Positions 1-64,000 of a stretch of DNA of 64,000 nucleotides are shown here, in pieces. The notes under the pieces are model-generated. The model saw only the letters and a program-made list of their open reading frames with translations. It ran no database searches and had not been told where the DNA came from. How positions within the stretch are numbered: position 1 is the first letter of the stretch; each line of letters starts with the position of its first letter. The position numbers were made by a program, and so were the translations under genes. The stretch comes from Octopus sinensis (Eukaryota). The stretch lies in NCBI RefSeq assembly GCF_006345805.1, contig NC_043000.1:141422001-141486000 (forward strand), written 5' to 3'.

Positions 1-143
1 ACTTTCCTTTCTAAGCTTTCTCACGTAAAATAGGTTTTACGCTGATGACATCAGAATAAGAAACAGAAATTTCCAAATTTATCTCCCGTATCTGATGGGA
101 AAAGAAAAATATTAGTTATAGACAAATGAAGTTTTTATGTCAT

Positions 144-384
144 ACTCTTTTACTCTTTCACTTGTTTCAGGCATTTAACTGTGGGCATGCTGGAGCTCCG
201 CCTTTAGTCGATCGAGCAAATCGCCCCCCTGGTCTTATTCTTTGTAAGCCTAGTACTTATTTTATCGGTCACTTTTGCCGAATCGCTAAGTTACGGGACG
301 TAAACACACCAGCATCGGTTGTCAAGTGATGTTGGGGGGACAAACACAGACACACAAACATATACACACGCATACATACATACA

Positions 385-423
<39 letters not shown>

Positions 424-613
424 GTGTGCGTGTGTGTGTGTGCATATATACGACGGGCTTCTTTCAGTTTCCGTCTACAAATCCACTCACAAGACTTTGG
501 TCGGCCCGAGGCTATTGTAGAAGACACTTGCCCAAGGTGCCACGCAGTGGGACTGAACCCGGAACCATATGGTTCGTAATCAAGCTACTTACCCCACAGC
601 CACTCCTGCGCCT
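144..613 (-). mobile_element. SINE family A (tRNA-like head, internal TA/TG microsatellite, AAGAGT tail)
   Basis: Reverse complement starts AGGCGCAGGAGTGGCTGTGG (A-box-like), has a GGTTCAGTCCC B-box-like motif and ends in AAAAGAGT repeats; many similar copies in the window. Confidence 0.9.
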
Positions 614-1171
614 ATTTATTTATTTATTTCTAATTAGTTTTAAACCTTTGTTTTAAATGCTGGCACCAATTTACTTATTGATAATGGCCGTGATTTTTAC
701 CTAGATACTGATAAATTAAACACATATTTTACATACAATTTTATATACAATCAAAACTGTCACATTTATTTGATCAAAACTCTTCATTAAGAACGAAGCC
801 AATTTACCCACACTCCGTTAAACACTAGCTATAAGTACATCAATAAAATTTTGAAATGGTTAACTCCGGAAATATTTCTTTACACAAAATGAATTATATT
901 TGCACGTACCAACGGCCATAAAAAACGAACGAGTCGGTTAGTCGAATATCTTGTTAAAAGGACATGAAGTATTATCTCTCAGAAGACAGAGATATAATAC
1001 TGCTTTTATCTCCTGATTATCTATTCGAAATTCTTTAGATATTGTGATCCTATATGAGATGACTTCGACTCTGAGACTTGGAATGGTATTATCAAGTACA
1101 CATCGAAAGAAAAAGCAAAGATAGCACAATCACTATTAATATTTAGCGAGGCTGCTTTCATTATCACCGAT

Positions 1172-1300
1172 TATGTATGTATGTATGTATGTATGTATGT
1201 ATGTATGTATGTATGTATGTATGTATGTATGTATGTATGCACGTATGTATGTATGTATGTATGTATGCATGTATGTATGTATGTATGCATGTATGTATGT
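1172..1300. repeat. (ATGT)n microsatellite
   Basis: Direct reading. Confidence 0.95.
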
Positions 1301-1473
1301 ACCTATCTATATGTATATATGCTTACATGTATATATATGCGTGTGTGTTTTTTCTTCTAGTTTTCGCTTGCATTGCCTTCATTGAATTAAGTGGTATGTA
1401 TAAACATACATACATACATGCATACACACACACTCACACACACAAGCACATATACACACACACACATATATAT

Positions 1474-1805
1474 AGGCGTGGGTGTGGTTGTGTGATAAAG
1501 AGGTATGTTTCTCAACCACATGCTTAACTCTCCATGGGCAATTTGTCTTCTACTATAACGTCGGGAAACCCAAGGCCTTGTGAGTAGATTTGGTAAACGG
1601 AAATTAAAAGAAGCTCGTCGTAATTCATATATGTGTGTGTGTGTTTGTCAACCACCACCACCACTTGACACCCAATGTTGATGCGTTTGTGCCACCGTAA
1701 CTTAGCACTTCGGCAAAAGAAGCCGATAAAATAAGTACCAGACTTGAAAGAAGAACTGGGGTCGATTTGTTTGACTAAAATTCTTCAAGGCGGTGCCTCA
1801 AGGCA
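1474..1805 (+). mobile_element. SINE family A, diverged copy
   Basis: AGGCGTGGGTGTGGTTGTGTG head and GGGGTCGATTTGTTTGACTAAA...GGCGGTGC 3' part. Confidence 0.75.
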
Positions 1806-1824
1806 GTACCTGATGACATGAATG

Positions 1825-1855
<31 letters not shown>

Positions 1856-1863
1856 GCATGTAT

Positions 1864-2278
1864 ACTCTTTACTCTTTACTCTTTTATTTGTTTCAGTCAT
1901 TTGACTGCGGCCATGCTGGAGCACCGCCTTTAGTCGAGCAAATCAACCCCGGGACTTATTCTTTGTAAGCCCAGTACTTATTCTATCGGGGTCTTTTGCC
2001 GAACCGCTAAGTGACGGGGACGTAAACAGACCAGCATCGGTTGTCAAGCAATGCTAGGGGGACAAACACAGACACACAAACAAACACACGTATATATATA
2101 TATATACATATATACGACAGGCTTCTTTCAGTTTCCGTCTACCAAATCCACTCACAAGGCATTAGTCGGCCCGGGGCTATAGCAGAAGACACTTGCCCAA
2201 GGTGCCACGCAGTGGGAATGAACCTGGAACCATGTGGTTGGTAAACAAGCTACTTACCACACAGCCACTCCTGCGCCT
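1864..2278 (-). mobile_element. SINE family A
   Basis: Full-length match to the other family A copies. Confidence 0.9.
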
Positions 2279-2301
2279 ATGTATGCATGTATTTGTATAT
2301 A

Positions 2302-2533
2302 TACTCTTTTACTTGTTTCAGTCATTTGACTACGGCCATGCTGGAGCACCGCCTTTTTAGTCGAGCAAATCGAGCCCAGGACTTATTCTTTGTAAGCCTT
2401 GTACTTATTCTATCGGTCTCTTTTGCCGAAACGCTAAGTTACGGGGACGTAAACACACCAGCATCGGTTGTCAAGCGATGTTGAGGGGACAAACACAGAA
2501 ACACAAACACATACACACACACACAACACACAC

Positions 2534-2578
<45 letters not shown>

Positions 2579-2746
2579 CATATATACGACGTGCTTCTTT
2601 CAGTTTCCGTCTACCAAATCACTCACAAGACTTGGTCGGCCCGAGCTATAGCTGAAGACACTTGCCCAAGGTGCTCCGCAGTGGGACTGAACCGGAGCCA
2701 TGTGGTTCGTAAGCAAGCTACTTACCTTACAGCCACTCCTACGCCT
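2302..2746 (-). mobile_element. SINE family A
   Basis: Full-length match, adjacent to the previous copy. Confidence 0.9.
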
Positions 2747-3513
2747 GATATAGATATAGACACTTTAGGAAGGTCGAATAATTAGTAGTTAGTGGCGAGT
2801 TTGCATTACTATTCCAAAATAACCCGAACTCTGTTCAGCGTAGCATCATTGCTTAGTTATCATCTGTCATGATGGCAAGAATTTTCCGTTTTTAGTTATT
2901 CCTCAGAGCTCACGTGAATTAAAATGTCATGTGTGCGGTTTCAAACCGAATTCTCCCGACAGAGATAAAATATAATTTCTGGATCACACAGTCGATTCAT
3001 CTTCATAAATTTTGTATGGAACCCCATTTTCATTCAGCCTGAGATGCAGTTTTTACTTCCGTCTCCGAGTACATTTTCCATTTCATTTACGTTTGTGTCA
3101 GATCTGCCATCGAAATAATCTCTAAATCCATCTTTTGAAGACATAAATATATTTCGTGCAATTTAATGCAAGGTCGGAAAATAATTTTTATTTTATACTT
3201 AAATACAAACACACAAGCCCACACACATGCTCACATAGTCTCTCTCTATATATATATTTCTCTCTCTCCCTCTCTCTGTCATTCACACACGCGCGCGCGC
3301 ACATTCTTCACACTAAATTTGCAATATATCTGTCAAATACATTTAAACTTCAAATACATTTTTGGGATATAGCAAAATAACACCACATAAATTTTACTCA
3401 ACTTGCTAAAGACCTCTCTTCTAGTGTGTATAAATAATGGGTGGATAGACCTATTATAAAAGGATTTGTGTTACCTTTCCAGTATTCCTTTTTACAAGTA
3501 TAATTTAATAACG

Positions 3514-3660
<147 letters not shown>

Positions 3661-3662
3661 TA

Positions 3663-4168
3663 TCTATATATATAAAACTGTAGTTGTGTGAGTGTCCTGT
3701 CCCCTCGATTTAGATTCCTAACCACTCCCACATTTTGCGGTGCAGTTTAACCAAATTCGGGTATCTTATAGTCGTGATCATATCGAGCACGTCTGAGTAT
3801 TAGCGCGCGTCTACGATGAGTCTACGATTTAAAAAATAATTTAACATCATTTTTTATTCCATTTTAATGCATAATTTTTCGTGTGTCGATGGCGGCGGAG
3901 TTGGCGTCCATGGTCACACCTGCACCTGTTTGCTTCTCCCCCTTTTCCCTCCCTCGTGAAGTGGGGAAGGAGTGTAAGGAAATCAGCGTCGTAAAGCGTT
4001 GTCAAGGAGACCAGCGGTCTTTTAGAACAACGACTTCATGGCTTGAAGACACCAAAAACAGAAATGGCTAAGAAAGCCCGAATTGGCATCTATAAGGGAA
4101 GTAACTCTCAAAAAATGCTTATATAGTTATTTCCCTTACAAACCCGAGCAACGCCGGCGATACTGCTA

Positions 4169-4169
<1 letters not shown>
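3663..4169 (+). mobile_element. Non-autonomous Helitron-like element
   Basis: a|TCTATATATATAAA 5' end; 3' hairpin CCGAGCAACGCCGG followed by CTAG|t; no TSD; identical 3' end at 9433-9462. Confidence 0.8.
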
Positions 4170-4217
<48 letters not shown>

Positions 4218-4582
4218 ATATATATATATGTATGTATGTATATATATATATATATTCATGAAGATGATAACTACAACGACGACAACATTATCAATGGTGA
4301 CGACGACTATGATGATGATGATGATGACTCATCATGACAAAACGTATGACAATGCTGAACCTCTAAATTACATATACATCCAGCCATGAGGCTTCCTCAC
4401 AGTTTCCATCCCCTAATTTCATTCGACGTGCCAAAAAGGATTGAACTTCAAGCCTCATGGTGGTGAACAAGATTTCTTAACCCCACCCCCAGCCCTGCCT
4501 TCCTCCTATTTCACCAATGTTACGCATAGAATGTCTCCTTAAACTATTTCGTATTCACTCGGTGGCTGGGTCTTCCTCTCCA

Positions 4583-4815
4583 AAGGCGGCGAGTTGGCAG
4601 AAACCTTAGCCCGCCGGGCGAAATGCGTAGCCTTATTTCGTCTGTCGTTACGTTCTGAGTTCAAATTCCGCTGAGGTCAACTTTGCCTTTCATCCTTTCG
4701 GGGTCGATAAATTAAGTACCAGTTACGCACTGGGGTCGATGTTATCGACTTAATCCCTTTGTCTGTCCTTGTTTGTCCCTTCTATGTTTAGCCCCTTGTG
4801 GGTAGTAAAGAAATA
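4583..4815 (+). mobile_element. SINE family B (central CTTTCATCCTTTCGGGGTCGATAAA..AGTACCAG block, MetaSINE-like)
   Basis: AAGGCGGCGAG head, GAGTTCAAATTC B-box-like motif, AAAGAAATA end; multi-copy in the window. Confidence 0.88.
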
Positions 4816-5062
4816 TATTTCGTTCAGTTTTTCTAATTATGGCTATCGACACTTTTCTTTGGGTTTTTAGTGGTTACGTCGATACAGTTTGTCGAAACAA
4901 AAGCTGAATCTAAGCAAACTTCTCTCGACACCGGCCTGTAAACATGACGAAACGAACGTGAAAGTCCTTCACAGACAAGTCTCAGCAAAGTAAGTCGATT
5001 TCAATACGTTTTGGATTTTTAGAATAGATTTTTTTGGCGATCATTCGATACTTTTTTTTCTT

Positions 5063-5444
5063 TGGAAGCACTCCGTCGGTTACGACGACGAGGGTTCCGG
5101 TTGATCCGATCAACGGAACAGCCTGCTCGTGAAATTAACGTGTAAGTGGCTGAGCACTCCACAGACACGTGTACCCTTAACGTAGTTCTCGGGGATATTC
5201 AGCGTGACACAGAGTGACAAGGCCGGCCCTTTGAAATACAGGTATAACAGAAACAGGAAGTAAGAGTGGGAGAAAGTTGTGGCGAAAGAGTACAGCAGGG
5301 ATCACCACCATCCCCTGTCGGAGCCTCGTGGAGCTTTAGGTGTTTTCGCTCAATAAACACTCATAACGCCCAGTTTGGGAATCGAAACCGCGATCCTATG
5401 ACCGTGAGTCCGCTGCCCTAACCACTGGGCCATTGCGCCTCCAC
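5063..5444 (-). mobile_element. SINE family C (tRNA-like head) with TSD
   Basis: Reverse complement of 10762-11150; TSD TCATTCGATACT at 5041-5052 and 5445-5456. Confidence 0.9.
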
Positions 5445-5613
5445 TCATTCGATACTAGTAACGTAACTGTCGCTTATAAACCCACGTGGGTTTATTTACA
5501 TTTCTGAAGACAAAAAGATACCCTTCCCCCTACCCCTAACCCTAACCTCACATATATAAAAAAATAAAAATTTTACGGAAAGTGACGACCTTCTTCTTGA
5601 AATGTAAACAAAT

Positions 5614-5780
5614 AGGCGCATGAGTAGCTGTGTGGTAAGTAGCTTGCTAACCAACCACATGGTTCTGGGTTCAGTCCAACTGCGTGGCATCTGGGCAAGT
5701 GTCTTCTGCTATAGCCCGGGCGACCAATGCTTGTGAGTGGATTTGGTAGACGGAAACTGAAAGAAGCCTGTCGTAATATG

Positions 5781-5811
<31 letters not shown>

Positions 5812-6030
5812 TTGTGTGTCTGTGTCTATGTGTCCCCAGCATTGCTTGACAACCGATGCTGGTGGTTTACGTCCCCGTCACTTAACGGTTCGCAAAAGAG
5901 ACCGATAGAATAAGTACTGGGCTTACAAAGAATAAGTCCTGGGGTCGATTTGCTCGACTAAAGGTGGTGCTCCAGCATGGCCGCAGTCAAAATGACTGAA
6001 ACAAGTAAAAGAGTAAAGAGTAAGAGTAAA
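5614..6030 (+). mobile_element. SINE family A
   Basis: Full-length, AAGAGT tail. Confidence 0.9.
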
Positions 6031-6703
6031 TACACGTGATGTAAACGGGACTCATATCGAAAGAATGCCATTTTTTTTTCTTTAACCCTTTTGATGCCAA
6101 CCCACCTGAAACTGACCCCGGTTCTATGATGTTGTTGTGACGAAAGTCAGGACACCCCCTGTGAGAATAGACTGAACAAATGATTATAAACAGTAATGGT
6201 CTGAGTGTGATGGAGAGAGACTAATCGCAGGATGTAATAAGGTAAAAATCTTTATTATGATCATGAGATCGAACATCGAAAAGGACATAACAAGACGGAC
6301 AAATGCAAAAATGTTACGCGAGTTCGAATGAGACTTTTAAAAATTTAATTATATCTTTCTATATATAAAGCTGAAGTTGTCTGTGTATGGCAGGTTTGGT
6401 AGCCTTCAACTAACACTATCTCATCCGAGACCCTGTGGCACAAGTTGACTAAAATTGAGAGTATTTTGCTGTTTAAAATATAATTATAATAATAAGTCGT
6501 TCTTCGAGAAGAACGGTGGTCTCCTTGGCAACGCTTACGATGTGTGTGTTTTCCCTCCCCTCCCCTTCCCCACAGCTTCGCAAGGGAGGGAAAGAAGGGG
6601 AGGAGCAACACAGGTGCAGGTGCGAGCATGGACGCCGACACACGAAGAATTGGAAGAACCCAGACGACAGCTTCACAGTCAACCAGTACTACGGACAACT
6701 CTG

Positions 6704-8091
6704 CCACGACCACCACCACCACCACCATCACCACAACCACCACCACCATCACCACCACCACCATCACCACCACCATCGCCGCCACCATCGCCGCCACCAC
6801 CACCATCACCACCACCACCATCACCATCACCATCATCACCACCATCACCAACTCCACCACCACAACCATCACCACCGCCACCACCACCACCATCATCACC
6901 ACCACCAACACCACCACCACCATCACCACCACCACCATCACCATCACCACCATCACCATCACCACCACCACCATCACCATCACCACCATCACCATCATCA
7001 CCAACTCCACCACCACCACCATCACCATCACCACCATCACCACCACCACCACCATCACCACCACTACCATCACCATCATCACCAACTCCACCACCACCAA
7101 CTCCACCTGTACCACCACCACCACCACCACCACCGCCACCATCACCACCACCACCACCACCACCACTGACACCAACTCCACCACCACCACCACCACCACC
7201 ATCACCAACTCCACCACCATCAACTCCACCTGTACCACCACCACCACCACCACCACCACCACCACCATCACCACCACCATCACCACCACCATCACCACCA
7301 CCATCGCCGACACCATCACCACCACCACCATCACCACCACCATCACTACCACCATCGCCGCCACCACCACCACCACAACCTCGCCGCCACCACCACCACC
7401 ACCTCGCCGCCACCACCACCACCACCACCACCATCACCACCACCACCACCATCACCATCATCACCATCACCACCACCACCACCACCACCATCACCATCAC
7501 CACTATCACCATCATCACCAACTCCACCACCACCACCATCACCACCGCCATACCACCACCATCATCACCATCACCACACCACCACCACCACCACCACCAC
7601 CACCACCATCACCACCACTATCATCACCATCATCACACCAACTCCACCACCACGAACTCCACCTGTACCACCACCACCACCACCACCGCCACCATCACCA
7701 CCACCACCACCACCACCATCACCACCACTATCATCACCATCATCACCACCACCACCATCACCATCATCACCATCACCACCACCACCACCACCACCACCGC
7801 CACATCACCGCCACCAAACCACCACCACCATCTCACCAACTCCACCACCACCAACTCCACCTGTACCACCACCACCACCACCACCGCCACCACCACCACC
7901 ACCACCACCACCACCATCACCACCACTATCATCACCATCATCACCAACTCCACCACCACCAACTCCACCTGTACCACCACCACCACCACCACCACCGCCA
8001 CCATCACCACCACCACCACCACCACCACCACCACCACCATCACCAACTCCACCATCACCATCATCACCAACTCCACCACCACCACCACCAC
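6704..8091. repeat. About 1.4 kb degenerate (ACC/ATC)n trinucleotide array
   Basis: Direct reading; recurring sub-motif ACCAACTCCACCTGT. Confidence 0.95.
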
Positions 8092-8936
8092 TTTTCCGTG
8101 TGTCGGCGTCCAGGCTCACACATGCATCTGTGAAGCGTTGTGAAGGAGACCACCGTTCTTCTCAAAAAAATTCTAAACTTCCTATACTTGTAGAATGTGT
8201 CAAAATAAAGCATTTTTTTCTCTTGGCTTTATTCAGAAAATTCTAGACTTTGTAAGATATTTGCTGTTTTTTCTTCTGCAATTTCAACTAATCAATGACG
8301 TCTATTGTGCAACAACTAATAAATACATTCAGTTGTGCAAATTCTTTGCACGGGAAACCTGCCTTTGTGTGGCGTGTTTCCCCATTTTGTAAATTCGTCT
8401 TCGGCTTTTCTAGCCATTTTCTGCTTTGAGCATGGCGACTTCAAAGCCATGAAGTCGTTCTTCGAGAAGAATGGTGGTCTCCTTGGCAACGCTTACGACG
8501 TGTGTTTTCCCTCCCCTCCCCTTCCCCACAGCTTCACAAGGCAGGGGAGGAGCCAGACAGGTGCAGGTGTGAGCACGGACGCCGACACACGAAGAATTGG
8601 AAGAACCCAGACGACAGCTTCACAGTCAACCACTACTACGGACAACTCTGCCACGACCACCACCAACTATGGTGAAAGAATGTATCTGGTGGACGCGAAT
8701 ATTTTAAAAGAAGATGGGTGAATGTAGCAAGGATGGCACGTATGAATGACGAAGCCACCTCGGGCATGATCCTATGAACGAAAAAAAGAAAGGAAAAAGA
8801 AAGACATTTACTGTAATGTGCTTTTTGTATGACATTCTTGCCCAAGGTTACTGGGGTGTTTCCGTAGGCTTTTCTTTTCACGGACAAACCTAATCTGTTT
8901 TCCCTTTTTACATTGACATTTCTGTGAATTTGGTTG

Positions 8937-9073
8937 GGTTCCATCTACCAAATCCACTCACAAGGCTTTGGTCGGCCCGAGGCTATAGTAGAAGATACTA
9001 TACGCCGTGGTACTGAACCCGGAACCTTGTGGTTGGTAAGCAAGCTACTTACCACACAGCCACTCCTGCACCT
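8937..9073 (-). mobile_element. SINE family A, 5' portion
   Basis: Matches the head half of family A. Confidence 0.8.
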
Positions 9074-9461
9074 ATTATATATATAACTCAAATAACTTAG
9101 ATCATTTGTATATATATTATATTATATATATATATATATATATATAAAGCTGAAGTTGTCTGTGTATGGCAGGTTTGGTAGCCTTCACTAACACTATCTC
9201 CTCCGAGACCCTGCGGCACAAGTTGACCAAATTGAGAGTATGATAGAAGACGGCTTGCTCTTCCTTCCGTAGAAGAAAAATTCAAATCGGACCATGTTAA
9301 CACCAAAATAATTACATCAAAAAGGTGCTTATTTTTCTGTATTTCAACCAGAAAATGTTCACTAAAGAGAATAACAAGCTACATAATGCAAAATTTTACT
9401 TTTCAAAAATTCCAATTCTAAAGGGATGAAACAAACCCGAGCAACGCCGGCGATACTGCTA

Positions 9462-9546
<85 letters not shown>

Positions 9547-9604
9547 GATATAGATATAGATAAATATACATATATATATATATATATATAATATATATAT
9601 AATA

Positions 9605-9637
<33 letters not shown>

Positions 9638-9684
9638 CTATATTATATATATAAATATGCATATATATATTTATGTGTATATCG

Positions 9685-10055
9685 TCGTGGCACTCTCCGT
9701 CGGTTACGATGACGAGCGTTCCAGTTGATGTGATCAATCGAACAGCTTGCTCGTGGAATTAACTTGTAAAATGGCTGAGAACTCCACAGACACGTGTACC
9801 ATTAACGTAGTTCTCACGGAGAGATTTAGCGTGACACAGACTGTGACAAGGCTAGCTTTTGAAATACACGTACAGAAACAGGAAGAAAGAGTGAGAGAAA
9901 GTTGTGATGAAAAGTTCGCCACCGCCCCCTGCCGGAACCTCGTGGAGCTTTAGATGTTTTTGCTCAATAAACACGCACAACGCCCGGTCTGGGAATCGAA
10001 ACTGCGATCCAACGACCGCGAGTTCGCTGCCCTAACCACTGGGCCATTGTACCTC

Positions 10056-10057
<2 letters not shown>
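9685..10057 (-). mobile_element. SINE family C, diverged
   Basis: Similar to 5063-5444. Confidence 0.85.
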
Positions 10058-10096
<39 letters not shown>

Positions 10097-10129
10097 GTAT
10101 GTATATACATACACACATACACACACACT

Positions 10130-10515
10130 TTTACTTATTTCATTCATTAGACTGAGGTCTTGCTAGGTCACCATCTTGAAGAATTTTAGACGAAGAGATC
10201 GACCCTAATTTATTTTTAAAGCCTGGTACTTATTCCATTTGTTTAATTTGCCGAACCACTAGGTTACGGGGACGGTAACAAAACAGCATCGGTTGTCCAG
10301 TAGTGGTGGGGTGTAAATATAGACACACACACATGCTCTCGCACATAAATACAACGGGCTTCTTTCAGTTTCCATCCACCAAATCCACTCACAAGGCTTT
10401 GGTCGGCACGAAGCTATAGTAGAAGACACTTTCTTAAGGTGCCACACAGTGGGACTGAACCCGGAACCATGTGGTTGGGAAGCAAACTTTTTACCACACA
10501 GCCACGCCTGCGCTT
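10130..10515 (-). mobile_element. SINE family A, diverged
   Basis: Family A head and body motifs. Confidence 0.8.
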
Positions 10516-10761
10516 GTTATGTATATCACCTGCATTCATACCTATACCTTTATTGCTGCGTATAATTTCCATTCAGAAGCTTTTACAGGGAGATTCTCTC
10601 GCTATCTAACTGTAAACCTTCACTAATTACAATCACAGTAATTCATAATGTATTTCTAAAATTATGAAATTCTTTACGCAAATTCGGTTTTATTCTCTGT
10701 TATGAAAATCTTTGTCCGAAAAGAATTTTATCCAGTGAAGTCTCTTTTATACTTATTCGAT

Positions 10762-11150
10762 GGTGGAGGCGCAATGGCCCAGTGGTTAGGGCAGCGGACT
10801 CGCTGTCATAGGATCGCGGTTTCGATTCCCAGACCGGGCGTTGTGAGTGTTTATTGAGCGAAAACACCTAAAGCTCCACGAGGCTCCGGCAGGGGATGGT
10901 GGTGATCACTGCTGTACTCTTTCACCACAACTTTCTCTCACTCTTACTTCATGTTTCTGTTGTACCTGTATTTCAAAGGGCCGGCCTTGTCACTCTCTGT
11001 GTCACGCTGAATATCCTCGAGAACTACGTTAAGGGTACACGTGTCTGTGGAGTGCTCAGCCACTTACACGTTAATTTTACGAGCAGGCTGTTCCGTTGAT
11101 TCGGATCAACCGGAACTCGCGTCGTCGTAACCGACGGAGAGCTTCCATTC
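10762..11150 (+). mobile_element. SINE family C with TSD
   Basis: GGAGGCGCAATGGCCCAGTGGTTAGGGC A-box and GGTTTCGATTCCC B-box; flanking ATACTTATTC repeat. Confidence 0.9.
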
Positions 11151-11199
11151 CATACTTATTCCATGCATAAATGTAGTACAAATTCTTGTACATATATAT

Positions 11200-11480
11200 C
11201 TTCTTCTTTCTTCTTTATGCCTTTAACCCTCCAACGCGGAGTATAGGCCATTTATAGTTGACTTCCATGTTGCATAATCTGTACTTATACTCTGCCATGA
11301 ATGTCACCCCCTTCTCTAGTTCCTTTGTGTTGATCTCCGCTGCGAATTCTTAGGCCTACCTCTCCTTCTATATCCAGCCGGTTTCCTCTGTAAAGCACTT
11401 TCCGCTACATTTGGTGTGTCTTTTCTAATTATGCTACCAATCCACTTCCACTTTTTCTTAAATATTTGCTTCCTAGTCGG
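11200..11480 (-). mobile_element. RTE-clade LINE 3' fragment
   Basis: Minus-strand translation includes KKWKWIG and GYRRRGRPK-like motifs typical of RTE C-termini; short repeat tail. Confidence 0.65.
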
Positions 11481-12410
11481 AACTTCATTTGTTTTTTGCC
11501 ATAGCTAGTACATATAGATGTACAAATATAGGTGTACAGATATACGTACAAATTCTTGTACATATAGTTGTGTGTGTTTCTCCATACTGCGAAACTGTTG
11601 GAATATTGGACAAGGTATCATTCGGTATCTGTTCCAGTATTTTATGTTCTGAGAGTAACGCCAGCAACGATTGGTGCGGAACTATATTAGCCATAGGGCG
11701 GCGGCCTTTCTCTTGGACGGTATCGGTGGCGTGGTAAAGAGGGACCTGTATGCATGAGCAATCGTTAGTCTTCCATTCAATAAAACCTTGTCCAGGCCTG
11801 TACATACTGATAAAGATGTACGGTCAATACTGACGGAAGAAGGTTTGAGTGCATTTGCTACATGAACGAAAATGTAATGGTATTAAGTGGGATTTGAAAT
11901 TGAACCACATTTTAAGTATTTGTGGTATTATCACCTTTCTTCTATCACGTTTGATTCATATTTATTAACATTTTATTCCTTATTTTATCTCTTAATGAAA
12001 TAACGACTATTCGTAACTCATTCAAACAAACTAATAAACAATCAGATAAACGAACGCTGATTAATGTTAACTGCAATCAGTTTTCAAGTTAATGTCATCA
12101 AATTTAATCATGGACGGCTATATACGTCCATATTTAATACACGAAATACACGCAATAAACAGTATTGTATCTGAGCGTCATTAAGCACAGTGCAAGGACA
12201 GGTTAGTCTCGAAACATTGTTTATCCAATTTATAATTTACCCTGTCTGACGATCCTTCAACCTTCAACTCAATTTTCTTTCCAAGAGCAGCCAACAAGAA
12301 TTCGGCAGAAGTTGCTTCTGACGTCATTAATGTCTATCATCCTGCCGAACAATCATGATGATGATGATCGTCATTGGCTCCTGCTGCGTTATCATACTGA
12401 TTCTCCCTAT

Positions 12411-12848
12411 CATTTCTTCCTCCTCTTTCTCCTCCTCTTTCTCCTCCTCTTTCTCCTCCTCTTCCTCCTCTTTCTCCTCCTCCTCCACCACCACTACCTC
12501 TTCATCTTCTTCCTCCTCCTCCTCCTCCCACTTCTTCTTCCATTTCATCCTCCTCCTCCCCCACTTCTTCTTCCATTTCATCCTCCTTCTCTTCCTCCTC
12601 CCACTTCCTCTTCCATTTCCTCCTTCTCCTCCCACTTCTTCCATTTCATCCTTCCTCCTCCCCCTCCTCCTCCTCCTCAACCACCACCACCACCACCACC
12701 ACTACCTCTTCACCCTCCACCTCCTTCTCCACCTCCTCCTCCTACTCCTTCCATTTCATCCTTCGTCCTCCTCCTCCCACTTCTTCCATTTCATCCTTCT
12801 CCTCCTTCTCCACGTCCTCCTCCACCACCATCACCACCACCACCATCT
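12411..12848. repeat. Pyrimidine-rich (CCT/CTT/CAC)n low-complexity tract
   Basis: Direct reading; CCACTTCTTCCATTTCATCCT subunit recurs. Confidence 0.9.
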
Positions 12849-12930
12849 CAGATGAAAGGCACAATTTTGGCAGGATTTGTACTCAGAACGCAAAATAGGA
12901 GGGAGTGCTGCTAAGCATTTTGCCAGGCAT

Positions 12931-13322
12931 TCTCTTTACTCTTTTTACTTGTTTCAGTTATTTGACGGTGGCCATGCTGGAGCACCGCCTTTAGTCGAGC
13001 AAATCCACCCCAGGACTTATTCTTTGTAAGCCTAGTACTTATTCTATCGGTATCTTTTTGCCGAACCGCTGAGTTACGGCAACGTAAACACATCACCATC
13101 GGTTGTCAAGCGATGTTGGAGGGACAAACACAGACATATACACATACGTACACCCCCCCCCCACACACGACGAACTTCTTTCAGTTTCCGTCTACCAAAT
13201 CCACTTACAAGGCTTTGGTCGGCCCGAGGCTATAGTAGAAGACACTTGCTCAAGGTGCCACGCAGTGGGACTGAACCCGGAACCATGTGGTTGGTAAGCA
13301 AACTACTTACCACACAGCCACT
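12931..13322 (-). mobile_element. SINE family A
   Basis: Match to family A. Confidence 0.88.
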
Positions 13323-13829
13323 TGGTAATGATTCTTCCTACTTGTTGCCAGTGAGACACAAACAATATTGAAAATAAGCATTTATCATTTATATATGTAT
13401 GTATGCCTAATCTTCCGGTATTATTCTTAAAATTTCTCTTCAGTAGAGAATTGCTGGTCTCCTGCTGATTGTATGTAGGCATGTGTCCCTTCTATTTTTT
13501 AATTATTATAAATCTTCCACTGAGAAGGGAGCAGGTTTCCAACAAAGATACAAGGCTCCGTCTTTGAAATGTAGTTAACACAGAGAAATTCACATTTGAA
13601 ACTTGAGAAAAGTCTTGCATATTTTTACTGTTCCACTCACAGATTGCACTTGTAATGTAACGAATTAGACGGTCGATTTCTCTTTCTGAAAGTCACAGTT
13701 TATCCAGAAGTATGTATGTATGGGGAGAATTCACGAAAAAAACAAAAAAAAAAACAAAACAAAAGATGAAGACAGGTGGTGTAGAAAACAAACAGATGTA
13801 TTAGTTTAACGCTCAGGAATTGAAAAAGT

Positions 13830-13866
13830 CTTTTACGTTTCGAGCCTACGCTCTTCCACAGAAAGG
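13830..13866 (-). ncRNA. Variant or degenerate minimal type I hammerhead-like motif
   Basis: cuuu-CUGUGGAA-GAGC guag GCUC-GAAA-CG-UA-aaag; core has A6U plus an extra A. Confidence 0.4.
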
Positions 13867-13936
13867 AACACAGAAAGAAACAAGAGAAAAAAATGTTTGT
13901 AGTAGCTACGTTTGTATGTGTGTATGTATGTATGTA

Positions 13937-14149
13937 AGAAACGTTAGCACGCAGGGTGAAATGCTTAGCGGTATTTCGTCTGCGTTACGTTGTGAGTTCA
14001 AATTCCGCCGAGGTCGACTTTGCCTTTCATCCTTTCGGGGTCGATAAATTAAGTACCAGTTACGCACTGGGGTCGATGTAATCGACTTAATACCTATATC
14101 TGTCCTTGTTTGTCCCCTTTGTGTTTAGCCCCTTGTGGGTAATAAAGAA

Positions 14150-14152
<3 letters not shown>
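13937..14152 (+). mobile_element. SINE family B, 5'-truncated, inside (ATGT)n
   Basis: Match to family B. Confidence 0.85.
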
Positions 14153-14180
<28 letters not shown>

Positions 14181-14432
14181 TGTATGTATGTATGTATGTA
14201 TGTATGTATGTATGCGTGTGTGTGTATGCATTCATGCACATACATGCTTATATGCATGCATGTGTGTGCATAACTATGAAATTTCTATCTATCCAGATGA
14301 CTATTGTTTTGGGTGTCTTTCTATTTGTACCTCTTTCGATTTCTCTCGAAGTTTTCTCTTTCTAAAATCTTACACATCCAATTTAACTTCCTATTGATCA
14401 GTTTGCAGCATTTCTCCCTTAACCTATGTATG

Positions 14433-14464
<32 letters not shown>

Positions 14465-14632
14465 CACACTTTTAAATATATTGATCTCTCTTCTATTCAT
14501 ATACTTCACCCACTTTTTGCTTTGATCTCACAGGTTTTCTTTCTATCGAGATTCTCCTTTCAGTGTATAGTCTTTCGCTGTCCACCTCATCCCACATCTC
14601 TCCCTCTGTTTTTTTTTTCTCTCTCTCTCTAT

Positions 14633-14669
<37 letters not shown>

Positions 14670-15034
14670 CTTGATCTTTTTACTTTCTTATCGTACTTTT
14701 TCACCTCTCTTTTAAGTCTATGGCTATTTAAACAATGACAAGACTTAAGTAGAAAAAGATGTTTGGTTTAGCTAAGATGCCACCTCTTACATAATCACAA
14801 GCTAACGACTCGCATTAGTCCAAGAGTAAATATACTTTTTTACTGTATATGTTGCTGTCATACTTGTTTATCCCTGTCTCTTCCCCCAAGCAGACACTGA
14901 GTCAATGACAATAGATATCTTTGTCACGGACGCAGTGTACAGCGACAACGTATGAACGGCGGACATTCGGCTAGTAGACCGATGCAATAATATTCTGTAC
15001 AACAGAGCTGACTTCCATATCAACTTTATATTTT

Positions 15035-15452
15035 TATTTCTTTTTTGCCCACAGGGGTCTAAACACAGAGTGGACAAACAAGGACAGACAAAGGGATTAA
15101 GTCGGTTACATCGACCCAGTGCGTAACTGGTACTTATTTAATCGACCCAGAAAGGATGAAAGACAAAGTCGACCTCGGCGGAATTTGAACTCAGAACGTA
15201 ACGGCAGACGAAATGCCTATTTCTTTACTACCCACAAGGGGCTAAACACAGAGAGGACAAACAAGGACAGACAAACGGATTAAGTCGATTACAACGACTC
15301 CAGTGCGTAACTGGTACTTAATTTATCGACCCCGAAAGGATGAAAGGCAAAGTCGACGTAGTCGGAATTTGAACTCAGAACGTAACGGCAGACGAAATAC
15401 CGCTAAGCATTTCGCCCGGCATCCTAACGATTCTGCCAGCTCACTGCCCTTA
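15035..15452 (-). mobile_element. SINE family B, dimeric
   Basis: Two body units joined at AAAGAAATAGGCATTTCGTCTG (read on the minus strand near 15205-15230). Confidence 0.88.
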
Positions 15453-17236
15453 TTGCATCTTCATCTTCAAACGCAGCTAAAGTTCAATGAAATAGGTACT
15501 ATGGATTTGTTAGCGCTTATTTTATCTTGAATGGTGCTGATACTTCAGCCTGGAATTTAAAGAGACGATAGGAAATACCTTGTTACTTAATGTCTGCCAT
15601 TCAACCGCTTCTACCATTCGTCAGTATACTCCATAACTGGCTGGAATCTCAACCCGTTCTTTTTTCGTTCATTCAGTAAGCTGGAGTCTTTTAACCAGAT
15701 TTCCATTCCAGAAGCAATCGTTGAGCAGTTCTATAACTGCCACACATTCTTCTTTCTGCCAGGTTGACGCGTACCAATTTGGTTCTGTGTCCCAGATCAA
15801 TCATGATGCTCTTCGATATATGAAACTTCACCTGTAAGGAAATAGGGTTTCCATTACTTTACAACCTTTTCGTCAGAATAACCGTTTTAACTTCTGTCAC
15901 CCAAAGTTTGAATATTAAACATCAACACCTACGAAATTAAATAAAGTCCCAATTTAAGTAAATTAAATGTTAGAGTTAAGATTATAGCTTGAACATTTTG
16001 TTATTCATGGCTTATAATGTTTAACCATTCTTATATCACCAAGAATGTTATACTTTGATAATCAGTGCACTCAACGTATGTAGATAGGATTTCAAGATTA
16101 AAACCCGGAATACTTAGTACATCAGTTCTAGGACGCCCAGACCTAAAGCTACTGATTAACGAACTGCGCAACAATGAAAGGAAGCTGATTGAAGGGGTAA
16201 AATGAAAAGAATAGAAATGCTGATATCTTGCAACAGAAAATACAAATGGTCAAATCGATGGGGGAGAAAAGATTTCTAGTAAAGACATTTTAGTAAGGAT
16301 GATCGGCAAGAATGATCGTTACTCATTTATGTTAAACAGAAAGACTGCAGTGTTTATGCTCAGATGCCACCTCTACAACACAAGGGTATGAAAGTTATTT
16401 GATTGATCTGAATGAAAGAGGTACAACATTGAAATACAGTTGCAATTTGGTCTTTGACTAACTAAACGGAGCATGAGTTCCAACAAGCCCACATGTATAA
16501 CTCTGGTATGTAAAGAGGCCTGGGAAGCTTATAATCACCATTATCTGAAGAAGTGATTAACTGAGGTATAGCTCACAGTGACAGGAAAATTTGCCTTATT
16601 AGAACATGTCAGATTTGTTAAGTTGATGTCAACTGCAATTAGCAGAAGTGAAGGCTTTCCCAGTTATCTTTCTATCTGAAAGTGACCAAGCTTCTGAGAG
16701 AAGATGCTGACAAGTGAGTTGAGCATACTAGATTATTCTTTTAAACATAGAATGAAATTGTTTCATTCAAACAATGAGGTTTCATTTTGCCCTGAGTAGT
16801 ATCGACTGGAAGGTTTAAGTAGGACATTATAAATACCATGCAATATATTGTAGAGAGGATTAACATTAGAGCTCACCTAAGTCGGGCTCTAACTAAATTA
16901 ATTGAAAATATTCACCAACGTTACTCCTCCATTGTTGGTGGCTCTCGAGAGTGCGACCGACAGATATCCTTTCAGATATTCAAGCATTGCATCCAGCAGC
17001 GATATATTCATGGTTTATTACGTGTGTTCTTTTACATAAAATGAAATAATAAATGCGCCCTTTTAAAGCATAGCCAGGCTAATGGGCCCAGTTTCCTGGT
17101 TTCAATGGCGTATGTGTTCCCCAGCTGGACGGGACGCCAGTCCATCACATGAGACTGATATTCCAGTACTGGGTTACATGTTACCAGTAGCACTCAAAAG
17201 TGATCTGACACTAACATACATACATACATACATACA

Positions 17237-17268
<32 letters not shown>

Positions 17269-17270
<2 letters not shown>

Positions 17271-17446
17271 GGCATAGGAGTGGCTGTGTGGTAAGTAGAT
17301 TGCTTAATAAACCACATGGTTCCGGGTTCAGTCCCACTGCGTGGCATCTTGAGCAAGTGTCTTCTAATATAGCCTCGGGCCAACCAAGGCCTTGTGAGTG
17401 GATTTGTTAGACGGAAGCTGAAAGAAGCCTGTTGTATGTATATATC

Positions 17447-17481
<35 letters not shown>

Positions 17482-17690
17482 TTGTGTGTCTGTGTTTCTC
17501 TCCCCAATATCGCTTGACAACTGATGCTGGTGCGTTTACGTCCCCGTAAATTAGCGATTCGGCAATAGAGACTGATAGAATAAGTAATAGGCTTACAAAG
17601 AATAAGTCCTGGGGTCGATTTGCTCGACTAAAGGCGGTGCTCCAGCATAGCCACAGTCAAATGACTGAAACAAGTAAAAGAGTAAAGAGT
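17269..17690 (+). mobile_element. SINE family A
   Basis: Full-length, inside (TACA)n. Confidence 0.9.
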
Positions 17691-18039
17691 ACATACATAC
17701 ATACATACATACGTATATATGTATGCATGTATATATGTCTGTTCTATTTTTTTAATTATTATAAATCTTCCACTGAGGAGGCAAATGGTTTCCAACTAAG
17801 ATACAAGGCTCCATCTTTGGGATGTAGTTAACATAGACAAATTCAAATTTAGAACATGAGAAAAGTCTTGCATATTTTTACTGTTCCACTCACAGATTGC
17901 ACACTTGTGATGTACGAATTAGCTGGTCGATTTTTCTTTCTGAAAATCCCAGTTTATCCAGATGTATGTATGTATGTATGTATGTATGTATGTATGTATG
18001 TATGTATGTATGTATGTATGTATGTATGTACGTACGTAT

Positions 18040-18581
18040 GTCAGGTCACTTTCGAGTGCTACTGGTAACATGTAATCCAGTACAACCTGTTGCATGGTCG
18101 GGTCGTCGTCGACTAAACCGGCAACCCCACCAAGCTTGCTTGGTGAGGAGGGTGTTTATTGGACACCCTGCGGGATGAAAAACAAAACCCGTCAAAGGGC
18201 GGAGAAACTCTTGAGAGTTAACGGCCATCCAATAAATGTCTTAAGGATGTATCATGCGCGGAGACATAGAAATAATCGGACTGAATACTCGATCGCGCGG
18301 TTAAACCATTGGGAGTGAAGGACTCCTAGCCTTTGTTAGGGCATCCTTCTAGGAGAAGGTAACTCAGGTAACTGGAATGACTCCGGCATAAAACCTGCAG
18401 CTCAGTGGTTACCGATGATGTTGACTTGTTCTTCTTTTCGGATTATGGTTGCTGTTGCTTTGTGAGTGGGATTGACTCAGTGCACAGCCTTTCCTCACTT
18501 AAAAAAAACTCTTCTTGCACGATAACAACATTGATTAAGCTTCGTGCAATGGCCATACTCGATAACGAGGGGGCAGCCACC
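18040..18581 (+). mobile_element. Short non-autonomous element resembling RTE 5' UTR plus 3' end, inside (ATGT)n
   Basis: GGGCATCCTTCTAGGAGAAGGTAACTC RTE-UTR-like motif; partial copies at 17165-17210 (-), 20916-21017 (+) and 47773-47915 (-). Confidence 0.6.
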
Positions 18582-19702
18582 ATGTATGTATGTATGTATG
18601 TATGTATGTATGTATGTATGTATGGATGGATGGATGGATGGATGGACATATATATATACATATATATATATATACATTTAGCAGAAGTAACTGAGTGACG
18701 CAATGTCCGAGAGTTTCGTGCGATGAGTAAATACCGTATCGCTGAAAATATACGTAAATTTATATTTTGAGTACTATTTTTCCTGTTTGCACCAGCATAC
18801 CTCTGTGTGAGAGGGGGGTATTTGTGTGTGTGTGCGTGTATGTGTGTGTGTGGATTTCTCTAAAGGTGCGCGAGGACCATTTGTGTTGGCCATCCGAATA
18901 TACTATACTAGTTAATATACTATACTAGTAATTACTAATCCAAAGTTTGGATGTTTAGTCACCTAGCTCTAAGTAATCCGAATTAGTACTGTCATTCAGA
19001 TACCTAATGCTGAAATTATTCAGTTCAAGAAAAGGTCGAGGATGAAGTACTACAGAGGAAAAAAATGAGAAAAAAATGTATGAAGAAAGAATTAATTTTG
19101 AAAGTAACGAAACAAAATATTTTGTATTTCTATTATCTGTGTATGTATATATGTCTATGTATATGAGAGAGAGAGAGAGACAGAGAGAGAGAGTGTGTGT
19201 GTGTGTATGTGTGTGTGTGTGTGTGTTTGTGTGTGGTGTGTGTGTGTGTGTGTGTGTGTCTGTGTGTGTGTGTGCGTGTGTGTATTTGCATGTGTATTCT
19301 ATGTGTATTCTATGTAGGGACGTTTAATATAGAAGCTTCAGAGTAGCCTCCCTTGCAAAAGGAAAGAGTTCTCTCCCTTGCAAACATAATTTTTTAATCT
19401 TTTCTAGTTACTGGATAACGTTTCGTATACTGGCTGCTACAGTAATTCAATGCTTTACCATTAATGCACTTAACTCTCAGTAAGTCCTAAAATATAGTAG
19501 ATAAAAGCCGTATAAAACACTACATTTGGAAACTATGCAGGACTTGTCTTCCTGTTTCTGCAGAACTGTTTTGCCGTAGAATGTTTTACTGTATAGCTAA
19601 TTTCTAGAAATGATTCACGTATGTTTGAAGGCAGAGAGAAGCTTGCTAGTGCTATAATATATTAAGCGCTCAACTGAAAATAATAATGAGAGAGATTATA
19701 TA

Positions 19703-20476
19703 TTTATTTATCGTCCACAGAGGGTTAAACACAAAGGGGACAAACAAAGGGATTAAGTTGATTACATCGCCCCAGTGCGTAACTGGTACTTATTTAATCG
19801 ATCCCGAAAGGATGAAAGGCAAAGTCGACTTCGGCGTAATTTGAACTCAGAACGTAACGGCAGACGAAAAACAACTGAGCATTTCGCCCGGCGTGCTAAC
19901 AATTCTGCGAGCTCGCAGCCTTATAATGAGAGATATTATAGTCTCAGCAAACCTAGACAGTAGGGTGGATTCTGGCAGTTTTTGAGCAGAGAAACCCTTT
20001 TTTCAACAATATCTGAAAGAGCACACGAGTCAGCTAGTAATACAGCAGCAAAGCGATGAAAGTATTAATTATCTTTGCTCGGCTTTTCGGGGATAGCTCT
20101 CTTTTCAACCAGGACAGACAAACGGATTAGGTCGATTATATCGACCCCAGTGCGTAAGTGGTACTTATTTAATCGATCCCGAAAGGATGAAAGGCAAAGT
20201 CGACTTCGGCGTAATTTGAACTCAGAATGTAACGGCAAACGAAAAACAACTGAGCATTTCGCCCGGCGTGCTAACAATTCTGCGAGCTCGCAGCCTTATA
20301 AAGAGAGATATTATAGTCTCAGCAAACCTAGACAGTAGGGTGGATTCTGGCAGTTTTTGATGAGAGAAACTATTTTTTCAACAATATCTGAAAGAGCACA
20401 CGAGTCAGCTAGTAATACAGCAGCAAAGCGATGAAAGTATTAATTATCTTTGCTCGGCTTTTCGGGGATAGCTCTC
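19703..20476. repeat. About 375 bp tandem duplication containing a minus-strand SINE B plus flank
   Basis: 19750-20101 repeated at 20125-20476, nearly identical. Confidence 0.9.
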
Positions 20477-20770
20477 TTTCCAACCATTTCTGACGAAGTA
20501 ACTACGTCAGTCGTTGTCTTGTCCTGTTTCCTCTATACCGAGTGAAACTCTTTAACTTTCTTCACAGTTCAAATGCTCGGTAGTACGAACTTAGCTGCTC
20601 AATCGTTAAGTTTCAAACATACAAAATGTTTCTGCTTAACAATTGTTTCTCGTATAGACCTATACCACATCACCTGGGTGTGAATCACCACGACGATAGC
20701 TTTTAAATAAATCCAATAGTAAGAGAAAATATTCAAAATTACAAATTACTCCAAGATTATGTAAAAGAGT

Positions 20771-20916
20771 AGAGGCGCGTGGCTTAGTGGTTAGGATGTC
20801 AGCATCATGATCGTAAGATTGTGGTCTCGATTCCTGGACCGGCCGACACGTTGTGTTCTTGAGCAAAACACTTCATTTTACGTTGCTCCAGTCCACTCAG
20901 CTGGCAAAAATGAGTA
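20771..20916 (+). mobile_element. SINE family D head (tRNA-like)
   Basis: GGCGCGTGGCTTAGTGGTTAGG A-box, GGTCTCGATTCC B-box, TGTGTTCTTGAGCAAAACACTT conserved-type block. Confidence 0.75.
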
Positions 20917-21465
20917 CTGGAATAACTCCGATATAAAACCTGCGGCTCAGTGGTTACCGATGATGTTGTCTTGTTCTTCCTTTCGGATTATGGCTGCTGT
21001 TGCTTAGTGAGTGGGATGTATGTATGTATGTATGTATGTATGTATGTGTATGTATGTATGTATGTATGTATGTATGTATTATGCATGTATGTATGTATGT
21101 ATGTATGTATGTATGTTTGTATGTATGTATGTATGTATGTATGTATGTATGTATGTATGTATGTATGTATAAAGAAACCAATAAAGGATAAAAATTGTCT
21201 TCCTTAATTTTAAAATGCTTTATTCGCTTATTCAAGAATATTCCTCACTTATGTGTAACAAATTGAAACAAATAAAGATATAAAAAGTGGTCTGTTATAA
21301 CAAAAAGTAAAAAAAAAATTGTTTTCTTAAGACATCCGGTGAATAATTTGCTGTATTGTCTCTTCTTACCCAAGAAGAAATAAAATCCGTTATGTCCACG
21401 GTCTTCAGTTCAATACCACTCGTTGCTGCAATTATGTACACACACTCACTCACACACACACATAC

Positions 21466-21697
21466 TATTTCTTTACTGCCCACAAGGAGCTAAACACAGA
21501 GAGGACAAACAAGGACAGATACACGGATTAAGTCGATTATATCGACCCCAGTGCGTAACTGATACTTATTTAATCGACCCCGAAAGGATAAAAGGCAAAG
21601 TTGACCTTGGCAGAATTTGAACTCAGAACGGAGTTGCAGACGAAATACCGCTAAGCATTTCGCCCGGCGTGCTAACGTTTCTGCCAGCACGCCGTCT
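21466..21697 (-). mobile_element. SINE family B
   Basis: Match to family B. Confidence 0.88.
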
Positions 21698-21771
21698 TTA
21701 CAAACACTTATACTAACGATCACATATACACTCACATGTATACATACGCGCACTCACACATACACACACCT

Positions 21772-21776
21772 ATCTG

Positions 21777-21856
<80 letters not shown>

Positions 21857-21857
21857 A

Positions 21858-21946
<89 letters not shown>
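21772..21946. repeat. (TCTA)n microsatellite
   Basis: Direct reading. Confidence 0.95.
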
Positions 21947-21948
<2 letters not shown>

Positions 21949-22163
21949 CTGTATCTCTCTGCAACTATCTATGCATAAGTATGTGTAAAAGACACTTGCG
22001 GAACAAGCAGCATAGTGGGTCCAAACTCGTAACTATGTACTTTCGATTTGAGTTTCTGAATGGAATGACCCTAGTTGGAACGCCTAAAGCAACAACAAAG
22101 AAAACAGCAACAATGATAATGTCTTTCTAGTTATTTCGCGCAATGCTTATTATAAAATGGTAT

Positions 22164-22367
22164 TCTTTTACCTGTTGCAGTCATTTTACTGCAGCCTTGC
22201 TGGAACACCGCCTTTAGCCGAACAAAACGACCCCAGGACGTATTCTTTGTAATCCTGGTACTTATTCTATCGGTTTCTTTTACCGAACCACCAACTTACG
22301 GGGTCGTAAACACATCAGAATCGGTTATCATATGATGGTGGTGGGGAACAAATACATACACACAAAC

Positions 22368-22400
<33 letters not shown>

Positions 22401-22888
22401 ATTCCAAGAGAGTTAGAGGTGCTGAATCCAACCAACTAAGGCATAATATCTATTCAATATACTGCTGGTAGAATACTCAATTATTAATACACTAGTGTTT
22501 TTTTCATTGCATGGCAATTACACTACTGAATGTAATAAATGAGTCGTTTTACACTTAATTTATACAGTAATAAGAAAATGGAGGGGATCAAGAGGTGGTA
22601 TTCATCAACTTTTAGACATTATATTATGTCTATTTATTTATGTTTGAAAAAAAGAAAAACAATTATAACTGTTTTTTTTTAAATATATAGACATAATACA
22701 ATGTCTAAAAGTTGATGAATACCCCCTCTTGATCCACTCTATTTTCTTATTGCTATATATATATATAGTTTCCGTCTACTAAATCTACTCACAAGACTTT
22801 TTTCGGCCCGTGGCTATAGCAGAAATCTTAGTAGCAGAACCATGTGGTTGGAAAGCAAACTCCTTACCACACTGCCTCGTCTGCGCCT
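22164..22888 (-). mobile_element. SINE family A interrupted by an insertion of about 370 bp in its TA tract
   Basis: 3' half 22164-22370 and 5' half 22767-22888. Confidence 0.8.
22561..22758. repeat. About 200 bp palindrome, MITE-like
   Basis: 22561-22635 is the reverse complement of 22685-22758. Confidence 0.9.
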
Positions 22889-23329
22889 TTAAATAAAATT
22901 TATCATTCTAAATATTCAAGTAGTTTAGAAAGTTGTTTCCCTTATTATACAGCTTTAAATAATATAAGCGAAACCCTTCAGAGTTATTTAACTTGGACTA
23001 TGCTGTTCTTGGTAACACAATGGAACATAATTACAAGCGTTGAACACAAATTCACAAAAGTATAAAAAAAAAATCAAAACAAGTTTATGGGAGGCAACTC
23101 TTATAAAAACTAGGTTTAATTATAAAGTTATTTCCCTTTGATTAAAAATTTTCTTTTAGAAATATGAGCGTAGTTCTCAAAAATATTCATTTATTCATTT
23201 ATTTGTATCATTTCACTTGACTGCAGTCATGCTAGAATTGAATTTTTCCTTAAACGTCAGACGAGAGGGATTGGCCCGCGTCCTTCATAGACCTCGCTCG
23301 GCCGGTAAGACTGATGCTATGAATGTCCC

Positions 23330-23760
23330 TGTTGAACCTTTGTAAGTCAACATCTGGAAGAAAGATATGAAATATAGGAATGGACTACTCGCGGGTGACA
23401 TTCAGGAAAGGAAGTACTTGAAGAAGTGATTAGTCCAAAGTTTAGGGAGAGTGTTAGGCATGAGTAGGATGATGAAAGGAAGAAATACAAGTGAAGGAGG
23501 AGAGCTTGACTGGAGTGATTATGAGGTTAGCTAGCTCTGAAGAACCGAGAGCGTTATAGTCGCAAAAGTAAAGGCCAAATCCTGGAGACAACGTGCCCGT
23601 CTTTTTATTCTAGACGCTCGTTTGATTCTGTCGTGGCTGTTGTCAAGGACCTCTGTATGTTCAGTTACTGCACAAACCCAAATATAAGAGCAATATTCCA
23701 TTGCTGTCCTCACCCCAATTCTGTACAGTATCAATAATTATTGGGACCTGAAGGACTCCT
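23330..23760 (-). mobile_element. Decayed non-LTR LINE 3' fragment (CR1/Jockey/I-type)
   Basis: ILYRIGVRTAMEYCSYIW resembles the post-RT LYKxxIRPxMEYCSxIW motif. Confidence 0.7.
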
Positions 23761-24112
23761 GGCCACGGAGAACATGTCAGTTGTTGGGATGCAGTTGATG
23801 ACAGTGAGACACACTGATTGAAACGATTTTGAGGTTTGTAGCTGAGTGCTGTTGATAACTGAGGGCATAACGGTGATGATGTTTCCTTCATATTTTTCAC
23901 TTTATTTTTTACAGTTGAAGCAGGGAAAACTACCATATCTTCATTGTAGGAACCTTTCGAGCTCTCTGTTCATGGAGACAGAGTATGCTGTGTTTAGATT
24001 GTGAAGAGAAAATGTGTTTAGATTATCATAAGACTGTGAACATAAAATATTATAGAGAAATGAAGGAAGGTGCCGTTTAACATAACGTGGGCGTTTTTAG
24101 ATGGAAGAAACC

Positions 24113-24346
24113 TATTTCTTTATTACCCACAAGGGGCCAAACATAGAGGGGACAAACAAGGACAGACATAGGTATTAAGTCGATTACATCGACCCCAGTG
24201 CGTAACTGGTACTTAATTTATCGACCCCGAAAGGATGAAAGGCAAAGTCAACCTCGGCGGAATTTGAACTCACAACGTAACGACAAGCGAAATACCGTTA
24301 AGCATTTCGCCCGGCGTGCTAACGTTTCTGCCAGCTCGCCGCCTTT
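24113..24346 (-). mobile_element. SINE family B with 13 bp TSD
   Basis: TSD GATGGAAGAAACC at 24100-24112 and 24347-24359. Confidence 0.92.
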
Positions 24347-25099
24347 GATGGAAGAAACCGTTTCACCTCTGCACAAAAATAATTGGCTGTTGTTTGAAGG
24401 CCGTATAGTTTGAGGGCTTTAACATGCCTGGTATGATAATTGCTGTTGTCATTGTTCTGTGTTTAAGCACTTCTTCATTCCTTTGTAAGCAATATTGTCT
24501 CAAGCATTCTAGCCATAACCACCCTGTGATTAATTATTTTTATGTGGTAATATACCTAGGGCAGATTTATGTAGTATACACTTCCAATTTTGGGACAATA
24601 TGCGGTTTTAAGAAAATTTTGGCAGATATTTCTGGCAAATATGGGCAGTTCACGACACCTGTGAAGACGGCAGTTTATGTAAATTTTCTCGTTTACATAA
24701 CTTGTTTGTCTGTGTAAGCATACACAAGTGCGTGCGCGCACACACACACATCCACACTCGCACGCGCACGTATGTATGCGAGTATGTATCTATGCATGTG
24801 CGCCTGTGTATCTCAGTGTGCGTGTATGTGTGTATGTGGGGTGCGTGTATGGATGTGTCGGTGCGTATTCGTAGTTCTATGCGTGATAGTTGCATCTACT
24901 TTCTTCTTGTGGTAAGTGTGTGCGGTTACAGACTTTGTGTGATTCCCTGGCAGTCATACGCTAGTCATCGGCGACATGATGCGAACTGATGTTTGTCGCA
25001 TACTTATTTTGTATTCTGTCTGTTAGTCCATTCAAGCCGTCTGCGTACGTAGGCTCACGTACAACTCTTAAACAGAAACAAAGATATATTTACACACAC

Positions 25100-26067
25100 A
25101 AGGCGGCGAGCTGGCAGAAACGTTAGCACGCTGGGCGAAATGCTTAGCGGTATTTCGTCTGTCGCTACGTTCTGAGTTCAAATTCCACCGAGGTCGACTT
25201 TGCCTTTCATCCTTTCGGGGTTGATAAATAAAGTACCAGTTACGCACTGGGGTCGATGTAATCGACTTAATCCCTTTGTCTGTCCTTGTTTGTCCCCTCT
25301 ATGTTTAGCCCCTTGTGGGTAATAAAGAAATAGGTATTTCGTCTGTCGCTACGTTCTGAGTTCAAATTCCGCCGAGGTCGACCTTTGCCTTTCATCCTTT
25401 CGGGGTTGATGAATAAAGTACCAGTTACGCACTGGGGTCGATGTAATCGACTTAATCCCTTTGTCTGTCCTTGTTTGTCCCCTCTATGTTTAGCCCCTTG
25501 TGGGTAATAAAGAAATAGGTATTTCGTCTGTCGCTACGTTCTGAGTTCAAATTCCGCCGAGGTCGACTTTGCCTTTCATCCTTTCGGGGTTGATAAATAA
25601 AGTACCAGTTACGCACTGGGGTCGATGTAATCGACTTAATCCCTTTGTCTGTCCTTGTTTGTCCCCTCTATGTTTAGCCCCTTGTGGGTAATAAAGAAAT
25701 AGGTATTTCGTCTGTCGCTACGTTCTGAGTTCAAATTCCGCCGAGGTCGACCTTTGCCTTTCATCCTTTCGGGGTTGATGAATAAAGTACCAGTTACGCA
25801 CTGGGGTCGATGTAATCGACTAATCCCTTTGTCTGTCCTTGTTTGTCACCTCTATGTTTAGCCCCTTGTGGGTAATAAGAAATAGGTATTTCGTCTGTCG
25901 CTACGTTCTGAGTTCAATTCCGCCGAGGTCGACTTTGCCTTTCATCCTTTCGGGGTTGATAAATAAAGTACCAGTTACGCACTGGGGTCGATGTAATCGA
26001 CTTAATCCCTTTGTCTGTCCTTGTTTGTCCCCTCTATGTTTAGCCCCTTGTGGGCAATAAAGAAATA
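25100..26067 (+). mobile_element. SINE family B pentamer (one head plus five units of about 184 bp)
   Basis: Units start at 25149, 25333, 25518, 25702 and 25885; flanking TTTACACACACAA direct repeat. Confidence 0.93.
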
Positions 26068-26599
26068 TTTTTACACACACAACATGCAAAAATACACAGA
26101 TACACTCTCACACATACATACATACATACATACAGGTGCTCAAATACATACACGCACACCGACTCATCCTCATACTCACATACACACACACATGTTATAG
26201 AGATGTGACTTGATACTTGTCATGAATATGTCGTATAATGCTGCTTGAGTGTATCAATGTGTCCCGCTTCGTATTCCCTTCATCACTAAATAATTATACG
26301 TAATGCGAAATTACGAAAATCCCCAAGCTCAGCAGAAACACAACGTGTAATCGTTACAAACAGTCAGAACGTTGTGTACTCGACGAAAGCTTCATTACCA
26401 TACATTGTTCAACTGGTGGTCTTTTCCTGAATTGTTCCGATGTAGGTGATCGCAAACTACCTTAGTATCCGTCTTGAGACGTTGAGCTTCACAAATATAG
26501 GAAGGACACCGTTAATTAAAGCAACAATGGCAATTACAAGCCATTAATGGAAGCGTAAGTATCACATTGCAGACGTTTAGCCTGTACTACTCACACACT

Positions 26600-26641
<42 letters not shown>

Positions 26642-28739
26642 GATATATACATGTATGTACATGTATGCGTATATGCATGTACACACACGCTCGTGCGCAC
26701 ACATACACACACATAACACATACATAAAATCTCTATTCGTGCTTGAAGTAGTATAGGAACCAAAGAGGTGGTGTTTATTGCTACTTTAATGTGGCTGTTC
26801 TCTAAATCACGACGATACTGCTATTTTAACCCCCGGGTGACATCTCCAGCTGGTAAATTCAATGCGTTTTCGCAACCCGATATTTATTAGAAGCGGGAGA
26901 TAACTCCAGCCACCTTAGCTTCGAGATTACGAGACCACCAGATTTCGATCTTATTGGATTTCTTTGGTGGTGGGCACTCGTTTGCCAGGTATGGCAGTAG
27001 TCTAAACTCCCTTGCAATATGTGGAAAAATACAATGTTATTAAATCACTGATTTTGTAACTAGGAAACTAGACCGTTAGCAACCAAAAAGGCAGCATTTA
27101 CCCCACTTTAATGTAGTTGTTCTGTAAGAGACGACGATACTGTTATTTTAACACCAGCTTGTTAATTGGTTTTTTCCCCCATCTCTAGCTAAAACTTCTA
27201 CGTGAGAAACTTCTATGTGAGAAGCGAGTGAGGAGTATCACCAAATTATTATGAAAGAGGAAGTGAGCGTGACGCACAATTACGTCCCCTGAGAATAAAA
27301 CAGACAAGACTGTTTTTAACATGAATGACGTTGAAATTGCTCACAAGGCGGAATATTCCAAGAAAAAAACACCATTAAAAACCAATTCTGTCGACAGCAA
27401 CAACTGCAGCAACGATAATAACACAATTTCAAGTGGAACAAACTAGAAAAAATTCGTGGAATTCAACAATACCGAAAGATGGAAACGAAAACCAACCAAA
27501 ATCATAAAGTGTGTGATTTGACAAACGACACTATCAACACCGAAGACTACTACGCTCGACAAAGATATCATGAACAACAATAGCAGCAGCAGCAGTAGCA
27601 TCATCATCATCATCATCATCATCAACAAGAACAAGAACAACCACAACAACTATAGCAACAACAATAGCAACAATGAAAGAACAAACCGTCAATCCAGTAT
27701 AATGGCAATTACAAACAACAGTCTCTCTTTCGGTCATGGAATCAAGTCCTCTTTTGAGAGAGAAAATTTCTCTGAAGAAGAAATCAAAAACACCAGATAA
27801 TTGGTCGAGCGAGATGACCTGACTGTCAAACTCAACATCCACTCACATCGACACCACTCAAAATACCATACGTCACACAGTATCATTGGACTAAAGTCAA
27901 GAAAGGTGGAATGAGCTACTGAGGCTAAAATCCAAAAGGCATGTGGTTCCGTTTGGAACCTAAAAGAATATATCCAAAGAGGAAGGTGATATGGAACGGT
28001 GGAAATGAGATTTCAAACAAAGGAGGAAGCAACATCTCACAGTCTTGATGCCATGAAAAGGAAGAATTCCTATTATTTCCGTGGTAGGTACTTGTCGTCA
28101 GTGGTTTGTTATAGGAGACGCAGACATGCGCCACCCTGAAAAGGTTAATGTACACCAGACTCTATTGCAAAGATAATCACGCCGCCTTCTTTTAACCGGG
28201 TGGAGCGGGCAGTTTTTATATGCCTGGTGGCCGTAGCGAAAGCGGATGCATGATGGACGAGATTGAAAGGTCTGAAGACAAACACTTACTTCTTTCGCCT
28301 ATTCCTTATAAACTACTTCAAATCTCACTTGATGAGAAAATAAGGGTGGAGAGGAATGTGTTGCATGCCAACCCTTTTGTTGGAAGGTAGATGAAAGTAG
28401 CAAGCTAACAGGCCTGCCCTGAGCATACGCCTGTTTTTGGAGATAAGGAATTGAGAGAAGAACACCTGCCCCCAGACGGTAGCTGTGATTTTATATGTTG
28501 TTTTTTTTTCCTTGAGCATCTCTCGCTATTGAAGAATTCTTGTTGCTAAAATCTCTCTATTTTCTTTCTTTTCTTAAGACTCACAAAACCCTCACACACA
28601 TAGAAATATAGTATTTGTCCAGTACCTTCCTTAATGTTTTTCTTAACGGAATCCGTAGTGGTTGATAAAAACACCACCACCACCAACAACAACAACACCA
28701 CCAGCACTACCGCCACCACCACCACCACCATCGTCATTA

Positions 28740-29505
28740 TTATTAAGTGAGAGCAGAGGATGCCATCAAAGTGGCACTGGGGTAAAATATACGAAACCGA
28801 GTATACCCATCATAACAAAGCGTCTGATGAGGGTACACCAGGCACATGCTTCACAACCTAAATTTGAATATAATCAGCCCATGACCTTGCCCATGACCTT
28901 GCAGGTGAGGTCCAGTTAGAATTTTCTTCAAGTCGAGTAGCCCATCCCGCTCAAAAGCTCCCTGTATAAGAGTTATCTAAAAATGTTGAAGGAAACACCT
29001 ATGTTTCCAGAAATGAATTATTCAAACCCCGAAGAATTCCTCTCAGCACATAGCTATGATGCTCCTCCGCTACTTCTACTCGTGATCAGAGATGCACATT
29101 TCGTCAGTCACCAAAGGACATGATCAACTGGTTAAGGTCAAGCAATTGACAAGCAAATCTGTGGTATTGAGCAGAATATTAGCTGCAGCTCATATTTAAT
29201 ACCAAGACAGAGCATGTACAAGATAACACGTCCAAACAATTAAGATAAAAAGACATGTGAGCGAGTACCTGTTACTGCATCAAGGCATTATTAAAGGATT
29301 TTGAACGAAACATCTATGCTTCCACAAGTGAATTATTCAAACCCCAAAGAATTCCTTTCAACATATGGTTATGATGTTAGCCCAATACTTCTGCTCGTGA
29401 TCAGAGACGCGCATAACGTCAGCTACCAAGGGACATGATCAACTCGTTGAGGGTCAAACAACTGACAAGCAAATCTGCAGTATTGAGCAGAATATTTGCA
29501 GTATT
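28740..29505 (-). repeat. Interspersed-repeat-like segment with an internal duplication of about 200 bp (probable LINE 3' UTR)
   Basis: 28985-29187 resembles 29300-29502; (ATT)n-like tail at 28735. Confidence 0.5.
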
Positions 29506-29780
29506 CCTTCTTCTTCTTCTTCTTCTTCTTCTTCTTCTTCTTCTTCTTCTTTCTTCTTCTTCTTCTTCTTCTTCTTCTTCTTCTTCTCCTCCTCCTCTTC
29601 CTCTTCCTCCTCCTCCTCCTCCTTCTTCTTCTTCTTCTTCTTCTTCTTCTTCTCTTCTTCTTCTTCTCCTCCTCCTCTTCCTCCTCCTCCTCCTTCTTCT
29701 TCTTCTTCTTCTTCTTCTTCTTCTTCTTCTTCTTCTTCTTCTTCTTCTTCTTCTTCTTCTTCTTCTTCTTCTTCTTCTTC
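29505..29780. repeat. (TTC/TCC)n microsatellite
   Basis: Direct reading. Confidence 0.95.
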
Positions 29781-31109
29781 GCCTTTCATCCTTTCAGGGT
29801 CGATGAAATAAGTTCCAGTCGAGCACCGGTTTCTATGTAATCGACTGGTCTGCTTTTCCCCTTTGTATATTTTCAGTTATTTTCTAATATGATTACAGTA
29901 TGTCTCTACATCATATACAGACATTACGAGTCTCCTATTGCATGATCTGTTACAATTAGGTCTTATCTTGTAATCTATGACGGAACCTTTTATCTCAGAT
30001 TTAGAATATATTCTTAATTTAGGAAGGGATTCTTGTTAAATTGCATTTACTTTTAAGTCATAATATTTTATTAACCTTGTTTTCTGTGACATTTATTTAA
30101 CAAGGATTTACCTTATTTTATTTATTTTTATTTTTTTAACCTTTCATTCCATACATTTATTGAAAGAACTTTTTCTTGCTTTGATCTTTATCTACTCAAG
30201 ATTCCGTTTTTTACCTATCGTTTTCTTGGAAACAGTTAACAATTTCCAACGTTTGTTATTTTCGGTATGTGCCATAGATATTTATATATTTATATATACT
30301 AAATTTTCTCATTATTTTGCTTCCTTCATATTTTGACTGTCAAATGGAATGGCAGATGTATTGTAAATATTATTCATTTCATGTTCCTTTACTAATTGAT
30401 TTCGCAAACTAGATTTTTCTTGGTATATCTTCACTAAATAATTTTTAATAACAAGGCACGGGATAAAAGTCTCAGGAGAGCAAGGACATAGATAATTCAA
30501 GAAACCAATGTCATTGTGTAATGAAATAAAAAATCATCCAAGTTACAAATCGAGGGAAGGAACAAAATGAAACAATTGATCAAACACTTTTCTTTCCTCT
30601 GCAGCGGATTTAGGGTCAGAAATGTTTATATTGGATAGGTAAGTATTTCTGAAGCAATTATCCAACTGAATCCAGATATGCTGTTCAATTTTACCGGTTA
30701 CATCGTTTTTTAATACATATTACGTTGAACTTTCACAAACAATATAGTTTTCCTTGATTTTATGTCCTGGTATGGCTTTGGAGCAGTGAACCAGAGTGTG
30801 AAAAATGCTTTATTATAACACCCCCTCCCTTGCATAAAGTATTGCAAAAATTTATGAATTTGACTGATTTTGTGCATTTGATAGTTTAATTGTAGTAAGA
30901 TTTCGGCTAAAATGGGAATGTATTTTTGCCTAAGATAGAGTAAATACGAAAGGAGGCCCAAGATTGCTTTATTCTATTGCTATAAAATGTTGAACACCAC
31001 AAGGTGTGCAGGTTATATACATATAATCTGATATCCTTAAAAGACATCAAATACCATTATGAAGGAAGAGATCTCTGTTTCTTAGACATCCATAAATGTT
31101 TTAGCGTTT

Positions 31110-31680
31110 GGCGATCCCTTTTTATACTCGAACAGTAATCAAGCATCATATTCACATCTCATCTCCCTTGATATCCCTCCTCAATTACCTTCCTATGTTG
31201 GTGGAATATTACTCTCTTTTCATTACTGATATCTTCCAAATTCTGTGGAGATTGATGCTAGTGATAGAATAGAAATGTTTCTTGAACGTCATTTTGAATT
31301 CCAGCGAACAAAAAGACCAGGGCATTTTTTCAACAGTTTCTTTGTATTTGGCTGCTTAGTTGTTGCCAAGAAAGTTAATTTTTTTTAGTGATGTCATCTT
31401 ATGCGTATAATTTGCAGTCTTTTGTTGAGTTCAAGATTCCGTATCAATAGAAAAGAACAAAACCTTGTCCTCTTTTTGTTTTTTTCCTTTATCGTAGGCA
31501 AATATGGCCGAAACCTTAGAACAATTAAACTATCTATGCACAAAATCAGGTTTATTTATAATTTTACTAAATTTTATGCAAAGAAAGAGCGATAATAAAG
31601 CATCTTCACGCTTTATTACGCTGCTCCAAAGTTAGAGTGGGAGAAAACTACGTTTTTTTTTCTATGAAAACAAAGAAGGT
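31110..31680 (-). mobile_element. Decayed DNA transposase C-terminus, Chapaev3-like (CMC)
   Basis: Minus-strand translation NFLGNN*AAKYKETVEKM...MTFKKHF...SPQNLEDISNEKRVIFHQHRKVIEEGYQGR*DVNMMLDYCSSIKRD matches the FLGN..FPENLG.VSDEQGERFHQ..RYQGRW..MMADYCW motif series; family name assigned from recall. Confidence 0.7.
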
Positions 31681-33202
31681 AGTGAGCATACAAAAATCCT
31701 GAAATGATTGGTGAAAAGAATAGCATATCTGGATTTATCTAAAAAAAAGTGCTTCAGAAACATTTGTCACTCCAAAACAAATATTTCCGTCTCCAAATTA
31801 TGTAGTCCTGTGTAATATACAATTTAGTCGTTAATATTTATTTCTACACTGAATACTGAGATATAGTTTGAGAATATTTCTGAATTAGGAGTCCATTTTC
31901 ATGTTTTGTGCGCTCTCAAGTGCATTCAATTTGAAATATCTCTTATTTTTTTATCGTTATCTAATTCCTTTATTTCAGTGTGTACTTAACCTTATATCGT
32001 TCACTTCTAAAAGCAACATTGCCACATTTACTAATTGAATAGTTGTGTGGCATATCATTGGATTTTTCTTCCAAGGATAAAGCTATGTTGAATTGTTACC
32101 AAGCCATTTCCGTATGGGTTAACGTGTTTTTGTTTCAAACCATATTAGGAAGTTGTTTGATCTCTCTACAATGCGTTACGTTAAAAAACAGAAGTTTATT
32201 ATTGTTAGTAATATTTTGATATGTTTTCAGGAATTCCCATGGACAAAATAGACTCACCCAATAGACTCACACTTGAACATTCCAAATCCAAAGTATGTTT
32301 ATTGTATTTCATATGATAGTTACAACATTTGGATTTTTCGCTACGCAATATCAGTACTTGTGTCGTCATTTCATGCAACCGTTAAAGGGAAATGTGCCTT
32401 CATCATGTTGCAAACTTCCGATAAATGAAACAAATTGACCCTCAGCTGTATGTAACGTTAACACAGTCTCACTATAGTGTATTGGACAACGATAACCGAC
32501 TTCTGTCAACACTAGATTGAAACGAGGAATATACTGATAAAAGTTTAGCCGCTTCTGTATTCGGTGATGTGTTGACCTACCGATATTCAAAGAGAAAGAA
32601 GCTAGAGATATTGATGTTTGCTTGCAAGTAACAATGAAATTACTGACACGTTCTCTTGATTGTTCTGCTGTAACTTCAAAGGGACGGTATTTCGCTTTTT
32701 ATCTGTTATACTGGATTTCGTCAAGTTTACAGAATTATATGTTATTGAGCTTTGTGATACGGCTTGAGGTGATTGAACTTTTTCCCCGAGAGAAATGACT
32801 ATTGGAGGAAGATGTAAATACTTAGAGACGCTTGTTTCAGGAAATATTGACAGTAAAGCGGGTGCTAAAACAGTTGGTGCAGTGTGCCAAAAAAATTTAA
32901 TCAAATATAATTACAGACATACTGATGAGAAATCACCCACTACATTAATGAATAACTCCGATTAAGAAAGACAGGTGAGAGAAAGCTGGAATTTAAATTA
33001 AGATTTTAAAAATCCAGAATGCAAGATGTATTAAATAAAAGATATAGAGTGATCTTTGATAATTTTCACCGTGCGGCCAATGATCATGGTCTTCATGTTC
33101 TAGTATAAATTTTAATTCCGATTTGTCTATATTGATTTCTTGATCAGGGTAAGTCATTAATTATGTTAATAGATGTTTTTCTGCTTTCCTCCCCTTCTGC
33201 TG

Positions 33203-33247
<45 letters not shown>

Positions 33248-33258
33248 AATTATATATA

Positions 33259-33740
33259 GGATAAAATTTTTATCGGAAAAAAAAAAATATCAATGGCCAG
33301 CATATCAAAAAATGCCTTTAAAGGTAAAATTTATACATAATTTACAAGATAAGGGCAGAAGAAAAATTCTAATGCCAAATATGCCGAAACAAAAAATTTT
33401 TTTGTCGATAACCATTAAAATTTATGCGTCTCGAAATAAACCGATAGAAATCTCTAAAAAATTCGTTATTACCGTATTGGTCCAATTTCGGGGTTAATTC
33501 ACAAGAAATTTTCCCCTCTTCAGCGGCAAATACGCGAGATATAAATGAAATACTTACTCATACCCAAGAAAAAGCAAGCACTAAGTCCCGAGCAGACTTA
33601 AGTACCCCAAATATATCCAAAATAGAAAAAATCTTCGGCGCACCTCGAGACACGTGTGATTCGAACTAGAAAATTTCACAGAGTGATAGAATCCGGAAGT
33701 TAACACTAATCAATTAATTAACAATTTTACCAAGTAGATC
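33259..33740 (-). mobile_element. TA-adjacent hammerhead-bearing insert (Penelope-like terminal repeat); boundaries approximate
   Basis: Begins at the edge of (TA)n 33203-33258 and carries the hammerhead motif. Confidence 0.5.
33464..33534 (-). ncRNA. Type I hammerhead ribozyme with intact core and palindromic stem III
   Basis: uauuugccg-CUGAAGA-GGGG(19 nt)CCCC-GAAA-UUGG a CCAA-UA|cgguaaua; predicted cleavage between 33475 and 33474. Confidence 0.8.
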
Positions 33741-33920
33741 GGTACGTTAAAATTACCTGGTGTGTTCCATTGGGATTGCACTATGCGAAAGCAACACGAA
33801 TGCGAGGAAGTATATAGTGACCAGCGGTGTATAACAATGTCCCATAGTCTGATCAATACAGTGTTACACTGATACATGCATGTATGTTATGTATGTATGT
33901 ATGTATGTGTATGTATGTAC

Positions 33921-33992
<72 letters not shown>
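33921..33992. repeat. (GATA)n microsatellite
   Basis: Direct reading. Confidence 0.95.
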
Positions 33993-33994
<2 letters not shown>

Positions 33995-34607
33995 ATAAAT
34001 ATAAATTATACATATGTTAATTTGTATGTACGTCTTACGTCAAGGGACTTTGTATATGCACATGTACACAGATATATCGAGAGTATTTGCGAATATATGT
34101 GTGTCTGTGTCTGAAACTTGTAATGAAACAACCCGGAAAATTTGTTTGTCATTTGTTGGCTTTTAAAGTTCGGAAGTTTATCTGACATAGAAACACTTCA
34201 ATTTATCAAATCTTCAATCTCTTAATCTGATATGATTCCCTGAAGGTACTTTAAAGGATTATGTAAGCATTTAGCTGATGGACTTTCCTACAGCTGCAGG
34301 CGAAAAAAAAATAATAATAAATGACGTAAAAATAAATATAAATGAAAAAAAAAAAATACAATTTTGAAAATTTTCAAGAAATCAGTGTTTTTATAGCCAC
34401 AGTACAATTACACTGTAGACGTAATGGTTGATTTCTCAATCATAGATGATTCCCCGAGAAATTCGATTTTATCGATTATTTCTTCTAACCAAAAAGAAAG
34501 AAACAAGCTGATGATGTAGACACCCGCGTCCGCGTGCGCTCACACACATAGAGAAGCACACACACACACACAGAAGCATACACGTATATGTACGTTAAGT
34601 ATATATG

Positions 34608-34636
<29 letters not shown>

Positions 34637-34638
<2 letters not shown>

Positions 34639-34684
34639 CTCCGATGAAGGGATATAAAAAATATCCCGGAAACAGCTGTAAGAC
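34637..34684 (+). ncRNA. Minimal type I hammerhead ribozyme (U4C variant)
   Basis: gucu-CCGAUGA-a GGGAUAU aaaaa AUAUCCC g-GAAA-CAGCUG-UA|agac; predicted cleavage after 34680. Confidence 0.75.
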
Positions 34685-34832
34685 CTATTTATAAATGTTC
34701 TAAAATCTTCACAGCCTTGGGTTTTTTTTATCTCATTCTGAAAAAAATTATATATACATATATATGCATAGATAAATAGATAAGCAGATATATAATATAT
34801 ACATACACACCAGACACCCACATATATATATA

Positions 34833-34863
<31 letters not shown>

Positions 34864-34946
34864 GGTAGATAGATAGATAGATATATTGATTGAGTGAGTG
34901 ATTGATTGATAAATAAACTGATGACTAGACTGATAGAGAGACATAT

Positions 34947-34984
<38 letters not shown>

Positions 34985-35405
34985 GCAGATAGATCAATAG
35001 ATATCACCATCTACAAACACACACACACGTATTCACAAATTTAAATACATGTAAAATATGCTCCAAGCGACGTTCACATACGAACACAACGACCACATTT
35101 AGAATATTCTCTTTCGCTAATATACGTATACCCAAGCTTATACATATGCACATTATCGAATTATTTCTCTTGGCGAATTGTCTTACTGAATATATGTAAT
35201 AAACGTTGAAATAGAAAATAGGTGAAATGTAGTTTCATCAAAACTTAAAGATAAATTTTAATGAGGACCAGTTAACTGGACTCTATGTTGTAAACATCGC
35301 AGCTATAAAATTGTAAACATTCAACGCGCTTTACCCTCTTGACACGTGAAAAAATGCTTGGTGGAACTCTTCTTGATTTCAAAGTAATTTCTTCATAAGC
35401 AGCCC

Positions 35406-35505
35406 NNNNNNNNNNNNNNNNNNNNNNNNNNNNNNNNNNNNNNNNNNNNNNNNNNNNNNNNNNNNNNNNNNNNNNNNNNNNNNNNNNNNNNNNNNNNNNN
35501 NNNNN
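35406..35505. other. Assembly gap (100 N)
   Basis: N run. Confidence 1.
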
Positions 35506-36105
35506 TCTTTCTTTTCTCTCACGCTGACACTCTCATACACACTAGCACACACACACACACACACCACACACACACACACACACACACCACACACACGAAT
35601 GCTCACAATTGTCGATGATCCATGGAAACTTTTTCGTGCTGCAATTTACTTTTCAGACATTTTATGATGATCATACAAAAACAACTTCTATTGGCTTTGT
35701 TGTTGTTGTTGTTGTTATTATTGTTGATGTAAAAATTATTGTGAATTAAGATTAGATGAAATATAGTAACTTGACAGTCTGAATTCATAGGAATATTTCT
35801 GAGATTATTGTATGTCATGTTATATTACTATAACCCCAGGTCGACTCTGATTGATCAGGCATATGATGAAAGACTTTCCAGCCGCAAGCATCCACTCTTG
35901 TCCATTTGGGTTTACTGTCTCCAACGTCTTCTTAGATTTTAACACTGCGGTGTGTGACTTGATTGAAGATTGGTTGTTATATTCAGAAGTCCAAATGACT
36001 CCGCACAGTTATTCTCATTATCTGGGTTATGAAAGGGTTTGCAGCGGAGTTTAGTGCATAGAACTCACTGAATAGGGCTTTTAAAATGTTATGCATACAT
36101 ATATA

Positions 36106-36324
36106 TATTTCTTTATTGCCCACATGAGGCTAAACATAGAGGGGACAGACAAAGACAGACTAAGGGATTAAGTAGATTACATCGACTCCAGTGCGTAACT
36201 GGTACTTTATTTATCGACCCCGAAAGGATGAAAGGCAAAGTCGACCCAGCAGAATTTGAACTCAGAACGTAGCGGCAGACGAAATACCGATAAGCATTTC
36301 GCCCGGCGCGCTGACGTTTCTGCC
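36106..36324 (-). mobile_element. SINE family B, 5'-truncated
   Basis: Match to family B. Confidence 0.87.
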
Positions 36325-36429
36325 ATGCATACATAAATAGATATATAATAATATAGACATACAACATGTAGATATATGCATATCTATAGAAGGTGTGTCT
36401 GCTATTTGGGAACAAAAGTTAATTTAAGG

Positions 36430-37480
36430 AAACAAAAATATTTATTAGAAAAAGCAATATACTTTTATAGAATTTGGTATACACATTCTTACATACACAT
36501 TACAAAATGTTTATTCGATAAAACCGCTATCAATCTCCATTACAGCCTCGATACCGCTTCGGACATGACTAAATTCGTTAATGAGGTCATTTGTATTCAT
36601 ACTGGCCATACCATACTCAGTAGCAAACATCTACGAGTCCTTGGTATTGTGGTTACGCTTGTTGGTCCTGCCTCTCAAAAAACTCCCGAGCTATAGTGCT
36701 CGGAGAGCTAGGAGTCCAAATGTTAGGGGTAACATGATCATAAAAATGTTCGGCCATTCATTTCCGGATCGTACCTGCTGTGTGAAGAGGAAGTAGGTTT
36801 TTCTGGAACATGTTCGGCCTTACACGAATAAATCTCTTGATCAAGGGCTTGAAAACCGTCTCCATTTTCTCGGCAAAAAGTGAGGAGGTGTGGCACAGTC
36901 TCATTGCCAACAACCTCTGGTGCCATCACAGGCGATGGGAACTAGATGTGTATAACAGTGAAGACATCAATGTGGACGACGCAGGTTCAGCTGTCGTTCT
37001 TCACGAGCCAGAACATGTCGGGCTCCTGAGAGTGCTCGAGTTTGTTCAGCAAGCACTTCCGCGAGTATCACAAGATTCTTCTGATCCGGGTTTTATCAGA
37101 TATGAATAAACCTCTTGTCATACCATTGGAATTGTTTTTGAAGCCTTCTTGAACTACACATCTTATCCTTGACTCCGACACATAGAGATAATTTGTATTG
37201 GCTCTTATTGATTAGCCAAGATTCCCGTTGATGCTGCCCCGGGCTTCATGGACGAACTTGACTTTCATGACAATATCTGAGCGCCGAAAATGCATTTTTC
37301 TTCTTATGGCTACAGGAGACACATCCCCACTCGAAGCCCAAAGCTTTTTCTGATTTTAAATACGGTTGAACTGGTGACACTTAAGGTTTCAAGTGGAGAA
37401 CCACTGGGGTTAACAGTTAAGCCTTTTCATCGTCTGCGTTAGGTTCAAAGGTTCCATGTTAAGTTTGTGAGAAAAGAAAA
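36430..37480 (-). mobile_element. Decayed Tc1/mariner-superfamily transposase, maT/DD37D-like
   Basis: Minus-strand motifs FPSPVMAPEVVGNE (compare FPASVMVWGVVSNE) and HVTPNIWTPSSP (compare WPPSSPD); many stops and frameshifts. Confidence 0.65.
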
Positions 37481-37717
37481 TAGTCAAAGTTTGGGCTACA
37501 TATGTTTCTTAAAAGCTTTATAGTTTTATTCTCAACTAGCCGATGTATCTTTTATATATGTATATATGCATGTATCTGTACGCATAACATATATGTGTGC
37601 ATATATATAACATAACATATATATATATATATATAGATATATATATATATATATATATAATATATATATAATATAGCATAAGCACGCACACACACACACA
37701 CATATAAATATATATAT

Positions 37718-37835
37718 TGGCCTGCTCACTTAGCCAGCGGGGTGGCGTCATTCGAAGGCTAAAACAATGCGAACGCATTATGGCCAGTGATGTGTAACAA
37801 CATCTGATGGTCTGGTCGGTCACGTGATCACCTGA
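37718..37835. repeat. Small hairpin-rich insert within (TA)n
   Basis: GC-richer 118 bp between TA arrays; hairpins AATGCG-AA-CGCATT and GATGT..ACATC; related remnant at 33817-33865. Confidence 0.5.
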
Positions 37836-37850
37836 TATATATAATATATT

Positions 37851-37882
<32 letters not shown>

Positions 37883-38194
37883 TTCCTCTGCTATTCTCTA
37901 AATTACAGCAGGCTTACAACTTATGCTTTATTTTCTAAACTCGTTCTGCCACAGATATAACAAAAGGAAACAATGTAAATATTTTGGGTTCCAATATTGA
38001 TGTAAATATGTTTAAAAAATGGTTTATCCTTTATTTTCGAAGTGTACGTCGTCATCTGACGAGAACGGATTCTTTCGAATCGACGTAATGTTTACATTAA
38101 TCAACTAAATGAGCCTCTTGAAACACCGCCCCCCATACATACATACATACATTACATACATACATACATACACATACATACATACATACACAAC

Positions 38195-38276
<82 letters not shown>

Positions 38277-38318
38277 TAATTTATAATGTATATGTACATA
38301 CACCCATACATACATAAA

Positions 38319-38369
<51 letters not shown>

Positions 38370-38396
38370 TGTATATATATATATATATATATATAG

Positions 38397-38733
38397 GGTT
38401 CAGAATTCCAATTCAAACAAGGAGAAATATTTAAGATCAAATCAAATTTCACCTGTGCCTCAGCAAATGTAATCTGTGTCATGGCATGCATAGGATGTGG
38501 TGAACTCTATATTGGACAAACAGGAATTTCGCTTCGTCAAAGAATTACCATTCACAAAGAGCAAATCCGTCAGGTGTGCCAGGAATCTTAATCCCAATTT
38601 CCAAATATTTCCCTTTTACCAATGTTCACAGAACACCACAATGCAACAAAGGTTGAATAAAGAGGCATTTTTCATCAATAAATTTCTCTCCCAACTAAAT
38701 ATGAACACACAACTCAATACAGAACACCACTAA
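38397..38733 (+). mobile_element. Penelope-like element GIY-YIG endonuclease fragment (frameshifted)
   Basis: [49 protein letters not shown], then a shifted frame ..QRLNKEAFFINKFLSQLN*; typical PLE C..NVIY.I.C..C...YIGQT pattern; starts at a (TA)n edge. Confidence 0.85.
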
Positions 38734-38903
38734 CTCTTCAATTGAATCCACTAACCCCTATACACTTCCTACATCACTCACATCTCTAAATCCAGAACTA
38801 CTTACCTCCCTTACAAAAAATCCAGAACTACTTACCTCCCTTACAAATAATCTTTTTTCTCAGGAACTATTAGACCTGACACCGTGTATTAGCCGATGTT
38901 TTT

Positions 38904-38942
38904 CAAACGATGAATAGAGTGCGTAAACCATGGTCCGTTTTG
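38904..38942 (+). ncRNA. Degenerate hammerhead in the Penelope 3' region
   Basis: aaacg-(CUG missing)AUGA..-G(U)AAA-CCAUGG-UC|cguuu. Confidence 0.5.
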
Positions 38943-39151
38943 TTCTCTTACTTTATTATCATCTTATCATCATCTAATAATAATGACTTTTATGACTCGT
39001 ATTACTACCTTAGTCAATCTAAATGTATATATTTATCGTTACGTATCATAAATAGCCTTTTTTTATTTGCAATGTGCATTTTCGTCGATTTTTCATATTT
39101 TACCCTTACATTTCCACGTGTATTTTATATTTTCTTTTTGTAACATATTTC

Positions 39152-39192
<41 letters not shown>

Positions 39193-39220
39193 CTAGTTTC
39201 TTTTGTAACATGTTTCTATG

Positions 39221-39262
<42 letters not shown>

Positions 39263-41273
39263 AGTTTTGCTGGTGTCTTGAAACGTTTAGGCATCGACGA
39301 GACTTCGAAACAACTTACCCGATTACCCGCAATTGCTGAGCTTGTTTCAAAATTTGAAACTAATATTTAATTTATTATTCAAAATCACATTCTTCTGTGT
39401 ATTTCAAGATCTTCTTTTGAAATAAGTTTTCACTTCGCAGATTTTCTTTCATATTATTCTTCCTTGCAAGTTAGATCATCCATCATTATCCGGTAGTATG
39501 TAGGAGTAAGAACATTAACAGGTAACTTTATAGTTAAATTATTATTAATTACATTGGTCGACCAAAGAGTAATGTTATCTAACCCTTGATATTTTTCCAC
39601 TTATAAACATGTTTAACCCTTCTGTTTATTTCTCATGCTGAAAACGTTGAAATTATAAACTCTGGCTTTATTTATTAGTGTATTTTAAAAATAGACGAGG
39701 GGTGACGATTTGGCAAAATCGTTACACCGCCAGAAAAATGTTGTATAGTATTTCTTCCGATTCTTCGTTTTCTGGCTTGAAAACTCGCAGAAGTTATCGT
39801 TGGCATTCATCCTTCACAAGGTGATTCAATAAAGCACCAGTGAAGTACTGGGATCGCCAGCATCAATTAATTCCCTCCTCGCAAACTTGAGAAACTTTTA
39901 ATCTTTATTAGTTTACATCTTAAATCAGAAACTTTTATTCTTTATTAGTTTACATCTTGTTAAGTTTTCTGGAAAATTCTCAATGTAAGCCTATTTTGTG
40001 TATGAGTGGGAAATGGTTTAAGATGTCGCAGCCATTCTACGTATGCTAACCAGAGAACTGAAATAGGTAAGTACAATACGTAATTCTCACCTTAGTCCCT
40101 TACTCTTTATCTAGACGAAAATCTGGCCATTTTGTAGGTATGTTATAATGATGCTGTTGTTGTTGTTATTGTTGTGGTTGATATTGCTGCTTTGCTGTTG
40201 CTGCTGTTGTTGTTGTTAAGCAACAAGACGGGTAAGGGTGATTAGGTGATGGTCTAGGGCTTAGGGGCGGGAGACCCCAGACCTTGAGGAAAAAAACGAC
40301 TTTGGTCGTCTTGTTATAGTCGAGAGCTAATCGTTGACGCCCGACACCACTGGGAGGTGGCCCCTCGAAGTCACTGGAAATGGAGATCTCCAGGTCCAAA
40401 TTCTTGGACGGCTCTTGTTGCTGCCGTATTTGCTGGTGGTGATGCAGCTTGTGTTTAAGGGGTTGAGCTTTACTTCAGTTCTGATCAATCAGATCTATAA
40501 TCAAAGCCACTCAATTTAGCTTTATCCTTTCCAACTATTTTATTCTGTTTTTACATCCATGCCTGCATTATCCAGTCTATCCCTATCCTTACTAAAACGT
40601 TAGGAATGTTACCAGAGGAAGATTTGGTATCATTTCTAGCATAGTGGCTTTTGAAGTTAGCTCATCCTAGATTATTACTAAACAGTAAAAGGTATTTTAA
40701 CATACGCTGTGTGTAAGCTAAGAAAATCGCATGCCACGAAAGATCTAGAGACAAACAGAGCTTCCTCAACATATTTCTGCAATATATATCAGATGGTAAA
40801 CACTTGTTGATGTTCTGCATCTCAAGACATTTACCCATCCCCCCGATAAACACATGATTGACGATAAAGTTACTGTTCCGACGGAAATGATTCAACTGTC
40901 TTTTAAGTCTGCACAATGCATCAACGCAAATATATATATGATGCAGTTATTCAGAGAAGATTAAGACAAAGAAAGAATAGAAGAAGAAGAAGAAGAAGAA
41001 GAGAAGAAGAAGAAGAAGAAAGAAAAGCAGGAGTCGTTCACCAAACCCACCAAGACAACAATGGTAACAAATAAATGACAACAACGACAACAACAACAAC
41101 AACAACGACGACGACGACGGCAATCTCCACGGCTACAATCATCATAAACCCAACTACAACAACGTCACGAACCAAAGTGGGGGTCCACATACCTGGTAGC
41201 TTGAACAGCTTGAAATAGCAAACAAAGCTACTACATTTCAAATTACGGTCTTACACAGAGCATATTGGATAAA

Positions 41274-41478
41274 TATTTCTTTATTGTCCACAAGGGACTA
41301 AACATAGAGGGGACAAACAAGGACAGACAAAGGGATTAAGTCGATTTCATCGACCCCAGTGCGTAACTGGTACTTTATTTATCGACTCCGAAAGGCTGAA
41401 AGGCAAAGTCGACCTCGGCGGAATTTGAACTCAGAACGTAACGGCAGACGAAATACGGTTACGCATTTCGCCCGGCAC
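41274..41478 (-). mobile_element. SINE family B, 5'-truncated
   Basis: Match to family B. Confidence 0.87.
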
Positions 41479-41540
41479 TAGGGGTTTTGACCTTTAAATT
41501 TTGGGCAAAAAATGCGGATTATACTCGAGGATTTACGGTA
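41478..41540. mobile_element. Single Tc1/pogo-type terminal inverted repeat remnant
   Basis: TGCGGATTATACTCGAGGATTTACGG|TA, a terminus of the TA|CCGTAAA..CGAGTATAA type. Confidence 0.5.
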
Positions 41541-42396
41541 TGTTGATTTTGTTTAACTCCAGTCGAGAGGCTTAAAAAGTGATCCTCAGTCAACCAGAAT
41601 ATCTTCCAAGGTTTTTTACGGCAATTTTCAGAGTTAATGACTTTAAGGCAACTTTCACTAACTGTATGTATCATTTCTGCTCTAGGATTTGGGAAACCTC
41701 TACATCCCCATCTGAATCCCTCTCAACTACTGGATGACCTGTCCTGCATAATACTTCGTTTTTTATTCGTTTTCAGCAGGCAATTGCTAATTTTGTATCC
41801 CTGAAAAACTGCTTAATGAAATAGCTCTGCTGTATCACTTACCAAGATGACTGAACTTTCATATTGCTGCGTTAACCTTCTTCGCTAGTCACGAATTTCA
41901 AAACCTTAGTTGATAACATACAGAATTTTTACTGGAGCTCTCCAAAAATTCTACTGCAATTGAAAGTAAAGTGGACTACACATATACTGTTTACGATTTC
42001 TTTTCTATTTAGTAGGTAGTGTAAAATCTAGCGGTAGCGTAGCAGTTTTCTACCAGTTCATGCGATATCACCTGATATAACTGACGGGAATGTAATTTAT
42101 ATACCATCCATTGACTATATGACTTTTTTAGAACTCTCGGTCACATTTAGATAAAGAGCATGCGAACGATAAAACGTGATATTATGCCTATGAAATTCGG
42201 TTAATAAAAAATTTAAACCACAATCTCTTAATACAACTATTTAAACTTCTCGAGACGTCTTATGGTTTTTCTCGTAAATTTTTGACACTTACATATGCAT
42301 CTGTGTGTGTGAGTGAGTGTGTGTGTAAGTGAGTGTGTGCGTGCGTGTATGTGCGTGTGTATTTGTATGTATATATATATATATATATTATATATA

Positions 42397-42455
<59 letters not shown>

Positions 42456-45099
42456 CATACATATGGCATGATTCTATGAGTTCCATTTAATAGGTCCAGT
42501 AAAATAATTGCCTGTCAAGCGCACGGGTCGCTGAACACATCTCCCCAATATATTTGTACACAATTTATCAAGCAGTATTTTGTTGTTGTTGATGATATAT
42601 CTTTTGGTCGGTACTGATCAAATAATTTCTATTAAAGGACATTTCGGTTGTAGCTATCCCATCTTCTTGGTTGAGGCATAGTCTACACCGAATGACACTA
42701 TTTAATATTAACATTGTTTGTAAGATGATACACTGTGATTTGAAAGAGATTAGGTCGTACTGTTACGCTGAACTTGACTCTTTATTTTGGGAAATCGATA
42801 ATGGTAGAAATCGATATTTTTATACTTTAATTAGTTGTCAATTTATGCTTAAAGTTTATGAAGTGTCTAGGAAACAATTACTATTTCTTTTAGAATTTGT
42901 GAATGAAACAAAAGAAATACGCCATGTGTATTAAGAGGAAAGATCGAGAACAGCATGTTCTCTAGTGAGGCACAGTGCTGCCGCATATACATACCAAAAT
43001 AGAGATTATATTATTTAAAAAATATAACAAAAACCCTACTACGAATATATACATACCTCCCTCCTCACCCCACATCCACATATTCTATATTTCGTATTAA
43101 ATTCAGAGACATGCCCTTTAGGAGGCTGACTGCATAATGCTTTTACTAAAGATGTTCACGTAATAAGCAAGCTATTTTCTTTACTTAGAAAGTACATCCA
43201 TTGAATTTCAATTACAGATATGCGTATATTCATAATAATAATGTTACGTCTACTCCTTGGCGTTGTTTCTCTTCTTTTCGTTATTTACTATTCTTACTTA
43301 CGGTGTATATGTATGCGTATATGAATACGTCAAATGTACATTTGGTACATGCTTTCTTCTCAGCACACATGTAAATGTTATACATACACTGAGACAAATG
43401 CATAAATTCATGCACTTCAACATCGCACACAGACACAGACTCATCTGTGTGAATATGTGTGTGCAAAGACTCATGTAACTATGCTTGAATGTGCGTTTGC
43501 GTGTATAGCGATATATATTTGTTTCATCCACATATGCAAATCTATTTAAAGACTTAAAGAGATCGAGAGGTATTAAGTAAAATGCAAGACATCAGGCACA
43601 CTACGCTGTGTGAAATATTGTTTTCAGATCATTAAACCAAATGTCTGCTCAAGATGTCCACTTTTCTCTTTAACTCACTTTCTTGAATCAGAATCGCACG
43701 TATTATCATCTGACAAGACCAGCTGTTCAATGCAACCTTTGAGAAGTCTTGCTGAGTAATGCATTTCGATAAAAACTACCTAATTCAAGCGCAATTTTGT
43801 TTTAAAACGAAAATGGATATTTTCACGCACCAGCGTATAAAACAGGCATTTATAGTAACTCATTAATACCATATGTTCACCATACAAGTATCCATTGAGC
43901 GTCTGTTGAATGCGAAAAAAGGTTAGTCGATTTACTGTTATTACTATATAAGCTATGAAAGAAAAGTAACAAAATCTATATCTATCAAAGACTGACTTAA
44001 GAATATTAAAGTAAATAAATAAACTAAATAACTGAATTGAAGAGCGAGAGGAAGGAAAACGGCTTCCCTGTCACGAATAATAATAATCTTAATATTATGA
44101 ATGGTAAATAAACAGAAGTAATACAATCAAATACAACAGCTACATCCAATATGATAAAAACTTATATCTTAAACGTCTGTGATCGGTAGTGGTTGAGGTT
44201 GTTATTGCTGCCGATCCTGTTGTTGTTGTTGTTGTTGTTGCTGTTGTTATTTTTGTTGTTATTAATATTGTTTAGTAGCTGAGTTAATTCATAATCGAGA
44301 TTTATGATCTAATAAGTTCCACTCGTGATTACCCCCAATCTTTTTCTTCACTAAGTGGGTTACACAATACAATGTGACCATCCGTTTTCTTCATTTTTTT
44401 TTTAAAGACAGTAGCTCTACCTTGGTTCTGACGAAGCAGCCTTTATACTTCATGTTGAAAAGACGGTCGAGAGTCAGTCTTCCTCAAGCACTGAGATAGC
44501 GAAAACTTTTCTAACGACTTCTAGTTTTCAGTCTAGATTTTCCTCTAGTCTAGCTTTCTATATCGCTAGTTACTATACTTTACCAATTCTGTTTTAATCG
44601 CTCTTTTCAAGGCATACCATCATTTGATGTTATCGATTGTACCCGCCGATTTCTCCTTTATTAATTCGCTAAAGCGGAATCTATAAGCACAGAGTGCTGC
44701 GAGTCACTCGCCCAGCTTCCACTAATCAATACCTGCCTTTTAAACCTATCTATGTCAAGTATATAGATCACAACTATCAACTAAACTATAGTAGGATACG
44801 CTTGAGTTGGCTTGTGTGCCTTTTGTACCCTCCTCTAGAAGAGGCATTGTTTAGGGCGAACGGTGAACCGGATACGAGAATGCACTTTGCCGCCTACCAC
44901 CTGTCGCAGTTATCGCATAGATCTGTCTAGATACTACAGGAGGACCCAAAGTAATTGTCGATGTCCACATTGGTATATTCTGGAAATCCTCTCAGTCCCT
45001 TACAGGCAGTAGGAAACGCCTGTGTTGGCTTGAGTGCCTCTTGTACCCAACTCTAGAAGAGGCATTGTTTAGGGTGAACGGTGAACCGGATACGAGATT

Positions 45100-46750
45100 T
45101 AGGAGATTTATCTTCACATGCCAAACTTGTTCGAAGATCTATTGGTAAAAAAATGGGAGAACTCCCAGTCTTGCGAAAGGAGATGTGCTAGAAAGCAGAT
45201 ATGACCCGACTAAGTGGGATGATTGTAACAACTTCATACTCGTGACTCTTCTAAATGCAGAGTTGAAGTTTGCACTTGTCGTCGATACAATTATTGTTGA
45301 AGCACAGACATGTGCTATACCAAACAGATCTATCCACGATAAACTTTACCTCGTATGGTACATTAAAAAAGTTTGGGCAGAAAACAAACCTCGTATGAGT
45401 TAGTCCGTAATCATTTTAGACACTTGAAAACTTACAATAGCGTCGAACAATGATGGCTGTAAGCAGGACGGCTGCTTTCGTGCCGTCTTTAGAGGCTGGA
45501 TCGCTGCAATGTACAGTGACATTTTCTCGGTGGATAGAGTAAATGGCCACTTATCGAATACTCTTAGTATTATGCTTTCGCTCCGTCAATGAAGCTCAGT
45601 CTCTCTCCTTCCGTACCTGCTAACCCTTGAGTCAATGCAGCAGAAGTTGGAGATTCAAGGGACATCCTTCGTGAAGTAAGAAGCGTATAGTCTGCGTTTG
45701 CATATTCAGACGGCGTCACCATTACAGTGTCGAATACCAAACACACTGAGATGATTGAACAAATCGAAGGGAATATGAGGCGGTGACAGAACCAAAGCTT
45801 AACCAGGAAAAGTTGCGGGGCCCGCAGCTCGCTACCTAGAGAGGCAGACCCATGCCATCCAGCAGTATTATAGGGACACTGGACAGACAGGTTAAAGCAA
45901 TAGTGGTTAGGCTTGGTCCATACTTCCAGGTGGACAAAAAATGAGGGAGAGATGTCCAACGGAGTGGTTAATTTCACTTATAAATTGTTTGAGAGGTAAC
46001 TATTTCTGAGGAGGAGATGATGAATGATTTCATACCTTCCATCATAAAGTACCTATTTCTTTATTACCCACAAGGGGCTAAACACAGAGAGGACAAACAA
46101 GGACAGACATAGGTATTAAGTCGATTACATCGACCCCAGTGCGTAACGGTACTTAATTTATCGACCCCGAATGGATGAAAGGCAAACTCGACCTCGAAAA
46201 GTACCGACAAACCGTCGTACCTTTCCCTGCTTTATGTTTGACAAGAATGGAACGCATACTCTTCCGACTTCTGGGAAGTATATGTGTTCCACTGGAGAGC
46301 CGGATCATTTGCTCTCCACATGCGTTTTGTGGAAGACTGGATGTGCCGTAACAAAAGACGCATTGGCAGGCACTGAGGTTGCAACATCTCCAGCGTTTCC
46401 CTAGCAGTAAGCAAGTAAACCACAGTTTGCTTGACGAGTTTTTCTGTAGCTTGTCTCTTAGACAACTGAAACATACAGTGCTGTCAGACGCAAACAGCCG
46501 TCTGTCAGTCAGGCAATGCGATTATTGGATGTTCTGCCAGAGCTTTCTAAACAGTATTAGTGATAGATAAGAGTGGCGAAGTTCTCAGGGAAACTGGTGG
46601 ATGTAATGAAAGGATTGAAGACAGGTATTTCCCTTTTCAGTCAAGGCCTCGCTGACGTTTTCAAGTTTCAGCTGGAGAGGAGCTTAGAGGTGGAAAAGAA
46701 GATGCTGTAGTAAACTTGTAAATAATTGAGGGAATGTAGATAGAATTGTT
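45100..46750 (+). mobile_element. Decayed L1/Tx1-clade LINE reverse transcriptase region
   Basis: NFILVTLLNAELK..AQTCAIPNRSIHDKLYLVWYI (compare RPITLLN...QTCAVPGRSI.DN) and AYSDGVT (compare AYADDVT); interrupted by a SINE B. Confidence 0.75.
46054..46196 (-). mobile_element. SINE family B 3' fragment with TSD AAAGTACC
   Basis: Match to family B; flanking 8 bp repeat. Confidence 0.82.
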
Positions 46751-47600
46751 TGAGTGAATGAACACAGCCTAAATATGTGCCTGTATGTTGAAAATACGAA
46801 TCTGAAAGAAGCAGTTAACATGGTACTCTTGGTGAACAGGGTGACTAAGTCTGTAGATTTTCTTGGTCAACCCTGGGGGATGCTTTCCCCTTATTTGTTA
46901 TAATTCCCTTGTTAGTTTTTGTTTTTCTACTTTTTATTTTTTTTTTCAACGTCAGATGTCAGAACTGGATTTTTCTGACATCTCTTTAGCCCATTTTCTT
47001 TTTTTTTCATGATATTAATTGGTTGAAAGAGAGGTTTTTATTTTCTAGCTGCTCGTCCATAATACCCAAGCTTATACAGATATGTAAAACACGTTCTTGG
47101 ACTAACTTCTAGCTGTTTTGCAATGTCAGAAGCCTTTGAACAGGGTTCATTTTCCACAATTCTCTTCAAACAGTGAAGCTTCCTTTCCTGAGGCCCAGGT
47201 CGGCCGGGACGAGAATCTGTTGATTCTTTACTTGGCTTTTAAATTGCACTATAATTCTATTAAGAGTAGCAAGCGGAATTTGAAGATTTTCGGCAATTTT
47301 TCGCTCGCTAAGACCAGCCTCAGATTGCCTAACAATGCGACCTGTTTGAAAATCTGACTGTTCTGCTGAATGTTTTGTGCGTGGCAGCGTTATTTTTCAC
47401 AATTGTTTAATATAATGGCACCTGGAATGAAAAAGAATAATTACATTGTAAATTCTACACCGCTGAAAACATATTCAGATGCTTAGATCACAAGTTTTGA
47501 AAATTAAAGGTGTCTATTCACTTCCTGCTTGTGTGTGTATATTTATACACACACACACACACATACCTACGTGCGTCTTTGTATCTATCTATCTGTATAC

Positions 47601-47709
<109 letters not shown>

Positions 47710-47772
47710 ATATATATATATATAATATATATATATATATAATATATAATATATATATATATATATACATAC

Positions 47773-47915
47773 ATGGTGGCTGCCCCCTCGTTATCGAGTA
47801 TGGCCATTGCACGAAGCTTAATCAATGTTGCTATCGTGCAATGCCTGTGCAAGAAGAGTTTTTTAAAGTGAGGAAAGGCTGTGCACTGAGTCAATCCCAC
47901 TCACTAAGCAACAGC
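47773..47915 (-). mobile_element. 3' end of the RTE-like short element
   Basis: Reverse complement of 18450-18581. Confidence 0.75.
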
Positions 47916-49013
47916 ATTAAAATGCTCGATAACTCACCATTCTTATCGTTTTTTCAAGGAGTTCTTTGTTCGCTACCATTGCCACCCATCCATAGGGCCT
48001 CTGGTAAAAATTTTGATATTCCTTACAGGTTTGTGATATCTGTCCCATCACTTTTAGAGGGACATCACTGATAAATTTTAATCTTTCCTTTTCCAGAGTA
48101 TGCTATAAACAAACTTAACAAATAAAATTCCACTTTCGGAAAAGTAGTATTAAATAATGCAGCAGGTAATACTGACGATCACCTAATTTACGATAGTAGT
48201 AGTAGTAGTATTGGTAGTATTAGTAGTAGCAGTTGTTGTTGTAACAGAACAGTGTCAAGAACAATGAAAACGATGAAGATGATGATGGTGATGACGATGA
48301 CGATGTCAACTACAGCAGCAACACTGATGATGAGAGCGACGAGATCATGCTAATATTAATAATATATAAATAAAAGCTGAAGCGACGTGAATTTTGCTTA
48401 ATTGCAACTACAGTCAGTGATATGAAATAATTGCAAAAAATTTGAATGCAAGTGCTTGTTAAATTCAATTAAGAAAGTGTTTTCTGTCAGATAGAGTAGT
48501 GATGCTTAACAAACGACAATGTTTAAAAGAAAATACAATTGATGAAAAGAACTAATAAAATTTCGATGATAGTGTACAAATAAAAGCGAAAGGAAATATT
48601 TTCAAATGCAAAGTAGAATTTTATTTATATTTCTTTAAAAGAGAAAACAACAAAAATAATGACTACAGTCGATTACTTAAATCTAATTAAACATCGTTGA
48701 CTTTGTTTACTCGTAATTTATTAGCAAAATCTAAATCAAACACTGATTACCAATCGTTGTTTACAAATGAACACACCATATAAATTTGAATGTCTGTGTA
48801 TGCTGTGTACACCATGTCTCTCTGTAACGTGACAAATTAATCAAAAACAAACAAAAAAAAAACGAGGAATAAGAAAAAAAAATGGTTAAAATTTTCTTTA
48901 AGTAAGAACATGCTGGAAACCAACAGTCCTAAATCTATGACATGTTTCAGCTAATAAATGAGGGAATATAAGAGATGACAGAGCAGATGGCGTGATACAT
49001 ACATCTATATATA

Positions 49014-49044
<31 letters not shown>

Positions 49045-49056
49045 CGTACATACAAA

Positions 49057-49340
49057 TATGTCCAGCGGATGTTAGCAAAGCCGAAGATCAGTGAACGAGA
49101 GAACTGCTATGTTAAACTATTGAGAAATCTGCAGTTACTCTATCCATATTACAAGTTCAGGTTTATACCTGTAATTCTGGGGGCACTGGGATATGTAACA
49201 CTCTGCCTAAATACCAACCATGAGAAATTAGGATTCTCAAAACCAGAAAAGAAAGCTGATTCTATGACTACAAACGCGATCCGTCGCTGGAAATGTAAAG
49301 GAATTTGTTAAACTTTCCAGAAGTTCACTATTTAAGTATA
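49057..49340 (+). mobile_element. R4/Dong-like non-LTR 3' end (restriction-like endonuclease tail)
   Basis: KISERENCYVKLLRNLQLLYP..FIPVILGALG motif; begins in (TACA)n. Confidence 0.65.
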
Positions 49341-49384
49341 CAAGAACACATCTAGATATGCAGGTATATGCATGGAACACATAC

Positions 49385-49587
49385 ACTCTTTTACTTGTTT
49401 CAGTCATTTGACTGCAGCCTTTATAGTCGAGCAAATCGACTGCAGGGCTTATTCTTTGTAAGCCTAGTACTTATTCTATCTGTCTCTTTTGCCGAACCGC
49501 TAAGTTACGGGGACGTAAACACACCAGCATCGGTTGTCAAGCGATGTTGGGCGAACAAACAGACACACAAACAGATACACACACACA

Positions 49588-49663
<76 letters not shown>

Positions 49664-49825
49664 CGACGGGCTTCTTCCAGTTCCCGTCTACCAAATGCAC
49701 TCACAAGGCTTGGTCGACCCGAGGCTATAGTAAAAGACACTTGCCCAAGGTGCTACACAGTGGGACTGAACCCGGGACCATGTGGTTGGTAAGCAAGCTA
49801 CTTACCACAAAGCCACTCCTGCGCC
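49385..49825 (-). mobile_element. SINE family A
   Basis: Match to family A. Confidence 0.9.
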
Positions 49826-49899
49826 TGCATAAAACAAAACATACAAATCTACACATACATTCATACATACACACATACATACATACATACATACATACA

Positions 49900-49930
<31 letters not shown>

Positions 49931-51322
49931 TTACATACATACATATTTACATACATAAGGTCAGTTTCACGGATTTCGTGACGTATAGATTTCCCTGTTG
50001 GACGGGACGTTTGTCCGTCGCCAGATAACTCCGTATACTCACTAAGTGCACTGGGGAAAAGCGAAACCGCAATCTTATATTTTATGATCACGGGTGCTAG
50101 ACAGTAACCACTGAAGCATACACCTCTATATAAAATATAATACAATATAATACAATATAATGTTACACACAGACACACACACACACACATATTTATATAA
50201 TACACATTTACTTACTCACACACAGTATTTGTTTAAAAATAGACATAGTGAATTACGGAGAAAAAGTGAGGGTAAAATTAACGAGTTCTTGACCGAATAA
50301 ACACGATGTGTGAGACAATGTGCTTGCAGTCCGGTTCTGTTCATTAAACCACAGTTGACTGATTATTCTCGCAAACAAATGGAGAACATGGACGCATGAA
50401 AAATGAAGAACACATTTGCTGATTGTGTTCTGATAGGAAAGCAAACAAGACACTTTTTAGGATTAAGAATATGATGCAATTTATCTTTATTATGATGCAG
50501 AATTGTTGATGAAGGTAATGGCTATCGTTATTACGATAATGCTGATGAATATGAATATTATTATTGTCATCACCATCGTCACCATCGTCGACGTCGTAAT
50601 CATCATCATCATCATCGCCATCACTAACACCAAAACCATCATCGTCATCATTTTAACCTTTGAGTAATCACAACACTTATTTATTTGGGTGATATGAAAA
50701 TTAATCAATACACTATGACCAATCTACGCAACAGATATTCAAATCATTCTAAAGGAGGTGAAATATTTAGACTTAATTCTATGAGTTATATGTATGTACA
50801 TATATACACACGCACACATATGTACACACATATATGTGCTTATGTCTATGCACACAGAAATAATCTGTTACACACATTTTTGAAAATTTTTATATATTTC
50901 AACTCTCATTTAAATTTCACCTAACTTAACTCGACACACGGAAAATCATTTAAGCAAACACTTACATAATATTGTGCAAAAAGGTCTGTTGTTCATTAAG
51001 GTTTTGCGTATAGGTAAGAGCCTGACAGTTTCATGCACATATGCTTATTGAAACATAGGAAAATTGGTTTGCTCATACGTATAACACATTCAAATTGACA
51101 GTTTAAACATAAAATTACATACACACACACACACGCACACACACGCACACGTACATGTATATGTACTCCAGGGAATATCTATCTAGATATCTTTTCCGCG
51201 TATACAGACATATATCTATCTACATATATACAGGCACCCTCACATACAAAAACAGCTATATAGCACTCACTGCTAATGTGAATAGAAAATATATCGAAGA
51301 TCGTCTTGGTAAAGTAGGTGTT

Positions 51323-51415
<93 letters not shown>

Positions 51416-51960
51416 GTATATATATATGTATATATATATATGTATATATATATGTATATTGTACCGTAAAGTGCGCAGAATTGAACGGAAACAATTCCGC
51501 AATCAAAACCGATGCTACATAACACAGTAGGCACTACAACAGTGACAGCAAAAACATCATACACACACACAAAGGCACATCCTTACAAACACATAGTCCG
51601 TCACACACACACACACACACACACACACAACAACAACAACAACAACACTCGCAACACTCGCATGCGTACATAAAGAAAAAAATATATGAGAAGAATTCTA
51701 GTTATCTTTTATGACAGAACATAGGAAACAAAAACAGAAATAATGAGAAGTATTTGCAGTCCAAAGAATTTTTTTTGGAGAAATTGCGTGAATGAGGATG
51801 CCGCAGTTAGTAAATGATATGTTTATTATAAAAATATTTACGGGGCAAGACAAACCTGGCAAAGATTATCATTATCCGCCATGTTGTTGGTTTTGCTATT
51901 GTGGTCATTATTGTTTATGTTATTATTATCATCGTCGTCGTCGTCATCATCATCATCATC

Positions 51961-52005
<45 letters not shown>

Positions 52006-52283
52006 TTATTATTATTATTATTATTACTCTTTCATATTTCATATTTTTTATAATATAACTGTATCTCACGGTAATGTATGAAAGATCTATTACATCGAAG
52101 GAGGAAAGAGAAAAATGTTGAGTACGGCAGTTAAAATAACAAAGACACAGTGAATGAAGAAGGAAAAAATAAGAAAAAACTGGATGAAACAGTTTCAAAT
52201 ATGAATTTAGCAATTTTTATATCAATCAATGCGCCTGTGTATACAGAAACTTAAGGACAAAAATATTGATACATTTATACGCA

Positions 52284-52329
<46 letters not shown>

Positions 52330-53789
52330 ATGTGTGTGTGTGTGTGTGTAGTTATATTCAGTACCTTGCAAAGGTCTTCGGCTGCTTTAAACGATTGGAA
52401 ATTTCTAATAATTGCCAACTTATAAGTGGATGTTTCGCATAGCGTTCTTTATAGATGAAGCATCAGCCCTGATGGAGTCATTCCATGCCTACTTATTATA
52501 TTTTGTAGTAGGGGTCCTGAATGAAAGGGGAAGATGCGAGACGTTTACCAAAAATGGCCGTGAAAAAGGTTTTGGTGACCTCACATAAATCAATGAAGAT
52601 ACAAAGTTTTAAAACAGAAAAATATCTATAATGAAAATTTATAACAAAATGTTCATTTTAAAAAGTTACCGTACATTGTTAATATTCTCTTAGCTTGAAT
52701 AATTGCTTTAATGTGCCTGGGAAGAGATGCACACAAATCCTTGATTAGTATGAGATGCCATTCTCTGTGACTTTCTAATGAGCTAGAATTTGTCAGAAGG
52801 CCTGCAGGAAAGCAAAACGACTCGCATTACACGACGAAAACAGTGAAGTTTTGGGGGAAGAGTCCGATGATTTGAGCGATGCTTTGGGAATACACACATC
52901 TATACACTTACACTTAAAGACGAATAAAAGAATAGTTTATATTTTTATATTATTGTCCAAATGATTAAATGTGAAGTCTGTATTAAATACCGCTTAAAAT
53001 CTCTCAAGGCGCCTCCTTTTCCTATAACTAATTCGCAGCCATGACATTCGAAGCCAATCTCAACGCATGATCAACCTATTTATTCGAAGAGGATACTCTT
53101 ATTATGACCTAATTAGCTTTGACCGCACTTCTTTCATTTACTTCACAACCACCTCATTGCCTCTTATATTCCATTCTTTCTCGACTCTCAGCCATGCACA
53201 TTATTTCTCAAGCAGACAGTACTTTGCTTCACCCTACGCCTACAATCCGATTCTGTCACTTCTCTTTGATACCCTTGTGAATCCTGCCTCTGGTTTATGC
53301 ACTCTCACAACATCTGAAAACGGTTTGCCGATATCTTCTCCCTTACCATATTCACTCCAACATCCACACCTGTTGTCAAAACTGCTCACACCTTCCTAGC
53401 ACCACCAACCTCAACAGACCTAAAAATCAATCTTTCCGCATCCTGACTCTTTCAGCTGCATTTCTTACAAAATTATTTATGATATTAAGTGCTTCTTCTT
53501 TGGTTCCTTGTATAACGAACAAACTGGCTGCCTACTTGTAGACTGATTCGTGGAGTAGCTTAGAGGCATCCGACTCGGTAACGGCTTCAATACTTCTGGT
53601 AGTTTCCGACTTACTGACAATTCTAAAGATTACCTTTCCGCTTTTAAATTCGTCTTTGCAAAGTAATAACCTCCAGCTCTCTGAGAGAGAGAACAGAAAC
53701 TTTCTTTTCGAAAATTTCAGTTCCCACAGACCTAATACATAACCTTGTTGTCTTCAAACTTTGCATATATCAAATTCATACAGACGATG

Positions 53790-53838
<49 letters not shown>

Positions 53839-54059
53839 ACACACACACACACACACTAACTTACCGGTATACATAGAGGAACATTTTTTCATTATACGTT
53901 CTCGAATTTAACAGCATATGCACAAGTACTTCCGGTATACATATATAAATGCATTCATTCCAACGCATGACACACACAAACACTACCAACTGAAACCTAC
54001 ATATGTTGCCTGATTAATTAGTATGCAGACTGTTGCCATAATAACAAAGCTGAAGAACG

Positions 54060-54290
54060 CTGAGTAAAGCCTATTGGTACAGATTGACCTTGAACTCTGC
54101 TATGTCAGCGCACTAAAATTTAACGTTCTAGCTTACTTCCGCTGTTTACGGCAGTTCTTAGAAGGAAGGTGTGTAGCGTGTCATCATCGCATTGATCATG
54201 TCAGAGAAAGTTAAGCAGAGAATCTACATCAAATTTTGCGAAAAGCTTGGCGATACCTGCTCAGAGGCATACGCAATGTTTTCAAAAAGC
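54060..54290 (+). mobile_element. Mariner transposase N-terminal fragment
   Basis: MSEKVKQRIYIKFCEKLGDTCSEAYAMF resembles the mariner HTH EQRICIKFC.KLG.S.SE. Confidence 0.7.
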
Positions 54291-55911
54291 TTTCATCGTT
54301 TTCGACACAATCCCTGGCACTTATTCTTTTCTTGCCAGGTAGCAATTTATCAAAGACTGATTTTACTTTCCTTACAAACATCAGCTCCACTGGTGAGCTA
54401 CCTGCTGGTGTATTCGTATTTGGTGTCTCACGGTACACTCTTAAATATTGTTGTAGAGCTACATCATCCGTGACTTCCATATTCGATTTTTTATGGGCTC
54501 TCTTGAAGGTATCGACAAAGCGTTCTGCCTATCACTTAGGTCTGAGATGGTATGGTACCGTAGTTATATGTTTTACCGCGAAAATCTCACAAAAGTTTTT
54601 TTTTTTATTCTCTAGACACAAATTGCGTTCCATTATCAGACACTATCTTGTCTGGGATGTCAAATCCTGCAAACAGTTCGTGTAAAAGAAATACCACAGT
54701 TGTGGACGTTGATTTTTTACAATTACAAATTTCAGGTCATTTCGAGAAACTATTAACTTTCATTAAGTAGTAAGAACCATTTAAAGGACCCGCTACATCG
54801 ATGTGTAGTCTCGACCACGGAACTTCTACTTTTTCTCAAGGTTTACCTTTTATCTTGGGAAATTTTTCGAGAACGGTGCATTTCGATTTGATTGAAGTAT
54901 GTGTTCCACTTTGTTTTACTGCTTTCTTTTTTGTTTCTGTCCATCAGCCGCATTTGAACCTTCGACCGAGGCGACTTTATTTCTACGTAAAAGACATATG
55001 GAAGTATTCCATGCTTTGAATAGTTTCATCAACTCTGGGCAGAATAGATTAAATGAATTTTTTAACGTATAAATCTTCGCCTTTTCCGTTTGACCTCGAA
55101 ATGTTACATTACATACAAATTCACCGAGAAAATATAATCTTTTCCCCGTAACACCATGTGTTACCTTTTTAGATTTAATTATTTTCGGCTTACTGTCATA
55201 TTTCCAAGTTTTTTCGTTTATAATGGTGATATCACTACCAGTATCCAACTGCATTTTAACACTTGTATTTCTGATTTTTCACCTTCACAATATTCCTCAT
55301 CGTTATATTATCAATTTCTTCCGATGACATAATATCTATTCTTCTTCCTTTGTTCTGACGTTTTATTACCTCCGTTCTACAGTGCGTCTCTACATGTCCT
55401 ATATTTCCACATTGAAAGCACTCCGCTTTTTTAAATGGGTTCATACCTCCACATGTAAAACATTGGTTTATTTCCTGATTTTTGTCGTGCTTTTTTTTTT
55501 CTTTTTAGAAAATCCTGTATCTCAATTCTGACTATTTCGCACTGGCTTTGCTTGGAAACAAGCTTTACGTTCAATTTTCATTGTGTCGTGCCTTAATTTG
55601 ACTATCCTTTCACATTCTCCTGACACTTGCTGTAGGTTTACATCATCCTGGTTTTATTCCAGCTTTGCGAGAATTCTAGTTCTAATTTCTGCGTCCTTTT
55701 CGGCAGTATCCTGTGTAAAAATGAGGCATTTAAACATATCTGGTGTTAATTTATCCAGCTTAAACTTCTCGCATTCCTTGTTTACTCTACAAACATATGT
55801 GATGTAGTCCTCGTCGTTGTTTTTCTGTATGTTCAGACACTTCCAACGTGTGTTAAACAATGAGCTTCTTTCACTGAAAATTTTACATAATATATCTATT
55901 GTGTCATTAAA

Positions 55912-56321
55912 GGCGCAGGAGTGGCTGTGTGGTAAGTAGCTTGCTAACCAACCACATGGTTCCGGGTTCAGTCCCTCTGCGTGGCATCTTGGGCAAGTGT
56001 CTTCTTCTATAGCCCCGACCAATGCCTTGTGAGTGGATTTGGTGGACGGAAACTGAAAGAAGCCTGTCGTATATATGTATATACATATATATATGTGTAT
56101 GTATGTGAGTGTTTGTGTATGTGTGTTTGTCCCACTAGCATTGCTTGACAACCGATGCTGGTGTGTTTACGTCCCCGTTACTTAGCGGTTCGGCAAAAAG
56201 AGACCGATAGAATAAGTACTGGGCTTACAAAGAATAAGTCCCGGGGTCGATTTGCTCGACTAAAGGCGGTGCCCCAGCATGGCCGCAGTCAAATGACTGA
56301 AACAAGTAAAAGAGTAAAGCG
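55912..56321 (+). mobile_element. SINE family A inserted in Gypsy gag
   Basis: Removing it rejoins ..SDIEF|NDTIDIL..; TAAA duplication at both sides. Confidence 0.92.
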
Positions 56322-56837
56322 TAAATTCTATGTCAGAAGGTTTTCTTGTCAGTACATAATTACTGTATCGTTCATGCTCTGTTGCCGCCAGTTTTCTCAA
56401 AATTAAGCACGTTTTCGTCTCCTCGTCCCAATCTTTACATTCTTTCTCGAAGGTTTGCTCATATCTTCTGTAGTATGCTTCGAAGGTAACTCTTTCGTCA
56501 GGTTCGTATTTGACCTCTTTTATAGGGTTCGCAACATAGTTTGTCGAGAACACTTTTTCTGACTGTTCTGATGATTTCGGTAATTGCAGCATTTGTTGCT
56601 GTAATATTATTTGTTGTTCTTGTTGTTTCTGCTGTTGCCCTTGCAGATGTATCTGCTGCTGTTGTTCTTTCAGTTGCTGTTGTTGATGTTTTTGCAAACT
56701 CGAGCAAACCAGCCAACAAATTTTCCGTAATCGTACGATTCATTTTCGTAAAAATAGGAAAGTAAAACCTTTTGTGAGCTTGTTAACTCCCCGTGAGATG
56801 TTAATTTCTCGTGACTTGTTTAAATCCTCGATGCCAC

Positions 56838-57031
56838 TGTTATAATCTTTTATTATGTTCGAATATTATAACGCCTCGTCGGTATACAATATACTTAGTA
56901 AAACCAATAAAGACACGACTATCTCTTCGCCTACTCTCTGATACTGGCCGACGTCACTTTAATTATAGTGGCTACTTCATTCCACACGTCACGTTGGAGG
57001 AGTGTACCATTATTACTAATTCCTTACAACA
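56838..57031 (-). repeat. Putative 5' LTR (194 bp) followed by PBS-like GTGGCATCGAGG
   Basis: Minus strand TGTTG...TAACA termini directly followed by GTGGCATCGAGG, upstream of gag. Confidence 0.7.
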
Positions 57032-59159
57032 ATAAATTAATCCAAAAGTAATATTTAAAATAACACATTTCTTTTCTAGTTCATATACGTATCCTAATTA
57101 CAATATTATCTCTATTTTTACAGTATAAAAACCCACTACGAAATAAAATTGAAAATACCAACCGGAGGAATGTTCCCTGTGGTACCGGTTGAAACATAAG
57201 TGGCAAAGAAATTATGTATCACCTAACGTCTAGTATAGTCAATATAGTATGAACATGGTGACAGGATCAGAGACTTATTTGACATTTCTTGTGTCTACAA
57301 AACAATCTATGACTAAAAGAACAAAATATGTGTGGCTTTTTTACTAGCAGGAATGTGAGTAATACTATACAGAAAATCTGCTTTTACGCATTAAAAAGTA
57401 AGTTCATGTTCATTTGGTACCAACAGACTTCAATAGACTATTTGGATTTGTGTATACATATAAGAATGCATGCATATTGGCATATACACATCTACATACA
57501 TACGCACACTTAAAGACGAATAAAAGAATAGTTTATATTTTTATATTATTGTCCAAATGATTAAATATGAAGTCTGTATTAAATCTTAATTAGAATGTTT
57601 TTTAAAATACAAGATTTTACATGTTTTAATAAATGGAGAGCAAAATAAGAAGTTGATAAAGTCTATTATCGTGGTATTGTATTTATTATTATTATTAGCC
57701 CATGCTGATTACATAAATTCAATGTCCTGAAGATTCATAATAATAGCTTTTATTGACAGCCTACCAAACTGTACAACCATAGATAAGACCTTGCAGTGTA
57801 ACCAGCATCGTGGTAATCTTAGGAGTAGATAAGGGTTTTTGAATGAGGTGATGCAGTAAGGTAGGTAAATGTTTCTTTCCAGGTTAACCCTCCGAATAAT
57901 TCATTTTTAAGTACGTTAATATACACAGTTTTTGTAAAGATGTAAAAACTGCAGATGAGACATTATCTCTATCATCAGAATGTTTTAAATAAAATGGAAT
58001 TTTCTTCATAAAATTGACCAGCATACACTAACATACATATATTTCAGGAAACATAACTTTCAGTAGTTTAGATGATATCCCACAAGGTAAACAACTTATA
58101 CCATAACTTACAAGACAAATAAAATTTAACGGTTTCGCTTAATGATTTTCACTTAATATTAAATAAAGAGTCTAACATTTACGACCTAAAATGTATACAT
58201 TTTCAACTTTCGTCTTATAAAAAGTTAAGGAAAAGAATTATTGCTTAAAGCAATAAATACATTGTGCTTTCCCTAATGCAGCCAACCAAAACAAAGAATG
58301 GAAAATATAGTGAATACCTTTATACTGGAAAGTGAATAGAAAATCAACACAATTTCTTTTTTTCGTTGATGACACGAAACAAGTATTTTACATCAGATAA
58401 ATAATAGAAAGATCGTGTTCGTTTTCTTTCGATAAAATATAACTTATTTAAGTATCAAAAGAAATTGAGGTAATGTAGATAATGTAAGTTGAAGGTGTGT
58501 TAGTGATACAAAAATATCACATAAATATAACTGTTACAGCCATAAATTCTCATATGTTCACATACGATTTGAAAATAATGAGTTACTCTTGTAAAAATTA
58601 GGAGTCGTTGAAGCTGATTTAGGATATTGCCACTACTGCCATTTCTGAGAACGAATGCAACTAGTCAAAAGAAATCAGGAAAATATCTTAGGACCAGATA
58701 TACCATGTTATCACTGAACTACGTATTGTGTTATGCATTCACTCAGCCATTCTCTCACTGAATGAAATCAACAAACATTTGCACATATACAAGCATTAAT
58801 CTGCCACAACTTACTATGAAAACACATATCAACGAGCCTATGACGGTACCAAAGAAAATTGAGATGTAAGAGTAACAAACCTGTCTATATGTTACTCTGT
58901 TAACATGAAAAGCTGGATAGTTTTAGAAACCATTTCACTTTTATGTCACATCCATGAGACTAAGAAATTTGTGTACCATGCACCTGTTTCTTATATTTTC
59001 TCATAAAAATCAAGCAAATACCTCTTAATTGAATTATTTCTCTTTTCGGAATTGCATGATTTCGGGCTACGCACTCTTCTTTCAAACAAATAAGATTAAA
59101 GAGATATATTCACTTTGAACGTAAAATGTTACGCACGATGAGAATCTTAGATTCTCTTG

Positions 59160-59163
59160 TGAT

Positions 59164-59195
<32 letters not shown>

Positions 59196-59670
59196 TACGA
59201 ACGCACACACATACATATGCATCTACATACACAGATGTAGATATATCTATCTATCTATCAATCTATCTATCTATCTATCTATTTGTCTGTCTGTCTGTCT
59301 GTCTGTCTGTCCGCTTGTTTGTTTGTCTATCTATATACATATATGTATGTATATATTTATATATATGTACATACGTGTATATAGATGCCTATACATAAAA
59401 ACACACACGCATATATATATATATTTATAAACACATACATAATACTTACACACGCACACATACGAACGCATACATACACCTATGCATCTACCTACACAGA
59501 TGTAGATGTATCTATCTATCTATCTATCTATCTGTCTGTCTGTCTCTCTGTCCGTTTGTCTGTCTATCTATATGCATATATATATGTATATATTTATATA
59601 TATGTACATACGTGTATATAGATACCTATACATAAACACACATACATACATACTTACACACACACACACG
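59160..59670. repeat. Tandem duplication of a compound-microsatellite unit of about 265 bp
   Basis: CACATACGAACGCA..GCATCTAC..CAGATGTAGAT.. order repeated at about 59185 and 59450. Confidence 0.8.
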
Positions 59671-62600
59671 CACATATATTTGTCTCCTAACACAGGAAAC
59701 CATATTGAATTGATGCCTTTGTCGATGATGGTGTCGTCACATTTGATGTACTTAAATGTCCTCGCATATATTATCACTCTGAATTGAATTCTTTTGGAAT
59801 TTGTTGATCCCTCACACTAACAGCTTTCACAAAAACATTTGCAGCAAGACGAACAAGGATTTTCTAATGCTGTTCTCAACTCAATTATTTTATGTCAGAA
59901 ATATAATATCTCTGTTAAAATTTATTTTAACATTGATTTTTTGTGATTCGAATACTCTTGCAATTTAATTTTACCTAACAAATTTGATTTAATTTGCGTT
60001 TTAGAAATTTCAGCTGTTTTCTTACATCATCGGTTTCTGTGCTTCATTGTAACGTTCACAATTCTCATTGTATTTCAACGAGTGCTGCTATAGAATTTTG
60101 TGAAGATTCTGTCACATTTCGTCCACAGAATGTTACTATACATTATTGCTTCAATATGTCATTGATTTTTATTTTCCAGTGCTTTGACGCTAAAATATAT
60201 AAAATAAATCAATATATTTCAGGTAACGCTGTGTGTGAAACTTTAATTTGAATACAAAGCAGTTTTAAATAACAAAACGAAGTATTTGGGTAATTTTTTA
60301 AGTTTAAATATTGGACTCACTGCTGAATGAAATCTGTGGATATATTTTATAATATATTATGATATGAAAGCAAAACACTGGAAATAGATCGGTAATTTAA
60401 AACACATAGCATACAATAACTCTCTAAATTCGATTCATTTCATGTTTATTGAGCACGTTCGCTAAGAACGTCGCAGAAGTTTAGATTTTAAATCCAATAA
60501 CAATTTTAAGAAATTCGGGATCCATGCAAATTACTTTACATAGGAAATTGAACGCATTCAGCTTGTGGCATACATGCATACATACATACATACATACATA
60601 CATACATACATACATACATACATACATACAAACATATATGCATACATATAAACACAGACGCATGCACACACAAAAACATACACACATATAGCATTTTTTT
60701 ATTCGTTTGTGTGCTCACTTCGGAACATTGTCGTTTTCTGCGCTAGAATGTGTAATCCTATAATACACACGATTACCTTTAAAATATTGCTGACAAAGAC
60801 AATATGTAACCCTGATCCTCAATAAACATTGACGGTCAAGAAGACCCGGCCTAGAAACATAGAGTGTAGGAAACCTGGGTGGGAGTTCAACCCAGAGCGC
60901 AGAAAGTGGAAACCAAATACAATATTGTTTTTAATCCCATAATATAAAAATTCCACAAACCACCAACTTTAATTGACTGTAGAAAATAAAATGAAAACGA
61001 GCGAGCGTTACAGGAATTGCCGTAGAGAATAATTTGTGATTTACCACAAACGCAAATTATTAAACAAAGACAATTATAAATGTAATGTGCAGATGATTTT
61101 AAATTCATAAATAATATCAGATACAGTAATTATGAAAGTTTGAAATCTATAAGAGTAGTATTATTTAAAAAAATTTTCTAGACGTAACTCGTACCAAATG
61201 GGTGTTAAAAGTAGTTGAACTGTTCTAGACATATGAGAAATGGTATGTCTGAACAATTCTCGATCATGGCGGTCAGTTGACTAAACAACAAGTTCACCAT
61301 TTTGTGATCAACTTTTTTCTATGAGCATATTTTTCTTCTTTCATTTCTCACGAATTTTCATTGCTAAATATTGGTAACTTCCCTACTTTGCTAATAATAT
61401 CGCAACATCAGTTTTAAAAAGATGTTTTATTAATAATAGGCAATTATTCAGAATAACTGGAAAAGGAAACAACTAAGATTCACTATCGTTTGTCGAAATC
61501 TAAAAGTGTCAGTAGAAAGATGTCAGTTATATTTTCCACAAATCTATTAACTTCAAAATCATATATTCTTTTAATCTATGAAGAAAACAGCGCATATAGT
61601 CACATTGACTTTCTGAATGGATAAGCTAGAGTAAGAAAAGAAAGCAAGTCAGGCACTTAACAGAGTATGTTTTCAAGATTTAAAACTGATGAAACTACTC
61701 GAAACAATGAAACATTTTCATCTGCTAACACGCAGCGTTAAAAAAATGCAGAAATACGCTCGCAATACTTTAAAAGAAGAATTTCATAAAATACTTTGTG
61801 GAAGCCAGAACCACACGCTCCGAACGATATTTCTTGATCAAGACTCATACATTTTGTGGGTGTTTGATGGTGTAATAGCATATATGTACCACGTAAATAA
61901 ATGTGGATGAGAATGTAATTTTTACAATGTAGTGGAATGAAAAAAATTATTGTACAGGTTTGGGATATCAATGCAATATAATTAATGGTATCACGTAATA
62001 TAACATGTGATGTATTATGCATGGAAAGGCAGTAATCGTTGTAAACTACTTTGCAAAACAATCATGTTCTTTACTGCATTAAGTTAGCAAACCATAGGCT
62101 GCACGTGCATGCACGCACTCACGCACTCACGCGCACGCTTACACACAAACATGCACACACACATGAGAATTGAAGTTAAAATTGGAATCCGTATGAAGCT
62201 TCATATGAAACTAGAAAAAATCCGAATAAAATCCTCGAGATATTGAATAGGTTTGTCAATAATAACATGATGAAGGTGGACGAGTTCAGTAAAATTCTCA
62301 AAGTACTAAGATTATTGTATGGAAAATTTAATGGACTATTCATAGGAAATATCTTTTGTATTCAAGCAAGTGAAGAGAATTTGTGTATGACTTGGGGATA
62401 TAAAGGTAAATGCAAAAAAAAAAAAGAAATCAAATACTCACACTATATTAGTCGTATTTTATACTATATTTGAATGGGTCAGTCATAATTGTGAGACAAA
62501 AAAAGGTACAGTCAAGAAAGATAGTTCTTGAAAGACAAAGCTCAAAGCTATAGAGAAGATGAGTTTGACGAGAGTTAGCTTTACGTTCTAGTTACGGACG

Positions 62601-63754
62601 CACTGCATTATCGAGTCAGTATTTTCCTGTTCAAGATGACCGAGTGTATTTTGAGAGAAATCGTTGTTGTTTTTTTACAGGTCGATCGCGTATGTAGTTA
62701 ATCCGTAACTAATTCGGAGTATATCATATTTGATTCAACTGTAATCTAAGTGAGCGGAGAAAGAAGAAAAATTACTTGACATGGAAGCTAGAAGAGCTTT
62801 TGAAAATATACTGTATTAGAGATAAGTGGAATATATCATTCCTTAGCAGCAGCAAAATTTTACAGAAACTTAGAATCGCACAAGATTTAATTAGTCTGTA
62901 ACATGGGTAATTATGCTACAACATGAATTCTATAAAACTTTTCATTAATAACGTTTAGGAGAAATGGTAGACATTAAATCAACGAAAGTTCAACAGAGAT
63001 ATAGATGTAACATCATAAGCGTGTCATATTATGCAAAGTCCTAGTAAATCATTCTAAGAAGGAACTAAAATTTACCAAAGTTTAGAATTGAAGTCTTCTG
63101 AGGAAAGAAGATGCTTGACAATGAGTGTGACTACAAAGAAAGTGGTGTACAATAAGATGTTCTTGCTATTGTTTGCACTAACGTTGGCCTTGTTCGAGCA
63201 TAATTACGAATGGGCATGATATTGGGTTGAGTGAAAGATGAACTGATTAAGCCTTCCTCAAAGATTCTTGCCTTATGATTAAGAAGTACAGCTCGCAATA
63301 AAAAGGTAGCGGGTTCAATGTAACAAGAAATGATATTCAGCAAATTTTATTTTACCATATTTTCACGTCGACGAAGTGAATGGTGTGTGAGGGAAATTTT
63401 GTACACAGAAATTGTGCGCAAGCCCATTACATATATACATACATGCATGTACACCCGTACCTGTACAAGCATGTATCTATATATGTATGTATGTACACAT
63501 ATATGCATACATATAAACATTTACTTATATATACATATAAACATTTACTTATATAGATCGTGCAAAGATATAAATCATGCAAAGAAAGTAGATCGTGCAA
63601 AGATATATGTGTGTATTTTTCTTTGTTAACAAGGAAAAAATATAAATAGTTACCAGGGTAGCAAAAAATCGCACAAGTAAAAGCGTTCAAACTTTAAAGG
63701 TAGAAACTTTGTATATGTGTGTGTGTGTGTATATGTGCGTGCGTGTGTGTGTGT

Positions 63755-63788
<34 letters not shown>

Positions 63789-64000
63789 CTGTGTGTGTGT
63801 GTGAGGGCCTGTGTGTTAATGGTAAGGGATTACCATAAAACGATTACCAGTAATCCTTATTATTAATATTAGTAGAGACATTGGTAAAAGACATGGGAGA
63901 TATATTTCATGTGTTGAAAGCATTATCTGCTAAATATGTGTGTTAAATCAAATCGACTGTCCACGGATGTTCCAACCTCGAATGTTGCAACTGGGTTCCT

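What the first reader, a model, noticed from the sequence alone, without database searches (positions are those of the whole stretch)
13830..38942. Candidate system: multiple microsatellite-targeting, hammerhead-bearing Penelope-type families
Seen: six hammerhead-shaped motifs of different sequence (13830, 26935, 33464, 34637, 38051, 38904). Five lie in inserts bounded by or starting at TA, TG or TATG arrays, and two flank a PLE GIY-YIG fragment. Known: PLE terminal repeats carry such ribozymes and some PLEs prefer simple repeats. Inference: a diverse set of ribozyme-processed small retroelements mobilised by PLE machinery that colonise, and perhaps extend, this genome's microsatellites. I cannot verify whether these families have been described.
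Basis: partly seen in the sequence, partly recalled or inferred. Interest (0 to 1): 0.8.

Follow-up and report, generated by a model that had tools for sequence, protein, structure and literature searches.

The report
Penelope transposon ends in TA microsatellites
The six hammerhead-like RNA motifs belong to six unrelated repeat families: four are tail ends of Penelope-type jumping genes and two are likely short non-coding hitch-hikers, and the younger ones sit in TA microsatellites, a pattern already described for this class of transposon.

Summary
All six motifs lie at the stated coordinates. Each belongs to its own dispersed repeat family, with no DNA similarity between families. Hammerhead-shaped motifs exceed chance: 13 in an 800-kb systematic genome sample against 0-3 in shuffles. 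Four families (13830, 34637, 38051, 38904) are 3' ends of protein-coding Penelope-like elements: two Neptune/Nematis-type, two fitting the Hydra clade. Two (26935, 33464) are 357-nt and about 470-nt non-coding tandem units resembling non-LTR retrozymes; no master element was found. TA targeting is strong for the four younger families (family F: 3' end 29 of 30, 5' end 18 of 25; random 4.7%; SINE control 6 of 74 and 0 of 88) and weak for the two old ones. The motifs beside the GIY-YIG fragment come from two separate insertions. Extension of microsatellites, cleavage and circular RNA were not shown. Hammerhead-bearing, (TA)n-targeting Penelope families, including an octopus one, are in print. 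Left over: an A3-U8 core pair in family F, with G3-C8 and U3-A8 motifs in the same genome. The scan noted similar elements on other genomes.

The parts
13722..13912 (-). Family A: 5'-truncated 3' end of a Neptune/Nematis-type PLE, between TATG/TGTA runs
   Evidence: collinear RT+GIY-YIG ORF upstream in L214/L273, L216/L274 and L356
13830..13865 (-). Family A minimal type-I hammerhead motif (U at position 6, extra A after A9, 4-nt palindromic helix III)
   Evidence: full pattern in 12 of 30 copies
26726..27157 (-). Family B: one 357-nt non-coding unit plus a partial upstream unit; old family (copies 74-81% alike to the window copy)
   Evidence: head-to-tail junction in 17 of 29 loci
26935..26973 (-). 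Family B hammerhead motif; the window copy is broken (8-nt loss in helix III, A at position 5)
   Evidence: both core boxes in 12 of 29 copies, core plus full helix III in 1 of 29
33248..33718 (-). Family C: about 470-nt non-coding unit ending in the (TA)n array 33203-33258
   Evidence: head-to-tail junction in 19 of 29 loci by strict pattern; inverted 5' piece in 18 of 29
33469..33529 (-). Family C canonical type-I hammerhead motif, 6-bp helix I, near-palindromic helix III; predicted cleavage after 33475
   Evidence: intact pattern in 20 of 29 copies; predicted dimer fold
34637..34756 (+). Family D: last 120 nt of a Hydra-type PLE, between TA/TG and TA-rich arrays; hammerhead motif 34637-34684 (C at position 4)
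   Evidence: motif lies downstream of the endonuclease on the same strand in 21 of 30 loci
37881..38125 (+). Family E: piece of the 3' UTR of an old Hydra-type PLE; hammerhead-like motif 38053-38090 lacking A15.1
   Evidence: degenerate endonuclease about 2 kb upstream in L297, with the intervening UTR shared by L307, L301 and others
38395..39154 (+). Family F: 5'-truncated Neptune/Nematis-type PLE between two (TA)n arrays
   Evidence: 625-aa RT+GIY-YIG frame in L130
38397..38720 (+). GIY-YIG endonuclease fragment of family F, broken by a short deletion
   Evidence: Pfam PF01541 E 0.0032, below cut-off, for the fragment; 27.3 bits, above the 22.6 cut-off, for L130
38905..38940 (+). Family F hammerhead-like motif with A3-U8 core pair, 2-bp helix II, palindromic helix III
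   Evidence: 223 genome matches, 0 in the reversed control; A3 with U8 in 95 of the 100 listed; helix I pair A-U 16, G-C 7, G-U 2, unpaired 1 of 26 scored, 30 examined
38135..38395 (.). Compound TACA/(TA)n array that separates the E and F insertions

Best explanation
The six motifs are type-I hammerhead or hammerhead-like sequences near the 3' ends of six unrelated repeat families, four of them truncated protein-coding Penelope-like elements and two of them short non-coding tandem units likely moved by Penelope proteins, and the younger families sit in (TA)n arrays that they likely target as pre-existing sites. Shown: family membership, upstream ORFs for A, D, E and F, discrete 3' ends, variable 5' truncation, inverted and head-to-tail pieces, TA on both flanks. 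Inferred from published PLE biology: the GIY-YIG endonuclease nicks (TA)n, reverse transcription starts at one of two internal sites near the RNA 3' end (giving the optional tail), and it usually stops early, so most copies keep only the ribozyme-bearing end. Predicted only: the palindromic helix III lets two tandem ribozymes cleave as a dimer, which in B and C would release unit-length RNA that could circularise. The six lie near each other because this genome is rich in both TA arrays and PLE debris, not because they form one system.
For: Separate families with many copies each and no cross-family DNA match. F: 625-aa RT+GIY-YIG frame with a C-x4-C-x2-C linker. A: RT motif, linker and GIY-YIG collinear upstream. 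D: CxCx5C in 19 of 30, CxxCxxE in 25 of 30, N..CxH in 27 of 30 endonuclease loci, the Hydra marks in Craig 2021 section 11; hammerhead downstream in 21 of 30. E: the same marks in a degenerate frame. (TA)4+ within 21 nt of the outer ends, 3' then 5': F 29 of 30 and 18 of 25 (16 of 21 without inversion, at variable truncation points); C 25 of 28 and 18 of 29; A 19 of 30 and 11 of 28; D 17 of 30 and 7 of 30; random positions 4.7%; tRNA-type SINE 6 of 74 and 0 of 88. Two 3' ends in D (17 long, 11 short, 2 other of 30), also seen in C, E, F and B. Descriptor hits 13 against 0, 3, 0, 1, 1 in five shuffles of 799.8 kb. B and C fold better than all 100 shuffles (z -2.97, -2.58).
Against: TA adjacency is weak for the old families: E 5 of 27 and 4 of 27, B 5 of 29 and 2 of 29 (E's reference lacked the long tail, so its 3' figure is a lower bound). 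No reverse transcriptase was recovered for D or E. D's endonuclease scores 19.2 bits, below the Pfam cut-off, and a protein search for longer relatives found none. No master or PLE-like terminus was found for B (31 loci) or C (35 loci; three ORF neighbours are separate insertions). E mostly lacks the GAAA box (3 of 27), and A and F depart from the core, so some motifs may be dead. Loci were the 30 best matches per family, not a random draw. No tree was built, so clade names rest on motifs.
Confidence: 0.85

Rival explanations
1. One reading: all six are small ribozyme-processed non-autonomous elements forming one system that colonises and lengthens microsatellites.
For: Most copies are short. 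B and C are non-coding tandem units. 3' arrays beside F are long (median 45.5 bp, 24 of 30 measured) against a median of 17 bp for 915 genomic arrays.
Against: A, D, E and F continue upstream into PLE ORFs. The length-weighted genomic median is 48 bp, so long flanks are expected from targeting alone. TA at variable 5' truncation points argues for pre-existing arrays.
Confidence: 0.08
2. B and C are not independent retrozyme-like units but pseudo-LTR remnants of autonomous PLEs whose long copies were missed because only the best 40 matches were scored.
For: They show the same inverted 5' pieces and two 3' ends as coding PLEs. Ranking favoured unit-length copies.
Against: Upstream of the unit start lies the previous unit's end in 19 of 29 (C) and 17 of 29 (B) loci by strict pattern, and never an ORF. 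L036 holds two full C units with hammerheads 468 nt apart.
Confidence: 0.2
3. The hammerheads are passengers or act late: they are kept as structure but do not process the RNA used for insertion.
For: In the anole Poseidon element, ribozyme-dead mutants inserted normally in vitro and no reads ended at the cleavage site (PMC11167929). A, E and F carry core changes in most copies.
Against: The 3-8 pair stays complementary across families (C-G, G-C, U-A, A-U) and helix I covaries within F, which suggests selection on the fold, though few independent events underlie these counts.
Confidence: 0.3
4. Chance look-alikes in an AT-rich, microsatellite-rich genome.
For: Rfam finds nothing. Three window copies fail a strict descriptor.
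Against: Shuffle controls, reversed-pattern controls of 0, conserved position near PLE 3' ends, SINE control.
Confidence: 0.02

Closest known systems
Hydra-clade PLEs, including Hydra-1_Obim of an octopus (Craig et al. 2021, PMC8557442; section 11, passages and supplement part 2 read)
   Same: C-terminal GIY-YIG without CCHH, CxCx5C linker, CxxC and CxH motifs, hammerhead near the 3' end, (TA)n insertion: families D and E.
   Different: The hammerhead listed for Hydra-1_Obim is not that of D or E (by eye). D and E have 3' UTRs of about 1-2 kb. RT and the DKT motif were not recovered.
Neptune/Nematis-type PLEs with a CX2-5CxxC linker (Craig 2021 passages; Arkhipova 2006 only as cited there)
   Same: RT, linker, CCHH-type GIY-YIG, microsatellite bias, 5' truncation, tail: families A and F.
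   Different: Unusual ribozyme cores (U6 in A; A3-U8 with an extra base before A13 in F). Neptune rather than Nematis is my recalled reading, not tested by a tree.
Minimal PLE hammerheads (Cervera and De la Pena 2014, PMC4209133; parts 1-2 of 4 read)
   Same: Type I, short palindromic helix III, extra base after A9, many families per genome, mostly single motifs from truncated copies, a U3-A8 variant.
   Different: A3-U8, G3-C8 and U6 variants are not named in the parts read. Lunse et al. (RNA Biol, doi 10.1080/15476286.2016.1251002) deals with core variants but is not held.
Non-LTR retrozymes (Cervera and de la Pena 2020, PMC7229834, passages; Li, Clavereau and Pollet 2026, bioRxiv 2026.07.22.740005, part 1 of 5 and passages)
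   Same: Non-coding tandem units with one type-I hammerhead each, thought to be moved by PLEs: families B and C.
   Different: C is slightly above the 150-450 bp range, arrays are short (up to about 2.6 units), and TA targeting is not mentioned in the passages seen. Cleavage, circular RNA and similarity to a PLE terminus are not shown here.

Membership tests
EN+ Penelope-like elements (A, D, E, F) | PLE-type reverse transcriptase in the same ORF | tested here: inconclusive
   Met for F (625 aa) and A (RT motif in L273); not recovered for D or E in the longest copies fetched.
EN+ Penelope-like elements (A, D, E, F) | C-terminal GIY-YIG endonuclease upstream of the hammerhead | tested here: met
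   F above Pfam cut-off; D E 0.0015, below cut-off, with motif tallies; A and E by tblastn and motifs.
EN+ Penelope-like elements (A, D, E, F) | Discrete 3' ends with optional tail, 5' truncation, inverted or partial tandem pieces | tested here: met
   (inverted pieces: D 19 of 30, E 8 of 27, F 4 of 30, A 1 of 30).
Hydra clade (D, E) | CxCx5C linker, CxxC and CxH around E and N, no CCHH | tested here: met
   D: 19, 25 and 27 of 30 loci; E: one degenerate frame; absence of CCHH judged by eye.
Hydra clade (D, E) | N-terminal RWK and DKT motifs; placement in the RT tree | tested here: inconclusive
   An RWR-bearing N-terminal piece is joined to E in L161; DKT and tree not tested for lack of RT.
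Neptune or Nematis clade (A, F) | CX2-5CxxC linker plus CCHH-type endonuclease | tested here: met
   C-x4-C-x2-C in F and in A relatives; does not separate Neptune from Nematis.
Neptune or Nematis clade (A, F) | Placement in the RT phylogeny | not tested
   No reference PLE proteins were on hand.
Non-LTR retrozymes (B, C) | Short non-coding head-to-tail units, one type-I hammerhead per unit | tested here: met
   units of 357 and 468-470 nt; B copies mostly decayed.
Non-LTR retrozymes (B, C) | Sequence similarity to the terminal repeat of an autonomous PLE | tested here: inconclusive
   No match to the four long PLE copies held; other PLE families of the genome were not available.
Non-LTR retrozymes (B, C) | Self-cleavage and accumulation as circular RNA | not testable with these tools
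   Needs raw RNA reads or bench work.
Type-I hammerhead ribozyme | Core with a 3-8 pair, G5, A6, A9, G12-A13-A14, A15.1-U16.1, H17 and three helices | tested here: inconclusive
   Met by C, by D (C4 variant) and by the B column majorities; A has U6; F has A3-U8 and an insertion; not met by E (no A15.1) or by the window copy of B.
Type-I hammerhead ribozyme | Site-specific self-cleavage | not testable with these tools
   Only predicted dimer folds for C, D and F.

The most novel reading that the evidence does not exclude
Family F carries a natural, active hammerhead with an A3-U8 core pair, so the Penelope-type motifs of this one genome use all four Watson-Crick versions of the 3-8 pair. Because each family also has its own palindromic helix III, the ribozymes work as family-specific dimer locks that cleave only tandem RNA of their own kind, and family C is a retrozyme that targets (TA)n and amplifies through a 470-nt circular RNA.
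Probability: 0.2. Interest if true: 0.55.

Novelty: new member of a known kind. Interest (0 to 1): 0.27.

Why it matters
As found, it adds six families to a described class and corrects their annotation (two Neptune/Nematis-type, two Hydra-type, two retrozyme-like). Extrapolating the sample (about 12 hits above background in 0.8 Mb) gives roughly 40,000 descriptor-positive motifs in this genome. If the deviant cores cleave, the genome offers a natural set of hammerhead core variants and a direct way to test the open question of what PLE hammerheads are for. If family C makes circular RNA, it would tie retrozymes to microsatellite-targeting PLE machinery.

Tried and rejected
Rfam scan of the window: no hit. 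One element flanked by two hammerheads: rejected, E and F are unrelated. D and E as Nematis-type, my first recalled reading: replaced by Hydra after reading Craig 2021. Master element for B or C: none among 31 and 35 loci. Expression of C: no RNA holder listed. Empty site for the A insertion in contigs of four runs: no joint skipping the element, and repeats were skipped, so uninformative. Extension of arrays from flank lengths: not separable from length-biased targeting. Longer protein relatives of the D endonuclease: none, weak evidence. The first attempt to extend E upstream hit an unrelated repeat, later used as a rough control (2 of 16 3' ends near TA). The SINE 3'-end control used a wrong end and was redone. 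The B count (0 of 29) came from a faulty pattern and was redone. Five loci repeating another locus's insertion (L051, L119, L162, L167, L179) were dropped before the counts. Literature searches. None showed a natural A3-U8 hammerhead or these six families, but Lunse et al., Repbase/Dfam entries and most supplements were not seen (only parts of the Craig 2021 supplement), so novelty of the variants is open.
Full report
Setting. The window lies at G000:C4:141422001-141486000 in a 2.72-Gb animal genome full of microsatellites (150 rows). Its repeats look octopus-like to me; that is recalled, not shown by a call.

Are the motifs there? Yes, at 13830, 26935, 33469, 34637, 38053 and 38905. Rfam finds none at gathering score. 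A type-I descriptor accepts three (A 13830, C 33469, D 34637) against a mean of 0.175 in 40 shuffles. A second descriptor that frees the 3-8 pair gave 13 hits in a systematic sample of 80 stretches of 10 kb (799,800 bases) against 0, 3, 0, 1, 1 in five shuffles; the window's 2 hits under it are about what that density predicts. The 13 hits fall into about eight sequence types, including G3-C8 and U3-A8 cores. The G3-C8 36-mer has 519 exact genome matches and 0 in the reversed control.

What each one is. A DNA search of the own genome with each insert returned 40 or more matches, of which the best 30 loci were studied. The families share no DNA similarity. Alignments of the motif region show the following. 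A: U at position 6, an extra A after A9, a 4-nt palindrome. B: column majorities give a full type-I hammerhead with a 6-bp helix I and a 10-nt palindromic helix III, but the family is old (both core boxes in 12 of 29) and the window copy has lost 8 nt. C: canonical, intact in 20 of 29. D: C at position 4, 8-nt palindrome. E: first box in 21 of 27 but GAAA in only 3 of 27, so it is only hammerhead-like. F: A3-U8, 2-bp helix II, one extra base before A13, palindromic helix III. A pattern that left positions 3 and 8 free found 223 genome matches, 0 in the control, with A3 and U8 in 95 of the 100 listed. One helix I pair in F is A-U in 16, G-C in 7, G-U in 2 and unpaired in 1 of 26 scored copies out of 30; these are related copies, so few events.

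Links to masters. F continues upstream into a 625-aa frame with reverse transcriptase, a C-x4-C-x2-C linker and GIY-YIG (Pfam 27.3 bits, cut-off 22.6); the window holds only the broken last part. A continues through about 0.8 kb of UTR into RT motifs, the same kind of linker and GIY-YIG in L273 and L274, and in L356 of the systematic sample. D's motif lies downstream of an endonuclease on the same strand in 21 of 30 loci found with that protein, the query's own locus included. This endonuclease has CxCx5C (19 of 30), CxxCxxE (25 of 30) and N..CxH (27 of 30) and no CCHH, the marks of the Hydra clade (PMC8557442 section 11). E has a degenerate endonuclease with these marks about 2 kb upstream in L297, with the UTR shared by other copies, and an N-terminal piece joined by an apparent internal deletion in L161. 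No RT was recovered for D or E. B and C have no collinear ORF of their own in 31 and 35 loci. Their units of 357 and 468-470 nt are preceded by the end of another unit in 17 of 29 and 19 of 29 loci, and they fold better than all 100 shuffles. They fit non-LTR retrozymes in anatomy (PMC7229834 passages; bioRxiv 2026.07.22.740005).

Microsatellites. I scored (TA)4 or longer within 21 nt of the outer ends of each insertion. 3' and 5': F 29 of 30 and 18 of 25; C 25 of 28 and 18 of 29; A 19 of 30 and 11 of 28; D 17 of 30 and 7 of 30; E 5 of 27 and 4 of 27; B 5 of 29 and 2 of 29. Random positions give 4.7%; the abundant tRNA-type SINE gives 6 of 74 and 0 of 88. In F, 16 of 21 copies without inversion have TA at 5' breakpoints that differ from copy to copy, which points to insertion into existing arrays rather than a tail made by the element. 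These loci are the best matches, not random draws, and E's 3' figure is a lower bound. Extension is undecided: F's 3' arrays have a median of 45.5 bp (24 measured) and genomic arrays 17 bp (n 915), but the length-weighted median is 48 bp, and no empty site was available.

Ends. Copies stop at discrete 3' positions, usually two per family: D 17 long, 11 short, 2 other of 30; C at unit positions about 390 and 468, the inverted 5' pieces mostly ending at 390; F 43 nt apart; E and B likewise. This is the PLE tail (PMC8557442 passages), which in vitro corresponds to two internal start sites of reverse transcription (PMC11167929, parts 1-2 of 4 read). In C, D and E the short end falls on a TA-like patch inside the element, which hints at pairing with the nicked target. 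The anole element started at a non-homologous site, so this is only an inference.

Mechanism. Shown: anatomy, ORF links, TA flanks. Inferred: GIY-YIG nicking of (TA)n, target-primed reverse transcription from internal sites, frequent early stop, mobilisation of B and C in trans. Predicted only: dimer folds for C, D and F and any cleavage. Against a processing role, ribozyme-dead anole RNA inserted normally in vitro.

Known or new. Hammerheads in PLE termini, many families per genome, mostly single motifs, and U3-A8 are in PMC4209133. Core variants U3-A8, C6, U13a, U15.1-A16.1 and 2-bp helix II are in PMC3088659 (passages). (TA)n preference of Hydra and Naiad families, with an octopus Hydra family and its hammerhead, is in PMC8557442 and its supplement. 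An octopus repeat annotation lists 31 recently active Penelope-like families and does not use the word ribozyme (PMC13282606 passages). I did not find these six families or a natural A3-U8 core in eight searches, but the paper most likely to list such variants (Lunse et al.) is not held, and repeat databases were not available. Two earlier notes of this scan describe similar elements in other genomes; they are unchecked and did not change the reading.

Verdict. A real observation with a mostly known explanation: new members of a known kind, interest 0.27. The A3-U8 motif and the TA-targeting retrozyme-like family C are the parts worth a bench test.

Noticed in passing
L348:225(+), L363:966(-); G000 genome-wide: Hammerhead-like family with a G3-C8 core and 7-bp helix I: 519 exact 36-mer matches, several as head-to-head inverted pairs about 30 bp apart. 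Parent element not identified.
   Followed up: partly
L363:8747(+): Hammerhead-like motif with a U3-A8 core, 34 nt before a (TA)n array; seen once in the sample.
   Followed up: no
window 25149-26067, 15035-15398, 19738-20486: Tandem arrays of a 184-bp tRNA-type SINE unit (5 copies at 97% in the first); in the sample many SINE 3' ends run on into the start of the same unit.
   Followed up: partly
window 37716-37836 and 33719-33874: A repeat of about 120 bp between TA arrays with no hammerhead seen (6 hits in the sample, 2 ending directly in TA) and a weak relative (69% over 68 nt, E 0.007) just upstream of the C insertion.
   Followed up: partly
L161/L282: Family E copy in which an N-terminal ORF piece is joined directly to the 3' UTR, an apparent internal-deletion derivative.
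   Followed up: partly
window 54215-56740 (-): Broken frames with protease-like and integrase-like motifs, probably an LTR retrotransposon remnant (reading recalled, not tested).
   Followed up: no
window 6704-8091: A 1.4-kb degenerate (CCA)n array giving long open frames on both strands.
   Followed up: no
window 13480-13707: Another high-copy repeat directly beside the A insertion, covered by many contigs in three large runs.
   Followed up: no
L033, L052, L174, L187, L283: Different PLE families often lie side by side at one TA array, as E and F do in the window.
   Followed up: partly

Follow-up and report, generated by a model that had tools for sequence, protein, structure and literature searches.

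A self-targeting octopus SINE family and the probable origin of one of its arrays

Within the window analysed here (the whole stretch of 64,000 nucleotides from Octopus sinensis) lies a head-to-tail array of five near-identical units, at 25089–26082, that belongs to an abundant tRNA-like SINE family. We think it probable that the junction between its units came about through a LINE enzyme pasting copies into older copies at one base, with local DNA duplication then lengthening and homogenising the array. A sequence-only reading had seen the array for what it was but not how the junction arose, in all likelihood by insertion into older copies at a specific site. Viewed against the family, the pentamer and its alternation of unit types (ABABA) become ordinary; it is the self-targeting family that is interesting.

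The pentamer and its family

The layout first described, a single head followed by five units of 183–185 bp, stands. The units start at 25149, 25333, 25518, 25702 and 25885 and measure 184, 185, 184, 183 and 183 bp, with a 47-bp head ahead of unit 1. Reference numbering is that of the 231-bp monomer at 25102–25332. The features are:

25089–25101, + strand: left target-site duplication (TSD), 13 bp (sequence; chance control)
25102–25148, + strand: single tRNA-like head, reference positions 1–47, with an A-box-like motif at 25111–25122 (sequence; Pol III consensus)
25133–25160, + strand: predicted hairpin, 12 bp, with a 4-nt loop at 25145–25148 (prediction; monomer z −2.1)
25149–25332, + strand: unit 1, A type, T at 219, with a B-box-like motif at 25172–25185
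25333–25517, + strand: unit 2, B type, with an extra C and an A>G change, both within 25380–25413
25518–25701, + strand: unit 3, A type
25702–25884, + strand: unit 4, B type, variant at 25749–25782, three private changes
25885–26067, + strand: unit 5, A-type body, C at 219
26068–26082, + strand: TT and the right TSD copy (26070–26082), with TTTTT at 26068–26072
15035–15448, − strand: second family multimer of the window, two unlike units, the first of T type and the second of C type

The same TSD does flank both ends, a perfect 13-bp sequence, TTTACACACACAA, that matches the window only at 25089–25101 and 26070–26082, with TT separating unit 5 from the right copy. Both ends have an exact 13-mer in 23 of 102 elements and in none of 10,302 mismatched flank pairs, so the pentamer TSD is not a product of chance. 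As had been reported, the extra C and the A>G change are common to units 2 and 4; a C at reference position 219 is present in unit 5 alone. Unit 5 likely keeps the 3′ end of what would be the oldest copy. The private differences are the three changes in unit 4 and one deletion in unit 5; one A is missing at the unit 4/5 junction.

The family is short, dispersed and present in high copy number, as expected of a tRNA-derived SINE, and over the array no ORF of at least 150 amino acids was found. The A- and B-box-like motifs were judged against the Pol III consensus, the latter in all five units, and ARAGORN and Rfam returned no tRNA match. No run of four or more T occurs inside the array. The first such run after the head is the TTTTT at 26068–26072, a possible Pol III terminator. 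MetaSINEs are marked by a 66-bp Meta domain, and our family may resemble the octopus OK SINE in its head and the Meta/MESC domain in its centre. The OK SINE was reportedly the work of Ohshima and Okada in 1994. Two older sister families have positions 1–166 in common with the main family and differ in their tails, and the main family's own diagnostic sites form a strong mosaic that looks like the work of recombination (both seen across loci L001–L140). The Meta/MESC central domain of SINEs is dealt with in the available text of PMC4824008 and PMC4758252.

The joint between units, from the tail of one to position 48 of the next, is the same across loci. A genome-wide exact-match check found it fixed at one base in thousands, with 6,037 matches in the assembly (G000) and none for the control, which makes the junction a feature of the family rather than of the locus. 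It is also present in read-derived contigs of all four sequencing runs, under three organism labels, and the window's second multimer has a junction identical to that of the pentamer. Exact 3′ ends number 85,000 for the T type and 25,219 for the C type. In the first 100 ends of each type, read by eye, a unit starting at position 48 comes next in 53 cases for T and 7 for C, and the exact junctions divide into 5,406 T and 455 C. Given this excess of T at junctions, the family as a rule has T inside and C last.

Multimers are common. A 200-kb sample placed at round coordinates contained 19 family elements, 7 of them multimers, and adding the window gives 9 of 29. Variable TSDs were present in 28 of 44 monomers and 30 of 43 multimers, with a median length of 15–16 bp. 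The junction starts at position 48 in 249 of 296 cases, a biased figure since most loci were picked for that junction.

Several side observations belong here. A second nesting site lies at position 15, where the A-box-like motif ends; it accounts for 20 of 296 junctions, is seen at L006, L007, L015, L040, L046 and L135, and also serves the sister family. In L017, L018 and L024 the SINE lies within the head of an unrelated tRNA-like SINE, at a single place that matches. Heads alone can form tandem repeats of 65–66 bp (positions 1–63 plus AA), up to five copies before a full SINE, at L049, L050, L051 and G000:C7:15322787–15323079. Elsewhere in the window, a 375-bp tandem duplication at 19738–20486 takes in unique flank and most of one SINE copy, a local event with no link to position 48; 6704–8091 is a degenerate 1.4-kb (CCA)n repeat with stop-free frames of up to 564 amino acids, and 35406–35505 is a run of 100 N.

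Insertion into older copies

What brought one copy to sit at base 48 of another? The pattern head–TSD–head has 194 exact matches in the genome (control 0), and 12 of 20 inspected by eye were full nested insertions. Their order is an old head or older unit, a duplicated 48–63, a complete new copy and then the old remainder; at L048 a private variant is found (by eye) in both TSD copies. Nested copies with a TSD of their own show directly that insertion into DNA copies occurs at 47|48.

A LINE does the same. The one in L107 has Pfam domains zf-CCHC, Exo_endo_phos and RVT_1, and Atlas named both the Tx1 149 kDa protein and LINE-1 ORF2 (0.96). It is, going by these predicted domains (an ORF1 zinc knuckle, an APE endonuclease and a reverse transcriptase), of Tx1/L1 type. 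Its end matches the SINE tail over 34 nt at 88% identity. From 443 candidate LINE copies 40 were scored and 30 fetched, of which 29 are inserted at 47|48. This LINE is young; its copies are 99% identical, and the SINE units that follow them are varied and older, mostly 86–95% like the reference; at L159 an old head and a TSD are preserved on the 5′ side of the LINE. The L107 LINE has C, not T, at the equivalent of position 219, and this together with the 88% tail means that the true partner may be a sister family. Other LINE-like 3′ ends with up to 45 nt of SINE tail were seen at L019:229–265 and L077:4864–4908, the L077 end having T at the 219 equivalent and so being a candidate for the true partner, and another element, at L079:4713 and L090:2245, has about 42 nt of the tail followed by (TATC)n.

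These insertions bear on an explanation at the level of RNA. The reverse transcriptase might copy one SINE RNA up to position 48 and then jump to the 3′ end of a second RNA, on meeting a break at the hairpin loop or through pairing with another RNA's GGUAUUU end, and so make a multimer in one insertion. The predicted hairpin loop has its 3′ edge at 47|48, where copies land. Template jumping would fit a junction fixed at a loop edge, as it would unlike units, heads of the incoming type and the G at base 48. Against it, the nested copies with TSDs and the 99%-identical LINE copies in front of older SINE units show insertion at the level of DNA, and it leaves five near-identical units unexplained. 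The TSDs of multimers are, moreover, more diverged than those of monomers (31 of 479 against 14 of 415 bases; p=0.045, a weak difference), which favours growth in place. We regard template jumping as an unlikely origin for the array.

The history that we favour, insertion followed by duplication, would have four steps. A C-type copy would have inserted first, generating the outer TSD. A T-type copy would then have been primed at 47|48 by a Tx1/L1-type LINE protein; an RNA whose 3′ end, GGUA(UUU), stemmed from read-through at a nested source locus probably helped by pairing. The second head would next have been lost, either through annealing with the homologous target or through the copying of a read-through dimer RNA over its full length. 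Finally, unequal crossing-over or slippage would have spread one body sequence and left the old C at the edge, and two B mutations in one unit, followed by one two-unit duplication, would have given ABABA. Unit 5 matches the other units except for position 219 and one deletion, so the founders are indistinguishable here, and it is from other loci that we infer the first two steps.

The loss of the head deserves a closer look. Headless junctions number 6,037 and two-head nested ones 194, two patterns that differ in stringency, and an old head was clearly kept in only one headless dimer, L109. Most A+B dimers have a head of the incoming type, with 19A in 9 of 12 where 15 of 19 sister monomers have 19T, and simple annealing at the TSD does not predict this. 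Homologous annealing, read-through dimer RNA and template jumping may all contribute.

Base 48 itself holds a clue to targeting. In 38,245 exact matches to heads it is G in 21,461 and C in 16,784 (44% C), and 13 of 29 LINE junctions have C48. SINE junctions have C48 in 125 of 6,162 (2%) and G in 6,037, and C48 is absent (0 of 76) from loci chosen without the exact G-junction pattern. Heads with C are not younger (0.0395 versus 0.0411, p=0.84). This contrast of heads and LINE with SINE junctions points to a SINE RNA that brings along a few of the bases of its target, a putative GGUA tag. It could instead be due to a sister LINE whose endonuclease needs G48. Non-SINE flanks start with GGTA at 26 of 67 T-type ends and 1 of 57 C-type ends, the most frequent letters over seven positions spelling GGTATTT, and C-type flanks prefer AGA (23 of 57, against 4 of 67 for T-type), which is the sequence at position 15. 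At L045, L050 and L056 a piece of head and a full copy lie within a fresh TSD starting GGT, a structure expected if nested loci are transcribed to just past the tail.

All this invites a bolder idea, which we hold tentatively and would put at somewhat less than an even chance: a self-guiding SINE. Transcripts of nested copies would extend by a few bases into the old host head, stop at its TTT and so carry the landing site, prime on matching copies and renew the nested source. Through such a loop roughly one element in three would become a head-to-tail chain ordered by age, and such chains would seed satellites and shuffle the variants of subfamilies.

Lengthening, alternation and unit order

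If insertion seeds the arrays, their units ought to be read alongside those of the family at large. In 41 of 43 A+A dimers (L036, L038 and L073 excluded as duplicates) the two units are unlike, with a mean distance of 0.095 against 0.099 between loci. RNA-primed, DNA-templated duplication, tried as a general seed, predicts dimers alike except at the 3′ end and was ruled out, the two alike dimers of the 43 differing at 6 and 10 scattered sites. The last member of a chain is often from a sister family, with the same positions 1–166 and another tail. Among unlike pairs T comes before C in 29 and C before T in 1, and C-type monomers are the more diverged (0.058, n=22, against 0.034, n=40, for T-type). 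In 31 of 41 dimers it is the downstream unit that has diverged further (p=0.0025). T+T dimers taken alone show this difference in age only weakly, at 12 versus 8, and ten unlike trimers have no steady gradient (0.044, 0.037, 0.055).

Longer arrays are more uniform. In arrays of at least five units 29 of 39 adjacent pairs differ by less than 0.04, compared with 2 of 30 in dimers. Array sizes were taken from fetched loci, and L039, L064, L130 and L018 have 9–13 units each. The longest array seen, at G000:C28:11146176–11150238, extends over 4 kb, with 17 exact junctions of the C48 type and about 22 units.

A multimer could also have been inserted ready-made, Pol III having transcribed the array, or a shorter form of it, from a multimeric source. 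The perfect TSD speaks for this, as does an array with no internal run of four T, and L045, L050 and L056 show that nested loci have served as sources. The B variant, however, has no other genomic copy, and no high-copy multimer source was seen: among 60 unlike pairs, just 4 pairs of loci have rare variants in common in each of their two units, where the null has a mean of 2.0 and a maximum of 8, although many small sources would escape detection. (A Mantel correlation, r 0.34, was set aside as confounded by locus age.) Insertion of a whole multimer seems to us quite improbable, and growth in place remains the preferred reading.

The alternation is a matter of two alignment columns only. The letters that units 2 and 4 share are real enough; the label of higher-order structure overstates what two letters can bear. 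Unit 2 has 2 differences from unit 3 and 5 from unit 4, and it is the private changes in unit 4 that leave unit 2 nearer to unit 3. Mean substitutions between units of the pentamer are 3.0 at lag 1 and 1.7 at lag 2, over 2.5 periods, where a higher-order repeat satellite has a multi-unit period repeated many times and same-class units that are closer to each other than to their neighbours. Alternating patterns recur in several of 14 arrays with at least four units. The B variant has 2 matches genome-wide, both in the pentamer and 369 bp apart; the corresponding A-type 30-mer has 80. One ordinary local duplication of two units, not the copying of a circular RNA, is the likely source of the alternation.

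Could the count or the alternation be an artefact of assembly? Single-base deletions in short runs, as in units 4 and 5, are typical of unpolished long-read sequence, and a read or contig spanning the whole array was not seen; contigs of runs X2 and X5 that enter from the left flank cover 19 and 26 bases of the head, where 31 count as bridging. Yet a 31-mer across both B letters is found in read-derived contigs of two runs, at depth 47 in X1, a possible source run, and at depth 7 in X2, whose flank contig has 4.59, with none for X3 or X5 among the matches listed, and the junction is in all four runs. The B variant is therefore real and the number five is a figure of the assembly; that either the count or the alternation is an artefact strikes us as extremely improbable.

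The sequence-only reading had pictured a dimeric or circular template, or else unequal crossing-over on the scale of a dimer, a SINE turning into a satellite. The fixed junction, the dimer-scale crossing-over and the drift towards a satellite have fared well; the template has not. Rolling-circle copying of a circular RNA of 184 or 369 nt would account for near-identical units, a fixed junction and one TSD pair. But continuous copying of a circle would yield identical units, at odds with the 41 of 43 unlike dimers; an AB circle has no source locus besides the pentamer itself, where the B variant is private; and unit 5, which would be copied first, has a C absent from both A and B. Nor was a ribozyme found. 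A search across junctions on both strands gave no hammerhead core motif, and Rfam gave only a chance mir-297 match on the flank. We consider a circular template very unlikely, and ordinary duplication after insertion the better account.

Related systems and the route to satellites

Several published systems resemble ours in part, and the comparisons here draw on the available portions of the sources. One is that of SINEU-3 and the Tx1-Mar LINEs of crocodilians (Kojima 2015, PMC4494074), which have a common target inside a Mariner transposon and form tandem copies by sequential insertion. Both cases have a SINE and a LINE, Tx1 there and of Tx1/L1 type here, with a common target inside another repeat; in crocodilians the target is Mariner and the TSD is sandwiched between copies, whereas here it is the SINE's own head and the second head is mostly absent. 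Drosophila R1 likewise builds arrays by repeated insertion at one site, and at R1/R2 5′ junctions target sequence in the RNA anneals to give precise junctions (Stage and Eickbush 2009, PMC2718515). Those elements are autonomous LINEs in rDNA with a 14-bp TSD between copies, and ours is a SINE that targets itself. For R1Bm and SART1Bm it was found by experiment that accurate priming gains from a short stretch at the 3′ end of the RNA, a few bases long, that matches the target (PMC7265360). This is a precedent for the putative GGUA tag, drawn from experiments on insect LINEs where ours is drawn from junction statistics.

The satellite end of the story has its parallels too. Squamate SINE-derived satellites (Vassetzky et al. 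2023, PMC10702118) and the TSD1-(SINE)n-TSD1 arrays of the clam S. broughtonii (PMC11481361) are made of internal portions and have been ascribed to unequal recombination; the clam arrays are about 3% of elements there, against 7 of 19 in unselected DNA here. Like these, our arrays have one head, repeated partial units and one TSD pair, and grow more uniform with length; unlike them, the units keep a complete tail and the seed is probably a site-specific insertion. The unit is shorter than the SINE (184 of 231 bp), as in such a satellite (sSat), and the pentamer has three middle units where the working cut-off in the accessible text of PMC10702118 is four or more middle monomers. In metazoans, non-LTR retrozymes (Cervera and de la Pena 2020, PMC7229834) have tandem units of 170–400 nt, each with a type I hammerhead. 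No hammerhead was found in our units, and the SINE has a putative Pol III-type head and shares its tail with a LINE.

A search of the open literature (Repbase, Dfam and subscription papers lying outside it) gave no title on self-targeting or multimers of an octopus SINE, and the terms dimer, multimer and satellite are absent from the available part of PMC13282606. The self-targeting family is a variant of target-specific SINE–LINE pairs. It offers thousands of dated intermediates, from monomer to nested insertion to unlike dimer to homogeneous array, and so bears on the question of how dispersed repeats become satellites. And the contrast between SINE and LINE at base 48 provides a direct test of whether a SINE RNA helps to pick its own target.

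What the first reader, a model, noticed from the sequence alone, without database searches (positions are those of the whole stretch)
34637..34684. Second, unrelated minimal hammerhead in a 115 bp insert between microsatellites
Seen (plus strand): GUCU/AGAC stem I, CCGAUGA core (U4C), a perfect 7 bp stem II closed by A.G, GAAA, palindromic ACAGCUGU stem III and a GUA site. The insert starts essentially at the ribozyme and is bounded by (TG)n and (TA)n. It shares no primary sequence with the 33.5 kb motif, so it is a different family.
Basis: partly seen in the sequence, partly recalled or inferred. Interest (0 to 1): 0.75.

Follow-up and report, generated by a model that had tools for sequence, protein, structure and literature searches.

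The report
Penelope retroelement stub with hammerhead motif
The 48-base motif is the small hammerhead-ribozyme module that a very abundant Penelope-like jumping gene carries near its tail, here in a cut-short dead copy whose core holds a change that likely weakens or abolishes self-cutting, so the catch is correct but of a kind already described.

Summary
The motif is in the sequence exactly as described (34637-34684, +). It is not a free-standing 115-bp ribozyme insert. It is part of a high-copy interspersed repeat in this 2.72-Gb genome (2968 first-look candidates). In other copies homology runs on upstream, up to about 1.3 kb, into the end of a long ORF. [quoted passage not shown]

Sister PLE families in the same genome carry an exact-core hammerhead of the same architecture in their 3' UTRs (17 of 19 loci). 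Helix I, helix II and a 6-nt palindromic helix III covary among them. A covariance model built only from those sister motifs returns 34637-34684 as the top hit in the window (24.6 bits, E about 0.004).

This family's founder already had C at core position 4: 272 CCG, 65 CTG and 59 CCA exact 29-mers, which fits symmetric CpG decay. RNA-seq reads and the 5' ends of genomic copies show no sign of cutting at the predicted site.

Verdict: a real PLE-type minimal hammerhead in a truncated, probably inert copy. It is a new member of a known kind, and this scan has met the same kind in other genomes. Interest is low.

The parts
34637..34756 (+). 5'-truncated copy (about 116-120 bp) of the 3' UTR of a Penelope-like retroelement family. 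It ends at the family's short-form 3' end (CTGAAAAAAATTATATATA).
   Evidence: the 116-nt query gave 2968 first-look candidates and 40 scored copies at 92-96% identity; the other copies continue upstream.
34637..34640 (+). Helix I, 5' strand (GUCU, positions 2.4-2.1).
   Evidence: It pairs with 34681-34684.
34641..34647 (+). 5' catalytic box CCGAUGA (C3, C4 in place of U4, G5, A6, U7, G8, A9).
   Evidence: Family founder state: 272 CCG, 65 CTG, 59 CCA; 39 of 72 CCGATGA.
34648..34668 (+). Helix II: unpaired A34648, then 7 bp GGGAUAU/AUAUCCC (34649-34655 with 34661-34667), loop AAAAA, and an extra G34668.
   Evidence: this hairpin is in the MFE fold.
34669..34672 (+). 3' catalytic box GAAA (G12, A13, A14, A15.1).
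34672..34679 (+). Helix III palindrome ACAGCUGU. As a monomer it gives only 2 bp plus a 4-nt loop. It is predicted to form 8 bp between two copies.
   Evidence: double-hammerhead energy -31.1 against a dimer MFE of -31.3 kcal/mol; sister families have other 6-nt palindromes at the same place.
34680..34680 (+). A17. The predicted cleavage site lies after this base. No cleavage has been shown.
   Evidence: Follows from hammerhead numbering. Searches found no molecule or copy ends at this point.
34681..34684 (+). Helix I, 3' strand (AGAC).
34540..34636 (.). (CA)n / (TA)n / (TG)n microsatellite tract upstream of the fragment.
   Evidence: PLE insertion bias for microsatellites is described in passages of PMC8557442.
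34757..34870 (.). (TA)n-rich tract downstream of the fragment.

Best explanation
The motif at 34637-34684 is the minimal, dimer-type hammerhead module of the 3' untranslated region of an abundant Penelope-like retroelement (PLE) family, present here in a 5'-truncated copy of about 116 bp lodged in a (TA)n/(TG)n tract, and it is likely weak or dead as a ribozyme because the family's founder already had C instead of U at core position 4.

Shown: the repeat family; the upstream continuation into an ORF with RT-like motifs and a GIY-YIG domain; the homologous exact-core hammerheads in sister families; and C4 as the founder state.

Inferred: in transcripts that hold two modules (tandem or partial-tandem PLE copies), the ACAGCUGU palindromes would pair to give an 8-bp helix III and two composite hammerheads. 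These would be predicted to cut after A17, the equivalent of 34680. The lone fragment in this window has no partner with a matching palindrome and is predicted to do nothing. It would have arisen by target-primed reverse transcription that stopped early, in a microsatellite of the kind PLE endonucleases prefer.
For: (1) High-copy repeat. The 116-nt query gave 2968 first-look candidates, and 40 scored copies were 92-96% identical.

(2) All 19 other loci of that search continue upstream of the motif. Their 5' ends are scattered from about -62 to beyond -1300, the pattern of a 5'-truncating retroelement.

(3) Three long copies share 1.24-1.34 kb upstream, ending in an ORF C-terminus. That 118-aa piece has 14901 first-look candidates in the genome.

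(4) Related families have intact single ORFs of 960 and 1124 aa. A 29-sequence alignment has invariant D295 and Y389-R390-x-D392.

(5) A profile of the C-terminal domain hits the GIY-YIG nucleases T4 endonuclease II (2wsh, E 4.6e-4) and I-TevI (1mk0, E 0.0094), with GIY, YIG, R and H aligned.

(6) Seventeen of 19 sister loci have one exact-core hammerhead on the sense strand, 485 to 2137 nt after the ORF end (16 of the 17 at 1108 nt or more). The controls gave 1 hit on the antisense strands and 7 hits in 20 shuffled sets.

(7) On the alignment of 12 sister motifs, 93.3% of cells pair (67.1% when shuffled, 0 of 500 shuffles reach it; at most 35.8% when partners are slid). Ten of 12 pairs change on both sides.

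(8) Model R1, built from those 12 sequences only, gives 34637-34684(+) as the best of 3 matches in the window (24.6 bits, E 0.0039).

(9) Six of 20 loci hold a second, inverted copy 45-390 bp away. These features match passages I read in PMC4209133: helix II of 7-8 bp, helix I of 4-5 bp, an unpaired nucleotide after A9, palindromic positions 15.2-16.2, and pairs on opposite strands 100-700 bp apart.

(10) Founder state C4. Exact 29-mers count 272 CCG, 65 CTG and 59 CCA. In a sample anchored downstream, 39 of 72 copies read CCGATGA, 12 CTGATGA, 8 CCAATGA and 13 something else.
Against: The core departs from the hammerhead consensus at U4.

In most family copies the innermost helix II pair (10.1-11.1) is G.U rather than G-C, and an extra G precedes G12.

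Rfam reports no hammerhead here at any threshold. It also misses the exact-core sister motifs, so this weighs little.

The monomer MFE (-10.6 kcal/mol) pairs UCC (bases 4-6) with GGA (bases 32-34). That ties up C3, C4 and G12. The hammerhead fold is 3 kcal/mol worse.

Pfam does not recognise the ORFs: no family on the window-family pieces or on the two intact ORFs. RVT_1 and GIY-YIG each appear in only 1 of 29 aligned relatives, below threshold. The RT assignment therefore rests on motifs, weak hits and one source's name.

The hammerhead module is somewhat better kept among copies (0.92-0.98 per site) than the upstream flank (0.887). That could mean the module mattered to the source copies, which argues against 'dead'.

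A passage of PMC3088659 says a U4C hammerhead, though much less active in vitro, still supports viroid infectivity.
Confidence: 0.85

Rival explanations
1. The C4 variant is an active ribozyme. In transcripts with two modules it would form the double hammerhead and cut after A17, processing PLE RNA, with U4C tolerated as in a viroid hammerhead.
For: Every other core position is intact, as are helix I (4 bp), helix II (7 bp) and the palindrome. The double-hammerhead fold is nearly isoenergetic with the dimer MFE (-31.1 against -31.3 kcal/mol). The module is slightly better conserved than its flank. A passage of PMC3088659 reports that a U4C hammerhead remains functional in vivo. Same-strand neighbours 1021-1872 bp apart exist (3 pairs among the 100 places listed).
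Against: Three raw RNA-seq runs showed no place where molecules begin or end. At most 1 of 88 downstream-anchored genomic copies (L145, ambiguous between q43 and q45), and 0 of 30 in the other sample, could start at the cleavage product's first base. The competing fold ties up C3/C4. About half or more of the RNA reads over the module also carry G5 changed to A. Even exact-core PLE mini-hammerheads cut poorly in vitro (PMC4209133), and cleavage was dispensable for insertion in vitro (PMC11167929). The copy in this window has no partner.
Confidence: 0.12
2. A chance look-alike. A hairpin beside GAAA and a near-CUGAUGA word happens to resemble a hammerhead and has no evolutionary link to ribozymes.
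For: Relaxed one-mismatch descriptors hit shuffled sequence 0.158 times per 64 kb. That extrapolates to thousands of hits in 2.7 Gb. Rfam is silent. The fold z-score is only -1.21.
Against: The motif sits at the place in the 3' UTR where 17 of 19 sister-family loci carry an exact-core hammerhead of the same architecture. It shares GAAACAGCTGT with family C. A model trained without it ranks it first in the window.
Confidence: 0.02
3. The module is kept for a non-catalytic job. The 6-nt palindrome would act as an RNA-RNA pairing (dimerisation) site, or the fold as a recognition element for the element's RT, so catalysis can be lost while the shape is retained.
For: Palindromy is kept in all six sister families with five different 6-mers, and also in this C4 family. 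The palindrome and GAAA are among the best-kept sites (0.95-0.98). Five distinct truncated copies begin at q37-q40 inside the palindrome, three of them joined to inverted pieces. Passages of PMC11167929 say cleavage mutants still insert in vitro.
Against: There is no direct test. Palindromy is equally what a dimeric ribozyme needs. The cluster of 5' ends is small and was noticed after the fact. At least one junction (L084) rests on a GCTGT microhomology that occurs twice in the element (my reading of the output).
Confidence: 0.1

Closest known systems
Minimal hammerheads (min-HHR) in the terminal repeats of metazoan Penelope-like elements (Cervera and De la Pena 2014, PMC4209133; parts 1 and 2 of 4 of the text read)
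   Same: Type I topology. Short helix I (4 bp) and long helix II (7 bp). An unpaired nucleotide after A9. Palindromic helix III that only makes sense as a dimer. Location near the end of an RT plus GIY-YIG element. Thousands of mostly solitary truncated copies, some in opposite-strand pairs a few hundred bp apart.
   Different: C instead of U at core position 4 in the family founder. An extra G before G12, and in most copies G.U at 10.1-11.1. A 6-nt palindrome (8-bp helix III in the dimer), where the paper describes mostly shorter ones. The host is apparently a cephalopod, inferred from best protein hits to Argonauta hians. My searches of the held library found no paper describing such motifs in octopus.
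Canonical EN+ Penelope-like elements (Craig et al. 2021, PMC8557442, passages read; Frangieh et al. 2024, PMC11167929, passages read)
   Same: A single ORF with RT-like motifs followed by a C-terminal GIY-YIG domain preceded by a Cys-rich motif. A hammerhead near the 3' end. 5'-truncated copies, inverted head-to-head pairs and tandem copies. Insertions flanked by (TA)n. Two alternative 3' ends.
   Different: The optional 3' extension here is about 160 bp, against the 30-40 bp 'tail' described. I did not determine the clade. This family's own ORFs are decayed; the longest open frame I saw is 476 aa.
Viroid hammerhead with natural U4C (cited in Perreault et al. 2011, PMC3088659, passage read)
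   Same: The same core substitution in a natural hammerhead, said there to lower activity considerably in vitro while still permitting function in vivo.
   Different: That ribozyme is a viroid hammerhead with tertiary contacts. This one is a minimal type I motif with no visible loop-loop contacts, in a DNA-encoded retroelement.
Non-LTR retrozymes / tandem satellite hammerheads of animals (PMC7229834 and bioRxiv 10.64898/2026.07.22.740005; abstracts only seen)
   Same: Type I hammerhead with a weak palindromic helix III. Proposed derivation from PLE terminal repeats.
   Different: No short head-to-tail arrays here. Among the 100 listed places of the 29-mer, the closest same-strand neighbours are 1021-1872 bp apart. 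Circular RNA was not looked for.

Membership tests
Hammerhead ribozyme (type I) | 5' catalytic box C3-U4-G5-A6-N7-G8-A9 | tested here: not met
   The sequence reads CCGAUGA, so 6 of 7 positions fit and position 4 is C. C4 is the family founder state.
Hammerhead ribozyme (type I) | 3' box G12-A13-A14, the A15.1-U16.1 pair, and H17 before the cleavage site | tested here: met
   GAAA 34669-34672, U34679, A34680.
Hammerhead ribozyme (type I) | Three helices around the core, open at helix I | tested here: met
   Helix I has 4 bp and helix II 7 bp. Helix III has 2 bp as a monomer and 8 bp as a dimer. The monomer hammerhead fold is not the MFE.
Hammerhead ribozyme (type I) | Site-specific self-cleavage | not testable with these tools
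   Indirect looks were negative. No piled-up read ends in 3 RNA-seq runs. At most 1 of 88 and 0 of 30 copies start at the product's first base.
Hammerhead ribozyme (type I) | Match to Rfam hammerhead covariance models | tested here: not met
   No hammerhead family at gathering score or at E up to 10. The control is also negative for six sister loci with exact-core motifs, so the test is insensitive to this class.
PLE minimal hammerhead (min-HHR) | Lies in the terminal or 3' region of an RT plus GIY-YIG retroelement | tested here: met
   in L036 the ORF ends at 5017 and the motif lies near 6084-6130. One search supports the GIY-YIG domain.
PLE minimal hammerhead (min-HHR) | Long helix II (6-8 bp), short helix I (4-5 bp), unpaired nucleotide between A9 and 10.1 | tested here: met
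   7 bp, 4 bp, and A34648. The criteria come from PMC4209133.
PLE minimal hammerhead (min-HHR) | Conserved G10.1-C11.1 pair | tested here: inconclusive
   The window copy has G34649-C34667. Most family copies have G.U (T at 0.79 of copies). An extra G lies between 11.1 and G12.
PLE minimal hammerhead (min-HHR) | Palindromic 15.2-16.2 / loop 3, allowing a dimer | tested here: met
   CAGCUG here. Sister families have CAUAUG, UGGCCA, CAGCUG, CGAUCG and CAAUUG.
PLE minimal hammerhead (min-HHR) | Homology or architecture shared with hammerheads of related PLE families | tested here: met
   Model R1, built from 12 sister motifs and excluding this family, gives 24.6 bits and E 0.0039 as the top hit in the window.
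Penelope-like element (host element) | Reverse transcriptase domain | tested here: inconclusive
   Invariant D295 and Y389-R390-x-D392. RVT_1 appears in only 1 of 29 relatives, at E 4.4e-5 and below cut-off. One source names a relative 'Reverse transcriptase domain'. Atlas look-alike clusters carry HTH_animal plus RVT_1. No PDB hit by sequence or profile.
Penelope-like element (host element) | GIY-YIG endonuclease C-terminal to the RT | tested here: met
   The profile of 13 C-terminal domains hits T4 endonuclease II (E 4.6e-4) and I-TevI (E 0.0094) over GIY..YIG..R..H.
Penelope-like element (host element) | Tandem (pseudo-LTR) and inverted 5'-truncated arrangements; microsatellite targets | tested here: met
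   Inverted second copies in 6 of 20 loci. Sister family A shows many (-,+) pairs and a 4368-bp tandem. (TA)n flanks are seen.
Non-LTR retrozyme / satellite hammerhead | Short (about 150-400 nt) head-to-tail arrays, each unit with a hammerhead | tested here: not met
   None among the 100 listed places. The closest same-strand pairs are 1021, 1245 and 1872 bp apart.

The most novel reading that the evidence does not exclude
A prolific Penelope-like family spread with a catalytically crippled hammerhead (C4) yet kept the fold and its 6-nt palindrome. This would mean that what selection retains in these modules is not self-cleavage but RNA-RNA pairing, a dimer linkage like the dimerisation site of retroviruses. 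Template switching at that linkage would then build the inverted and tandem insertion structures typical of these elements.
Probability: 0.1. Interest if true: 0.55.

Novelty: new member of a known kind. Interest (0 to 1): 0.2.

Why it matters
It matters little for ribozyme biology as such. Minimal hammerheads in Penelope-like elements have been described since 2014, and this scan has met them in other genomes.

Two points are useful. First, the genome holds at least seven PLE families whose hammerheads covary cleanly, and Rfam models do not find them. Annotation pipelines will therefore miss thousands of such motifs. Second, this family's founder carried U4C, and I could detect no trace of cutting. 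That fits published hints that cleavage is dispensable for PLE spread, and it offers natural C4 and U4 copies for a direct test.

Tried and rejected
**Rfam.** Tried at the gathering score and at E up to 10. No hammerhead was reported. I rejected this as evidence after the negative control on sister loci.

**Pfam.** Nothing on the family's ORF pieces or on the intact sister ORFs. Only sub-threshold RVT_1 and GIY-YIG, each in 1 of 29 relatives.

**Protein searches.** The search for longer relatives of the 341-aa piece found none. PDB searches by sequence and by RT-region profile found none or chance hits only.

**Structure prediction.** I tried five times to predict the nuclease domain structure and the machine was busy each time. 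No fold test was made.

**Sequencing runs.** No RNA holder was listed.

**Retrozyme or short tandem array.** Rejected, because no close same-strand neighbours exist.

**Terminal inverted repeat of a DNA transposon or MITE.** This was my first idea after seeing the inverted pairs. I rejected it because the copies are 5'-truncated at many points, end in an A-rich/(TA)n 3' end, and continue into an RT/GIY-YIG ORF.

**U4 as the ancestral or active subfamily state.** Rejected, because CTG (65) and CCA (59) are equally frequent. That is what CpG decay of a CCG founder predicts.

**Genomic footprint of cleavage (copies starting at the base after A17).** Not found.

**Earlier notes for this genome or this sequence.** None.

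Full report
**Observation**

The + strand at 34637-34684 reads GTCT CCGATGA A GGGATAT AAAAA ATATCCC G GAAA CAGCTG TA AGAC. Helix I is 4 bp (34637-34640 with 34681-34684). The 5' box has C at position 4 (34641-34647). Helix II is a perfect 7 bp (34649-34655 with 34661-34667), bracketed by A34648 and G34668. GAAA is at 34669-34672, the palindrome ACAGCTGT at 34672-34679, and the GUA site ends at 34680. Upstream lies (TA)n(TG)n. Downstream lie an A-run and (TA)n.

As a single strand the region is unremarkable. The MFE is -11.5 kcal/mol with z -1.21, and 26 of 200 shuffles fold at least as well. Only the helix II hairpin appears in that fold.

Rfam finds no family at gathering score in the whole window. 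It finds no hammerhead among 38 matches at E up to 10 in 33000-35500, nor among 2 matches in 34625-34700.

**Chance**

I wrote a descriptor: helix I of at least 4 bp, CUGANGA with at most 1 mismatch, 0-1 unpaired nt beside helix II, helix II of at least 4 bp, GAAA, an even palindromic loop 3, then U-H. It gives no exact-core hit and two one-mismatch hits in the window, this motif and 13830-13865(-). Ninety-five dinucleotide shuffles gave 0.158 hits per window, and 0.021 with helix II of at least 7 bp. This is rare for one window but expected many times in a 2.72-Gb genome. The motif on its own does not decide anything.

**What the 115-bp insert is**

The 116 bases 34637-34752 are a high-copy interspersed repeat in the window's own genome. 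There were 2968 first-look candidates, and the 40 scored copies were 92-96% identical.

In all 19 other loci fetched, homology continues upstream of the base equivalent to 34637. The copies stop at many different points, about -62, -100, -130, -185, -230, -300, -590, -700 and beyond -1300. This is the signature of a retroelement that is 5'-truncated on insertion. The window's copy is simply one of the shortest, so its start at the ribozyme is an accident.

About half of the 20 loci end, like the window, at CTGAAAAAAATTATATATA. The rest run on for about 160 bp to ...CTCATAACCTATATATA.

Six of the 20 loci hold a second copy in inverted orientation 45-390 bp away, with the 5' ends facing each other.

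**The parent element**

Three long copies share 1.24-1.34 kb upstream of the motif. That stretch ends in the last 118 codons of an ORF, and this piece has 14901 first-look candidates in the genome.

A longer, decayed copy (L036) shows three things in order. First come ORF pieces with RT-like motifs. Then comes a 341-aa piece ending in CNCR..C..C, NVIYK...IYIGST...R...H. About 1.06 kb of 3' UTR follows, and then the motif.

Related families, about 50% identical in the RT-like part, have intact single ORFs of 960 and 1124 aa.

Pfam recognises none of these. Among 29 aligned relatives it gives only one sub-threshold RVT_1 and one sub-threshold GIY-YIG.

A wider protein search found 92 relatives. 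Sources name them as hypothetical proteins of Argonauta hians and a 'Reverse transcriptase domain' protein of Holothuria. Their precomputed Pfam families are PF26215, PF28514 and PF00078. The alignment has invariant D295 and Y389-R390-x-D392.

A profile of 13 C-terminal domains hits the GIY-YIG nucleases T4 endonuclease II (E 4.6e-4) and I-TevI (E 0.0094), with GIY, YIG, R and H aligned.

An RT-like domain followed by a C-terminal GIY-YIG domain, 5'-truncated and inverted copies, and (TA)n flanks are the defining layout of canonical Penelope-like elements. This is as described in passages of PMC8557442. The RT assignment is the weakest link. I could not add a fold test because the prediction machine was busy five times.

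**Is the hammerhead real in this lineage?**

I fetched 18 further loci of related families, chosen for long open frames from the list. Together with L040 they make 19 loci. In 17 of 19, the descriptor relaxed to at most 2 helix I mismatches and helix II of at least 3 bp finds exactly one exact-core hammerhead on the sense strand. These lie 485 to 2137 nt after the ORF end, 16 of the 17 at 1108 nt or more. The same loci give 1 hit on their antisense strands and 7 hits in 20 shuffled sets. The two misses were L057 (no hit) and L059 (same motif as L043, but with CTCACGA).

The hits fall into six sequence families:

| Family | Helix I 5' | 5' box | Helix II | Palindrome | Site | Helix I 3' |
|---|---|---|---|---|---|---|
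| A | GCGG | CUGAAGA | A GGCC..GGCC C | CAUAUG | UA | CCGC |
| B | UCCC | CUGACGA | AGGAGG..CCCCU | UGGCCA | UA | GGGA |
| C | UUCU | CUGAAGA | GGCCGUGGGG..CCUCACUGCC | CAGCUG | UC | AGUU |
| D | UUAG | CUGAUGA | GUACGGG..CCUUGUAU | CGAUCG | UA | CUAA |
| E | UUGG | CUGAUGA | AUAU..GUAU | CAAUUG | UA | CUGA |
| F | UCGG | CUGACGA | GUACGAG..CUCGUAC | CGAUCG | UA | CCGA |

GAAA follows helix II in every family.

On an alignment of 12 of these motifs, 93.3% of cells form standard pairs. The shuffled mean is 67.1%, 0 of 500 shuffles reach the observed value, and at most 35.8% pair with slid partners. Ten of 12 pairs change on both sides. There is a caveat: the sequences were picked by a descriptor that asks for pairing, so these numbers lean towards the structure. 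The antisense and shuffle controls are the cleaner test.

A covariance model built from these 12 sequences only was run over the whole window. The third is a microsatellite at E 5.

The window motif has the same architecture as the sister motifs and shares GAAACAGCTGT with family C. Rfam finds none of the exact-core sister motifs either: 58 matches at E up to 5 in six loci, none a hammerhead. Its silence on the window motif is therefore uninformative.

These features match the published description of PLE minimal hammerheads in PMC4209133 (parts 1 and 2 of 4 of the text read). That paper describes helix II of 7-8 bp, helix I of 4-5 bp, an unpaired nucleotide after A9, palindromic 15.2-16.2, action as dimers, mostly solitary truncated copies, some pairs on opposite strands 100-700 bp apart, and low activity in vitro.

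**The U4C change**

Exact 29-mers across the 5' box count 272 with CCG, 65 with CTG and 59 with CCA. The two decay products of a CpG are equally frequent. CTG, which happens to restore the consensus, is therefore post-insertion decay and not an ancestral or active subfamily.

I also took a sample chosen without regard to the motif. The pattern has 89 exact matches to a 29-mer just downstream of the motif, and 88 were fetched, the window's own copy being left out. Of these, 72 align at 75% identity or more across q-40..q45, where q1 is the base equivalent to window 34637. They read CCGATGA in 39 copies, CTGATGA in 12, CCAATGA in 8 and other variants in 13. The founder thus had C4.

A passage of PMC3088659 says most core changes drastically lower activity. 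It adds that a natural U4C hammerhead, though considerably less active in vitro, still supports viroid infectivity.

Folding adds a caution. The monomer MFE of -10.6 kcal/mol pairs UCC (bases 4-6) with GGA (bases 32-34), which ties up C3, C4 and G12. The monomer hammerhead fold costs -7.6. The double hammerhead of two copies costs -31.1, against a dimer MFE of -31.3 in which the intermolecular ACAGCUGU duplex forms.

**Signs of cutting**

Three raw RNA-seq runs with the same species label were laid on a family copy (L022:7760-8096) at 90% likeness or more. The numbers laid were 299, 205 and 202 reads, from about 6 in 100 of each run. Nearly all were 90-95% alike, so they come from other copies. 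Both orientations were about equal.

There was no place where many molecules begin or end. The predicted cut lies at L022 8035|8036. The fall in depth after 8039 coincides with loose ends, that is, with divergent relatives. About half or more of the reads over the module carry G5 changed to A. This is weak negative evidence, because ordinary libraries capture such ends poorly.

A second look used the 5' ends of genomic copies. If cut RNA were copied back, copies should start at q45, the base after A17.
- Of 30 copies anchored on q50-q114, none does.
- Of the 88 anchored on q46-q74, 73 reach q1 or beyond. Fifteen stop inside the module by my end-anchored alignment, at q44, 43, 39, 38, 37, 31, 24, 23, 16, 15, 9, 8, 7, 4 and 2.
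- Several of these 15 are internal deletions, a small duplication or a contig end (L140, L123, L137, L172, L171).
- Only L145, an inverted junction ambiguous between q43 and q45, could start at q45.

Passages of PMC11167929 report the same for an Anolis PLE. No reads ended at the hammerhead site, and cleavage mutants still inserted in vitro.

**Against 'dead'**

Per-site agreement among the 72 copies is higher in the module than in the 40 bases upstream. Excluding CpG sites, helix I scores 0.98, the core 0.96, GAAA 0.98, the palindrome 0.95 and helix II 0.92, against 0.887 for the flank. This may reflect selection on source copies. It may also be alignment quality near the anchor.

**Conclusion**

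The motif is a genuine member of the PLE minimal-hammerhead class. It sits in a truncated, solitary fragment that has no partner with a matching palindrome. The nearby 33.5-kb motif has UUGGACCAA at that place.

I put 0.85 on this reading. The sub-claim that the C4 module is weak or inactive is perhaps 0.6. The active-ribozyme rival gets 0.12 and chance 0.02. A non-catalytic role for the retained fold and palindrome is an open idea at about 0.1.

The kind is published, and earlier notes of this scan describe the same kind in other genomes. My search of the held library for 'hammerhead ribozyme' with 'octopus' found 5 papers (4 listed), none describing such motifs in cephalopod PLEs. Papers outside that library, and supplements I did not open, may do so.

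Noticed in passing
window 33471-33527 (-): An exact-core type I hammerhead: GCCG CUGAAGA GGGG..CCCC GAAA UUGGACCAA UA CGGU. It is the second-best hit of model R1 (21.1 bits, E 0.023). It lies 1.1 kb from the finding on the other strand. It shares no sequence with any PLE locus I fetched, so it belongs to another repeat family. My descriptor missed it because its loop 3 has an odd length.
   Followed up: partly
window 13830-13865 (-): A hammerhead-like 36-mer, CTTT CTGTGGA A GAGC GTAG GCTC GAAA CG TA AAAG, with U instead of A at core position 6. A near-identical stretch lies upstream of the family copy in L006. It is probably another dispersed repeat with a degenerate mini-hammerhead.
   Followed up: no
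L074/L173, L081, L084, L100, L135 (family copies; q37-q40 = window 34673-34676 equivalents): Five distinct truncated copies begin inside the ACAGCTGT palindrome. Three of them (L081, L084, L135) are joined there to an inverted piece of the same element. This is a small cluster noticed after the fact. By my reading of the output, one junction rests on a GCTGT microhomology.
   Followed up: partly
L004, L006, L008, L010, L013, L016, L017, L019 (about +125 to +280 after the motif start): The family has two alternative 3' ends. The short form ends at the A-run/(TA)n, as in the window. The long form has about 160 more bases and ends ...CTCATAACCTATATATA. This recalls the optional 'tail' of PLEs (PMC11167929 passages) but is much longer.
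   Followed up: partly
L022:7998 (G5 of the module), RNA runs X22-X24: About half or more of the RNA-seq reads over the module read A instead of G at core position 5. Many share flanks that differ from L022's (loose ends at 7983 and 8039). This points to a transcribed or abundant subfamily with a second core change.
   Followed up: no
G000 C1:98393757 and C1:98398125 (family A); many (-,+) pairs listed: Exact-core sister family A has 1022 exact 29-mers. They are very often in (-,+) pairs 60-4800 bp apart, with at least one head-to-tail tandem at 4368 bp. These are textbook PLE insertion structures, and the family looks young (identical motifs, intact ORFs).
   Followed up: partly
L040:2298-5672, L041:3690-6572 (-), L036:3992-5017: The PLE ORFs carry a long Asn/Ser/Thr-rich low-complexity linker, with runs of N, between the RT-like part and the nuclease domain. 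This may be why one Argonauta relative is named a 'GATA zinc finger domain-containing protein 14-like'.
   Followed up: no
L005 about 1630-2010 and L018 (downstream of the family copy): A roughly 380-bp repeat beginning GGCACAGGAGTGGCTGTGTGGTAAG... sits beside or inside two family copies and recurs in other loci. By eye it looks like a tRNA-derived SINE. This was not tested.
   Followed up: no
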